The notes below the pieces were generated by a model. It did not search any database and was not told the origin of the DNA. It saw only the letters and a list, made by a program, of their open reading frames with translations. A program made the position numbers and the translations under genes. Of a DNA stretch of 64,000 nt, positions 1-64,000 are shown piece after piece; position 1 is the stretch's first letter; every line of letters begins with the position of its first letter. The stretch is from a bacterium (GTDB lineage: Bacteria > Patescibacteriota > Gracilibacteria > Absconditabacterales > Absconditicoccaceae). The stretch covers positions 2,020-66,019 of the forward strand of contig JAYSSF010000090.1 in the NCBI GenBank assembly GCA_043720715.1, given 5' to 3'.

Positions 1-64
1 ATAACACTCACCACCCCAAGATGCATAAGATCAAAATACCAATTACTACTGTAAATTGTTTCAT
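1..64 (-). CDS. 5' end of a CDS that runs off the left edge (hydrophobic N-terminus)
   Basis: Minus-strand ATG at 64-62 reads MKQFTVVIGILILCILGW-G(TGA)-VL to the window edge. Only 21 codons are visible. Confidence 0.3.
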
Positions 65-291
65 GATATTCCCTTGACTCGGCGTGATTGGCTTATTTGA
101 TTGATTGGTAATTGGTTTATTCCTAAATCATTTCATTGTTATGGTGAATGTTGAGTGATACAAAGTCAAATATTCACTATACGAATTACCCCCCAAATAT
201 CAACGCGGAAAACACCTCAAAATTTGACAGAATAGACAGTGATCTGTATAATTGTACTATGAAATTGCTGAAGAAAATAATCTCATGATGT

Positions 292-1248
292 ATGATTGCA
301 TGGCTTGGATTGATGCTGTTGGCGCCAGTCACACTGTTTGCACAGGACAAATTTACCGATGCGCTCGATAAATCTACGGTTCTCATCAAATCAAACCTTG
401 AGAACAACGCAAGCTACTCGAGCAGAACATCAACTAATACACTCAATAATTCTGCTAATTCATTTAGCGGGACTGCGCTATTTATTATTGATGTAGTAGA
501 AAAGTTTGTCTTTCCTTTGCTTATTGCGGCGTCTATTCTGACTGTCATTATCGGTTTGTATGATTTGATGTTTTCTGCCAAGGAAGATATCGAAAAAGGT
601 ACTAAATACATCATCTTTGGAGTATTGGGTATTATCATTATTCAATCTGCAAAATTTATCACATCGACGTATATTAGTATTATCACCAAGGTTGTACCAT
701 ATGACAATGCAAGTCAAACTATTAACTTTGCTCAGTCAGCCTATGAGATTTATAACCAGCTCATTATGCCGTTTATCAATGTATTTATGTATGTGGTGAT
801 TGGGACATTGTTTGTCATCCTGCTTGTACATGTGATGAGATTTATCACGAGCAGCGAAGAAGATGTTGCCACCAAGGCCAAGAGTATCATGATCTCCAAT
901 GTGGTCGGTATTATTGTGATTTTACTTGCCAAGACGATGGTCGAGACAATCTATGGTAAACAAGAGACTGTGATCCGTAGCTCTGCCGCGACCAATCTAT
1001 GAGACATTGGTACATGAGTATTGGCTGGAGCTGACTTTACTGTAGTGTTCTCAATTGTCAATTATGCGCTGGGATTCCTGGGATTTGTGATCTTGGTTAT
1101 TATTATCATTCAGACATATCAGCTTCTCGTCAACCCTACCAGCGATGAGCTTATCAAAAAAACCAAAACAAATCTGATGTATATTGTGATTGGTCTTGCG
1201 ATCATCGCACTCGCATATGTGATTGTTAACTTTATTATTGTACAGTAA
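292..1248 (+). CDS. membrane protein made of three tandem TrbC/VirB2-like (CPR 'T4SS pilin'-type) units, 318 aa
   Basis: Table-25 reading fuses track ORFs 292..1002 and 1021..1248, which share a frame. TGA at 1000-1002 and 1015-1017 is read as Gly; stop is TAA 1246-1248. Signal-like N-terminus MIAWLGLMLLAPVTLFAQD. Three units of TM helix, charged loop (AKEDIEKGTKY / SSEEDVATKAKS / TSDELIKKTKTN) and TM helix. The last unit ends ..NLMYIVIGLAIIALAYVIVNFIIVQ, typical of CPR pilin-like proteins. Confidence 0.75.
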
Positions 1249-1257
1249 ATTTGACTT

Positions 1258-1367
1258 CGTCATTGCGAGGCACGAAGCAATCCATTGAGTCAAGACTTTT
1301 TTAAATATGTATCTACTGGATTGCCGCGTCGTTTCATTGCATTCCACTCCTCGCAATGACGAGTGCT
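1258..1367. repeat. REP/MITE-like nested inverted repeat of the 'CGCAATGACGAG' family
   Basis: 1258-1289 (cgtcattgcgaggcacgaagcaatccattgag) is the exact reverse complement of a 32-nt stretch within 22569-22600. Arms cgtcattgcgagg (1258-1270) / cctcgcaatgacg (1349-1361) and gcaatcc / ggattgc (1318-1324) form a nested hairpin in the intergenic gap. Confidence 0.6.
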
Positions 1368-1399
1368 ATAAAAAAACCTTTATTCTCAACTTTATTCTC

Positions 1400-1978
1400 A
1401 TGACTACACTCATAAAATACACTCTCCTCACTATCTGTACCAGCATTATCGCGATGTGTGGGTTTGCTCTTATATCATCTCAGACTCATGCAGATGATCT
1501 TCTCGAAACTTCATATAAGCAAGCTAAGTACTTTGACTATGTGATCAATCCTGGTACGACTCGTGACAGTGTGGGTAAGGCCTTCCTCAGAAACAGCTAT
1601 ACGATCTGAGGCAAGACAGTCAAAGACCCGATCGTTGTCAGACTGATCAAATGGCTACTTGAAATCATTGTTATCTTGTGAGTACCATTACTCATCTTCG
1701 GGGGTATTAAATATATTACAGCAGCGTGAGATGAGTGAACTCAGAAGACGGCAAGAAGTTTTATGATCAATATTGTAATCGGTATCGTGCTTGCACTTTC
1801 AAGTTTAGCAATTGTAACATTCGTATCATCGCTCCTCAATGACAGTAGATTTGGACAAGATTTTGCTGATAATGCTGCTACTGCCCCAGCTACTACTAAT
1901 ACAGTTGCTCCTGGTTGAGCGTGAGGCTGATGATGAGGCTGATGATCTAATCAAGGTCAGTGAGAGCAGATACAATAA
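1400..1978 (+). CDS. secreted TrbC/VirB2-like pilin-type membrane protein with Gly-rich tail, 192 aa
   Basis: ATG 1400, chosen because the upstream part of track ORF 1307.. overlaps the REP-like element. Signal peptide MTTLIKYTLLTICTSIIAMCGFALISSQTHA. Core ..LIKWLLEIIVIL-G-VPLLIFGGIKYITAA-G-DE-G-TQKTARSFMINIVIGIVLALSSLAIVTFV. Tail APGGAGGGGGGGGSNQGQGEQIQ; stop TAA 1976-1978. Confidence 0.7.
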
Positions 1979-2014
1979 TCGATACATTTCTCTTTTTTTA
2001 GTAAATTCTATATC

Positions 2015-2281
2015 ATGAGTCATTTCAAAAAAATAAGAAAAAATACCAAAAATCTCTTTCGTGGTCTCTCTCTAGGACGAGATGAATATTTTCTGCGTAA
2101 TCTGACTGCATGAGTGTGAGTCATTATGATTTGGGCGGGCGTCCGGTGAATTCTTGATCTTTACCTCGTGCCATATGGGATTCAAGGTCGAGTTGTGTGT
2201 GTTTTGATCGGTATCTTGTTACTATATCTGATTGATGGAGATATTGGGCAGCTATGAGGTAAGAAGAAAGATGACGAGTAA
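2015..2281 (+). CDS. small hypothetical membrane protein, 88 aa
   Basis: ATG 2015, TAA 2279-2281, open only under table 25 with several in-frame TGA. Basic N-terminus MSHFKKIRKNTKNLFRG followed by two hydrophobic stretches (VIMIWAGV.., VVCVLIGILLLYLI). Confidence 0.45.
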
Positions 2282-2387
2282 TTTCCCTTTGGTATTTCTT
2301 CTATAATCATTATACTACTATCAAATTAGTAGTTCGACATCAGTTTTTCTACAAATTGACACTTCGCTGTGTCTTTTTTCAAACATT

Positions 2388-2440
2388 CCCTCACCCCAAC
2401 CCTCTCCCAACCCTCCCGACTGCATCGGTATTAGGAGAGG
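2388..2440. repeat. C/T-rich structured element in the typA leader
   Basis: ccctcaccccaaccctctcccaaccctccc... with a 7-bp stem CCTCTCC (2401-2407) / GGAGAGG (2434-2440). Its style resembles the C-rich/G-rich hairpins in the repeats at 40724-40864 and 41311-41430. Confidence 0.4.
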
Positions 2441-2475
2441 CGAAGATTCCTTTATTCTTGTCCTTGTCCTAAATT

Positions 2476-4269
2476 ATGTCTTTCCGTACCGTTGCCATTA
2501 TTGCCCATGTAGATCATGGTAAAACTACTCTCGTCGATGCATTGCTCAAGCAATCATGAGCTGTCAAAACTGAAGAATGAGCTGCCCTCATTATGGATAG
2601 TAATGATCAAGAACGTGAAAGAGGTATCACGATCTACTCCAAAAATACATCTGTCCAATATGGTGAACATACGATCAATATCATCGATACACCATGACAT
2701 GCTGACTTTGGATCAGAGGTAGAGCGTGTAATGAGAATCGTAGATACAGTACTACTCGTCGTAGATGCATATGAAGGACCTATGCCTCAGACCAAATTTG
2801 TTCTTAAGAAGGCCCTCGAACTTGGTCTTAAGCCAATTGTTGTGTTGAATAAAATCGACAAGCCATCAGCTCGCCCAGAATGGGTAATCAATGAACTATT
2901 CGACCTCTTCATCACTCTTGGAGCAACTGATGAGCAAGCTGACTTCCCAGTGATCTACGCGATTGCCAAGGAAGGTCAAGCATTCCTCAAGATGGATGAT
3001 CCTCGTGTGGACATCAAACCACTATTCGAAGAAATTATCCGTTTGGTGGAACCAGCTCCAGATAGATCATCTGAGCCACTACAATTCCAAGTTACAAATC
3101 TATGATATGATGAGTTTGTCTGACGTCTTGGTATCGGTCGTATCACATCTGGTACAATGAAGCCTGGTATGTGAGTACAGGTAGTCGATCTCGACGGCGC
3201 TCGTCGCAATGCGAAGATTTCTAAGGTATACAAGACTGTCTGACTCTCTCGTGTTGAGACAGCACTAGGGACGTCTGGTGATATTGTCACGATCGCAGGT
3301 ATCCCAAACATCTATGTCGGAGAGACAGTAGGTCTCGCATGAGTAGAAGCGATGCCAGCTACTAAGGTAGATGATCCAACTCTAACCATGGAGTTTGTAG
3401 TTAACGATAGTCCATTTATGGGTCGCGAAGGTAAGCTCGTCACATCCCGTAATCTCAGTGATCGTCTTCACAAAGAGCTCGAGACCAATGTTGGTATGCA
3501 GATCGATTTTACAGATCCTACTCGTTTTGTCGTATCAGGAAGAGGAGAGCTCCACTTGTGAGTATTGATCGAGACGATGCGTCGTGAGTGATATGAGCTA
3601 CAGGTGACTGCACCTCAGGTAATCACTCGTAAAGATGAAAAAGGTAAAACTAAAGAACCTTACGAATTACTCGTTATTACTGTGGCTGAGAGTCAGGTAG
3701 GAGCAATCATCGAAAATATCTCAAATCGTAAAGGTATTATGCAAGGTATGAATACAGAGCACGGTCAAACAATGGTTGAATTTATGATCCCAACGAGAGG
3801 ACTACTATGATTCAGGTCAGACTTTATCCTGATCACTAAGGGAGAAGGTATTATGTTCCACAGTTTTGCTCAGTATGATGATTGGGCTGGTGATATTGCT
3901 AAGCGCGATGTAGGATCCATGATCTCATCTGAGACTGGTAAAGTGATGAAATACGGTGTCTACAAGCTCCAAGATCGTGGACCAATCTTTGTCGAGCCTG
4001 CACAGGATATCTACGAAGGTATGATCGTGGGAGAGCATCTCAAGTGAGGCGATATGACTGTCAACTTGACTATCAATAAGCAGATGACCAATGTTCGTAA
4101 CGCTGGTAATGATGAAGCCATGAGACTCGAGCCAATCCGCAAGATGACGCTGGAGGATGCACTCGGATATATCGGTAATGATGAGTATGTCGAGATTACA
4201 CCGAAATCGATCCGTCTACGCAAGAGATATCTCACTGATACAGATCGCGCAAAAGCAAAGAAGAGATAA
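2476..4269 (+). CDS. typA: translational GTPase TypA/BipA, 597 aa
   Basis: ATG 2476, TAA 4267-4269. Joins same-frame track ORFs 2731.., 3352.., 3604.., 3853.. and 4054... Motifs [22 protein letters not shown]- and DTP-G-HADFG have Gly written TGA (2557-2559, 2695-2697). NKIDKP G4 motif is present. Confidence 0.95.
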
Positions 4270-4281
4270 ATTGATAAGAAT

Positions 4282-4339
4282 AAAAAATCTGACACTAATG
4301 TCTACCTTCATCAGGTATTCATTGTAGTTCAGATTTTTT
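4282..4339. terminator. bidirectional intrinsic terminator between convergent typA and giant gene A
   Basis: 11-bp arms aaaaaatctga (4282-4292) / tcagatttttt (4329-4339). These give an A-run before and a T-run after the hairpin on both strands. Confidence 0.5.
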
Positions 4340-4351
4340 TGTTTTTTGATA

Positions 4352-7300
4352 TTAGAATACTTGTTGTAATGCTACGATAATCTTACGATAGAATGAGCTT
4401 GATGTCTCTTGTGTTGTATCGCGATCCCATGAGCGAGACTGTAGTTTTGGATCCAATCTTCTATTGGATACACGAGGAGCTGCATCCCAAGTTGGCTCAT
4501 ACTCATCCAAGATGCTAGGATCTTGAAGCATCTCTGGTGTAATGATCCAATATTTCTTAAGGATAATTGGTTGGCCTGACCTGCCTCATGTTCCATTTGA
4601 TCCTGTGCTTATGATTCACATCTTGTCAAGATCCTTAGCGAAGATTCTACCATCAGTTCATGGTTTTTTATCCCAAGGTCTAATCACAATAATACGACCA
4701 TCTTCCCCGATCTGGATAGACACGACTTGGTCAGATCATGAGCCAGTTTCTTGTTTTTTAGTCGGAATTATTTGGCTTCATGTAGCTATGTCTCATGTAG
4801 TTGTAGTACTTCCACTTTGAATTACCACAACAGGAGGACGGCCTGAAGATCATCCTCATCCTCCAGTACGTCTGATAATATGTTGAGTAAGATAGGTATT
4901 GAAGGAGGCAGAATTATCTGGATCAACGTAGAGGCATGGTGAAGCTGTAGTGTGAGTTGTGAAATTAGTGATTCATCAAACTCTTACCTGATACCATCAA
5001 GGAATAAGTCAGCCAAACTGATATCATCCATAGTAGTCTGTTTGGGTTTGTTGCACAAGGAAGTTTGTTGGAGACATTCATCCACTATTCTGACAGTGGT
5101 AGAGTCAAATATTCATCCCATCGACTGTATTTTCTCCAGTTTGTTTTGTATTATCACCATTTGTATCAAACCAAGTTTGACCACTTATCTTAGAGTTTGT
5201 ACCAGAGGCTACATATTTTAACTTATATCAAGGTATAATTCATCGCAATCATGCTGTGTATGTATTATTAGTTTCGACATATGGGTCATCAATATTAAAA
5301 TCATAGGCTCAGTATAGATTAATTGCCGAATTGGCTGTGGAGCCATATATGATATTATAGATATATAGAGCCATATCATATGATGCTTGAGACTGAGGAT
5401 ATCCGTTTTTAAAGATAGCTTCAATTTGAATATTATTAGTTCATGTTGTAAGCAATATATCTACAGGTATAGCAACGGAAGTATAGTTACACCTAAATCT
5501 CATCTGATAATCAACACATCACCCTGTATTTTCACTATTGAGACATTGATATCATTTACCTCTCGTGGTTTCGATGTAGTGCACTTTCTGACCAAGTTCT
5601 TCTGGAGTTTTTGCATCACTAATACTAACAATCTGTATTTGACCAGCATTTAAGTCACATTGGTTACCAAAATGGTTTCCGCTCATATTCGGTTGAGTTG
5701 TATCGATAAACTCATAATCTCCACTGCCATCAGGGGTGTCAGCACTATACCGTATTCACCAATCATTATAGCCTTCACCATAAGTATCGATGGTAGAGCC
5801 AGAGATAATCATAGATTCATTAGTTGTCTGATTGGTAACTTTGATTGTAGAAATCATCTGAGACAGATCAGATTCACTAGCACCGATTATTTTACTAATA
5901 TTGATGGTTATAGACTTGATAGTGTCAATAGGAGAAGATCATGAATTATAAACACCAAAGCGATTTGTAATGACATAATCTCACTGAGATCGTGTTTGGA
6001 GTCATGTTTGATATGATATGATTGAGGGATAATTATTGATAATAGGAAGATCGCCATATCATGGATAATTATTTTCAGAAACTCTAAAGCATCCTTTGTA
6101 GTCATATACTGACTTAAATCAGTCAATTCATCATGCCTTGATTTTATACCGGCCATCTAGTAGTCCTGTAAATGTGTATCATCCATAATAATCTGTTGTA
6201 GTTGAGGCAATAGCTGCATCAGTACTATCACTATCGCAGCGATACAGATATACATTCATCCCATCCACCGTATTTTCGTTGCCGTCATAGTTCCAGTTCA
6301 TATCATCATCGAAATATGCTCTTCACTCAACAGTATAGTTCTGAGTAGTGATGGTTTGATTTGATGAACCCCTATAGAGCATTAGAGCTAGCTCATATTT
6401 AGTCATAGGACGATCAAGATCGAAACAATCTGGTTCATTTGTGATGCCATTTTCTTGTGCATAGGAGCAGTAGTCACTATATCGAGGGCTAATATATGAT
6501 CCATCGCTTTGGAATCAAGTCATCATTTTTACGAGTGCAGTAATAAGACTTGCCTTAGTATAATTACCAGTTCATATAAATGATCAGTAGTTATAGCGAG
6601 TCAGTCATTTCTGACATAATTCTTGTACATGAGTACGATATCATGTTTGTATTGTTTCAAGGTTATCAAAGTCGCAAATATTGTAGCTATTATTGAGTCC
6701 ATAGACACCACTTGCATACATATTTATCATCTGAGCAGCTTCCTCGTTGGTGATAGTAGCCATTGGTTGGAATTGATATTCTGTATTATATTGAGTGAGA
6801 CCACTAGCATACATCCACTGTAATGCATCCGTAAATTCAGGATCATTTATACTAAATTCATTGAGATATGCATCAAATTCTACAGTTTCATTATGATTGA
6901 TAAACATACACAAGGACTCAGAGGTAGATATATCAAACCCAGGGATACCACCAAATCTTACCTGATAGAATCATGCAGCAACTCCACTAAACTGATATCA
7001 TCCATAGTAGTCCGTCTGAGTTTGTGTGATAAGTCTATTACTTGATTGTAGTCTATTACAAGCATATAAGAAGACATTCATTCCATCGACTGTATTTTCT
7101 CCAGTTTGTTGTGCTCCATCAGTATTACTATCAAACCAAGTCTGACCTTGAACTGTACTTTGAGCTGATACTAGTCATAGATTATAATTCCAAGAGTCTG
7201 ACGCAGTGTGGATTGATCTACAGTTCTCGTTTTCGATTGAGTCTGGGTTGGAGAACGTGGGGATTGATCATGCAGTCACAATATATGATCCACTTGCTGG

Positions 7301-10300
7301 TATGGTAAACTGATATCATCCATAGTAGTCTGTTTGTCCAGATACTACTGTCTCGACTGGTATATTATTTTCACATCTGACGAGATACATATTCATCCCA
7401 TCGACTGTATTTTCTCCAGTTTGTTGTACTGCATCATTATTGTCATCAAACCAAGTAGAGCCGTTGACTTGTGCTTTACTCAGGAGTGTAAAGTCGATAC
7501 CAGTAGATCCTGCTTGTACGCAAACATGGTTGTTGTGAGAGTATCTGTTTCATGCAGCTTCAAACCCAGAAATACCACCAAATCTTACATTGTAGAACTT
7601 TCATACTTCAAGTCAGCTAAACTGATATCATCCATAGTAGTCGGTCTGAATCTGTGCAAGCATATTGTTGGTTGGAGTGTTTCCTTGTGCGCTGAGCTGA
7701 GCCATAAGCTCTTCGGCTCCCGATGGGTAATAGATTCCATTATCATCGGTATTACACTCATATAGGAACACATTACCACCATCGATAGTGTTTTCAGTTC
7801 ATGAATCATAGACTCCATTATACTGAGTCTCAAACCATGCTTGACCTTGGATAGTAGTACCAGTACTGACTGAGCCAGAGATTGTATGTGTTATGGTCAT
7901 GATTTCATCTGGGCCAGTCGGTGTACTGAGATCATCTACAGGAGTAAGTTTGACCATATTGGTGCCTCAGGTATAGAGATTAATCTCACCAGATCATATG
8001 GTACCCAATATTGTACTTATTTTAGTGTAATCCATTTCTGTATCTGCATTTTTTGTGTAGATTTCTACTTTGTTGATTCATGTGCCTGGTGTCCAAGTAA
8101 TAGTATAAGAATTTGGATCGCTAATACTTCTAATATATCATACAGGGGAAATGGATATACTCGGTGCCTGGTAATAGTTATTGCTCAGATCGTAGCTTAC
8201 ACCACTCGCGATAAATTGATCTTCGAGTCCTGCAGGTAAGATAGCATTGAAGCCACTATCTGCATTGAGTTGATTATTTTGTACATAAAATCAGTTTAAA
8301 ATTGGCAAGAGGGCAATTGAAGAAGGGATTGATCATGAAAAATTATTATCATTAAGATAAAGAGACCATAATCTACTTAAATTTCAAATTTCTACAGGGA
8401 TTGGTCATGAGAAATTATTATTACGAAGCGAGACAAATGTAAGACCAGTTAAGTTAAATATTTCTGTTGGAATCGGTCAATAAAAATCATTATTTTGCAA
8501 ATCAAGTGCATCAAGATTTACTAAATTTCAAATCTCAGTAGGAATTTCTCCTGATAGATTATTAATGCCCAAGCCTAATAATTTGAGATTTACTAAATTT
8601 CCAATCTCAGCAGGAATCACCCCCAATAAGTTATTGTTTTGAGCATCAAAATCTGTAAGATTTACTAAATTTCAAATTTCTACAGGAATAGACCCAGAAA
8701 GACCATTAGAGGAAAGGTTTAAATTGCTTGCATTTCCACCAGAAAGTTGAATTCAATACCAATTCTCCACATCAGTATCTATACCCCATCCTCCAGTGTT
8801 AGTCCAGTTGGTTCCATTGGTAGAGTTGTACAGCGCCATGAGTGCTTCACACTGGATCTGTGGGATATTGGTCGTAGTACAGAAGGTGCTAACAGTTACT
8901 GTTCTGACATCGCTGCCAGTATTGCCTGCTGTGTCAGTATAGCTATACTCAACATAATATGTTCATGTGTTGTTAGTATCTACGGTTCAACTTACTAGTG
9001 TTGATCCGCTTCCATCGACGACATCAGTCCATATTGCTCATGATTCATTATATATTCATCATTGAGAGATAGTCATATTAGCTGATCCAATGATTGAGAT
9101 AATCGGAGCAGTAGTATCAACTACGGTAACTTCTCTTGTCTCAATACTACTATTACCAGCACTATCTACTTTTTGATATTGGATATAGTAGACTCAAAGC
9201 TGACTGGTATTTACGCTTCCACTTACTGCAAATGATCATGTTGCTCACCAAACTCATACAAATGCAGATCCGCTTCCATCGGCAAGATCAGTCCACGTCG
9301 CTCATGAGTCAATATATGTAGTTTCTATCTCAATTATACTACTAGTAGATCCAATGATAGCAACACTAGGAGCATCAAGATCTATAATATCTATTGTCCT
9401 GATCGCACTACCAGTATTGCCCGCACCATCCGTATAACTATATTCAATATAATATGTTCATAATGCATTAGTATCTACACTTCAACTCACGAGCGTAGAC
9501 CCGCTTCCATCGACAATATCAGTCCACGTCGCTCATGATTCATTATATACTCATCACTGAGGGATAGTCATATTAGCTAATCCAATGATTGAAATGACCG
9601 GAGCAGTAGTATCAACTACGGTAACTTCTCTTGTCTGTTGTACTCAGGTATTGCCTCAGGCATCAGTATAGTCATAGGTGAGGAGATAGCTACCAGGTAG
9701 AAATATATTAACCGTTCAGCTAGCAGTGATAGGTCCTACTCCAGCAACATCATCATTATAGAGCGCTCCCGAATCAATATAGACGTCTCCAGCTTCAATA
9801 GTGATTGTGCCTGATCCGTTGAGAGTGATAATTGGGATGGTATTGTCTATCACATTAACTGTTCTGTTGATAGTAGTACTAGTATTTCCAGCAGCATCCT
9901 GATAGCTGTATGTTACAGTATGAGATCATATAATATTAGGAACACTATCAGAAGTATAAACAATTCATGAACCATCTCTTGCATCAGTCCATGTAGCTCA
10001 TGAGTCGCTAAAACTACCATTATATCCTATATTGACAGTAGAGTCGCCAATAAGAGAAATCACTGGAGCAGTAGTATCTTGTACTGTCACAGTTCTTGTA
10101 GCATATCATGTATTGCCCGATGGATCAGCATACTCATAGTATATAAAGTAGTCTCAAAGTATCATCGTATCAACAGTTCCACTGCCTACAAGATCAAATA
10201 CTGTGCCAGTACTATTATCAGATGCTGTAGCTCCAGCATCAGTATAGATCGCTCCAAACTCAATATTCATCGCTTGATCTCCGCTAATGGTAATGACTGG

Positions 10301-12940
10301 AACAGTAGTATCTTGTATCGTTACAGTTCTTACTACCTGTAGTGCAGGATTACCGAATGAATCAGTATAATCATATGTGATAGGATATATTCATAGTTGG
10401 TTTGTATTTACAGTACCACTTACGATAATATTATCAGATCATTGTGTGATCCCATCGTCCCAATACGATCACGCGTCAAAGAAGAATCATCATAATTCTA
10501 CAAAAGGATTTGCGTTACCAATGAGGAATAGTAGGGGAGCAATACCAGTATGAGTCAGACTAATAATTTGATCAGGTCACAATGATGCTCCCGTGTTTGT
10601 GACTGGTGTAAATTTAATATTATAGGTGGCAGTGGATCATATCACGATCGGTGAGATAATTCAGCTACTTGCTGATACTTGTGCTTGTTGGATATATGAT
10701 CATGATGTGGTTACATTTTGTATAAATAGTGTGACAAAGCCAGTATTATAACTATCCCACATAAAACTATAGTTTGCGCCAGTATGTTGGTATGAGATGC
10801 CAGTAATAATAATAGGGTCAACATATCATTCTGATCCTCATACGTTATATTCAAGACTGATATTACTCAGTGTGATACCAGCATCAGTAAACCAGTTGAT
10901 ACTCGAAGGAGTTAGACTAGGATCTGATCAGTCACTGTGTATCATGCTATGTTGCACTGGGATTGAATCCACATCATACATGACATAGTCTTGAGGAGTT
11001 GAGTTGAGTAGCTCAGTTGTGATAAAATCTCCAGTACCAGCAACTCCTCCCGTAATATCTGCCGTCAGGATAATTTCATGGATACTCGTATCGATAGCAA
11101 AACCATTGGCATAGCTACCAGTCATAGTACATGTTACAAGTCAGGAATTGAGACTACACTCAGCATTACTCGGGTCATTATCTCCGTCAATCATCAAACC
11201 AAAATTATCTACTTGTACATTTGTAGCATGATTGAAGATGAGCTGATATAAGTGACTTGTTGATCATGTCGATTGCAGCTGCACTCATAGTAGTGACACT
11301 CAGGTTTGATACATGACATCATTGATATCTTTATATCATGATAGTGATGACATTACTACAGTAGACAGGAGTGAATTTCTGATACGATATTCATCATATA
11401 CCATAATATCATCATCAAAATTAGCCACAAGATCATCACCATTGGAGTCGGCAGTGATCACGGTTTCAATCGTTTGTCATCACAGATCAAGGATATGTTC
11501 GGTATTGAGCAGTCATAGCATTGCTATCTTATTGGTTTCGTCTGATTGTTGGATGCCATCTGAGTCAAGCACATAGATATCAATGAGATCTCATTGATCA
11601 TAGATTGGTATTGTAGCTCCAAGAGATAATAATACTGCGCCACTTATGATAACTCCGCTACTTACAACTTGTCCGCTATGTGTAATATATACTGTCAAGC
11701 CATCTCATCAAGTACTAATATTATCACAGTCACTGCTCGTACTACATGCCAATGTGCCGCTACTCACTTCTGTTCCATAGAACGGATTATTGATGTTGAT
11801 AAGAGCAATTTGCTCAATATGACTAGGGCTAGTACTACTAAATCTCATCTGTCATACATAGATACCACCAAGATCATTGGCAACTAGTCATCAAACAGCG
11901 CTTGCGGTATTGAGAGCTGTAGTAGTATTTTCAAGGATATCAATACTGACACCTGGTATACTAGCGGCGTATGGATAGGCATGCCCACTTGTATCGTATA
12001 CATCCCAGTATGATCATTCAAATTGGAAATTATTTGCTACAACATTACCAGTATAGGAGATCATCATGTGTAGATTTTGTGTCTGACCTGCCGAGATGAG
12101 ATAGTTGAGATTTTCGAAGATGATATCTCCACTCTGGTTGATCGTTGTAGTAGTGACTACATTGCCTGTTGTATCAAGCAAGCTAATCGTATGAGGAAGA
12201 TCAAATCATCCGCTACCAAATTCATTAGTACCAATCTGTCCTACGACAAATCAACTCAGAATCACATCCGAAGCACTCTTACTGGTAAGTGAAACGGCGA
12301 ATCAGGTCAGATATCCATTATTATATGCTACTTGTGATGCTCCAGTAAAGATATTTTCAATCAAGGCAATACCTGGATTTTGTGTAGTGAAGTCTGCGCC
12401 ATCGGCAGGTCATCATGAGATATCACCAGGTACGACACCAGTGCCAGTATCAGTGACGAGTCATGGGAAACTTGTATTATCTATAACGAATGAGATAGTA
12501 CTTCATTCAGGATCAAATGCCGCTCATGTAGTATCGAATACAATATCAAAATCATGAAACCCAGAAGCCAGAGCAGTGGTAAATGGAATATCATAGATAC
12601 AAGAATCTACCCCAGTAGCGCTAACAGTAGCGTCAGTACCAAGCAAGGCGCCGCTTTGATATAGTCAGACTTGAGTGATAATTGATTCAATATCGCTGGT
12701 CGAGCTGCAAGAGATACCTCATAGGTTGGTGGCATATACAGTGAGCCCATTATATACGAGATTTTCGGTAGGACTATCAATACGGAATTGTAATCCAGAA
12801 GCATTGACTTGATAGGGAATGATCTCAGTATTATCAACGATAGAGTCGAGTCTACTGAGATTGAGAAATACATTATCAGCATATGCTACTTGGCCAATGA
12901 TTGCTCATCCTCGAGCTTGAACAAGCATAGTTAAGGCCAT
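4352..12940 (-). CDS. giant secreted multidomain surface protein A, 2,862 aa
   Basis: One minus-strand frame (codon starts = 1 mod 3) is open under table 25 from the stop at 13000-12998 down to TAA 4354-4352. Same-frame track fragments 10928..11125 and 6641..6913 fall inside it. First in-frame ATG is at 12940. Order from the N-terminus: beta-rich region, about 7 DUF5011/HYR-like Ig repeats, Cys-cap plus about 8 plant-type LRRs, then SdrD-B-like units interleaved with an SLH-like triplet and unassigned regions. Confidence 0.8.
5015..7642 (-). repeat. SdrD-B/Cna-B-like units in gene A marked by a conserved 24-nt core
   Basis: Forward-strand core aaactgatatcatccatagtagtc occurs at 5015-5038, 6989-7012, 7307-7330 and 7619-7642, with a degenerate copy near 6172-6195. 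Its reverse complement encodes DYYG-G(TGA)-YQF. Each core is preceded by GQ(T/A)[21 protein letters not shown]. Confidence 0.7.
6400..6900 (-). other. three SLH-like segments embedded mid-protein in gene A (approximate bounds)
   Basis: [41 protein letters not shown], then ..[32 protein letters not shown], then ..[31 protein letters not shown]. These follow the F.D....W....G......F.P....T..E.A pattern. Confidence 0.4.
8190..8760 (-). repeat. LRR array of gene A (about 8 units of 24 aa / 72 nt)
   Basis: ..[69 protein letters not shown]... Preceded by cap [21 protein letters not shown] (about 8800-8880). Confidence 0.75.
8890..10520 (-). repeat. about 7 tandem Ig-like (DUF5011/HYR-type) repeats of gene A
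   Basis: Reiterated [11 protein letters not shown]...Y.ES-G-A.WTD..DGSG....SG.VDT...G.YY..Y.Y.D.AGN......R.V.V. Blocks of near-identical DNA, e.g. ggagcagtagtatcaactacggtaacttctcttgtct at about 9106-9142 and about 9601-9637. Confidence 0.7.
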
Positions 12941-13089
12941 ACACCATTTGATAGATTTGAAGATATATGATTTCATGGTTTAAAAGGAGAAAAAAACTAC
13001 TTACATATAGTATAGTAGCTCGTCATTACTATGTCCAATATTTCATATACTAATACTAGTATGAGGTTGACTTTGTTATGATGTTATTC

Positions 13090-14148
13090 CTACTCTATTC
13101 AGAACAACCATTCCATATCTACTTTATTTACTACTCATTGATCGATTAGTCTCTTGCCGTATCATTTCATGGAGATCATACCAGAGTTACTAGAAGTTTC
13201 GATCACAGAGTCAATTTGCTTGAGATCTCTTTTTTTAATATTATTCCTGACTGCTGTGTTGTTGATCATGAGTTCGAATACTCACACACGATTCTTGCCA
13301 TCAGCGGTTTTGACAAGATACTGACACTGTACTCATAGCAGCGCATCAGCTAACCTGTCAGCAATAATCTCCTGTACCTCAGGCTCAAAGAATCAGATGT
13401 ATCTATTGACCGTAGCAGCAGCAGATCCAGTATGTAGCGTAGAGAACACGATATGCCCTGTCTCAGCCATATTGATCGCAGCCTCAGCGGTATGTTTGTC
13501 ACGGATTTCTCCGATGAGGATGATATTGGGATCTTGTCTCATAGCAGATCTGAGTGCAGCAGCAAAGCTATCAGTATCCAGTCCTACTTCTCTTTGCGTG
13601 ATGAGCGACTTATCAGGTTTAAACATAAACTCAATCGGATCCTCAATCGTAATGATATGACTATGTCTTTGTTGATTCAGATACTGAAGCATGGATACAA
13701 TCGAGGTTGATTTACCACTACCAGTAGGTCAGTTGACGAGATATAATCAGGCTTTTTTGCTTAAGATATTATCTTTTAAACTTTGTGCGATATCTTGGTA
13801 CATCAGCTCCTCAAGATTCTTGGCTTTAGAGTTGATTTTCCTCATTGCAATACTCAGTTTACCCAGTGATAACGTAGCATTGACTCTATATGATGGGCCT
13901 TTATCAACGGTATAGGAGAAGTCCATATCTTTTGCGTTCCGGAACTCTGCGACTCTTTTCTGATCATGATTGAGCAAGAATACCAAAATCTCGGTGACAT
14001 CTTCATTATTGAGTATTGGTCGCTGTGTTTGTCTGACGATATCTCCGTTTTGACGAAACATAATAGGCTCTCACACTGCGATATGAATATCAGAGATCGT
14101 TTCTTCCTGTGCGAGGAGTTTGAGAATTTCACCAAAGTTAACTTGCAT
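13090..14148 (-). CDS. pilT: type IV pilus retraction ATPase PilT-like, 352 aa
   Basis: ATG 14148, TAG 13092-13090. Joins same-frame track ORFs 13747..14061 and 13393..13692. Walker A LVN-G-PTGSGKST has Gly = TGA 13731-13729. Also IITIEDPIEF, ILIGEIRD and GHIVFSTLHTGSAA. Confidence 0.9.
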
Positions 14149-14155
14149 CGTGGGG

Positions 14156-14238
14156 AGGAGTTAGAGGAGTTAGAGGAGTTTGAGAATTTGGGTAGAGAAC
14201 GGATCTAACTTTTCCAAATTTTCTAACTTTTCCAAATT
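14156..14238. repeat. two short tandem-repeat blocks in the K-channel/pilT intergenic region
   Basis: 3 x GAGGAGTTA at 14156-14182. 2 x 17-nt TCTAACTTTTCCAAATT at 14204-14220 and 14222-14238 (period 18), lying directly upstream of the pilT ATG on the minus strand. Confidence 0.6.
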
Positions 14239-14266
14239 ATAGCGTTATGGGTTCATTTTGTCAAAT

Positions 14267-14926
14267 CTATCATTCTGACGTAATCTCGAGTTTGGATGCG
14301 ACTGATGAGAACACCAGTGAGATGAACAATAGACTCGTCAGAACCTGCATTATTGATAAGATATATCATCGTGTTCATGAGACCACCATATCACCATATC
14401 CCACCGTAGCAAACGTCGCAATAGAAAAATAAAATGCTTGGAGTCAATTTGTTACCACTTGGTTATTGGCTGTTGTATGTAGAGATCAACTCGCAAGATA
14501 GAACACTCCAAATGCAGCGATAATCTCGATCATATTGATACCAAGCAGAATCAGATTCCTCCTGAGATTTGGTTGACTATGGTGCAGATTACTGAGTACA
14601 ATAAGTCATAATAGATACGTGACCAGATCTCCTATGAGATAAACTGTGATAGCTACTCACCACCACTGTGACCATCGGCCACATCATAGCACAAGCAGGA
14701 TTAGTACTGTCTTGATAATAACATACTGTTCGACCATACTATTTCTCAGGCGATGACTGTGCATGTCGGCATAGTGACGAATCCAAAAACTAGGAAAGCA
14801 TAGCTTGAGCAACAATACAAATACCATGATAATCCTTTCGATACCATGAAAATCTCACTCGTGGGTACGATTTCGTAGTGCACGCATGGTGATCATGTGT
14901 TCGTGAATACGGTAGTGTTGGTTCAT
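14267..14926 (-). CDS. potassium channel family protein (2-TM/P-loop type), 219 aa
   Basis: ATG 14926, TAG 14269-14267, checked line by line under table 25. Canonical selectivity filter ..FYFSIATFATVGYGDMVV.. between hydrophobic helices. The true start could be a downstream Met. Confidence 0.8.
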
Positions 14927-15056
14927 TGGTCGTGAGAGGGAGTAAAGTGAGAGAATTTAGATGTAGTACATTATTGTTATTATATATATAAATACATAAT
15001 ATGTCAAATATAAATTTATCCTTGAAAAGGACGAGATAATGGGTATTTTGATATAG

Positions 15057-15482
15057 ATGAATAAAACTCCTGAAGAATTTCGTAAGCGAATCGATACGAA
15101 AATTGAAGTTGAATTTTGAGGTAATTTCAAAAATAGTGTTGAGATTGGCCAATTTTGGCGATATTATGATGGAATGAATATTGGAAATGAAATTTCAAAA
15201 GATAAACATTTCAAAAGAGTTTGCCTAGTTCTCAATAATAATCTATGAAATGGATTGGTTCTTGTTGCTCCAATTACAACAAAATATCACAAGCGAATGG
15301 AAAGATATTACATTGAAATTATGAACTATGAAAAATATTGACTAAAAAATCCAAGAATTATAGTAAATCAAATAAAAATGATTGATAAGAAAAGATTATT
15401 CGGAAAGGTTTCAGAAGTTAAGATCTGAGTTTGATTCACAAGAAAAGTTATCTTTGCTTACTCGGAACTACTTTTGAAATAA
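15057..15482 (+). CDS. PemK/MazF-like toxin family protein, paralog 1, 141 aa, no adjacent antitoxin ORF
   Basis: ATG 15057, TAA 15480-15482, 5 in-frame TGA. ..EIGQFWRYYDGMNIGNEISKDKHFKRVCLVLNNNL-G-NGLVLVAPITTKYHKRMERYY..IVNQIKMIDKKRL matches the solitary PemK-like family pattern (G.N.G.E....F.RP.L.L, PLT(S/T)K.H, Q.R..D..RL). Confidence 0.65.
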
Positions 15483-15553
15483 AAAAACGCCCCGACAAGT
15501 CGGGGTAGACAGGAATACTAGTTCCCACAAAGTTAGAGTTTCCCCTAACAATT
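15481..15553 (-). ncRNA. candidate small RNA, copy 1, convergent to toxin paralog 1
   Basis: Minus strand: promoter, then AATTGTTAGGGGAAACTCTAACTTTG tgggaactagtattcc tgtcta CCCCGActtgTCGGGG cgttttttt. It contains three hairpins, the last an intrinsic terminator. The T-run overlaps the toxin stop codon. The homologous copy is at 20112-20187. Confidence 0.5.
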
Positions 15554-15559
15554 GTCATC

Positions 15560-15587
15560 AGTATACTCAAAAAAATCTAAATTGCAA
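15560..15587 (-). promoter_or_regulatory. sigma70-like promoter TTGCAA-N16-TATACT for RNA copy 1
   Basis: -35 TTGCAA at 15587-15582, 16-nt spacer, -10 TATACT at 15565-15560, about 6 nt before the conserved RNA 5' segment. Confidence 0.5.
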
Positions 15588-15620
15588 GAAATATTTTATG
15601 TGTTACTACTTTTCTATCAT

Positions 15621-17387
15621 ATGAGCAAAAAAATCATTACCTCTGCACTCCCATATCCACATGGTAGATTACATCTGGGTAGAGTAGTATGAGCATATCT
15701 ACCAGCTGACATCTATGTGCGTTGGTCTCGTATGATGGGAGACGATGTGATCTTCGTGTCCGGTACTGATGATCATGGAGTGGGTATCGAGATGGAAGCT
15801 GATAAATTATGACGGACTTACTCACAAGTCGTGACTCACTATCGTGATATCTATCGTGAGAATTTCAGATCACTGGGTATTGAGTTTGATCTCTTTGATG
15901 GGACAGATACACCAGAACATGAAGTAGTCAGCCATGATTTTTTCCACAAAATTTATGAACAAGGCCTATTGCTTGAAAAATCAAGCGAGCAGATGTACTG
16001 CGAAACATGTCAGAAATTCCTCCCTGATAGATATATCACTGGTACCTGCCCCAAGTGTGGCGCACAGTGACAAAACGGGGACCAATGTGAAAAATGCGGT
16101 AGTATGCTCACACCAGAAGAGCTCATCAACCCATCATGTAAGACTTGTGGTGGGACAGATTTGATCATGAAGTCTACTAAGCATCTTCAATTCCAGCTTC
16201 AAATGCTGCAATGAGATGTGGCAAAACGATTAGAAAGCAAAAGGGGAGAGCGAAAGGAAAATGTCGTATCGACCGCATTGGACAAGTGGATCAAGGACGA
16301 TCTCCATCCTCGTGACTATACCAGAGACGTCAAATGTGGCATCTCAGTACCACTCGCATGATATGAAGATAAGACGATCTATGTATGGTTTGAGGCACCA
16401 TTGGGGTATATTTCGATTACACAACGCTATTTGGATCAGCAAAAGCTAAAGGGAACAGCTAAAGGAGAATTAGCAGACTGGCGACAAAACCCTGAGACAG
16501 AGCTGATTCACTTTATCGGCAAGGATAACACAGTATTTCACAGTATCTCACGGCCAAGTCAGATCATCGCATATAACAAGGTATCGGATCAGAAGTATAT
16601 CCTCCCTACCCAAATCCCAGCCAATGAGTTCCTAAATCTGGAAGGCAAAAAGTTCTCCACTTCTCGTGGATATGCAATCTGGGCTGAGGATATCACTCGT
16701 GATTATGACCCAGAATTTGTCAGATATTATCTCACGATGATCATCCCGGAGACGTCAGACAGTAATTTCTACCGAAAAGAGTTTCAGGATAATTGTAATA
16801 ATCTGACTGATGTCGTGTGAAACTTGGTATCGAGATTAACCACACTTCTCGTCAAGTATAACGATGGATTACTACTCAATCTTGCCGATATTAGTTTATC
16901 AGGACTCGACCAAGCACTGATTGATCAGGTATGAGTAACTCGTGATAGTATCATCGCTTCGATGTGACAGTTCCGCATCAGAGAGTCACTTGGATCATCG
17001 ATTGATCTATTCCGCGCAATCAACAAGTACCTCAATGATACCACTCCACGGACAGTAGCCAAAACTGATGTGACTGCTGCAATTCAGATAGTATCGGTGG
17101 CATGTCATGCTCTGATCTGTGCTGCACAGCTACTTGCCCCATTCCTCCCGAGCACGAGTAAGAAGATTATATCCATCTTCGCTGCTTGAGATTCTATCTA
17201 TCAAGAAATTGATCCTCGCCTCACCAGATTCTTCCTTGACTTCGGTGCCCCTTGAGGGTATAAAGGAGGTGCCGAAGGCGGAGGATTTTGACCAATTATT
17301 CCTCTTGAGTGATATCTATTCACTAAAATCACCGATGAGCAGATCCAGTGAGAAATTGATAAGCTCCAAGCAATTCTTCATTCATAA
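15621..17387 (+). CDS. metG: methionine--tRNA ligase, 588 aa
   Basis: ATG 15621, TAA 17385-17387. Joins same-frame track ORFs 15831.. and 16401... ALPYPHGRLHLGRVV-G-AYLPADIY has TGA at 15690-15692. Zn knuckles CETC..CPKCG..CEKCG. KMSKS-like KFSTSRG. Confidence 0.93.
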
Positions 17388-17396
17388 GTATTATCA

Positions 17397-18230
17397 ATGA
17401 TAAACCGAATTTATATGCATTGATATCAGTTGACTATCTGATGAATACTGCTGATAATCTATGTGGTGACAGCCTACATCAAGCTCACCTATAGAAAAAG
17501 AATCCTCAAGCCATTTGAGCATACGAGCAACGAAGAGCAAAGCGACAACTATCTTCAGTACTATAAGCGTGCTCAGCTGTTGGATGTATATCGTGTGATA
17601 GCCACTATCATTGCGGCATTTTTGCTCGTGACATATGCCAAGGACAATGTGTTTCAGGCTTTTGCAATTACGACGTGAGCGATGGTGTTGGTATTTCAGT
17701 CGATCATCCTCTCGTTTGGTATCTACTGGATGTTGGCTGCCAACTACGAGGTGTGAGATACCATCAGAGTAGGTCAGCTATGAGAATGAGAGATCATCTA
17801 TATCAAACCGCTATATATCTGAATCGCAGGGAGAAACAATACTGGTGAGCATACTGGTGAACTGTTTATCATTCCTAACAACAAAGTCCGAGAAAACCCT
17901 ATCATTAAGGTAGACTATAGTCCTCAAGCTTATAACAAAATCGAATGCTTGGTCTATTATCATCATGCGGATTTCCCGATGAATCTGGATGAATATTTGG
18001 TCAAGCTGACTGAGTTTTTGGATGGCTACCTACCATTGAGATGAGCCAAAAGTGTCGGTCATATCAAGTCATACATCGGATATAGATATAAGTTATCCAT
18101 CGACTATTTGGATCGTGATACAGTCAGAGTAGGGGTTTATTTTATCTCCAAGCAGAAGCTAGGATATGTCCGCAAACAGAAGATCATCAGCTTTGTCGAG
18201 AGTTTGCGTAGTAGTAAAAATAATAACTAA
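17397..18230 (+). CDS. MscS-like mechanosensitive channel family protein, 277 aa
   Basis: ATG 17397, TAA 18228-18230, same frame as track ORF 17463... TM helices followed by ..YEV-G-DTIRVGQL-G-E-G-EIIYIKPLYI-G-IAGRNNTGEHTGELFIIPNNKV.., the MscS beta-domain pattern. Confidence 0.8.
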
Positions 18231-18298
18231 AACCAGATTGACTTAAGATACAAATTATATATTATAAGATAAATTTATTTATTATTTACTAATTATTG

Positions 18299-18745
18299 AT
18301 GTGAAATTTAGGTTTTGATGTTTCGGATTTTGTTAGAGAGAAAAAAGAAGCAAAAAAGAAGCAAATAGTCGCTAAAGAGGTACGTGAAAGTAATCAGACA
18401 GCTGAGAATATAAAGAAAAAAAATGAGCAAACAGCTCAATCGCTATATGACACAATGTCACAAGAATGATCTTGGGAAGCCTTAGAATATATGATAGATT
18501 ATTATCAAGAGAATAATGTTTTTCCAACTCAGGAGAAAATATCAGGCGTGCCTATGTCTAGTGATGTTTTTGGAAAAATCCAACAATATCTAACCAATAG
18601 TGTTTATTTGAGCAATAAAGACGTAGGGAAGAAGCTTATTATTGGCTGAATTATACAACAAGTTGAGCAGCCAGCATTTGATGACTTACAACAAATCATG
18701 TTGCTTGAAGATCAAGAGCATCATACCCTCGATCGTGGTGAGTAA
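18299..18745 (+). CDS. hypothetical protein, 148 aa
   Basis: ATG 18299, TAA 18743-18745, 3 in-frame TGA. Lys/Glu-rich N-terminus. The stop codon abuts the left inverted repeat. Confidence 0.5.
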
Positions 18746-18854
18746 TATAGTGCATTATACTTAGAACTAGAATTAACTCACGCCTCAAGATAATGCACTA
18801 CGTAGTAGATTTCACAGATAATAGTATTCCTATCTTTATGTGAAATCTACTATA
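18746..18854. repeat. left 109-nt inverted repeat (two hairpins)
   Basis: tagtgcattat..(33 nt)..ataatgcacta (11-bp stem), CG, then tagtagatttcaca..(22 nt)..tgtgaaatctacta (14-bp stem). The junction forms the 10-nt palindrome ACTACGTAGT. Confidence 0.85.
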
Positions 18855-18858
18855 GTTC

Positions 18859-19884
18859 TTACCCAAACATCCCCATTTCTTGTTGAGCGGCTGCATCGTT
18901 GAGTGCGGCTTCTTTTTTGTTACGATTATTTATACTATGAGCGACAAACTCCTCAATTGTATAGGTATAGTGTTCGCCGTCGAGATAGAACTCGAGATAC
19001 TTAAGGAAGTAGAGCAGTGTACCTAGTGTCATCTCCACGTCTCATTTGCAGTATTTTTTGACTTTGTTGAGGATTTTGAGGTCTCCATCTTTTTTGTATT
19101 CCAGCAATAACTTCGCTCATTCGAGTCATCCTCATTCCAGTACTTTGACGAGTCCCACCAGTCACGTGGCGACTTTATTGAGGCCGATCCTACGATTGGC
19201 TATATTCCAGATAAACATAAACAGATCAATCGATTTGCTATTGAGATATTCGATTTCCTCTTCACCGAGTCATGCATTGTATGCGATCACCGGGTTGTCA
19301 AATGCCAGAGAGTTAAATCACACAATATATCCATCAAATGACATACAAAAATCAACAAACTTGCGCAATCAGTCAGGTCAGACGTATCTAAAATTCTTAT
19401 GAAAATCCTCGTTGGTGTCAGTTGAGACAATTGCGTATCACAGCTCAAACTCAAGTCATCTGAGGTCATTGGTCGCGTAGAGTGTCTCGATATCATACAC
19501 GAGATATGGCTTATCCAAGATCGTACGGAACTCTCCAGCTTGATAGGCTTCCACGAGTATTTCCAAGACTGACTTATTGTTTTTGGTGATTTTGCTAGTG
19601 TCTTTTTTGCATACGGCATTGAGGGCATTGATCCCGTCAGCATCGAGGATTACTTCGATTCTATCTTTTTCATCAGTGATGGTGATCGTGTCGTCCTTTT
19701 GTCTGACAAATCTAAAACTTGGTTCACTTCACTGTCGATAGATCACCTCATTTCACTGCTTAAATAGTACTTTAAGTAGATCTTTAAACGTATAGACACG
19801 CTCCTTCTTAAAAATTCCCTCCAGATTGTTGAGAAACTGGTTGGAGATCTGTGTGAGCTGTGGGACGGTGAAGCGTTTGTACAT
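18859..19884 (-). CDS. RNase H-fold / DnaQ-like DEDD 3'-5' exonuclease domain protein (PolB-exonuclease/YprB-like), 341 aa
   Basis: ATG 19884, TAA 18861-18859, 1,026 nt. Exo motifs YLVYDIETLY (I), GFNSLAFDNPVIAY (II) and KKYCK-G-DVEMT (III). Confidence 0.7.
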
Positions 19885-19938
19885 GGTACAGGACAAGGAT
19901 AAGGAACAAGCAGAAAGCTAGGATGGTGGGGAGCCAAA

Positions 19939-20047
19939 TATAGTAGATTTCACATAAAAATAGGAATACTATTGTCTATGAAATCTACTACGTAGTGCAT
20001 TATCTTAAGGCGTGAGTTAATTCTAGTTCTAAGTATAATGCACTATA
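19939..20047. repeat. right 109-nt inverted repeat
   Basis: Reverse complement equals the left repeat except for 4 substitutions (cctCaag/cctTaag, caCagaTaat/caTagaCaat, ctatCttt/ctatTttt). Confidence 0.85.
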
Positions 20048-20077
20048 ATCAGGGATATCTTTTTTAAGTTTTTTGAT

Positions 20078-20105
20078 TTGCAATTTCATTGTTTTTGGTT
20101 ATACT
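20078..20105 (+). promoter_or_regulatory. sigma70-like promoter TTGCAA-N16-TATACT for RNA copy 2
   Basis: -35 at 20078-20083, 16-nt spacer, -10 TATACT at 20100-20105. Same hexamers and spacing as copy 1, although the spacer sequence differs. Confidence 0.5.
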
Positions 20106-20111
20106 TCCTTC

Positions 20112-20187
20112 AATTGTTAGGGGAAACTCTAACTTTGGGGAACCAAGTGTTCCAGCTACCCTATTGAAAAATAGGGCTATTTTTTTA
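20112..20187 (+). ncRNA. candidate small RNA, copy 2, convergent to toxin paralog 2
   Basis: AATTGTTAGGGGAAACTCTAACTTTG gGGAACcaagtGTTCC agcta CCCTATtgaaaaATAGGG ctattttttt. The 3' end overlaps the last codons and stop (20177-20179) of the minus-strand toxin gene. Confidence 0.5.
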
Positions 20188-20611
20188 TTCAAAAAATTAA
20201 TAAAGTGACTTTTTCGAGAATATAATTTACAAATTTTATAGATGCTCTTACCTTGGTCATTTTACCTTTGAGTCTTCTTTTATCTATTAATTTTATCTTA
20301 TTAAGTACGACATTTCAGGACCTAATTCAATATTTTTGATAGTTTTGGACTTCTATGCAATAATTGTCCTGTGATTTATGGTATTTGGTAGTTAGTGGGG
20401 CAATTAATACTAAATTATTGCCAAGATTATTGTTTAAAATAATGGATGCTCTTTTAAATTCTCAGTCCTTTGAAATTTCATTTCAAACGTTCATGCCCTC
20501 ATAGTATCGCCAAAACTCTCAAACAATAACATCGTTAGCTTTAGCGGGTGAAAATTCAATATCAATCTTTTTTTCAATCCAGTTATGAAATTCTGTAGAA
20601 GTTTTATTCAT
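20177..20611 (-). CDS. PemK/MazF-like toxin family protein, paralog 2, 144 aa
   Basis: ATG 20611, TAG 20179-20177. ..V-G-EFWRYYEGMNV-G-NEISKD-G-EFKRASIILNNNLGNNLVLIAPLTTKYHKSQDNYC..VLNKIKLIDKRRL. Starts 21 nt downstream of the glyQS stop on the same strand. Confidence 0.65.
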
Positions 20612-20632
20612 CGAAAAAATCTAGATAAATTA

Positions 20633-22345
20633 TTAATGACACCCACAACCTCCACCACAACACACTTTTTCTCCGCAATCATCTCCGCAATCATCGCCGA
20701 GGATATTGATCTCAAGCATGATGAGCTCCTCGAGTGTCATCCTACCGTCATCACCAAGCTGCTCCATCGTGTCACGATCTCTGACTGTGACTGTGCCGTC
20801 CTCGAGTGTTTGGTGATCAATGGTGACGCAGTATGAAGTACCGATCTCGTCTTGTCTGCGGTATCTCTTGCCGATACCGCCACTACCATCATACTCACAG
20901 GTATAACCAGCTTGACGTAAGATCTTCTGCAATGAGCGAGCTTTGGCTACCATCTCGTCAGACTTCTCCAATAATGGCAATACGGCAAACTTCACAGGAG
21001 CTAGAGCAAATGGAAATCTGACAACAATCCTGGTATCAGTCTGTCATTCTCATTTGTCGAGGATTTCTTCGTCATAGAACTCGAGCATCGCTACCATCGT
21101 CTGTCTACCTAATCCCCAAGATGCTTCCACGCACCATGGGATGTATCTTGCACCAGTCTTCGGGTCGATATATTGCATATCTTTGCCACTATGGGTTTGA
21201 TGTTGTGTGAGGTCAAAGTTGGTTCTGTTGTGTACTCACTGTACCTCTCAGAATCACCATGGGAAAGCATATTCTACATCAGTAGCAGCTGCTGCATAGT
21301 GAGCGAGTTTATCATGATCTTTGAATCTGAGATGATCAGGGTTGATACCGATGACTTCCGTCCAGTAGTGCCATGAGTCAGCTTTCCACTGATCAAAAAA
21401 CTTCATTGCCTCATCAGGATCTGCAGGGACAAAATATTCGATCTCCATCTGTTCAAACTCACGAGTACGGAACAAGAACTGTCCAGGAGTAATCTCATTA
21501 CGAAATGCTTTACCTATCTGTGCAAGACCAAATGGAATACGGTTCCTCGTGGTATCGCATACCATCTTAAAATCAGTAAAGAGCGACTGACATGTCTCAG
21601 GTCTCATATAGACCTTGTTGGCATCATCTGCGACTGGTCATAGGTGCGTGTCGAGCATGAGGTTGAAGTTTCTACATTCAGTCCAGTCAGCGGGCTTACC
21701 TGTATCGGGATTGTTTGGAATTTCGTTCACGATAAATTTATACATTCAGTCGTTGCCTCGTGCCTCAGGCGAAAGGTTATTAAAGTTATATTTATCTTTC
21801 ATTTCTTTGGCTAATTCTTTCTCTATGTTCATAATTTTATCTCCATATCCTGTTATATCTCATCACTTAACTTGCATTCCTGTGATAGTTTGATCTATCA
21901 TAACTTCTTGATATTTTCAGTCTTTATCATGAAAGCGATCTATTTCATACTCATATTCAATATCTACATTTTCTTTATTAATTTTTTCCAGCATTTTATT
22001 TCTCTTTTTCTCAATATATGCCTCAATAATCTTATCAGCACGGAATCTCTGACCAGTCACACGATCATCAATGAGCGCATCTGCAAATGATCCTACGTGA
22101 CCACTCGCTACCCATGTTGTAGGATGAGCAATGATAGCTGTATCCATATACACTACATCATCTCTATCAGCAGTAAAATGCTTGACCCACAGATCTGAGA
22201 TATTCTTCTTGAGGACGGCACCATATGGACCGTAATCCCACGCATTGGCAAGTCAGCCATAGATATCTGAGTTTGGATAGACGAATCATTTACGTTTTGC
22301 CCATGAGACGATGGTTTCTAGTGGAAATTGCTTGTTTGAGTTCAT
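20633..22345 (-). CDS. glyQS: glycine--tRNA ligase (single-chain class II GlyQS type), 570 aa, with Cys-rich C-terminal tail
   Basis: ATG 22345, TAA 20635-20633. Joins same-frame track ORFs 21917..22153, 21254..21607 and 20633..20995. ..[13 protein letters not shown].., ..[39 protein letters not shown]... Tail [21 protein letters not shown]. Confidence 0.92.
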
Positions 22346-22465
22346 TGTATAAATAATGTGAATTTATAAAGGTTTGCACCCTCTCGGGCGACACGAAGTT
22401 AGCACTCTTACGAGCATCGAGATGCTTTAGTGTATACGCTGTTGCTATAAAGTTTTTATCGTGTT

Positions 22466-22612
22466 CTCGTCATTGTCCCGATTATTATCGGGATAAACTT
22501 GAGAGCTACGTACGAAGCGACGTGGCAATCCAGTTTATCTAGTGCATTTATTTTTTAAGATCATCAGCTCAATGGATTGCTTCGTGCCTCGCAATGACGA
22601 GTGCTGTGGATG
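22466..22612. repeat. REP/MITE-like element of the 'CGCAATGACGAG' family in the glyQS / gene B divergent intergenic region
   Basis: ctcgtcattg (22466-22475) pairs with caatgacgag (22598-22607). Internal hairpin cccgattattatcggg; ggcaatcc / ggattgc arms. A 32-nt stretch is the exact inverse of 1258-1289. Confidence 0.6.
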
Positions 22613-22769
22613 CTGATGATACTGACATGAAAATATCCAATTTCTCCCCAATTACAAGCAGAACATGAGTTGGGTCAGATTACTTTTATTATCATAATAT
22701 ATTTGTCAATATTATTATTACATCTGACCTGTCGTGTCGTGATGATTTAGTTGTGTGATTGCTGTTTTT

Positions 22770-22798
22770 TTGTGTGTGATAGATACTATCGATATGAT
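22770..22798 (+). promoter_or_regulatory. candidate promoter of giant gene B
   Basis: TTGTGT (22770-22775), 17-nt spacer, TATGAT (22793-22798), about 33 nt before ATG 22831. Weak -35. Confidence 0.3.
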
Positions 22799-22830
22799 AT
22801 AAGGTATATTATTGCGCTAATTCTACATCC

Positions 22831-25800
22831 ATGATTAAAACAAAAAACATTGCTTGTAGATTCTATTTCTGAATCATTACTTTGATAGTATGATATATGC
22901 TATTGGGCTCATTTGTACATTGATTTGATAGTTGGTGACCAAGAGGTTGGTTTTCTGCTAGTGCGGGTATTACGCAATCATCCAATCTGGTATCTCAGCG
23001 ACAATCAACCGTAGATCCTAGTAATATTTTGGTAGGATGATATTGAAATTCAAGTCTTTATCCTGTATATACTGCAAACGGAATCAACGGATTGCCAGTG
23101 ATAAATTTCACCTATAACCCAGCAGAAAGTAATGATAGATTTATGCTTGGTAGTAATATCTTTGAGCCTAAAAACTGAGGAAGGATGTTTTTCCATATTT
23201 TTAGTGTCGTGTCTCTTGCGACAGCAGGCGATATGAGTCATATTATCTTTCAAGAGCAGCACGATGGTGATAAGAATATCTGACTTAAAGTACAAAATGG
23301 TGGTAACATCCAATTTCTATACGGGTGAGCAGGTGATGGAAAAACTGTGAGTACGACCGTAGCAAGTACAAACTTTACCTGGAACAAGCCGAACTTAATA
23401 TCGGCGTTATATGCAAGTACAACTAATGGAGGAGCTGGTGCTCAGATAAAAGTCAACGGCAATCTCGTTGCTACCAAGACCACCAATCAATCACGAGCAT
23501 GATGATGGGATGGAGTATCTACTAATATCTATCGGTGAAGAATGAATGGATCATTGGCCGAATCTTTGATTTTTAGATGATATGACACAGAGATACTAAG
23601 CTCTGCACAGAAAAATCAAATTGAATCATATTTTATGATTAAATATGGTATTGCTCCGCACACAAGTAACACAAACCTATACAATACTTCCAATGGGCTC
23701 GTATGGAACGCTGCTACCAATGCAAGTTACAATAATAGTATCTTTGGTATTGGACGTGATACAACTAGCAGACTCAATTCAACAACCAGTGAGTCAACTA
23801 CCAATACAACGCTCAAAATCCAAGCCTCTACAACACTAACGAATCAGCAATATCTGATGATGGGAGACGACAATGGTGGGATGTCATGGTGATCTACAGC
23901 ATCCAACGCTCCGATCAATATGGTGAGACTCGCTCGTATGTGGTACGTACAGAAGACATGACCTACTGACGCATATACTACTACGATCTCAATTCCTACC
24001 AGTCAGTTGCCAACTCATGCATCAAATCAGTATTATGTTGCTGTTGATACTGATACTGATTTCTCCAACTCGACGATCTATCCTGCGACCAACGTTGGCG
24101 GAAGATGGACTGCAGCATGAGTAACTATCAATAATGCTAGTTTTGTCACATTTATCGCATGAGTACCTGCAGCATTGGTGGGCGATAGAGTATGGATCGA
24201 TGCCAACAATAATGGTATCCAAGATGAATGAGAAGTAGGTCTCGGATCAGTAACAGTAACGTTGAAGTCTTGTGGCGGGATCTACGGAGCTGGTACTCAG
24301 CCACCAACCAATTACAATGGTACCGTAATTGCTACCACAACTACTAACGCATGAGGCTCTTATAATTTTACGGTAGCACCAGGAGTATATTACGTCGAAT
24401 TTTTGCCATCATCATCATATAAATTTGCACCTCAGCATGCTGGATGATATGGTACCAATATTACCACCAACTCTGATGCTCATCCTCACTCTGGTAAAAC
24501 AAGATGTGAAAACTTTGCCAGTAATAGTACAGACAATAGTATGGATGCATGAGTGATTACTCAGACATATAGTAGTTGTGATAGTCTGACTTTATCCAAT
24601 GTTATCACTGTCTGACCCAATAGATACCAGAAGCCCGGTGTCTCGTTCACAGCCACACTGGCATGATATGGTCAGAATGCTAGTCTCGCATGAACCAATG
24701 TCGCATGATGATGATCTAATACTCAAGCACCCTGAGTCTACAACCGGTCTCCAAGTATGAGTAGTAGTATAATCGGTACCTGGACAATCAATGGGTCCAT
24801 CGACTGATATAACTACAAACTCGACTACTACAACAATCCTGCAGCATATACAAACTCCTGTATGTATAGAACAATCAGTGCTGGAGTATTCTGTGCAGAG
24901 AGGACAGCGTTGGCTCCGTTTATCTGATCGAGTGTCAATATGAATAGTTCACCGACTACAATCAGTCCTATCACATACTGTACACCAGCCCAAACTCTAA
25001 GTAACGGCTGTACAGCTCCTATCGACGCTCCTCAGTCATCACTGGTGAGAACTGACAATACCTGTACACAAAATATCACCATTATGAATGAGGCTACAAT
25101 CTGTAATAGTCTGGTAAGTGATATGAGTGCAGCTGACTGTAATGGTTTGATTGCGTTGTACAATAGTGCATGATGAGCCTCATGGACCAATAAGACCAAC
25201 TGGCTGTTCAACGGAGATACTACATGGACGACAGCATGTGACTGGTTTGGAGTGGCTTGTGCTGGTGGACGTTTGATTTCTGTTGGTCTTTGATCCAATA
25301 ATATGGGAGGTACACTACCTACGCTTCCTGCTGGGGCATGGACTGCTCTCACAGATGTTAGTTTTGTAAATAATAATATCGGTGGATCACTACCAAGTGC
25401 ATGGTCAACATTGACCGCAATGAGATATTTCAATGTAGCAAATAATGTGAATCTTAATACAACACTACCAACAGCATGGTCTACCTGGACACAGATGCTT
25501 GGATTTTGGATTTATGCTACCACTCCATGAGGTACTATTCCAACTCAATGGTCTACTTGGACACAACTTCAGACATTTGATGCCAACTCACCTACCAATG
25601 GTGTAGGATTTAATGGTACACTCCCAGCATCATGGTCGAGCATGACTAATCTAAGAGGATTCTATGTATTTAATCATAAATTAGACTGAACAATACCTAC
25701 TCAATGGTCATCGATGACGCAAATGAGATCATTTATGGCGCATAATAATAATCTGGATGGGCCAATACCAAGCACAGTGGAATCATGGACACTGCTTGAT

Positions 25801-28800
25801 TCCGCATGATGGAATAGTGTGATCTCGAGCAACTGTATGGGTACAGGTCATGTATGAGGAACGCTACTGACTCATCTTAATTCTCGTTTTGCTGGAACTG
25901 ATCCTGCTACCTGGAACAATGCAGCAGCATATGGTTGGAGAACGCAAAAAGCGTGTGCTACTGACATCCGTATCACATCAGCAGTGATCACTGCTGGAGA
26001 TCTGGTCAATGGTAATACTGCTACCTACAGTGTCACAGTCAACAACAACTGATCTCGCTGGGCATATGCACCTCATGTAGCGGTCTCGATAGCAGGAGGT
26101 CTCGTGGCGAGTAGCACAACACTCGTGTATGGTACGCTTGCTCCTGGAGCTAGTCAGACTCTGACATTTACCGTCACTAAGGGTAGTGTCACTGCTGGTA
26201 CCAACAATATAACCAATACATTTGTCCTATCAGATGCATCAATCTCTGATCCAACACCTGGTAATAATACGGTAACGAGCATCACGTCTGTAAGATGAAG
26301 TAGTTATACCATGTGTAATAATAGCTCTCTGACGGTGCCAACAATAGAATGTGAATCACTCAATAACCTCTATGCAAGCACTAATGGTGTCTCATGGGTC
26401 AACAAGACCAATTGGACAACAAATCCTGATATAAGTACGTGGTTTGGAGTTACTACGGCATCATACACGGACGGTCCATTTATGAGATTTACGTTTGATG
26501 ATAGTACTGTGGTTGATAAGAGTAGTAATGGTCGCAATGGTACGATCGTATGAGGTACTACATTTACAGCTGGTAAATTTGGTAATGCTGCCAGATTTGA
26601 TGGATTATCAAATAGTAGAGTCACTACAGTTAGTACGGCAGCAGCTGGCAATAACATCACATGGTCTGCGTGGATCAATAGAGAACAATCTACCAATGCA
26701 TACAATATGTTTATGTGACAGTGGCTTCCTTATGCTGCGTTTAGGAGTGATGGGTATATTATGTGGTCACTCAATATCAACTGAGTACAGCAAAGTATTC
26801 AAAGTGCAAGTAATGCATATGTTGATAATACCTGGTACTTTGTGACAATGACGTATGATGGTTCAACGATTAGGTTATATGTAGATGGAGCCCTTAGTAA
26901 TTCACAATCACAACCAGGTACGCTATCATATAGTAATACATTTTCAATCGGAGACGGATATGAGGGTGCTTGGTATCCATTCAAATGAATGGTGGATGAT
27001 GTGCGCGTCTATAATCGTGTTCTCACTCCTGTAGAGATAGCACAGTTATATAATAGTAATGAGATTAAAAACACCGTTAGATCACTAAATCTAAATCCAA
27101 ACGGTGTATGTGGACGATGAACTGACGCAGCTACCAACAATATGATAGGTACCTTGCCTGCGTCATTGGGTAATTTGTGATCACTTGATGCTTTATGTTT
27201 TGCGTATAATCCTGGACTCGTAGGTTGATTGCCTTCCACCTTTGGTAACTTGAGGCTGATGAATAATCTTGTAGTACATAGTAACGTCAACCTAAAGGGA
27301 CAATTGCCAGCAAATATAACCCAAATGAGCCCATCTACTCTTTGGATGCCTAGCAATGGATTTACTGGTAACCTCAATGCTTTATGATCATGGAATAGAA
27401 CTGTATGGCTTGGTCTGTATAATAATGGGTTTACTGGTCCTATACCATCTACAGTGTCTAATATGACAGCAATGTACTATTTCCATTTAAATAATAATCC
27501 ATGATTAACTGGGCCACTACCAAGTCAGCTTTTCTCATTACCCAATATTGGATACGTGATCTTAAGTAGTAATAATCTGAATACATCAGTACCGACTCTG
27601 ACATATAATCCATCACTATTCTATATTGATCTGAATAGTGCAGGCATCGTGGGTAATCCTTTTGCTGAGTTGGTCAAGATGACAAATCTGACTCAATTAC
27701 ATGTTGGTGGTAATCCATCTATATGATGATCAGTACCATCTACAATCAATAACCTTAATAAACTCACTCACCTCAATATTAGCGCTAATGGTATGAGTAA
27801 TACTACATTGCCTAATATTACAATTCCTACTTTACAATATCTTTGGGCCAACACAAATGGATTTACTGGTTCACTCCCATCATTACCAGCATCAATCAGG
27901 AATTTTGAAGCACAGGATAATATGTTCAAGGGAACTTTGCCAGTAAGCTATGGTTCATTAACAAATCTGCAGTATCTCTATCTACGAAGTAGTCAGCTCG
28001 AATGAGCAATACCTAGCTCATGGGCGGGTATGACACAGTTGAGAAGGTTGTGACTTGGTAATAATAATCTCGAATGAGTGATGCCTGTATCCACTTTCCA
28101 AGCAATGACCAGTCTCGACACCAATCTATGGTGATCAATGTTAGGTAATAACTGTTTTTATAATGGATCTCTGACTGTTGGAGAAAGAAACTATATGGAT
28201 ACTAAATTTAGTCACTGGCTTGGCGATAGTTTTTGGGAATGGAGAAACCAAAAAGCCTGTGGTACTGACTTGGAGGTAGTATCAGCTACTCCATCGGGTA
28301 CCCTACAAAATGGAAGTCAGATCGCCTATACTGTGACGATCCGCAACAATGGACCTCGTATCGCCTATGATCCGAAATTCAATATTACATTGACAAATGG
28401 TCTCCAGTTTAACGATAGCTCCAATAGTACTAAGACGATCAATCTTGGTCAGATGACCGCATGACAGACTATTGTACAGACGATCATCGTCAATAAGCTA
28501 TGAGTAGGTAGCACGACGATCAACTATACCAATACGTTTGCTGTAGCAGATACATCTACTAGTGACCCTACGCCAGCCAACAATAGTAAATCTCATGCAG
28601 GTACTGCCAATGGTAGTGCATATCCGATCTGTCTCAATCCTACTACCAACGTAATCCAGTCAGACTGTGAAGCTCTATGAGACCTCTATACAGCCACTGC
28701 TGGGGCCAACTGGACTCGCAAAGCCAACTGGCTCTCTGCTACTGACGTGAGTACATGGCAGTCAGTAACCATCTCTGCTGGTCGTGTCATCAACCTGGAT

Positions 28801-31800
28801 CTGTCGGTCAATAATCTCAACTGATCTCTACCTGCAAGTATCGGTAACCTCACCATGCTAAGAACACTGTATCTGAGTGAAAATGGGTGACTGACTGGAC
28901 CTATTCCTAGTACAATTGATCAGTTGGATGAGCTGACACATCTGTATTTCCACTATACAGCAGTCAACTGATCTCTGCCTACCACGATCTGAGGTATGGC
29001 AAAGATGTCTTACCTGTATGGCTTCAATACTCAAATTAGCGGTATACCATCTCAGATTGCTAATTTGCCAATAATCAATCAGCTTCAGTTCCAAGGAAAT
29101 CCCAATACCACCAGTCTACCAGATATGACTGCGCTCAATGATACGCTCAGGGTATTCTTTTTCCACAGTAATGGTATTACATGACCTATCCCATCATGGA
29201 TGGGTAATATGACTAACCTACAGTATTTCTATATTGGTTATAATCCGTTTACTGCCGGATGAGTACCTGCTTGGATCTGCAATATGACTAGCTTACAGGA
29301 CTTATATATTGCTGGTAATAATCTCAATGGTACCATGCCAACATGTTTCAACAATGCTTTCCCTCAAATGAGAGCCTTCCAGATTCAGTGAAATCAGATC
29401 GAGGGGCTTCCACCAACTTTGTCTAATAGTAGTAGCCTGACACACTACTATATTCACTCTAATCTGTTCAGTTGACCACTACCAAGCTGGATGGCAAATA
29501 TTGCCACCTTTAGATATTTATATATGGATAGTAATAGATTTACAGGCCCAATCCCAGCAAACTTTGCTAATATGAGTACTGCAAGTATCATCTTCCGTGT
29601 AAGTAGTAACTATCTGGATCGTGATGCAAGCAACAACGCGCTCATCTCTCCAGCATTACAAACATGGTGGAACAATATTGTAGTATATAACAATGACCCA
29701 ACAAACTATAAACTCATCTGATGACAGTGAGACATCACTACGCCACTCCTCGGAACAAATGCGAAGCGTCTGCCAGCATATCCATTATTCAACTACAATG
29801 GTCAACCTATGTCTACAGCGATCATTACATGACCAAATGGTAGTAATGTGGAGGCTATATTGCTATGATGATCTCCATATCATGTCGGATATGACAATGG
29901 AGATCATGGTATCACCTTCCAAAATAGTAAAACATATACACTATCGTTTTGGGCTCGTACAACGGCTGGTACTCGTACTATCAATCCTGCACTGAGTGAT
30001 AATACTAATGATTGATTAGTTCCGCAAGTATACAATATTGATACAACATGGAAACAAATCACTGTAAGAAAGACCTATGCTGCTGTATGAGCTAACCCTC
30101 GTGTATTTATTAATTACACTGATGGTGGTACGGCATTCTACTACTATGACCCAATTGTGACTGAGTCTACTGATCTACCTACTGCTATTGACACTAACCG
30201 TATCTCTGTCTTTGATCCTGTAGTTGAGTGATCTGACTTTGCGACAGCTGGCGTAGCAGTATCTGTGTGAGGCGGTGGCACATGTTCTAACCTATTAGTC
30301 ACTCCTAATGCACTCAATAGCAAAAACCTTCCTCAAGCAGCATCTCAGTTTAATCCAGATAATGGCCTCATCGTTCACTATGGATTTGAAGGAAGTAGTG
30401 CAACAGATAATGCATGATGAGATAATAACTGAGCTCCTATCAATATCTCCTATGTTGCAGGAGGTCGTATCACAACCTGAATTGCAGAGAGTGCTGCTGG
30501 TGGATACATCTCACACTCTACCAATGGGCTAAGTCCTACCAATGGTACAATCTCGGTCTGGCTCAGGCCTACAGTATTGTCATCATGGGGTATCTGGCAG
30601 ACGCATAATGGAGACGTCAATCCAGTAAACTGGATCTCGATGTTCTCATGGACCAATGAAAATCTCTACTTCCGTATGGGTGATGGTATTAGCTGTTGTA
30701 GCAACGACCTTGTTATCAGTCCTACTGTCTATATCACTCCTAGTGCATGGAATCATCTTACATTTACATGGCAGGGTAATGCTGACGGACTAGTCAATGA
30801 TACCATGAATATCTATGTCAATGGTAGACTAGTATGAACTCGTACTGCAAACCTGCAGTGATCGATTAATCCGATAGGTCTTTTGGGCTATGGACATGCT
30901 CGTGACTTAGATGGTACGCTGGATGATTTCCGTGCATACAACCGTGCACTCAGCGCTGCTGAAGTAGTAAACCTGTATAACGAAAGATCAATTAATATTG
31001 CAGCTCAGGGTAGCTATGCATGATGTTATCTCATTACCACCGATCGTGGATCAAATACATCCAATGCAGTCAGACTAGGAGATTTTACAGCTACGTTTTC
31101 ACCATATCCAATATGTAATAATCCTGCTCGTACCGTACCTCAGTCTGAATGTACTGCTCTCATGGATCTGTATACGAGTGCATGATGAGCTTCATGGACA
31201 AACAAGACTAACTGGGGCACGAGTCCAGATATCGATAGCTGGTTTGGTATACAAACCGTCACTGTTGGCTCAGATCAGCGTGTGTCTGCCATCTGTATCA
31301 ACCGTACAGCATGATGAGCAGAGCAGTGTGGATATGGAGGTATTGGTAACAATATGATAGGAACATTACCTGCTTCGATTGGTAGCTTCCCATATTTGAC
31401 AACTCTCGGACTCTCGGACAATGATGGACTTACTGGTCCCATCCCAACAGGTATCGGTAATCTGACAAACCTAGTACTATTCCAATCAACACAGACAAGT
31501 CTCAACGGTACACTCCCAGATAGTATGGTAAATCTCAATAATCTGACCAACCTGTATCTCTGGGGCAATGATCTGAGTGGTAACCTACCATCTGCGTGGG
31601 GTGCTGGTATGAATTCGATCAACTATATCCACCTGGATAGTAATTTACTCTCATGACCAATCCCTGCATCATGGGCCAACTTTGCCGATACCATGACAGC
31701 ACTGGTACTCAGTAGTCAGAGATGAGCTACCAAGCTTAATGGTACGCTACCATCATGGTTGGGTAACTTTACCAAGATTAGTTGGGTATTCTATTTTCAC

Positions 31801-34800
31801 GGTAACCAATTTACTGGACCTATTCCAAGTACACTAGGTAACCTTACATGAGCAGTACAGATGTATCTTAGTAGTAATCAACTTACGGGACCTATCCCAC
31901 CAGAGTTGGGTAATATGAAAGCTTTGACGCATCTAGGTCTACAGGGTAATCAGTTAGTTTGAGCCCTACCTACCAATCTTAGTAATCTTACTAATTTGAC
32001 AGACTTTTATGTTCATGCAAACTATCTCGATCGTGATCTGAGTAATAATGCACTCATCCCAGCAGCCATCACCACATGGTACAATGCAAGAGCAACCAAG
32101 GATATTAGTGCTCAAACTGATGTCACAGCTCCAGTGATCTCTGGTAATCCACTCGCTGGCATCTATAGTTTTGCTACTATGAGCTATACGATCAATATGA
32201 CTGAGGGTAGTACGATCGCCGGTGGTGGTCAGACGGTGACGGTATGATGATGAGGTACCTGTAGTCAGCTCACTGTCGCTGGTACACTGACCAACGGCGC
32301 ATGAGCCAATGTGATTACACTCCAGTTTGCTCCAGGTGGCAACGCTACCACAGCATATAGCAACTGTACACTCACTACGACAGATCGCGCATCACTGGTA
32401 TCCAATACCATCAATCTTGGTAACTTCTCTGTCAAGCTCAATCCGTTCCCAATCTGTAACAACGTCAATCTGACTGTCTCACAAGAGCAGTGTGGAGTGC
32501 TCATGGATTTTTACACCAACCTGGGTGGAGCTTCATGGACCAATAAGACCAACTGGTCTGCAGGTACCACAGTAGGTAACTGGCATGGTGTAACGACTGC
32601 AAATAGTTTGATATGATATTATTCATTTGATACTAATAATGCTAGCGATAGCGGTCCATTAGTTAATAATGGTTCATTGGTAAACTCTCCAACATTTGTA
32701 GCTGGCAGATATGGTAACGCGATCAATTTTGACGGAACAGCCAAGCGTGTAGTGATCAATAATACCAATATTCCTAAGTGAACATCTGACTTTACCTACT
32801 CATGGTGGACGAAGTGGAACTGAACCCCTACTACGGCTACTGCATCATATTTTGAAAATGGTACATGGTGAAACTCTCTGATTATTCGTCAAGAAACGGC
32901 CTGATTGATTTATATTTGGTCAATGGGAGCATATAGGTGAGCATTTAATTTTACGCCAACAGTAGGACAGCGATATCACCTCTCGATCGTTAGATCGGGT
33001 AATACGATGCTTCTCTATATTGACGGTGTCCAAGCAGGATCAATCACATTTAATGTTAATCTACAACCTAGTGCAGATCTATGGATCTGAGCATCTCAGC
33101 ATAGTCCAACACAAGCACTCAATGCTGCAATGGACGAAGTCCGTATCTTCAACCGTGCTCTCAGTCTTGATGAAGTCAATCAGCTCTATCTGAGTAATAC
33201 CATGTGAGCTCAGAGCGTGACACAACTCAGATTTACAGGTGCCAACAACATGATAGGTACATTCCCCAATGTGTTTGATAGATTACCTAATCTGACTGCT
33301 ATCGAGATTGTGAATAATGCTGGTATTACTGGACCGATTCCAGCTACGATCTCCAACTTACCGAAGCTGATAGAACTATGATTACAGTCATTGGGTATCA
33401 ACGGTTCATTGCCATCGACACTACCTACAACATTGACAAGTCTATCAATAAATAATATATTATTCACTGCTTGACCCCTACCTTCTGCTTGGTCGTTGTT
33501 GACGAATCTAAACTATCTGTCAGTACAAAACATCAATGCAATCGGCGCACTACCTGCTTCATGGTCTGCATTGACTAACCTGACATATCTGCATCTTGCC
33601 AATAATAACTTCAACTGACAGATCCCAACATCATGGCTTACTGCTTTGACCAATATTGGTCAGATGTACTGGGAGGGAGCAAATATTGATGGACCACTAC
33701 CTCCAGAGATGGCGACGTGGAATACTAATACAGCATATACTGCCAACCACTTGAATAATAACTGTTTCGGTACTGGACATCTGACACCTGCTCAGGTCAA
33801 CGCATTTGATACCAAATATACTCGTGCCAAATGGGCTCCACAGAGACAGTGTACCACTGACCTACAGATATCTATCTCAGCAGTCAGTAACGTCAGTTCA
33901 TCCAATGGGATGCTGTACACAATCGCAGTGACCAATGCTGGATCACGCTGGGCATATAGTCCTCGTGTCGCAGTCAACCTACAGCAGTGACTCGTAGCAG
34001 GCAATAGCGCAACTCCTACGATCATGTATAGTACTCTTGCTCCATGAGCATCTCAGACGCAGACTATTTCTGTCATCAAGAGTGCGAGTAGTCCGACCAC
34101 TGCGACCAGTGCAACCAATACATTCACCGTGTCAGATCCTACGATCACCGATAGTAATGCGGGTAACAATAGTACCACTCATGCCACAGTAGTCAAAAAG
34201 AGTAATATCTCTGCTATCTGTGATCACTATGCACTTAACACAACGATCGCTGAATGTGAAGCACTGACAAACTTGTATAGTAGTACTGCTGGACCATCAT
34301 GGACCAATAGATCCAACTGGATCTCAAGTCCAAATACTGATAACTGGTATGGTATTACTACATCGCTGGAGTCTGACTTGATCGCGCATTATAGCTTCGA
34401 TTCGAGTAACGCGACGGATGATGCGTGAGTAACATCTGCTGCAACTGTCAATGCAGGAGTAACATTTGAATCGGGTAGACTATGATCCACAGCAACGATA
34501 AATGGATGATGAAATGGAGTCACTTTGCCTTCAACTATTACATTGGGTAATGGAAACTGGACTACATCAGCTTGGGTCAGAACTACAGATACTACATCAA
34601 ATTATGGAACAGTCTTATCTAATAATAGTGGTTGACCCGTAACCAATGCATTATGAGTATCGAATGGTAAGATAAGCTATAATAATTATAACTGAGCACG
34701 ACAAGCATGGGGGTGAACAAGAAATGTGGCTGATGGTCAACGGCACTTCCTTACTTGGGTCAATAAGTCTAACAATACCATGGATATGTATGTGGATGGT

Positions 34801-37800
34801 ACATTAGATCTATGATGATTTGCTTCGATAACATCCAATGGATGACCAGTCAACTCCATTGGACGTAACTGGTATGCAACATTTAGTGGATCAATCGATG
34901 ATGTTCGTATCTACAATCGTGGTTTGACTGCAGGAGAGATCACAAATCTGTATCAAACTGCGAGTCCTACGACTGATCGTGTAGTATCATTGCAACTGTG
35001 AAATGGTGGTACCTATAGTGATGCTGGAGGTAATAACTTATCAGGTACTATCCCATCTAACCTTAGTAATCTCACAGAACTCAGATATCTATGGCTCAAT
35101 GGTAACTCCAAATTGATCGGTGCTATACCATCAGACTTCTGGAACCTGACAAAACTTGAAGAAGCAATCTTGTTCTGGACTCAACTATCAGGTAATTTAC
35201 CAACATTTGGTAGTAGTTTCTCAGCACTACGCTCGATCAATATCTCCCATACCAGAGTATCATGATCATTGCCTACTACATGGGCACAAAATACAGCATT
35301 GAACAATATTTGGTTATGAGTCAATCCATTCTGAGCAGAAATCATCATTGGTAATCTACCATCATCATGGTGATCACTAGTAAATCTCAATAGTTTTGCG
35401 ACTTACTATGCAGGTCTGACGGGTTCTATCCCTAGTACATGGTGAGGTATGACCAACATGGTCAACTTCCAACTACAGTGAAATCAACTCTCATGACCAC
35501 TGCCAACTACACTCAGTCAGTGGGTATGACCAAATCACTTCATCATCAATACTGCCCAAAATACAAATCAGTTTACTGGTAATCTTGCGGCTCTTTTGAG
35601 TGGATGGAATACATCAGCACTACAGCACTTTATGGTGTATGGAGCAAACTTTGATCGTGATAGTAATAATGATCCAATCATCCCAGCTAATGTACAATCA
35701 AGAGTCACCGCAATGTGAGGCAACTATTTGCCATGATTCCAATGAGATATCATGCCGCCAGTACTCACCTTTGGTAGTATGGCCACCAATGTGGATGATG
35801 TAGTTCAAATCAACTTTACTCTGACTGAATGATCCAGCACGACAGGAGCTGGATACTTGAGTGGTTTAGATGTTTCGTTTACTGGATCAACTGCGTGTGC
35901 ATCGCTAGATACAAGTCCTGTCAGACTGATCAACAAGTGATCTCTCGTGATAGATGTCATCGGTGCTGCGGGTACATATCCTGGATGTAGCTTATTTGTC
36001 ACTGATCGTGCCAACAACCGCTCCAACCTTATGTCTCCAGGTACCATCACAATACCAAACTATGCGATCTGTGGTACGGCGACTGATATATCTCGTAATG
36101 ACTGTAGAGCTCTCGTAGACCTCTATACATCTACTGCTGGCTCATGATGGACCAACAAGACCAACTGGATGTGACTGTGAGATGCTACTCCTACGACTGC
36201 GTCAGATTGGCGATGAGTCACATTGGCTTCAAATAGAGTTACAAGCTTGAAGCTTTCACAGTGAACACATCCATGTGGACGATGAGGTGATGCAGCCACC
36301 AATAATATGATCGGTACACTACCAACGTCACTGGGTAATCTGACATGACTCACAGAGTTATGTATTGCATATAATCCTAATCTTACGTGATGACTGCCAT
36401 CTACTATTGGTAATCTGACAGCACTGACGAACTTTGTAGTACATAGCAATGGTATCTGATGAAATCTTCCTGCAAGTTTCTCAAATCTTAATCCAAATCA
36501 AGCAGTAATATATAGCAATGGATTTACTGGTCCAGTACCATCTCTTGCAAACCGGACTAACCTGACTTATTTGTATCTGTATAGTAATAATTTTGGTGGA
36601 AATAGTCTTCCAGTATTACCTACGACTGCACCAAATATCAATACAGTCCACTTAGGGCATGCATGATTCTCCGGCGTGTTACCATCATCATATTCGTCAT
36701 TGACTGCAATACAGTATCTTCTTGTTCATGATAATAATAACTTATCTTGACCAATCCCATCGTCATGGGGTAACCTTACCAATCTTAGGCAGATCTACCT
36801 ACAAGGCAATAATCTAAAGTGACTAATACCATTATCTTTTGCAAATCTGACCAATCTCAATGCTGGTGGATCATATATTGGTAATAACTGCCTATCTGCT
36901 GCATCTAGCTATATGTCAGCGTGATTATCTACCATTTTATCTACCAAATTTGATCCTAGTTATACCTCACAGAAGAACTGTGGTGGTACAATCTGATCAC
37001 GCCTCTGGATCGATAGTGATAACGATGGTCTGTATGATAACGGTGAGACTGGTACAGGATGAGTCACTGTGACACTCAGATCCTGTAGTGCTCAAGCTCC
37101 AGTGAACACATGAGGCAAGCTACTCAACCATCAGTTGGCTGCTCACTATACCTTTGATGCCAATAATACGATTGATGACAGTTTCAATAGTAATGACTGA
37201 GTCAATAATGGTGCAACATTCGCTGCCGGTAAGATGGGTAGTGCAGCTACTAGTACTGCAGGTACAGCATATATAAGACATTCTACTAAGTGATTAAACT
37301 CAACTCAGTGAACAATTTCAGCTTGGGTCAATCCATCACAGGTATATTGGGGCTTATGGCAGACTCATGATTCTAGTAGCGAGAACTGGACTGACTGGAT
37401 TTCATTGTTCTCTTGGTGGGGTGGTACGTTCTACTTCCGTATGGGTAATGGTACTGATTGTTGTAGTAATGATCTCACATTCACCACAGCAACATATATG
37501 CCACTCAATACATGGTCACATATAGCAGCAACATGGAGCGGTAGAGCAGATGGAATAGCCAATGATGAGATGATGATATATGTCAATGGAGTATTGGTTG
37601 CATATCGTGGTAATGTTAATTTCCAGTGAATTATCAATCCTGACGCTCGTATGTGAATGTGACATAGTATCGGTATGTATGGGTCAGTCGATGACTTCCG
37701 TGCTTATGGTCGTGCACTCACTGCATCAGAAATCTCACAACTATATACTATTGATGCAGCAACTCCTGCGATTAACTTCCCAATTAGTAATAGTGGGGCA

Positions 37801-40638
37801 GCAGTAGCAACCACCACCAGTGCAGCCAACGGTACCTACTCATTTACCAATCAGCCAGCAGGTAGATACTATCTCGAGTATTCTAACCTACCAAATGGAT
37901 ATAAGTTTGCCAACCAAAACTGGTGATGATATCATAATAGTGTCAACTCTGACGTCAATCCATGGTCTGCGAAGACTTCATGTTTTGAGCTGTATAATGG
38001 TCTATATGAGACCAATATCAATGCAGGTATCAAGCATCTCCCATACTCGAGTTGTGAAAATACATCTGCAGCATTTACACCAATACTACTTGGTCAGCCG
38101 GTCACATTGTCCATCGGATGATATGGTACCAACGGTCAGATCCAAGCGATCAATACTTCTAATGCGGTAGTGCTCAACCAGTCCATCACCAATCAGTGAA
38201 CCAACTGGTGACTCAAGACATGGTCGCATAGCTGGACACCAAGTGCAGCTGGTACCTATACCATCTCTGGTGCAGTCGATGGATATAACTACAAACTCGA
38301 CTACTACAACAACCCAGCACTATCTACACTATCATGTGCATATCGTACGATCTCTGCTGGTAACTGGTGTGCAGTCCAGGCGACGACGTCTCCATACTCA
38401 GGTACGGTACTGACCAACGTCAACCAAATCGTGAGTATCCCAGCTCCAATGCAGTACTGTACAGCACCTCAGATCTCATGACTACCATGTAGTACAGCTG
38501 GTGATCAACCACCTGCGATGGTGGTACAAGTACCAAATACCTGTACATCGACGATGGTAGTCACATCTGATGTCAATGTCATGTGTGATGCAGTGACTGA
38601 TATGCAGCCTGCAGAGTGTAAGGCTCTCGTATCACTATATGACAGTACTGCTGGCGCATCATGGACCAACAAGACCAACCGGAGGTTCCTATGAGACACT
38701 ACTCCTCGTACTGCATGTGATTGGACTGGTATAACCTGTGCATGAGGTCGTGCAACACAGATTGCCCTAAGTAGTAATAATCTCAATGGTACTCTTCCGC
38801 CATTGACTGGTCTCAATCAAGTGATAGCTCTTGCTCTCAATAGCAATAGTATCAAGTGAAATCTGCCATTTGCATGGGCAACTACTTTGCCAGCTATTAA
38901 ATCTATCAATTTATGATATAATCAACTTACTGGTTCATTACCTACAGCTTGGTCTACTATAACTTGAGTTAATTATATTGGACTAGAAGTAAACTGATTG
39001 GATGGAGCATTACCTACAGCTTGGTCTACTATGACTTGAGTTACTCAACTCGTATTGCGATGAAATCAGTTTGCGGGTACACTTCCATCATCATGGTCAG
39101 CATTGAGGAATCTTCGAGATCTATCTCTATCAAGTGCTCAGATCAATGGTAATCTCCCTGCATCATGGTCAGCGCTCAATAAACTTCAAAACCTAACGAT
39201 CCTCAATAGTCAGATCACAGGACAGATCCCATCATCATGGTTTACTGGTATGACTGCGATGAGATACTTACAATTATGGGACAATCAACTTGATGGACCT
39301 ATCCCAGCAACTGGGTTCCAATTATGGACTGGCCTGGCTTTATCTACAAATACCAATACGATAGGAGGAAACTGTATGGGTATTACCAATGTGACATGAT
39401 GAAATCAATCATACATGAATGCAAACTTCAACTGACAACAGTGACGATGGTGATCTACAGCATACTGGACAAATCAAGATATATGTCAGACAGACCTCCA
39501 GTTATCACTTGTTACCAAAACAGGAAGTCTTGATAACGGCAATAGTCTGACCTATACTCTACGTTATACTAATGCTGGATCTCGTTGGTCATACAATACG
39601 ATATTGTGACTGACGACTGATAGTAGGATCAACATAGTGACAGGCAGTAGTACTGTTGGAGCGACCAGGACAGGTATCAACCTCGGTATCCTGGCTCCTG
39701 GAGTAAGTGGTACAATAGTATTTACGATTGGTAAGGCGTGATTTAGTGGTGGGCTGTACAACAACATTGCCAGTACTCGAACACTCACTGACACAACCAT
39801 CTCTGATGTAGTCAGCAATCATACCTACTCAGATACGATTACAGTAGATGCCGCCAACTATCCAGTATGTAACGACGCTCTCCTCACCATATCTATTGCT
39901 GAGTGTAAGGCACTGATGACGATCTACGACAATATGAATGGAGCAAACTGGACCATCAGGACATGATGGGGTATTGATCCAAACGTCGAAAACCGGCATG
40001 GTGTAGATCAGGTTGCTAATCGCGTAGGGAAAATCATGCTAACAACCGCTGGTACAGCAATGTGGACTGCTAACTTCCGAACCAACAACAATGTTATCGG
40101 TGCAATCCCAGCAATTATCACTAATCTTACAGGGCTGACTCATATTGATTTTCATAGTAAACCATGAGCATGACAGCTACCAAATCTAGGATTGTTCCCT
40201 AATTTGGTATGGTTGAGGTGTGAAACTTGTGCTCTTACTGGTCAGATTCCTGCCAATATTTCGAACACAAAACTAGTAGACATATACCTATCAAATAATG
40301 CTCTGACGAACATCCCATCTGGAATATATGGAATGTCAACACTGACAAACTTCTCAATACCAGGCAACCCTATTGGTTGATTGTTGCCTACATGATTTGC
40401 AAATATGACGTGACTCCAATCACTGAATCTAGCATCATCACTATTTACTGGATCGATCCCAGCATCATGGTCAGGGATGATAAGTCTCCAAAATCTATAT
40501 CTATGAAGTAATACACTCAGCAAGGAGCTACCTGTATCATTGCAAGCTCTTACAAATCTCAGAATACTTCAGCTGTCAGATAATCAGCTTGAGTGAGTCA
40601 TACCACCATGGCTTACAGGTCTGGTTAATTTACAATAG
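22831..40638 (+). CDS. giant secreted multidomain surface protein B, 5,935 aa
   Basis: ATG 22831, TAG 40636-40638. At least 20 track ORFs (23635, 24940, 25303, 26104, 26311, 27793, 28138, 28996, 29491, 30577, 31354, 31996, 32311, 33646, 34129, 35947, 37405, 37675, 39103, 40192) are all in frame 1, and the gaps between them contain only TGA. N-terminal TM MIKTKNIACRFYF-G-IITLIV-G-YMLL. Nine Cys-cap motifs C..L..LY....G.SWTNKTNW start at about 25138, 26350, 28666, 31150, 32491, 34255, 36103, 38617 and 39904. LamG signatures D(D/E)(V/F)R.Y.R.L...E...LY lie near 27000, 30930, 33140, 34900 and 37700. DUF11-like NNGPR.AY cores lie near 26040, 28350, 33935 and 39575. Long plant-type LRR blocks fill the space between. 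Confidence 0.85.
36985..38640 (+). repeat. gene B copy of a ~1.6-kb segment shared with gene C (45360-46975)
   Basis: By eye the flanks are roughly 80-90% identical at the DNA level. For example, aatcagccagcaggtagatactatctcgagta is identical at B 37849-37880 and C 46176-46207. The LamG core between the flanks is divergent. Confidence 0.7.
38936..39042 (+). repeat. adjacent near-identical 72-nt LRR units in gene B
   Basis: cattacctacagcttggtctactat(a/g)acttgagtt at 38936-38970 and 39008-39042, period 72 nt. Confidence 0.8.
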
Positions 40639-40653
40639 GAATTATAATTTATA

Positions 40654-40683
40654 GGGACGATCCAGTGGGTCGTCCTTTTTTTC
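40654..40683 (+). terminator. intrinsic terminator of gene B
   Basis: GGACGA (40655-40660) / TCGTCC (40670-40675), extendable by CC/GG, followed by T7 at 40676-40682. Lies 16 nt after the stop. Confidence 0.7.
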
Positions 40684-40711
40684 TTGCAATTGGATTTATT
40701 TGGAGTATGAT
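40684..40711 (+). promoter_or_regulatory. TTGCAA-N16-TATGAT promoter reading into the DUF559 cassette
   Basis: -35 at 40684-40689, 16-nt spacer, -10 at 40706-40711. Same architecture as the two small-RNA promoters. Confidence 0.45.
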
Positions 40712-40723
40712 GGGTTTAGTTTC

Positions 40724-40864
40724 ATAAACCCCTCTGGCTTATGCCATCTACCGTCGAGCGGCACCGAGGTCTCCTTGTCAAGGGAGACTCACAGGTTAGA
40801 TTTTTATTATGTTTATTCTGAGTCGAGTCACCCCTCCTGATAAGGAGGGGACGGGGGAGGTTTA
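40724..40864 (+). repeat. direct repeat DR1 (141 nt) flanking the DUF559 gene
   Basis: ataaacccctc..ctccttgtcaagggag..tttattatgtttattctgagtcgagtcacccctcctgataaggaggggacgggggaggttta. Two palindromic hairpins. Homologous to 41311-41430 in the same orientation. Confidence 0.8.
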
Positions 40865-40918
40865 TAATCACGGTAGTAGAATTTTAAATCCATTATTGTT
40901 GTATACTTAAATCTCAAA

Positions 40919-41314
40919 ATGACCGAAAAAGAACTACCATTCAAACCATATCTACAACAACATAGAGAATATGCTCGTCATAATCGTACACACCCAACCT
41001 ACACCGAAAAGGTAGTACGAAAAACAATATTGAGCGAAAGACCACTATGATACAAATTTACCAGGCAGAAATCACTATGACCTTACGTTGCAGATTTTTA
41101 CTGTAGTAAGTTATTACTAGTGATTGAGATAGATGGCGATAGTCACAATGCTGAATATGATCTATATAGAGACAACTATCTCGAAGATTTGCAAATCAAA
41201 ACAATTAGATATACAAATGATGAAGTGATGAGTAATGGTAATAAGGTTGCTGAAAATATAGAACAAGAAATAAAAATAAGAGAAAAAGAATTAGGATATA
41301 CTTCTCCTCAATAA
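40919..41314 (+). CDS. DUF559 (Vsr/very-short-patch-repair-like) endonuclease domain protein, 131 aa
   Basis: ATG 40919, TAA 41312-41314, 2 in-frame TGA. ..ADFYCSKLLLVIEIDGDSHN..YRDNYLEDLQIKTIRYTNDEV.. is the DUF559 core. The stop codon lies inside the first bases of DR2. Confidence 0.8.
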
Positions 41315-41430
41315 ACCCCTCCGGCGTTCCGCCACCTCCCCTTGACAAGGGAGGCTCATGAATTGAATTTTATTGTGTTCATTTTGAGTTGAGTCACCCC
41401 TCTTGTCAAGGAGGGGAAGGGGGAGGTTTA
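41311..41430 (+). repeat. direct repeat DR2 (120 nt)
   Basis: ataaacccctc..ccccttgacaagggag..tttattgtgttcattttgagttgagtcacccctcttgtcaaggaggggaagggggaggttta. DR1 carries an extra ~21 nt near its 5' end. Confidence 0.8.
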
Positions 41431-41496
41431 CAAAAGCAAGGATTAATGATACGAGTGTATATTGAATAAAACATGTCAATACACTATAATTATAAA

Positions 41497-41521
41497 GCAT
41501 CCGAGCGTACGGGTGTTTTTT
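41497..41521 (+). terminator. intrinsic terminator closing the DUF559 cassette
   Basis: CATCCG (41498-41503) / CGGGTG (41510-41515) with one G.T pair, then T6 at 41516-41521. Confidence 0.55.
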
Positions 41522-41548
41522 GACACAAGGTTGCAAAAGGGTTAGAAT
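41520..41548 (+). promoter_or_regulatory. near-consensus promoter of giant gene C
   Basis: TTGACA (41520-41525), 17-nt spacer, TAGAAT (41543-41548), about 75 nt upstream of ATG 41625. Confidence 0.55.
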
Positions 41549-41624
41549 CTAATGATAAACTGTATAAAATGGGTAAACTAGACCATATTATGCAGTGACT
41601 TTACACTTCTACCACGCACGCACA

Positions 41625-44600
41625 ATGTTCAAAACAAAAACACATCACATCACGAGGACCTGAGAGTATCTCATCTTGGTTATGCTATTGATCCTGACAC
41701 TGATCTGGTCATCATTGACCAATCAAGCTCAAGCTCAAGTGAGTACACTGAACAATAACTGTCTTGGTACAGGAGGACTGTCTACTGGATTGACCACATT
41801 TCTCAATACAAAATTTGTATCATCGTGGCCTACTCAAAATAAGTGTGCTAGTGACGTAGCCGTAGCTGTGGTAGCAATCGGAGACTTACTCAGTGGTAAT
41901 ATGATGCAGTATAATGTCACAGTAACCAACAATGGCCCTCGTTGGTCATATAATAGCAGGGTAGATTTTACAGGTAGTAATTGACTCATCACGAGTACGC
42001 CTACCCTCACATATAACGTTCTCGCACCTGGGACCAGTCAGATGCTCTCCATCTTTGTATATAAAGGCGCTGGCACAAGCAGTACAATAATCACATCCAC
42101 GGGTAGCTTTACGCTCAATGATAATACTATCGTTGATAGTAGTACGGCCAACAATATCTTCCATCATAGACCGATCGTCAGATGATCGACTCGTCCAGTA
42201 TGTTACAACACAGCACTCAATATCCCATCATATGAGTGTGACGCTCTCATGGACCTGTACACATCGACCAACGGAGCATGACGAACATCCAAGACCAACT
42301 GGTGAGTCTCACCCAATATCGAATCATGGTTTGGTCTGACTACTACCATCAATGATGATCTCGTCGCTCATTATAGCTTCGATGCGAGTAACGCGATAGA
42401 CGATGCCGGCAATGGATTTAATGGTATTATTCAAAATGGCTGAACTATTACTAACGGTAGAATTTCTAATGCTGTTGATCTCGATTGAATTGATGATATT
42501 GTGAGAATAGCTAATCAACCAACATTTAATCAATCGTGACCACTGACCTTATCTGCATGGATTAGGGCTGATGTGATTGATACAAATGTAAGGTGAATTG
42601 TGGCAAAATGAGCACTTGCTTGAGCATGAGTATGAATTCAACTTAATGGTTCATATCTTAATTTTGGATATCATGCATGTAATAATTTTAATTGATCCAC
42701 TGCTCTTGTGCCAAATACTTGGTACCATGTTGCTGCTACATTTGAACCAAGTGGTACAGTAAGTAGAATATATGTCAATTGAGTCCTCGATGGAACAAGT
42801 ACCTTAGTATCGAGTTCTAATTGTAATAATGATACATCGGATTATGTTATTGGGGCAGCTAATTCTGCATGATGATATAATTTTGATGGAGGAATAGACG
42901 AAGTCCGTATCTACAACCGTGCTCTCAGCGATGGAGAAATCTCTCAGCTATATAACTCCAATACGATCAAGGAAAATGTATCTAGTCTATGTCTATCCAA
43001 TACGATCGAATGAACCGCATGTAACTATCAATATCAGTGAACAGCTGGTAACAATATGTCAGGACCTCTACCAAGTTCCATCGGATTATTGAGTGAGCTG
43101 ACGACACTCGCGTTGAGTAATAACGCTCTGGGTGGGACAATCCCAGTCCAGCTTACCAATCTTACCAAAGCATGGAGAGTTCTCTTGGCATCGACCAATC
43201 TGACTGGTACTTTACCTAGTACAATTGGTGCTATGACAGCTCTTACACAGTTGGATGTAGCTGGTAATAATCTCAATGGAGCTATCCCTGCTGGTCTAAG
43301 CTCAACTTCTATCAACGTATTACGAGGAGGTAATAATAAATTTACATCATTGCCAGATCTATCTGCGCGTACCTGGTCACAACTTCAATTACAAAATAAT
43401 CTATTTGCTGGAAGTCTTCCGTCTTGGATTGGTACAGAATCATCACTCTCTTATCTTTTGCTAGGGAGCAATCAATTTACTGGACCAATACCATTATCTT
43501 GGGCATGATTGACGGGTATTTATTTTTTATCTCTGCATAGTAATCAGCTTACTTGATCGTTGAATGTCTTTGCATGACTCAATGCTACGTGAATTGGTGA
43601 GTTTCAAGTTCATAATAATAACCTCGATCGTGATCATAATAACAACGCGATTGTGCCGGCCAACATCCAAGCCAGACTCGGCTCGATGGTAAGTCAGAAT
43701 CTAACTAATCAATGAGATATCACAGCTCCTCAGATTGGGACAATTAATCTACCTGCTTTTCCTTCGTTTAACTATCTATGACCAACCGTTGGATGATCTA
43801 TTAGTACCGCATCAATTGTCTGAGCAAGTGGGTCTGTAGTAGATACAACGCTCCTGTGAGGTAATCCTCAACATGTAACTTATGTACAATCTGCTGGTGT
43901 AGATGATGCACGATGAAGAAACGGTAATCAATGAACTGTTAGTCGTAACCCTATTAGCTTCCAAAATGACAAAACATATACTCTATCATTTTGGGTACGT
44001 ACAGTAGCTGGCACAAGACAGATTGACCCATGTCTGACGGATGATGTCAATAACTGATCCACCTGTCAAACTCATTCAATTGATACTACTTGGAAACTGG
44101 TTTCAGTGACCAAGACATATAGTTCACTTGGAGCGTCTCCTCGTGCTTTTATTACGACGAATATTGCATGATCTGATTTCTACTATTATAATCCTACGAT
44201 TACTGTAGCTAATACAATCACTCCTACTATTGCATGAGAGTTCACTTACACGCTCACTGCATTTGAAAATGGTAGTACTACAGGAGCGTGATTTACGACA
44301 TGATTACCAATCTTCTTCTCTGGTAGTAGTGCGTGTGTACAATCACTGTATACCACAGGAGTAGTGACCAATAGACTTGGTAATACGACGGTTCAGGTGT
44401 ACGTGCTTGAGCTTGGTACCTTTGCTGGATGTCAAATTGGTATCCGTGATCGTGCTAACCTTGCATCCAATCTAATCACATTGCCCACCTTCCTCAACAA
44501 TGACTATGGTGTGTGTAATAGTGCTATCGATGTGCCTAAGTCAGACTGTAAGGCGCTTATGGACCTCTACACATCCACAGCTGGTAATAGCTGGACCACC

Positions 44601-47600
44601 AAGACCAACTGGAAGGGTAGTGGTGATGCTACTCCTACCACGATTTGTGATTGGTTTGGTATTACTTGTGGTAGTAGTCGTATAGCATCTATCAGTATGG
44701 CATCCAATAATATCATTGGTACTCTACCTACGAGTATTACTAATCTGACAGGTATGAACACTCTGTGGTTAAGATTCAATCAACTTACCGGATCAGTACC
44801 AAATCTTAGTACTATGACATGATTAACAAGCATTTATCTTGATGGTAATAATCTGAATTGAGCTTTACCAGGACTACCAACGACTGCTATTAATATTTAT
44901 TTAAATTCTAATAAATTTAGTGGTACTATCCCAGTATCATATTGTACACTTATAGCACCCGATCAGTTGTATTTTGATAATAACTTACTAACTGGATCAA
45001 TACCGTGATGTTTTGCGAATCTTAATGTGAGAGACTTTGGTGCAGCTATAAATACTCTCTCATGACCACTGCCATCATTTGGTGCTTGAAGATTAGCCAA
45101 TCTCTTCCTTAATGATAATCAGTTTTCATGACCGATTCCATCGAGTTTAGGCTCTGCTACTGGGTTAGTGAGGATATTATTGCATTCCAATAATTTACAA
45201 GGTTTTATTCCGTCTTCACTTGCAAATCTAACTGCATTGACAGTTAGTAATTCTAACATCTCCAATAACTGTCTGTCCCCAGCGACAAGTTATATGACTG
45301 CGTGACTATCAAACTGGCTATCTACAAAATGAGTAGTATATGCTTCGCAGAAAGTATGTAACGGTACACTAGGCTCAAGAGTATGGATCGATAGTGATAA
45401 CGACTGACTATATGATAATGGTGAGACTGGTACAGGATGAGTGACCGTCACTCTCAAGGCTTGTACTGACCAAACTCCAGTCAACACATGAGGCAAGCTC
45501 CTCAATCATCAGCTCGCTGCATACTATACATTTGACGCAAGTAGTGCGCTGGATGATACCCTCAATGGTAACGATGGAGTCAACAATGGGGCAACATTCG
45601 TCGCTGGTAAGGTAGGTAATGCTGCAAGCTTCAATGGTGCTGACAATAAGATTACCATAGGTAAGTTACCTATTACAAGAGATTTTACCATATCATCTTG
45701 GATTAGAACTATAGACTCATCAATAGATTATATCGCTGGTAATTATGGAATATCAAGCTGTAATGGTGGATTGGAGATGTATGTATGGAATAATAGGGTC
45801 TCAGTATACATCAGTGGATACACCAATGGTAGTACTGTATTGAGTAACAATACCTGGCATCATGTAGTATCTACACGCTCAGGTAATACGGTATCAGTCT
45901 ACATCAATGGAGTATTGGATGTTGCATGAGTCAATGCGACAGAAATAAGCACAACATGTGACTGGGGAATTGGTAATGGTCCAAACTATACATCAGAGGC
46001 ATTTGGTGGGCAAATTGATGATACTCGTATTTATAGTCGTGCACTCTCTGCTACAGAGATCTCACAACTGTATAATATTGACTCAGCGACTCTTGCGACC
46101 AATGTGCCGATTAGCTATACTGGTACTACAGTCACAAGTACGAGTACTGCGAGCAACGGTACATATTCGTTTGCCAATCAGCCAGCAGGTAGATACTATC
46201 TCGAGTACTCTAATCTACCAAACGGATACAAATTTACTAGTCAAAACCGATGATGATATCACAATAGTGCCAACTCTGACGTCAATCCATGGTCTGCGAA
46301 GTCATCATGTTTTGAGCTCTACAATGGTCTGTATGAGACTGATATCGATGCTGGTATAAGGTATCTACCATATGCGAGTTGTGATAATATCTCAGCAAAC
46401 TTCACACCAGTATTGGTCTGACAGCCAGTCACCGTAGCTGTAGCATGATATGGTCAGAATGGTCAGTTTACCATCTCTCATACGGGTAACGGCAACCCTG
46501 GTCTAAATAGAGTATATGCCTCAGGCACTATCACCAACCAGTGAACCAATCGAGCAGCCAAGAGCTGGTCCACAGTGTTTACCCCATGATCGCCGATCAC
46601 GTATACACTGACATGAGGTGTCGATGGGATGAGTGATAAGCTCGAATACTACGAAACCGTGACCAGTAGTCAGGCATATAGAGTAGTAGCGACTGATCAG
46701 CGATGTGCAGTCTCCCAAGCAAATCTATGACCACAAACCACCATACTCACTACAATCAATCAGATTGCGACTATCCCAGCACCAGTCTCTTACTGTACTG
46801 GAGGACAAAGTGGTCTACCATTTGCCGCAGTGACCAACCAACCACCCAAGATGCTGGTCAAGCTGCCATCATGTGCATCGACTCTGTCAGCAACAGTAGA
46901 TACCAACACATTGTGTGATTATGTGACAGATATGACCGCAGCAGAGTGTAAAGAATTATCAAAGCTGTATGATGCTACCGAATGACGGGTACAATGTGCC
47001 AACCAATGATCCAACTGTAACTTTGCAGGGACAAGACAGGTACGTTATGGTAATGGATGAGTATATAACTATCTCACTGGCACCACGCTACTATCATGTA
47101 ACGATGCTACCTTTGGTGATCCTATCGTGTGAGGTTCAAAACAGTGTCGATATAGGATGGACGCTGGGACGTGGACTAACTCAAGCAACTGGAAATTTGT
47201 ATGAGATACGACGCCTCGTACAGCGTGCGACTGGTATGGTATATCTTGTGCTGGTGGACGTGTCACTCAGATCAACCTCAATACCAACAACCTCCAAAAA
47301 TCTCTCACATGAATGATATGGAGTAATCTATCCGCTCTGACTAACCTCGAGTTGTATAGCAACTCCCTCGTTGGCAATCTACCTGATATGTCAGGAGTTT
47401 CAGCGTTACAAGTATTGAGATTATGATTCAACCAATTTACCGGTACATTACCTACTCAGTGGAGCGCGATCCCATCACTTATCACAGTCTCACTCGCTAA
47501 TGCATGAGTACTGACGGGCACAATCCCAGCATCATGGTCGTGATTGACAAACCTCGAACATCTCCATCTCAGTAATGCTCTCACTGGATCCAGGTCATTC

Positions 47601-50600
47601 CCGACTACAATCTCCTCATGGACTAAGCTCAAAGAGCTCTATCTGGACAACAATGGTATGACAGGAGCGATCCCATCATCACTGTTTGCTCTCACATGAC
47701 TACAGTCTCTCCAGCTACAGAGCAACAACCTCCATGGTGATCTCTCAGCTCAGAACTGGTCAGCTTTGACCAATCTATACACCTCAGCGTTTGGTGGTAC
47801 CAAGTCAGCACTGGAAAACAACTGTCTGTACACAGGTAGAGTAGCCGGCACTACTGGTACATTCCTGGATGCAAGATTCAACTTTACTTCATGACCTGCC
47901 ACCAACTGGAGAAATCAAAAATTATGTAATACCGACCTCCAGATGACATCATTTGCTACGATTGGTAATCTGATGACTGGAGTGACGATGAGTTTTGTGT
48001 TAGATTATACGAACCTTGGTCCAATCCCATCATACAACCCGATCGTCACCATCCAGCTTGCAAGTGGACTCAATCTGACAGTATCAGGTAACTATACCGC
48101 TGGTCGTACGACTGGTGTACGTGTCGCAGATCTTGCACCTGGTCAGACTGGTCAATATACCTTTACAATCAATAAGACACAGTTAGGCTCATGATTTTGG
48201 CCATGATTGATCAATGTATTTAGAATTGATGATCCTACGAGATCTGACACCACTGGAGGTAACAACTTGATCACCAATAGTACGGATGCTCGTGGTAGTA
48301 GCTATCCGGTATGTATACGTCCAGATATCTCAGTACTCACGTATGAATGTGAAGCGCTATGAGACTTATATGCGTTTACCAATGGATCTGGCTGGACGAC
48401 CAAGACCAACTGGATGACTTCACCAGATGTAGAATCATGGCATGGTATCTCACTGGTTACACTCACATGAGTCAACTATGTACAGAAGATATGTATGGCG
48501 ACTGCTACAGATAGTACGTCGTGTCAGGATAATCGAAATGCTGGTACAGTAGGTAATAACCTCAGTTGATCTCTTCAGTCTACACTCAGTGATCTCTTCT
48601 GGCTCAAAGAACTTCGCGCTCCGAACAATAATATCAATGGTCTTATCCCATCATCATTTGCAAATCTTGATAGGATGACTCATACCGTGCTTCACGGTAA
48701 TAAAATCACAGGTATGTGAACATGATTTGGTGGTATGGCAGAGCTACTTTGGTTACAACTCGGTAATAACCCTTTGACCATCATTGATTGATGAGTTGCC
48801 AATGCTCCCAAGATCTCTACTCTAGCATTTGAAGAAACAAATATCACATCCCTACCAGATCTTACAAGCGCCTGTGATACTCTAACAGCACTATCGATGT
48901 TTAGTCTAAATTCTCTCAATACTACTATACCATCATGGTTCTCATGATGTACTAAGCTCAATGTTCTTAATGCTTGGTTTGCATGATTGACAGGCACAAT
49001 CACGACTCAATTTAGTATGTCGAGTCTGCAAAGTCTACTTATTTACGGCAATAATCTCAATGGAACTTTACCCACATCACTATCTACTGGATTAACACAG
49101 CTGAGACTTGATGGCAATAAATTTACGTGAATTCTCCCTACTGCTTGGTCATCATTGGTAAATCTTCAAACCCTCAACCTCAGTAGCAACACTGGTCTCG
49201 TATGAACCCTTCCAAGCTCATGGTCTGGTCTGAGATTACTACAAACCCTCAACCTCTCGGATGCATGACTGACAGGACAGATTCCAGCTTGATGGTTCCC
49301 AGTGATGACAGGGATGCGTGATTTTGTGATCCCCAATGGATCGCTCAATGGACCAGTACCAGCTACATGATTCCAGTTATGGCCACTGCTCAGAACATGA
49401 CCGATCACGAGTGCTATCACCAACAACTGTATGTATACTGGTTTGGTCAATGGTGCAGTAGCTACCTGGATGAATACCTATATCGGCTGGGCTACTCAGC
49501 GTACCTGTACTACTGATAATCAGCTATCACTGGTGTCCAAGTCCGCAGTAGACTACAATCCTGGCAAGACGATCACTTATACCATCAACTATGCCAACAA
49601 CTGACCTCGCTGGTCGTATGAGCCTAGGATCAGTATTGATCTATTTACAGGACTTGTCTTGTCTTGAACTGTGAGTAGAACATGAACCATCACACTCCCA
49701 ATACTCACACCAGGTCAGACTGGTCAAGTACTCATTACTGCCAACAAACGTGGTACGGGTAGTGGAGTGGTAACATATACTAATATTTTCTCTATTGCAG
49801 ATACAACTACAGTTGATTCAATTCCTGCCAACAATACTATTGTAGATAGTGGAGCGATGAGATTGTTCAAATACAATGAATGTATCGATGTGACGGATGT
49901 GCCACAACCAGAGTGTGAAGCGGTTATGGATTTCTACATATCTACCAACTGAGCATCTTGGATAACTAAGACTAATTGGGCATGATTATGAGATGCTACA
50001 CCAAACACGTTGTGTGATTGGTATGGGCTCAAATGTAGCTGAGGTCGTGTGACCAATTTATGTTTAGCAGGATCTACAGCTGGTACTCAGTGTCAAGATG
50101 CTTGGTCGTCTCCGTGAGGAAATAATCTCAGCGGTAGCTTACTCTCTACGATTGGTGATTTGACAGAGCTTACAGGCCTATTCTTGTGAGATAATAATCT
50201 CAACGGATCTATCCCATCGCAGGTAAATAATCTCACAAAGTTACTCACATTATCTTTATGAGATAATAAATTTACATGACCGGTCCCCACGATGACCGGC
50301 TTACAACAGATGATATGGCTTCATTTGGGTATGAATCAACTTGCGGGTACATTACCTACATGGCTTGCTCAGATGTCACAGCTATCATGAGTCACGTTGT
50401 TTAGTAACTTATTTACATGACCCCTACCAACATCATGGACTGGAGCCAACAAGTTACAATATTTATCATTGGGCAATAACCCTCTCAATAATGGGGTACT
50501 CCCTTCAGAATGGTCGTCTCGATCATCTCTCAAAGAAGTATACATTCAATGATCTCGGCTTACCTGATCACTACCAACATCATGGGGTAGTCTGACTGGA

Positions 50601-53600
50601 TTAGTGAAAATTAATCTTTCGACCAACTATATCAATGGGTCACTACCAACATCATGGACTGGTATGAGATCTCTTCAAACACTTAATCTTGGGGGGAATA
50701 CATTATTTGGTTTGTTGCCAGTATCATATAGTAGTATGACTGGCCTGACAGAACTCATATTGTATGGTAATCCTCTGGTTGGAGCAACATTACCTACAAC
50801 TTGGTCAGCCCTCATCAATCTTCAAATTCTTGATCTATCATCATCACAACTCAGCGGTACACTACCAGCCTCATGGTCATGATTGACCAAGCTAGTTACT
50901 CTCAATCTATCTAGCAACAATTTTAGCGATGAGATACCAACCTCATGGCTTAGTGGTATGAAGATGCTTCAGTCATTAGGAATCAGTGATAACAGTTTAG
51001 TATGAGCGATTAATACACCATTATTACAATCCCTAACTGGATTAGTAGGTAACAGTTCAACAATAATGAATAACTGTCTGTATACTGGTACGGTAATCTG
51101 ATGATATTTGGGTTGGATGGATACATACTTTACGACTTTATGGAGGACACAACGTAAGTGTAACGCAGACCTACAGCTCACTGGCATGAGCGTAGTAGGC
51201 AATATGATGAGTGGAGCATTTATGACATATACGTTTACATATAATAATCTTGGGCCAAGTCGAGCATATCTACCTAAGGTCAATGTGACACTGTATACAT
51301 GATTTATCTTCGTCAATGGAGGAGGTTCTACTACCGGTATCAATCTATGATATCTCAGACCAAATACTTCATGATCACTGACGATACCGATTGCTAAGAT
51401 TGCAGTGGGTTCATGAGTGGTGCCATTTACCAATACGTTCGTGATAGATGATACTACGAGTAATGATGTAGCTACTAGCAATAATACAATCATCCATACT
51501 GGTACGCTTAGATTGTTCAAATACCCAATTTGTGGTTCAATCACCGATATTAGTCAGGCAGAGTGTGAAGCATTGTGAGATTTCTATACATCGACCAACT
51601 GATCTGGTTGGACCAATAAGACTAACTGGATGTGATTCGGTGATGCGACTACTGCTACCGCATGTGACTGGTTTGGTGTATCATGTACTACACTGACATG
51701 ATGGATCTCTCCTATGACAGTAGATAAGCTATGTATGTCACATACCAATACTGGTGCAATGTGTAATCATGCTCCTCGGTATACGTGAGGAGCCATAGGT
51801 AATAATTTAAGCGGTAGTCTTAGTCCTTCTATTTCAGATTTGGTATGACTTACTATATTATCTCTCAATATTAATTCTAAGTTAGTTTGAACTCTTCCAT
51901 CAAATATCAATAATCTTAGTAAGTTAAAAGAGATTGGTATGCAGTATGGTCCAAAGATTACAGGCATAATTCCTAGTTCAATAACTCAAATTACATGATT
52001 ACAACTTATCTGATTTATTGACAATCAGCTTACATGATCTATACCTGCAAATTTATTTACTCTACCTCAATTGTGAGTAGTGTGGCTTTGATTTAATCAA
52101 CTAAATGGCATAATCCCTCAGACATGATGATCTTCAATTGGTGATTTATATCTCCCAGGTAATGCTAATCTTGGATGACCATTACCAAGTTGGATCGCCA
52201 CTACTCCTACATTGAATTGGTTAAGACTTAATAATACCCTAATTTCAGGTTCTCTTCCATCATCATGGTCTAGCCTAACCAATCTGTATCATATGGACTT
52301 GAGTAATATGATTAACCTCACAGGTTCGCTTCCATCATCTTGGAGTACTATGACAAATTTGTGAGAGTTAATATTAGATAATAATAATCTTACATGATCA
52401 CTTCCATCATCTTGGAGTACTATGACAAATCTTACAAGACTAAGTCTCAGTAGTACCACAAATCTCACAGGTACTCTCCCATCATCTTGGTCTAATCTCA
52501 GAAAACTTATAACCCTGAGACTCAATAATAACACTCTCAATGGTGAAATACCATCATCTTGGTCATCATTGACATGACTGACAGCGTTTACTATTGCGAA
52601 CAATAATATTGATGGACCAATACCTACGTGGCTCAATACTTCATATCCATCACTAGGGATCAACAGTTCAACAATATCAAACAACTGTATGTATACAGGT
52701 TTTGTAAGTGGATCTTTATTGACCTATATGAATAGTAGATTCGGCTCCAACTGGCAGACTCAGAAGATTTGTTCAACTGACTTGGTACTAGGTACGATTA
52801 CTGCATCATGATCTCTTAATACCTGAAATGTATTGGCATATACGATCAACTATACTAACGGCTGAACTCGTTGGCTGTATAATCCAAGAATAGCTATTCA
52901 ACTATCCCAAGGATTGGCGGTGAGTACTACGACAGGCGTATATATCGGTACACTATGAGCTTTAGCTCCATGACAATGAACATCTACATCAGTATCTGTA
53001 AACAAGAACTACTTTACTGGTCTATGATTGAGTCAGTTTGCTAATATATTCACGCTCTCTGATCCTAGTATCTCTGATACAAATAGTGGCAATAATGCCT
53101 TCACTCATACAGGTATCGTAAGAGGTAGCCCATATCCTATTTGTTTAAATAGTAGTCTGACCGTGTCTCAAGATGATTGTGAAGCACTGATGGATCTGTA
53201 TATTACAGCTCAAGGTACTGCTTGGGTCAACAAAGCCAATCGATGAATCAGTCCAAATGTGGATACATGGTTTGGAATTTCTGTTGCTAACGGGCGCGTC
53301 TCGAAACTAAATCTGAGTAATATAACAGATGAAAACTTACCTTGTAGTATCGTGACAGGTAGTAATAATCTGGTAGGTAATCTACCACTATCAATCATCG
53401 CACTGACCAATATGAAAGACCTATGTCTGGGCAATAATCAGCTTACTGGCAACCTACAAGTATGACTTCTATCGTTGACATGATTACAGACGCTATCTCT
53501 CCATCATAATAATACCAGATTCCCATGAGTAATATCTGGTATGACATCATTGGTGACATTGGATATGTGATACAATAATCTGACTTGATCGCTATCTACT

Positions 53601-56600
53601 ACGATATGAGTGTTGCCTTCACTCAAATATCTCTACCTTGATGGCAACCAGATTGGAGGATGAATATCACAGCTTAGCTCTTATGCAGCCTTGCAATGAG
53701 TCAGACTTAATAATAATCTATTTACAGGCTCAATATCAACGACGATATCGTGACTCAACTTCCTGACAGAACTCATACTTACTAATAACTTCCTGGATCG
53801 TGATCATAATAATGACGCGCTTGTTCCATCATCAATCGTAAGTTGGTATAATAGTATCACACTGAGGTCTCGTGGTAATCAATGAGATATTGCTGCTCCG
53901 ATATTAGCATGATCAATATCTGTTCCTGCATCTATCTCATCATGATCGATACCAATTACTTTTACCATCAACGAAAATAGTCATGTATCTTGATCTTATA
54001 CCGCATGAATCTATAGCTGACAAAATGTATGATGATTATATGCAATTTTGACTGGTGCATGATATTGCTCTACTATTTCCAGTGACATAGTCCGTTCTCA
54101 TACAGGTGTTATTGTAATTTCTATTTATCCTGAGACAGACGCTACTTATACATCATGTCAGATTGCAGTACGCGATAGAGCAAACAACCTTTCTAATTAT
54201 CTAACAATACCTACATTCACTTATACACAGCCACCATATAGACTTCATATAAGATTCTCTGGGTCATGAGTAGTATTATCTAATAATACACTCCAGTCCA
54301 TCAATGATCTATCGTCGTTTGCCAATGTTATCACTATGGTATGATGAAATCCATCATATATTCCATTAGTATTTAATGATAATCCTGCAGTTCAGTTTAA
54401 TAATAGTCAATCGCTAATGATGCCTGGGATCTTCCGTAGGCAAATATTTAATGATACTAACATTTTAATGGTTGTAAAACCATGATCAAGTAGTTCAAGT
54501 TTACTATTTGAGCAAGCACAGTGAGGAACCCCAGTAGTACTGAGTACTAATTCATGGAATGTATGATCAGATGCTGTATCATTTAGTTTACCAACGACAG
54601 CGTATTCACTAATCAATGCATCTCACGTCAATGGTTGACAACATCAAGTAAGAGTGAATGGAGTACTAGCAAATACAGTATCAGCAAGTCAGCCATTGCA
54701 GGTAACCGGTATCTCAATCACTACAATTGGTTCATGACTATGATTATGAATGTTATGAGAAGTAATCGTCTACACCAGTAGCCTGAGTGGAGTAGCGTTG
54801 AATTATTTAGAGTCATATTTAGCTGTCAAGTATGGTATTACGCTACCTTCAAATTATACTGCAGTCACAAGTGGTACATGATCAATGAGCACAATATGGA
54901 CAGCGAATCCAACATATCAACATCAGGTAATCTGACTTGGTCGTAATTTAAGCTCTCCATTGCCTATCAATCAGAGATTATCATCATCTTCTTCATGAGC
55001 AGATATTACATTACATGCTCGTGGTAGTTGGTCTGATGGGCAGTATACTATGGTTGGTGCTACAAGCGGTGATGTTAAAAATTGGACAAGAGAAGTCTCA
55101 TTACTTACTTGATATAAATTACTGCCTCGTACATGGTATGTGCAGAAGACTGGTACTCCACAATTTGATATTAGTGTTACTGATACTTCGATTGCAGATT
55201 TCAACTTTACTCCTACGATCTTCATATCTAATAGTCCTTCATCTACTACGATTGTATCATCATGAGAACTTGTACTGAGTGGTACAAAATGGATTACCTC
55301 ATGAATAACCATTACTAATGGTCAATATTTTACCTTTGGTATTGGACAGAGTAGTATGTGAGGTAGAGTGTGGCTTGACTTGAATCGTGATGGTATTCAA
55401 TCTCCATCAGAGCCAAGCGTTGCTGGAGTCAAAGTCAAAATACGAAGATGTCCTGTTCGTCAAGACTGATGAGTTGGCCCATGGTATCTATCGCAGTGAG
55501 CAGTCAGTCCTCAACCTATGCTTAAAGAGCAAATCACAACCACAGGGGCTACAAACTATATGTTTACACAACTTAATGCATGAGAATATTATATGACATA
55601 TGATCGATCTCAGGCAATCGTCAATTCGCTCGATGGTAATCAATGATTGACTGGTACTCAAGATGCAACTAGTAATCCATGATCATATAATGGTGGAAAC
55701 CTATGGTCAGACTATGAAGCATATTCACCTTGGAATAACAATAAATCTTCACTATGGTATGGATTTATGACTAGTTTGTCTGGTATTGATAGTAAGACAA
55801 TTGACAGTGACCTCCTATCCACAACATATCAATGATATACATCTAAGTTACCTCAATCAAGCCAATGTTACTCTATTAGAGCATGATCGACACAATCATC
55901 AATCTGAGCATGATTAATGCTTGTTAATAGTACAGATCTTAGCCTCACTCACTCTCTGAATCTTGTTTCTATAGACAATGTTTCATGATCTCAATTTAAC
56001 CTTACAGTTAACGCCATTAATAACGGTGCAATTACGTCTCATTATACACAAATAGTGATACAGCTACCCGCTGGTGTGCGTGCTATAGGGGTCACCAATA
56101 GTAGTGGTAGTATGTCGTATGTAGTGTCCTGATTGCAGCTCAAGATCTATAATGGAGCACTTAATCCAAATACCACATCAACATATACCATTAACTTGAT
56201 CTATGATTGATCAGAAGACGATGGAGATGTATTAACATTTGGTTCTACGCTTATGTCTACGACAGTCGATACAAATCCTTCTAATAACACCCCAGTAAAC
56301 CAAACACTTACTTTGTTGAGAAAATGAGCTAGTATTGGTAATAAAATATGGATTGATGCTAATCTAAATGGTATTCAAGATTCTAATGAATTAAATAGTT
56401 CTTTGGCAGCTGGATTAATAGTTGAATTACGTCATGCCATTACAGATGCAATAGTAAAACCATCGAAGCAAAGTTCATTGGGTGGAGAATACTTATTTAG
56501 TTCTGTGTGAACTGGCGCCTATTATATTTTCGTTACTAATTTGCCAAGGTGATTTATATTTACTGATATTGGAGTGCCATGATCTACTACTGTAAACGAC

Positions 56601-57428
56601 AGTAATATCAACCCAGCAACAAATAAGTCAGACACTATCACTATCACTGACTCTACTGATAATCTATCGATTGATATTGGTCTTAAATCAATTAGCCCCC
56701 TGAGTCAGTGTTCTATAGTGTGGGCTCATAAGATGAGATTATGAGTATCATACACATCATTTATCGATACCTATACTGCTTGATCAATATTATGACATCG
56801 TCTCTTGAGTGTAGATAGAATATGGACTGAGGTAGCGGATCATAATCAAAGTGCCGCTCTACCAACACTACAGCTATATAATAATGGCCGATGATATCCT
56901 CGATGATATATTGCTCCGTCGTCAACACAAACAACAGCCATTGCAGGGAATCCAGCTTATATTGCTATCAAAGCACCATTAACTCGTGCTGCTACTGGTC
57001 AGATGATTGTATCATACAACTATCTATGATGTTATACTTCAGCAGCTCTTCCTCAGTATTGTCAGCAGGCATTTAGATATAATAGCTGTCATACATACGA
57101 GATTACAGCTTGTGGAGATGGTATTGTTGATTCATATACTAATACATGATATATCTGATCTAATTGGTGATCTGAAGAGTGTGATAATGGTGCAGGCAAT
57201 GATGGCATCACGGTAATCAATAATGTTAAGTGTAAGGTTGACTGTATGATTAATCGCGACAATATCGCTGATCTTGCAGTTACAAAGAGAGATATTATTC
57301 GTAATATGTGTGAGCTTAACTCTGGTAGTGATGGTATATGATGATGATCATGATCGCTTGCTGGATCAGGCAATAGGGCAACTCTAGTGACTTGATCTAC
57401 TACAAGTTATATGAGTATTGTAAATTAA
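41625..57428 (+). CDS. giant secreted multidomain surface protein C, 5,267 aa
   Basis: ATG 41625, upstream of the TTG used by track ORF 41676 and in the same frame; TAA 57426-57428. Frame-0 track ORFs 43056, 44364, 47943, 49767, 50604, 51108, 53028 and 53259 all fall inside it, and the gaps contain only TGA. Signal peptide [37 protein letters not shown]. Seven Cys-caps start near 42237, 44540, 46935 (split), 48345, 49900, 51555 and 53170. LamG signatures lie near 42900 and 46020. DUF11-like cores lie near 41930, 48020, 49600, 51255, 52865 and 56020. C-terminal region: LamG-like, SdrD-B-like and a CGDG..EECDNG Cys-rich repeat. Confidence 0.85.
45360..46975 (+). repeat. gene C copy of the segment shared with gene B (36985-38640)
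   Basis: See the feature at 36985. ..tggatcgatagtgataacga..ggtgagactggtacaggatgagt.. and the SdrD-B-like part are near-identical between B and C. Confidence 0.7.
52329..52430 (+). repeat. adjacent near-identical 72-nt LRR units in gene C
   Basis: cttccatcatcttggagtactatgacaaat occurs at 52329-52358 and again, identical, at 52401-52430. Confidence 0.85.
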
Positions 57429-57489
57429 GACTTGTACTTATTTGATACTTCATTATTACATAGCATAGTATTATTTCAATTCTATAGCC

Positions 57490-60400
57490 ATGTTTCCTAA
57501 GAAGTATGACCATGCCGAGATCGAATCAAAGATCCAAAAGTTATATGATAAATATAAACTCGCACATCCAGAGACTGTAGTACAGATGCAGTCTGACCTG
57601 GGTGCGAGTTTTCCTTGTTCATCTGATGAGACCTACGTATGTAGTTACCCGCCACCAAATGTAACCTGAGTATTACACCTCGGACACGCTCTCACGACGA
57701 CGATGGAAGATGTGATCCTACGCTATCATCGTATGACTGGTAAGTCAGCACTATGGCTACCAGGTACTGATCATGCGGGTATTGCTACTCAGACCAAGGT
57801 AGAAGCCAAGGTCAAAGCAGACGAAGGCAAAACCAGATTTGATTATGGGAGAGTACCGTTTCTCGACAAGGTATGGGAGTTTGCGCTTGCCAACAGATCC
57901 ACCATCATCTCACAGATGAAGTCGATGTGATCATCACTGGATTGGACTCGTGAGTCATTTACCCTATCAGAGAAACTCAGTAGAGCAGTACGCAAATCAT
58001 TTGTAGAGTTATATAATCAAGGTAAAATCTATCAATGACATCGTGTGACCAACTGGGATCCAGTCAGCCAATCAGTGATCTCCGATATTGAGGTAATTAT
58101 GAAGGAGCAGGAAAGTAAGCTTTATTATATCAAATACTTTGTTACTGGTGGACAAAATTCGATCACCGTGGCTACAACTCGTCCTGATACCGTAATTGCA
58201 GATGTAGCGATCGCAGTCAATCCAGGAGATAAGAGGTTCAAATGACTGGTTGGGAAGTTCGTCCTTGCACCGATTACCAATCGTAAAATCCCAGTAATCG
58301 CAGATGACTATGTAGATCCAGAGTTTGGTACTGGGGCACTCAAGATTACGCCAACACATGATGCCAACGACTTTGAGATTGCACTCAGACACAACCTTCC
58401 AATGGATGTCTATGCGTTTGATAAAGAGGGTCGCTACACAGAACATGCTGACGAGTTTGCAGGTGTACATATTGATGATGGATTTGATAATATTGTAAGT
58501 CTGATCCAAGAGAGAGGTAATTTGGAGCGTGTCGAAGACTACGCCAACAAGATCCCAACCAGTGAGCGTACTGGTGCCACCATCCAACCGATCATTACTA
58601 AACAACGATTTTATAACACATCCGAAGCGGCCGCAGCCAGCGATCAAGCACTCACTGATGGCAAACTCAAGATCTATCCACCCAGATTTGAACATGACTT
58701 CTATCAGTGGATGGATAAGATTCAACCATGGTGTATCTCTCGTCAGTTATGGCGATGACATCGTATCCCAGTGCGATATGGATCTGATGGTCAGATGGCT
58801 ATCGTAGATGAAGACGTTGTTCTCGCATCATGTGGTGATCAACCCAATCTTCTGACCTTGATCGTGTTTAATCTGATTGCTGATAGTAGACTCTCAGAGC
58901 AGTTTACTCTCGATGAATTTATCGAGTTGATGCTATCCGAGAGTATCGTCCCGACCGAAGGCAAGATTTATGAAGTGTATCATACGATCTACTCAGTCAA
59001 GTTTGCTGATAATCAAGCAATGTTGGAGCAACTTTCAACTTTGAACCTTTTACTTTCAACCTTGAACCTTGAACCAAGTAATATTGATACAATAAGTCAT
59101 TTGGGGGAGTTACTCGCTTGAGCTACACATATCATTGACACAGGTCATAATTTCTCACTAGATATTGCATCGATTGTATGATTTGAATCTCCAGTACAAG
59201 ATCCTGACGTACTCGATACATGGTTCTCATCATGACTATGGCCGATGACGACGCTAGGATGGCCAGAACAAACACCAGATTATCGCAAATACTTCCCCCA
59301 GACAATGCTCGAGACTGGGTCGGATATTATCTTCTTCTGGGTTGCAAGGATGACGATGATGTCATATGATCTGACTGGGCAGATGCCGTTCCGTGATATC
59401 GTATTGCATGGTATGGTCCTGGATGAAAAAGGCAAGAAGCAGTCCAAATCATCAGGCAACGGAGTTGATCCACTCGAAGTTATCGAACAATATGGTGCAG
59501 ACACGATACGTATGGCCCTGATAACTGGATCTACGCCTGGTAACCCCGTCAAGATCGGGATGGCTAAGTTTGATCAGTATAGTAGATTTATCAACAAACT
59601 CTGGAACGCAAGTAGATATGTGGTTACCAAGATCGTATGAGAAGACACCAAGACAGAATTTACCTATGAACTAGTCAGACAACAACTGATTGATGGTATG
59701 GATCAGACCAATGATTTTGATCGCTGGATCCTGACTGGACTTGATGAGATGATTGCCAAGCAGCATGAGTTATTTGAGTCGTATCAGCTGGGTGAGTTTA
59801 GTAGCCAGTTGATGACCTTTGTGTGGAGCAGCTTCTGTGATTGGTATATTGAGACCAGTAAGCAGATCTCATCACCCATGACTGATACGGTCATGATCTA
59901 CACGATCAGTACACTATGTAAACTTCTCCACCCATATATCCCCCATGTGACTGAGGAGTTATGGCGTCAGGTGGGTATGACACAGCGACTAGCGATCCAG
60001 CCAGTAGCTCAAACATTGGGCGACATTAACACCAATGTTCATACTCAAACTCTCATGTCACTCATCAGCGAGTGTCGTAATCTACGTAACCAAGCATCAA
60101 TCCCTAATCATGAAAAAGTCAGTGTTGTAGTTACCGTAAATCATGATTTTGCACAGCTCATCCAACAATATGAGACGCTCGTATGTGGATTGATTAGAGC
60201 TGACTGAATCATCTATCAACCCACCATGGAGTGGTCAGAATTGGACCCTGTGATGTCCGCCATGCTGTATGATATGAAGATCGGTATCAAGACCCAAGCC
60301 CCACAGCTTAACCGGAAGGACCACTTAGCCAGATTGCAGCTTGAGTTGGCAGATGAGGAACGCTTTGTAGCAGATCTGAGACGTTCACTATCCAATCCAG

Positions 60401-60522
60401 AGTTTGTCGAGAGAGCACCAGCACACATCATCGAGACCAAGCGTACCAAGCTCACCGATCTTACAACCAAGATCGAGCAGATGCAGATTGAGATCGAGAC
60501 GATCAAGATGAAGAATAAATAG
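57490..60522 (+). CDS. valS: valine--tRNA ligase, 1,010 aa
   Basis: ATG 57490, TAG 60520-60522. Joins seven same-frame track ORFs (57703, 58045, 58402, 58771, 59245, 59698, 60226). PPPNVT-G-VLHLGHA has TGA at 57667-57669. KMSKS as KQSKSSGN. C-terminal coiled coil. Confidence 0.95.
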
Positions 60523-60529
60523 AGATAAG

Positions 60530-60552
60530 AATCCGACGTTGTCGGATTTTTT
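60530..60552 (+). terminator. valS intrinsic terminator
   Basis: ATCCGAC (60531-60537) gtt GTCGGAT (60541-60547), then a T-run to 60552. Confidence 0.75.
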
Positions 60553-60560
60553 ATAGTAAG

Positions 60561-60586
60561 AAAAACTCCAACCGAAGTTGGAGTTT
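60561..60586 (-). terminator. intrinsic terminator of the YceI-like gene
   Basis: ACTCCAAC (60565-60572) cgaa GTTGGAGT (60577-60584). The minus-strand T-run is the complement of A5 at 60561-60565. Confidence 0.7.
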
Positions 60587-60604
60587 ACTATTATATTTAA
60601 CTTA

Positions 60605-61381
60605 TTAGTTGATAGAACCGCTTGTAGTAGTACCAGTAGCAACATCACCTGTAGCTACGCTACCAGTCATCACGTCACCAGTAGCCACTGATCCAGTAGC
60701 AATACTACCAGTAGATACTGTAGCAGCTTCGACAGTGTCAGTAGTAGTAGCTGTAAGATCAAATGAGATCTTGAGTTCTTCTTGTACCACACCTTCCCAC
60801 TTGGTGAGATTCCATTCTGATCTTTGGATAAAGAAGTCAGCTTTGATAGTCGCAGTTTGTCCTTTGACTACGATTGCAGCTGGGAATTCGATAGTCTTAG
60901 TGATGCCATTCAGTGTTAGATCTCCTTGAGCCATATCTCCACTGTAGCTTGTAAGGAAGAACTTCGCTGTAGGATAAGTAGCCACATTGAAGAACTCCTT
61001 GAGCTCACCAACCAACTTAGTATTCATGACTCCGTCATCTAAGTCAGAATTGATGATGCTATTCATATCAATATCAAATTGTGCTCCTACTACTTCTCCG
61101 CTTGAGACTACCAATACACCATTAGTCAGATTGAGTGTTCCAGTATGGAATCCACCTACTTTACGAGCTTCCCATGAGAGAGTGCTACCGCTAGCAACAT
61201 CATAATTTATTCCTTCAGGAAGAGTTGTGATAGCATTAGGCTTGCGAATCATAACCGTAGACATCATTGATTGATCAACATCATAAGTGCCCCACCAGTT
61301 CATTGGATCAAATTTGACCAGTACACCAAACAGTGCAAATAAAATTACAAAAAATACCCATTTAAAATTGTTTGTAAACAT
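60605..61381 (-). CDS. YceI-like domain protein with N-terminal TM anchor and C-terminal Gly/Thr/Val repeat tail, 258 aa
   Basis: ATG 61381 (the track ORF starts at an upstream alternative codon), TAA 60607-60605, no internal TGA. ..STLSWEARKVGGFHTGTLNL..FNVATYPTAKFFLTS..LTLNGITKTIEFPA.. fits the YceI pattern. Tail GSIATGSVATGDVMTGSVATGDVATG. Confidence 0.75.
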   Translation of the reverse strand: MFTNNFKWVFFVILFALFGVLVKFDPMNWWGTYDVDQSMMSTVMIRKPNAITTLPEGINYDVASGSTLSWEARKVGGFHTGTLNLTNGVLVVSSGEVVGAQFDIDMNSIINSDLDDGVMNTKLVGELKEFFNVATYPTAKFFLTSYSGDMAQGDLTLNGITKTIEFPAAIVVKGQTATIKADFFIQRSEWNLTKWEGVVQEELKISFDLTATTTDTVEAATVSTGSIATGSVATGDVMTGSVATGDVATGTTTSGSIN

Positions 61382-61554
61382 TGTGTTAAAATAAGAAAAA
61401 TAAAGCAATAGCAAACACCCGAAAGGGCGAAAGAAATAATAACAGTTATAAAAATATGGATGTAGAGGAGTATTTCAAGCTCAAGTTTCAACTCTCGCAA
61501 CCCGGCTGCCAGCCGGGCAGGTGACGAGTGCTCGGAGATGCTATTTCACCCTTG

Positions 61555-61664
61555 TATAGTAAATCGACTACATCATTCCGATATTACATCACAACTCATG
61601 GTTGATTTACTACGTAGTAAACCATCATGACAGTCTAGTTAATCTTAGTTTGTGAGTTTACTTT
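61555..61664 (+). repeat. diverged solo copy of the 109-nt double-hairpin element
   Basis: Starts TATAGTA like 19939. Hairpin 1 is tagtaaatc (61557-61565) / gatttacta (61604-61612). It keeps the ACTACGTAGT palindrome (61609-61618). Hairpin 2 is agtaaac (61616-61622) / gtttact (61656-61662). Its loop tctagttaatcttag resembles ttaattctagttctaag of the cassette repeat. Confidence 0.6.
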
Positions 61665-61771
61665 GATAATCATGATAAACCCGCTTTATTTAGTTGGTTT
61701 ACTATAAATGTCCCACTTGCGACATCATTCATGTTTGATTTAATGAGTGATATGGCATCATCCACGCTGGC

Positions 61772-62560
61772 TCATAGATCTTTGAGAGTTGGCATTGTCA
61801 ATTTTGCGATTGTTCCAGATAGGCTTGCAGTATAGCTTTGCTGGCATAGCTGGGCGTGTCTGACTGGATCATTGAGAGCATCACGATACTGATTGTATTG
61901 ATAAGTCATGTCTGCGAGGTCCTGCTTCATCTTCAGCGACTGCTCTTGGATGAGGATAATCTTGTCACAGTTTCCGAGTTGTTTGGGGTAGTTGTTGATC
62001 TCATCGACATATTCTTGTTTTTGTTTACCCCATGATTGAGAGGTTTCTACGAGTAAGATTGATGTTTTTTTCACATGTTCAAAATAATTCTTGACGCATT
62101 TGATCGTGCTCAGATTTCTCACTGATAAGAGTACGGTAGGGATGAGCTCGACCTGGTCTTGGAGGAGCTGTAATAACTGATCGTACGATGTATCGATCTC
62201 ATCTCGCGTCGTCCCGATCTTCCTCACGGCTCATACACACTGCTGGATGGTTTCGAGTTGTGAACGTTCTTGAGTTTTATTGATATTGATGGCGAGCGTA
62301 TTGCCTAATACTGTATCACGATTTTGATCAATTGCCCAGCGGAAATATTGCTGGGTCTGACCCAGAGCCTGGAGGTCTCATGATAGGTAGTTTCACCACG
62401 AGTCGAGTCAGCTCATGAGAGCACGATATCCCTCACTATCCTTATCTGGACCAATATATCAGAACTTATCGCGCTGCCCCACAAAGCGCCAAACCACGAA
62501 GATAACGATCCCAATGAGAAGCGCAATCATGAGGTGACCGATGAAGCGTGCAATATTCAT
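61772..62560 (-). CDS. hypothetical N-terminally membrane-anchored protein, 262 aa
   Basis: ATG 62560, TGA-joined extension of track ORF 61772..62227 (789 nt, in frame). MNIARFIGHLMIALLIGIVIFVVWRFV TM segment. The remainder is helical and Gln/Leu-rich. Confidence 0.6.
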
Positions 62561-62610
62561 TTGACAAAGAGGAAGTAAATCACTAGAATAGATTAATCTT
62601 TATTTTTATT

Positions 62611-63102
62611 ATGTGTTTTATGATGTTTAAAACAATTATTTTGATCGTAGTAGTCTACTTGGTAGCTCAGTGTATCTATGTATACAATACTGATGCGAAA
62701 TTACGTGCAAAAATCAAGGACAAATCATGGGGCGAGACAATTGGTGCGTTATTATCTAAGGTAATCGATAATCACAAGTTTTGGTATAAGGATTCTAACT
62801 TGGAGGATGTAGTTGAGGATGTGAAGAGAGATGGCGCGAAGGTGGTAGCAAAGGCCAAGGCTAAGGCTGCTGACATGGTAGCAGATGTCAAAGAAGAAGC
62901 TGCAGATGTAGTAGCAGTAGCTAAGAAGATAGTAGCGAGCAACAGTAAATCCCCGAGAGGGGTGAAAGCAGCTCCAGCTAAGAAAGCAGCTCCAGCAAAA
63001 AAGCCAGCCGCTAAAGCTCCAGCGAGCAAAGTAAACAAAGCAGCTCCGAGCAAAAGCGAATCCCCGAGAGGGGGCAAGGCAAAGACAGCAAAGAAGAAAT
63101 AA
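62611..63102 (+). CDS. membrane-anchored Lys/Ala-rich histone-H1-like protein, 163 aa
   Basis: Intact track ORF. TM FKTIILIVVVYLVAQCIYVY, then AKAKAKAADMVADVKEEAADVVAVAKK and AAPAKKAAPAKKPAAKAPASK repeats, with two KSPRG / ESPRGG motifs. Confidence 0.7.
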   Translation: MCFMMFKTIILIVVVYLVAQCIYVYNTDAKLRAKIKDKSWGETIGALLSKVIDNHKFWYKDSNLEDVVEDVKRDGAKVVAKAKAKAADMVADVKEEAADVVAVAKKIVASNSKSPRGVKAAPAKKAAPAKKPAAKAPASKVNKAAPSKSESPRGGKAKTAKKK

Positions 63103-63120
63103 ATTATTGATTAGTATTCT

Positions 63121-63152
63121 AAAAAAGAAAGCAGCTAGTTGGCTGCTTTTTT
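63121..63152. terminator. bidirectional intrinsic terminator
   Basis: AAAGCAGC (63128-63135) tagttg GCTGCTTT (63142-63149), flanked by A6 (63121-63126) and a T-run to 63152. Lies between convergent genes. Confidence 0.7.
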
Positions 63153-63163
63153 GTATATGCTGG

Positions 63164-63976
63164 TTATGTGACTAATCATCATGGTTTTGGTCGTATCCAT
63201 TCGCGAGGGACTTTGATAGTTTTCCATCTAGGCTTGATTGGAGCTATATTTAATGTGTCTTTGTTGATTGGTGATTTGTTGTTGATCTCCCTGATTTTGA
63301 TATCAAGATGCCAATCATCTCAGTGATAATTAAATACATACTCATAATTGCCGATAAGTACAGGGTCACTATAATCACCGGTCTGAGTTATTCAGTGTTC
63401 CAGCAAGATAATCAGTACGAGAAGGGATTCTCCAAGATCGATCTTCCATCCTCACTCATGTCAGTCGGGTCATGGTTTATGGATTCCAAATTCTGTTCAT
63501 CCAGTAATATTTTCTTTTTGGTTATAATTTCGGCGTGTTCTGATATCTTGTATGAGAGCTATGATCCCATCGATAGAGCTTGCATTTATTTCTACAAGTG
63601 AAGTACGATTACTTGATCTATTATTGCTGGTTTCTTTAGTTCATTGATCAGAAGATTTTAGTCAGATATTTTGTTGATTAAGAAGATGTTTTGCGTAAAT
63701 ATGGGAGTATTTTTTGATTCAATTAACTTCATAAATATCCTCAGGTGCTTGTAATATATTAGGATGGACTTCTACATTACTCTTTGATGATGTATGTTCT
63801 TCATGAGTTAAGTTGAGTAGCGATTGAGTATTAGATTTATCAAGAAGTTTAATAGTCGTCGGATCTACATAGCGATGTGTAAATACTTTATCTCATTGTG
63901 GGAGTGCCCCTTCTAATTGATTAATAAGTTGTTTATGCTGTAGATTATCAATGTTCATAAATGCTACTTTTTTCAT
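63164..63976 (-). CDS. hypothetical protein, at least 270 aa (may extend past the right edge)
   Basis: The minus frame was checked line by line: open under table 25 from the window edge to TAA 63166-63164, with a dozen or more in-frame TGA. First visible ATG is at 63976, and the 24 nt upstream to position 64000 are also open in frame. No recognisable motif. Confidence 0.5.
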
Positions 63977-64000
63977 TTTCTGCTGAATGAGGTGGTGGAG

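What the first reader, a model, noticed from the sequence alone, without database searches (positions are those of the whole stretch)
22831..57428. Two back-to-back giant ORFs (5,935 and 5,267 codons) built from a reiterated cap / LamG / LRR / NNC / DUF11 module
With gene A (2,862 codons), about two thirds of the window encodes three secreted giants.

B and C repeat one module many times:
- A Cys-cap C..L..LY.S..G.SWTNKTNW......W.G(V/I), resembling plant LRRNT.
- Often a Laminin_G_3-type LamG ending D(D/E)[14 protein letters not shown].
- A block of 24-residue plant-type LRRs.
- The motif NNC(L/M/F).TG....F...(K/R)F...W..Q..C.TD(L/I).
- A DUF11-like repeat (..Y..TV.NNGPRW.Y.P..).

Giant LRR/LamG adhesin-like proteins are plausible host-attachment devices for episymbiotic or predatory CPR cells. 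This particular module grammar and its scale deserve a proper description.
Basis: partly seen in the sequence, partly recalled or inferred. Interest (0 to 1): 0.7.

Follow-up and report, generated by a model that had tools for sequence, protein, structure and literature searches.

The report
Giant split LRR adhesins, code 25
Two adjacent, real genes of 5,935 and 5,267 codons in a bacterium that reads TGA as glycine encode giant exported proteins made of 16 plant-type leucine-rich-repeat binding modules, probably for sticking to other cells, and one module is split exactly between the two genes in four independent genomes.

Summary
With TGA as sense, B (22831-40638, 5,935 aa) and C (41625-57428, 5,267 aa) are open frames. 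TGA encodes Gly: it fills the invariant LRR glycine column 29 times and conserved Trp columns once.

Pfam confirms Laminin_G_3, LRR, DUF11/CARDB and SdrD_B. The repeat is the 24-residue plant-specific LRR class with an LRRNT-like cap.

Mis-assembly is very unlikely. Internal DNA repeats are at most 79% identical, and three other assemblies carry collinear orthologs (dN/dS about 0.2).

- A second LRR ending (LDRD...Ig-like).
- LamG nested inside other domains.
- A DUF559 cassette inserted between B and C.
- B ends in an uncapped LRR block, while mature C begins with the orphan "NNC" cap.

This split is conserved in all four genomes.

Best reading: these are Sec-exported, internalin-like "poly-LRR" surface adhesins of a code-25 (Gracilibacteria/Absconditabacteria-type) bacterium. 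B and C descend from one roughly 11,000-aa gene and may re-associate by cap complementation; that step is inferred and untested. Giant adhesin-like proteins are already known in this group, so this is a new variant of a known kind.

The parts
22831..40638 (+). Gene B: 5,935 aa plus stop, 186 TGA (Gly) codons in its stop-to-stop frame. It holds 9 cap+LRR modules.
   Evidence: Collinear orthologs in L003 (63-74% identity), L001 (48%) and L004 (40-49%).
22831..22926 (+). B N-terminal signal-like hydrophobic segment (aa 1-32). Whether it is cleaved or acts as an anchor is undecided.
   Evidence: Hydropathy scan. It is the only hydrophobic segment in B.
22927..24165 (+). B N-terminal 'KYGI' region (aa 33-445), paralogous to C aa 4201-4575.
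   Evidence: KYGI motif. No local Pfam hit. The orthologs carry a precomputed PF26628 DUF8202 hit among the first families listed for B and the late ones for C; its exact position on the product was not checked.
24166..25098 (+). B SdrD_B domain plus a Cys-containing beta-rich region of unknown family (aa 446-756).
   Evidence: Pfam SdrD_B 83 bits. The rest gives only a weak DUF4957 hit.
25099..26310 (+). B M1: cap, 7 LRR, NNC cap, DUF11/CARDB.
26311..28626 (+). B M2: cap, LamG (inserted between the cap and the first LRR), LRR, NNC, DUF11.
28627..31110 (+). B M3: cap, LRR, LDRD ending, CBM-like region, LamG, Ig-like (TDRG).
31111..32451 (+). B M4: cap, about 9 LRR, LDRD ending, Ig-like (TDRA).
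32452..34215 (+). B M5: cap, LamG, LRR, NNC, DUF11.
   Evidence: Fragments P0002, P0003 and P0089 are orthologs of this region.
34216..36063 (+). B M6: cap, LamG, LRR, LDRD, Ig-like.
36064..38577 (+). B M7: cap, LRR, NNC, SdrD_B with a nested LamG, then an unknown beta-rich region. This stretch has the highest DNA similarity to C (74-79%).
38578..39864 (+). B M8: cap, 8 LRR, (G)NC cap, DUF11.
39865..40635 (+). B M9: cap and LRR block with no C-terminal cap. The protein ends '...IPPWLTGLVNLQ' inside the module.
   Evidence: The same ending occurs in L003, L001 and L004. It covers HMM positions 1-42 of an intact junction.
40653..40677 (+). Intrinsic-terminator-like hairpin (11-bp stem plus a T run) 15 nt after B's stop.
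   Evidence: Equivalent hairpins follow the B orthologs.
40770..41433 (+). Inserted cassette: DUF559 endonuclease-like gene (40919..41314, 131 aa) flanked by 98-nt direct repeats (40770-40867 and 41337-41433, 82% identical) that fold as hairpins.
   Evidence: Pfam DUF559 E=1.4e-24. Repeats. Absent from the B-C spacer of L003, L001 and L004.
41520..41548 (+). Sigma-70-like promoter TTGACA-17-TAGAAT upstream of C, inside a non-coding block conserved in the relatives.
   Evidence: 11 of 12 matches. Conservation.
41625..57428 (+). Gene C: 5,267 aa plus stop, 199 TGA (Gly) codons in its stop-to-stop frame. It holds 7 cap+LRR modules plus an orphan N-terminal cap.
   Evidence: Orthologs in L003 (55%) and L004 (44-57%).
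41625..41735 (+). C signal peptide (aa 1-37), with predicted cleavage at AQA|QVSTL.
   Evidence: An A-x-A-type site followed by an invariant QVSTL occurs in L003 and L004.
41736..42197 (+). C M0: orphan NNC cap plus DUF11 with no LRR in cis. It is the missing end of B M9.
   Evidence: It covers HMM positions 50-93 of an intact junction.
42198..44507 (+). C M1: cap, LamG, 7 LRR, LDRD, CBM_4_9-like region, Ig-like.
44508..47024 (+). C M2: cap, 8 LRR, NNC, SdrD_B with a nested LamG, then an unknown region.
47025..48308 (+). C M3: variant cap (Cys-rich insertion), LRR, NNC, DUF11.
48309..49874 (+). C M4: cap, LRR, NNC, DUF11.
49875..51524 (+). C M5: cap, 12 LRR, NNC, DUF11.
51525..53138 (+). C M6: cap, about 9-11 LRR, NNC, DUF11.
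53139..54224 (+). C M7: cap, LRR, LDRD, Ig-like.
54225..55349 (+). C 'KYGI' region, paralog of the B N-terminal region.
55350..56684 (+). C SdrD_B, DUF11, SdrD_B.
56685..57425 (+). C Cys-rich C-terminal region of unknown family. It has no TM helix and no LPXTG signal.
4352..12976 (-). Gene A: 2,874 aa, a third giant. It has 7 Bact_surface_Ig-like domains, one cap plus 7-LRR block, at least 4 SdrD_B domains and a Mucin2_WxxW region.

Best explanation
B and C, with A, are real genes translated with code 25. They encode Sec-exported giant cell-surface proteins of the adhesin type.

**Module design.** Each protein is a string of internalin-like modules. A disulfide-bonded N-terminal cap related to plant LRRNT comes first. 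It is followed by 5-12 plant-specific 24-residue LRRs whose concave face is the likely ligand-binding surface. A C-terminal cap closes the block: either the lineage-specific two-cysteine 'NNC...C.TD' cap or a cysteine-free 'LDRD' type. A beta-sandwich spacer (DUF11/CARDB, SdrD_B or an unassigned Ig-like domain) ends the module.

**Lectin-like additions.** Seven LamG and two or three CBM-like jelly-rolls are spliced in as nested cassettes. They would add carbohydrate binding.

**Likely role.** Sixteen such modules on fibres of very roughly 0.1 micrometre (my estimate) would give multivalent binding to another cell's surface. For a code-25 CPR-type bacterium that cell is most likely its host or prey.

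**Origin of B and C.** They descend from one roughly 11,000-aa gene that was split inside a module. B ends with an uncapped LRR block, and mature C starts with the matching cap.

**Shown versus inferred.** The genes, the code, the domains, purifying selection and the conserved split are shown. Export, surface location, adhesion and any B-C re-association are inferred.
For: **Reality of the genes.**
- Open frames of 5,935 and 5,267 codons, with chance probabilities of about 1e-111 and 1e-104.
- TGA is Gly.
- DNA repeats within B and C are at most 79% identical over at most 436 nt.
- Collinear orthologs with the same module order occur in three independent assemblies: L003, L001/L002 and L004.
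- dN/dS is 0.22-0.26.
- Neighbours are housekeeping genes, and the synteny RNase_H_2-like ORF, GlyRS, B, C is shared with L004.

**Domains.**
- Pfam hits above the gathering score.
- LRR consensus [24 protein letters not shown] with period 24. This fits the published plant-specific class, LxxLxLxxNxL(t/s)GxIPxxLGxLxx of 23-25 residues (PMC2946307).
- phmmer against solved structures: MIK2 at E=1.5e-42, and all top 60 hits are plant LRR ectodomains. Foldseek gives the same neighbours.

**NNC as a C-cap.**
- It always follows an LRR block, whichever domain comes next.
- It has two invariant cysteines.
- An AlphaFold model places it as a last strand plus helix (pLDDT 65-85 over this part).

**Binding face.** Concave-face variable positions are 51% identical between orthologs. 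Convex or loop variable positions are 66% identical and framework positions 77% (Fisher p=8e-4).

**Export.** There is a single N-terminal hydrophobic segment, and C has an A-x-A site.

**Split module.**
- The same B end and the same mature C start occur in all four genomes for B and in three for C.
- The fused B-end + C-start scores 66-82 bits end to end against an HMM of intact junctions. Intact junctions score 72-104 bits in leave-one-out tests.
- B M6-M9 plus C M0 is collinear with C M1-M4. This is a tandem four-module duplication only if B and C are joined.

**Precedent.** Giant surface proteins of 1,392-4,163 aa with DUF11 and other adhesion domains, thought to mediate host attachment, are described in the code-25 predator Vampirococcus (PMC8080830).
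Against: - There is no experimental or expression evidence.
- No ligand, host or organism name is known.
- No cell-wall or membrane anchor is recognisable apart from the N-terminal hydrophobic segments. There is no LPXTG signal and no C-terminal TM helix, so surface retention is unexplained.
- Signal peptides were judged by hydropathy and A-x-A rules only.
- The structural model covers only 183 residues at mean pLDDT 66, and the second model failed.
- Faster change on the concave face is not positive selection (pN/pS 0.50) and is also expected for any exposed surface.
- About a quarter of each protein matches no family. This includes the KYGI regions, the post-SdrD regions, the Ig-like 'TDRA' domains and C's Cys-rich end.
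Confidence: 0.7

Rival explanations
1. Trans complementation. After export, C's orphan N-terminal NNC cap (last strand, helix and disulfide) docks onto B's uncapped C-terminal LRR. The two proteins would then form one non-covalent fibre of about 11,200 aa. This is an extension of the best explanation rather than a replacement for it.
For: - The split lies within a few residues of the same point in all four genomes for B and in three for C, despite 40-74% overall identity.
- The spacing from the last LRR to NNC is restored in the fusion: 19 residues against 21 in intact modules.
- The fusion fits the intact-junction HMM end to end. B's tail covers positions 1-42 and C's start covers positions 50-93.
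- LRR caps shield the hydrophobic core of the terminal repeat (PMC2946307), so an uncapped end and an orphan cap are each unusual on their own.
- C has a cleavable signal peptide and no anchor of its own.
Against: - No complex prediction or experiment was possible.
- The NNC motif is conserved everywhere, so its conservation at C's N-terminus is not specific evidence.
- B and C have separate transcription signals.
- There is no intermolecular cysteine.
- A terminal LRR can sometimes be tolerated without a cap.
Confidence: 0.35
2. Neutral gene fission. B and C are simply two independent adhesins, and the split point has no functional meaning.
For: - There is a terminator after B and a promoter before C in every genome.
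- Both proteins have their own signal-like N-terminus, 'M-x-K-T-K'.
- In the window a DUF559 cassette sits between them without apparent harm.
Against: The split ends are kept nearly unchanged across genomes that differ at half of their residues. An exposed LRR core and an orphan cap would be expected to decay or be trimmed if they were useless.
Confidence: 0.3
3. Structural envelope or coat proteins (S-layer-like or a fibrous sheath) rather than host adhesins.
For: - Three giants fill 66% of the window.
- Vampirococcus giant proteins are linked to a fibrous cell surface (PMC8080830).
- The Ig-like spacers are typical of surface layers as well.
Against: LRR, LamG and CBM-like domains are binding modules, not lattice formers. 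No SLH or S-layer family was found. The concave LRR faces diverge fastest.
Confidence: 0.12
4. Artefact: mis-assembly of shorter paralogs, a pseudogene, or plant contamination (because of the similarity to plant LRR receptors).
For: The sequence is repetitive. The best solved-structure hits are all plant proteins.
Against: - Repeats are at most 79% identical at the DNA level.
- Three independent assemblies are collinear over as much as about 5,400 aa (L003), with further collinear stretches in L001/L002 and L004.
- dN/dS is about 0.2.
- There are 385 in-frame TGA codons that behave as Gly.
- The flanking genes are bacterial housekeeping genes.
- There is no kinase or TM region.
- The same cap plus plant-type LRR occurs in other bacteria.
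Confidence: 0.02

Closest known systems
Giant membrane/surface proteins of Vampirococcus lugosii (Absconditabacteria, code 25), PMC8080830
   Same: Both are from code-25 CPR-type bacteria. Both involve several very large predicted surface proteins, include DUF11 domains, and have a proposed role in recognising and attaching to the host.
   Different: - Those proteins are 1,392-4,163 aa and are described with WD40, TPR, PKD, saposin, integrin and fibronectin domains.
- Here the proteins are 5,267-5,935 aa and are built from plant-type LRR modules with LamG cassettes.
- Homology between the two sets was not tested.
- No split module is reported there.
Listeria internalins (InlA/InlB type): N-cap, LRR, Ig-like inter-repeat domain
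   Same: Each module here has the same logic: a cap, an LRR solenoid, then a fused beta-sandwich. This is a proven design for binding host-cell surface proteins through the concave LRR face.
   Different: - Internalins use 22-residue LRRs (from my own knowledge) and have one module per protein, with LPXTG or GW anchors.
- Here the LRRs are 24-residue plant-specific ones with cysteine caps.
- There are 16 modules in tandem and no LPXTG signal.
Plant LRR receptor ectodomains and PGIP (plant-specific LRR class with LRRNT)
   Same: The repeat consensus and length are the same. Sequence similarity is significant, including through the N-cap (MIK2 E=1.5e-42). They are also the structural neighbours.
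   Different: - There is no TM helix or kinase.
- The C-terminal cap (NNC...C.TD) does not align with the plant one.
- The blocks are short (5-12 repeats) and are reiterated with Ig-like spacers.
- The genes are bacterial and use code 25.
Bacterial LRR proteins with the 'ALVDLYNSTNGANWTN...WyGI' cap (for example P0172 from a Saprospiraceae MAG, P0166, and P0169 with Pfam LRRNT_2)
   Same: They share the same N-cap followed by plant-type LRRs.
   Different: Only short fragments were seen, so their full architecture is unknown. The NNC cap was found with its full length only in this lineage.
Giant repeat adhesins of other bacteria (RTX adhesins such as LapA or SiiE; MSCRAMM SdrD; the giant proteins of Omnitrophota, 10.1101/2023.11.21.568195)
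   Same: These are very long, repetitive exported proteins with Ig-like spacers and terminal or interspersed binding domains. SdrD_B domains are shared with the Sdr family. The preprint links giant proteins to adhesion and predation.
   Different: No RTX or T1SS features and no LPXTG signal were found. The dominant binding unit here is an LRR.

Membership tests
Genetic code 25 (TGA = Gly; SR1/Gracilibacteria code) | TGA is a sense codon | tested here: met
   Treating TGA as a stop leaves 3 ORFs of at least 200 codons. Treating it as sense gives 38, including ones of 5,952 and 5,284 codons.
Genetic code 25 (TGA = Gly; SR1/Gracilibacteria code) | TGA encodes glycine, not tryptophan (which would be code 4) | tested here: met
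   TGA pairs with G 23.5% of the time and with W 1.8%. The LRR Gly column has 55 GGN and 29 TGA. The Trp columns have 58 TGG and 1 TGA.
Genetic code 25 (TGA = Gly; SR1/Gracilibacteria code) | tRNA-Gly with a UCA anticodon, and loss of RF2 | not testable with these tools
   The window has no tRNA genes, and the rest of the genome is not available.
Plant-specific (PS) class LRR | A 23-25-residue unit with consensus LxxLxLxxNxL(t/s)GxIPxxLGxLxx (PMC2946307) | tested here: met
   The modal period is 24 and the consensus is [24 protein letters not shown]. There are at least 58 units in B, at least 50 in C and 7 in A.
Plant-specific (PS) class LRR | Significant similarity to solved PS-LRR proteins | tested here: met
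   phmmer gave 78 hits. The top 60 are all plant LRR ectodomains or PGIP, with a best E of 1.5e-42. Foldseek gives the same proteins, but with weak E-values of 1.7e-3 or worse.
Plant-specific (PS) class LRR | LRRNT-type cysteine N-cap | tested here: inconclusive
   The cap aligns with the MIK2 LRRNT. The long subtype has C..W.G..C, and there are invariant cysteine pairs. The relative P0169 carries PF08263. However, a direct Pfam scan of a cap gave no hit at E<=1, and the structural model of the cap failed.
Plant-specific (PS) class LRR | Plant-type LRRCT | tested here: not met
   Alignments to plant ectodomains stop before the NNC motif. No Pfam or NCBIfam family matches it.
Pfam Laminin_G_3 (PF13385) | Score above the gathering threshold (27.6 bits) | tested here: met
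   Scores of 133, 188 and 162 bits. Seven stretches in B and C together.
Pfam DUF11 (PF01345) / CARDB (PF07705) | Score above the gathering threshold (24.6 / 22.7 bits) | tested here: met
   DUF11 scores 50.6 and 71 bits and CARDB scores 30.5 bits. The exhaustive search confirms that the second half of the junction profile matches multi-DUF11 proteins widely.
Pfam SdrD_B (PF17210) | Score above the gathering threshold (29.7 bits) | tested here: met
   Scores of 62-117 bits in A, B and C.
Sortase-anchored MSCRAMM / Sdr adhesins | C-terminal LPXTG sorting signal with a hydrophobic tail | tested here: not met
   There is no C-terminal LPXTG-like motif or hydrophobic segment in A, B or C.
RTX / T1SS giant adhesins | C-terminal RTX repeats and a secretion signal, with no N-terminal Sec signal | tested here: not met
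   There is no RTX family in the Pfam scans, and hydrophobic signal-like segments are present at the N-terminus.
Internalin family | A 22-residue LRR with an internalin N-cap and an Ig-like inter-repeat domain | tested here: not met
   The repeat is 24 residues and of the PS class, and no internalin family appears in Pfam. The resemblance is architectural only.
Giant surface proteins of Absconditabacteria (Vampirococcus type) | Orthology or shared architecture with the described proteins | not tested
   Only the paper's description was compared.

The most novel reading that the evidence does not exclude
A single LRR domain is encoded in two pieces by two adjacent giant genes. B carries the solenoid without its C-terminal cap. 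C, after signal-peptide cleavage, starts exactly with the missing last strand and disulfide cap. This arrangement has been kept in at least four genomes. The two exported proteins would join head to tail by cap and strand complementation into a non-covalent surface fibre of about 11,200 residues. That would be a previously undescribed way to assemble a super-giant adhesin from parts that are each near the practical size limit for translation and secretion.
Probability: 0.3. Interest if true: 0.75.

Novelty: new variant of a known kind. Interest (0 to 1): 0.55.

Why it matters
How ultra-small, host-dependent CPR bacteria recognise and hold on to their hosts is largely unknown. Their largest genes are systematically shredded in public protein databases, because standard gene callers read TGA as a stop or as Trp. 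Here almost every database relative was a fragment of 44-183 aa, and the single full-length ortholog (P0005) had been called with TGA read as Trp.

This locus gives a concrete and conserved candidate: 16 diversified LRR binding modules with lectin-like cassettes, on two proteins that may join into one fibre. It defines a lineage-restricted LRR C-cap. It shows LamG gained or lost as a cassette between orthologs. It also offers a directly testable structural hypothesis, the split-LRR complementation.

If confirmed, it would add a new assembly principle for giant adhesins and give handles, in the form of module sequences, for host-range studies in Gracilibacteria/Absconditabacteria-type organisms.

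Tried and rejected
Only TGA-free stretches and database fragments could be used.
- The N-cap model failed (pLDDT 36) and was not used.
- The word-indexed protein searches returned almost only short fragments.
- In the exhaustive search, the listed best 150 of the 5,266 hits were dominated by generic multi-DUF11 proteins matching only half of the profile. I cannot exclude NNC-only matches below the 150 listed.
- Lenient Pfam and NCBIfam scans found no family for the cap, the NNC motif, the LDRD ending, the Ig-like 'TDRA' domains, the KYGI regions or C's Cys-rich end.
- There were no tRNA genes and no Rfam match.
- Attempts to name the organism or the sample environment failed.

**Readings rejected.**
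- Mis-assembly or pseudogene, and plant contamination or a receptor-kinase homolog. The reasons are given under the rival explanations.
- Read-through of B into C. The spacer is full of stops in every frame, and C has its own signal peptide.
- NNC as part of the DUF11 domain. It also precedes SdrD_B, and it always follows an LRR block.

**Left open.** B's 5' region may be the source of C's promoter and signal peptide. Only a short shared 'TGTCAATA' motif and the 'M-x-K-T-K' start were seen.

Full report

Read with the standard bacterial code, the window is almost free of ORFs. If TGA is treated as a sense codon, 38 ORFs of at least 200 codons appear. They include + 22783..40638 (5,952 codons stop to stop) and + 41577..57428 (5,284 codons). 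Making TAG or TAA sense instead does nothing. Gene A on the minus strand (4352..12976) is 2,874 aa from its first ATG. The three genes cover 66% of the window.

At the local base composition, the probability of such frames staying free of TAA and TAG is about 1e-111 and 1e-104. The two other forward frames of the same DNA contain 136-420 of these stops.

**2. What TGA means**

The internal repeats allow a direct test. Across paralogous alignments, TGA positions face Gly in 23.5% of cases and Trp in 1.8%. At the invariant glycine of the LRR unit (N.L.G.IP) there are 55 GGN and 29 TGA codons. At three conserved tryptophan columns there are 58 TGG and a single TGA.

This is code 25. By established knowledge (NCBI table 25) it is used by the SR1/Absconditabacteria and Gracilibacteria lineages. 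No tRNA gene lies in the window.

The neighbours are ordinary housekeeping genes: TypA/BipA, a PilT-like ATPase, MetRS, GlyRS, ValRS and a YceI-like protein. I assigned these from their sequences; the YceI assignment also has a precomputed Pfam hit. This is therefore chromosome, not an element. I could not recover an organism name.

**3. Anatomy**

Pfam, above gathering scores, finds these domains in B and C:
- Laminin_G_3, seven stretches at 133-188 bits.
- LRR_8, LRR_14 and LRR_4.
- DUF11 (50.6 and 71 bits in two of the four scanned halves; absent or sub-threshold in the other two) and CARDB.
- SdrD_B.

Gene A has seven Bact_surface_Ig-like domains, SdrD_B, one LRR block and a Mucin2_WxxW region.

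An HMM trained on the repeats gives at least 58 LRR units in B, at least 50 in C and 7 in A. The modal period is 24 and the consensus is [24 protein letters not shown]. This is the published plant-specific LRR class (PMC2946307).

A motif and LRR map shows 9 cap+LRR blocks in B and 7 in C. The blocks end in one of three ways:
- (a) The 'NNC...C.TD' motif followed by a DUF11/CARDB domain. There are nine of these, counting C's orphan.
- (b) The same motif followed by SdrD_B (two).
- (c) A cysteine-free 'LDRD..NNA.(I/V)P' motif, then 'QGDIxxP' and a domain ending 'TDRA(N/S)' (five). Two of these also contain a CBM_4_9-like stretch that is below the Pfam threshold.

LamG is never a free-standing bead. 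Four copies sit between the cap's 'W.G(V/I)' and the first LRR strand. Two are nested inside SdrD_B. One lies in a post-LDRD region.

Paralogous modules are 35-43% identical. They have four invariant cysteines arranged as two pairs, one pair in the N-cap and one in the NNC motif. Caps come in a short form and a long form. The long form carries a second pair, 'C.W.G..C'.

**4. What the parts are**

A whole module searched against solved structures hits 78 chains. The top 60 are all plant LRR-receptor ectodomains or PGIP (best hit MIK2, E=1.5e-42). The alignment runs through the N-cap onto the plant LRRNT and stops before the NNC motif.

An AlphaFold model was built for an admissible ortholog fragment (P0002: four LRRs, NNC and half a DUF11). 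Its mean pLDDT is 66, and 65-85 over the LRR and NNC part. It puts the NNC motif as a final strand followed by a helix, as an LRR C-cap would be. Its Foldseek neighbours are again plant LRR ectodomains, with weak E-values.

The NNC motif always follows an LRR block, whatever comes after it. I therefore read it as a two-cysteine LRR C-terminal cap.

No Pfam or NCBIfam family covers the cap, the NNC motif, the LDRD ending, the 'TDRA' domains, the 'KYGI' regions or C's Cys-rich end.

The N-cap is not restricted to this lineage. Fragments such as P0172 (a Saprospiraceae MAG) and P0166 carry 'ALVDLYNSTNGANWTN...W(Y/F)GI' in front of plant-type LRRs, and P0169 has a precomputed LRRNT_2 hit.

The NNC cap seems much narrower. 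With a profile of NNC plus half a DUF11, an exhaustive HMMER search of 1.84 billion representatives gave 5,266 hits. Among the 150 best that were listed, nearly all match only the DUF11 half. Only P0005 (5,853 aa) and P0089 (117 aa) match the full length. Matches ranked below the 150 listed could not be inspected.

**5. Are the giants assembly artefacts?**

Within 22.7-57.5 kb, the most similar DNA repeats are 74-79% identical over at most 436 nt. That is too divergent to collapse.

Three independent assemblies also carry collinear orthologs:
- **L003** (JAYVGP010000007.1, an unclassified MAG) has an ORF of at least 6,038 codons that matches B aa 328-5741 at 63-74% identity, followed by an ortholog of C.
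- **L001 and L002** (JGI metagenome contigs) are single code-25 ORFs from end to end, 45-48% identical to B.
- **L004** (a 50.6-kb Logan contig) has the order RNase_H_2-like ORF, GlyRS, a B ortholog of 5,853 aa, then a C ortholog of 5,088 aa. This is the same synteny as the window.

Module order is the same in B and its L003 ortholog. dN/dS against L003 is 0.26 for B and 0.22 for C, with dS near saturation.

Public protein sets mostly hold these genes as fragments of 44-183 aa, or as TGA=Trp translations. This is why they look rare.

**6. The B/C boundary**

This is the most interesting result.

B and C are not literally back to back. After B's stop comes an 11-bp-stem terminator (40653-40677). 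It is followed by a DUF559 endonuclease-like mini-gene (40919..41314, Pfam E=1.4e-24) flanked by 98-nt hairpin-forming direct repeats. Next comes a conserved non-coding block with a TTGACA-17-TAGAAT promoter (41520-41548), and then C. The DUF559 cassette is absent from the same spacer in L003, L001 and L004, so it is an insertion in this genome.

B ends '...IPPWLTGLVNLQ*', inside an LRR block that has no C-cap. C has a signal peptide with an A-x-A site, and mature C begins '[14 protein letters not shown]...'. That is directly the NNC cap and a DUF11 domain with no LRR in front.

Joining the two restores the normal spacing from the last LRR to NNC, 19 residues against 21.

The same B end occurs in L003 and L004 ('WLTG(L/F)VNLQ*') and in L001 ('WFTSLTNLQ*'). 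The same mature C start ('QVSTL(N/Q)(N/S)NC') occurs in L003 and L004. In L001 the contig ends a few dozen codons into C's signal peptide.

Against an HMM of ten intact junctions, the fused sequences from three genomes score 66-82 bits and align end to end. This is inside the leave-one-out range of intact junctions (72-104 bits). B's tail alone covers HMM positions 1-42 and C's head covers positions 50-93.

Finally, B aa 3834-5931 is collinear with C aa 363-2564 (35% identity over 2,371 columns). So B M6-M9 plus C's orphan M0 and C M1-M4 form a tandem four-module duplication that is contiguous only if B and C are read as one protein.

I conclude that B and C descend from one gene of about 11,000 aa that was split inside a module, and that the split is old and maintained. 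Whether the two halves re-associate is inference. Caps normally shield the hydrophobic core of a terminal LRR (PMC2946307), C has no anchor of its own, and both split ends are conserved. I put this at roughly one in three.

**7. Function**

Each module has the architecture of an internalin: cap, LRR solenoid, cap, beta-sandwich.

Between orthologs, the variable positions on the concave LRR face are the least conserved, at 51% identity. The convex or loop variable positions are at 66% and the framework at 77% (Fisher p=8e-4). The pN/pS values are 0.50, 0.44 and 0.25. This is faster change without evidence of positive selection.

One LamG cassette is present in the last module of the L003 ortholog but absent in the window and L001. 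Lectin-like cassettes are therefore gained and lost.

A, B and C each have a single N-terminal hydrophobic segment and no LPXTG signal or C-terminal TM helix.

Taken together, the best-supported reading is multivalent, Sec-exported surface adhesins. For a code-25 CPR-type organism the likely target is the host or prey cell. This matches what is proposed for the giant DUF11-containing surface proteins of Vampirococcus (PMC8080830) and for giant proteins of predatory bacteria generally (10.1101/2023.11.21.568195). Export, localisation, anchoring and ligand all remain inferred.

**8. Novelty and verdict**

Giant adhesin-like proteins in this bacterial group, plant-type LRRs in bacteria, and all four Pfam domains are known.

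The following appear to be undescribed:
- The scale of the proteins.
- The two-type module grammar with nested LamG cassettes.
- The lineage-restricted NNC cap.
- The conserved splitting of one LRR module across two giant genes.

I rate this a new variant of a known kind, with an interest score of 0.55. Its interpretation is supported as far as sequence analysis can go, but it is incomplete.

Noticed in passing
window 40770-41433: A DUF559 endonuclease-like mini-gene (40919..41314, 131 aa, Pfam E=1.4e-24) is flanked by 98-nt direct repeats (82% identical), each folding into strong hairpins (about -33 kcal/mol). It sits in the B-C spacer only in this genome, not in L003, L001 or L004, so it looks like a small mobile cassette.
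   Followed up: partly
window 41440-41624; L003 18180-18376; L004 22830-23046: A non-coding block upstream of C is conserved in all relatives. It contains 'ATGTCAATA(C/T)A(C/T)TATAAT', a short hairpin with a T run that overlaps the -35 box of a TTGACA-17-TAGAAT promoter, and a conserved 5' UTR of about 77 nt ('GTAAACTGTATAAA...'). A similar 'TGTCAATA' motif lies upstream of B. There is no Rfam match. It may be a regulatory leader.
   Followed up: partly
window 18746-18857 and 19936-20047: 112-nt inverted repeats (95.5% identical), each folding into two strong hairpins (-35 kcal/mol), flank a 341-aa RNase_H_2-superfamily (exonuclease-like) ORF at 18859-19917 on the minus strand. An RNase_H_2 ORF also lies near GlyRS in L004 (one ORF away).
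   Followed up: partly
window 15057-15479 (+) and 20180-20620 (-): Two paralogous small ORFs (about 141-147 aa, motif 'LVL(V/I)AP(I/L)TTKYHK') lie in inverted orientation. They account for a 555-nt inverted DNA similarity of 66%. By eye they resemble MazF/PemK-type toxins, but no family search was run.
   Followed up: no
window B aa 5278-5284, C aa 220-226, C aa 3867-3873: In three of the 16 caps in B and C (of 17 counting gene A's) an otherwise invariant tryptophan is replaced by arginine ('WTNKTNR', 'GRTSKTNW', 'WVNKANR'). The meaning is unknown.
   Followed up: no
L003 ORF1 aa about 5600-6037 versus window B aa 5679-5935: The last module of the B ortholog in L003 contains a LamG cassette between the cap and the LRRs. 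This cassette is absent in the window and in L001, so LamG is gained or lost as a unit between orthologs.
   Followed up: partly
public protein collections (P0001-P0003, P0089, P0155-P0176, P0005): Relatives of these genes are stored almost only as fragments of 44-183 aa (TGA read as a stop), or, for P0005, as a 5,853-aa protein with Trp at every TGA (code 4). The family is therefore badly under-represented and mistranslated in databases.
   Followed up: yes
window 127-1978: Two small predicted membrane proteins with several hydrophobic stretches (366 and about 300 aa under code 25) lie upstream of TypA. The second ends in a Gly-rich tail. They were not examined.
   Followed up: no
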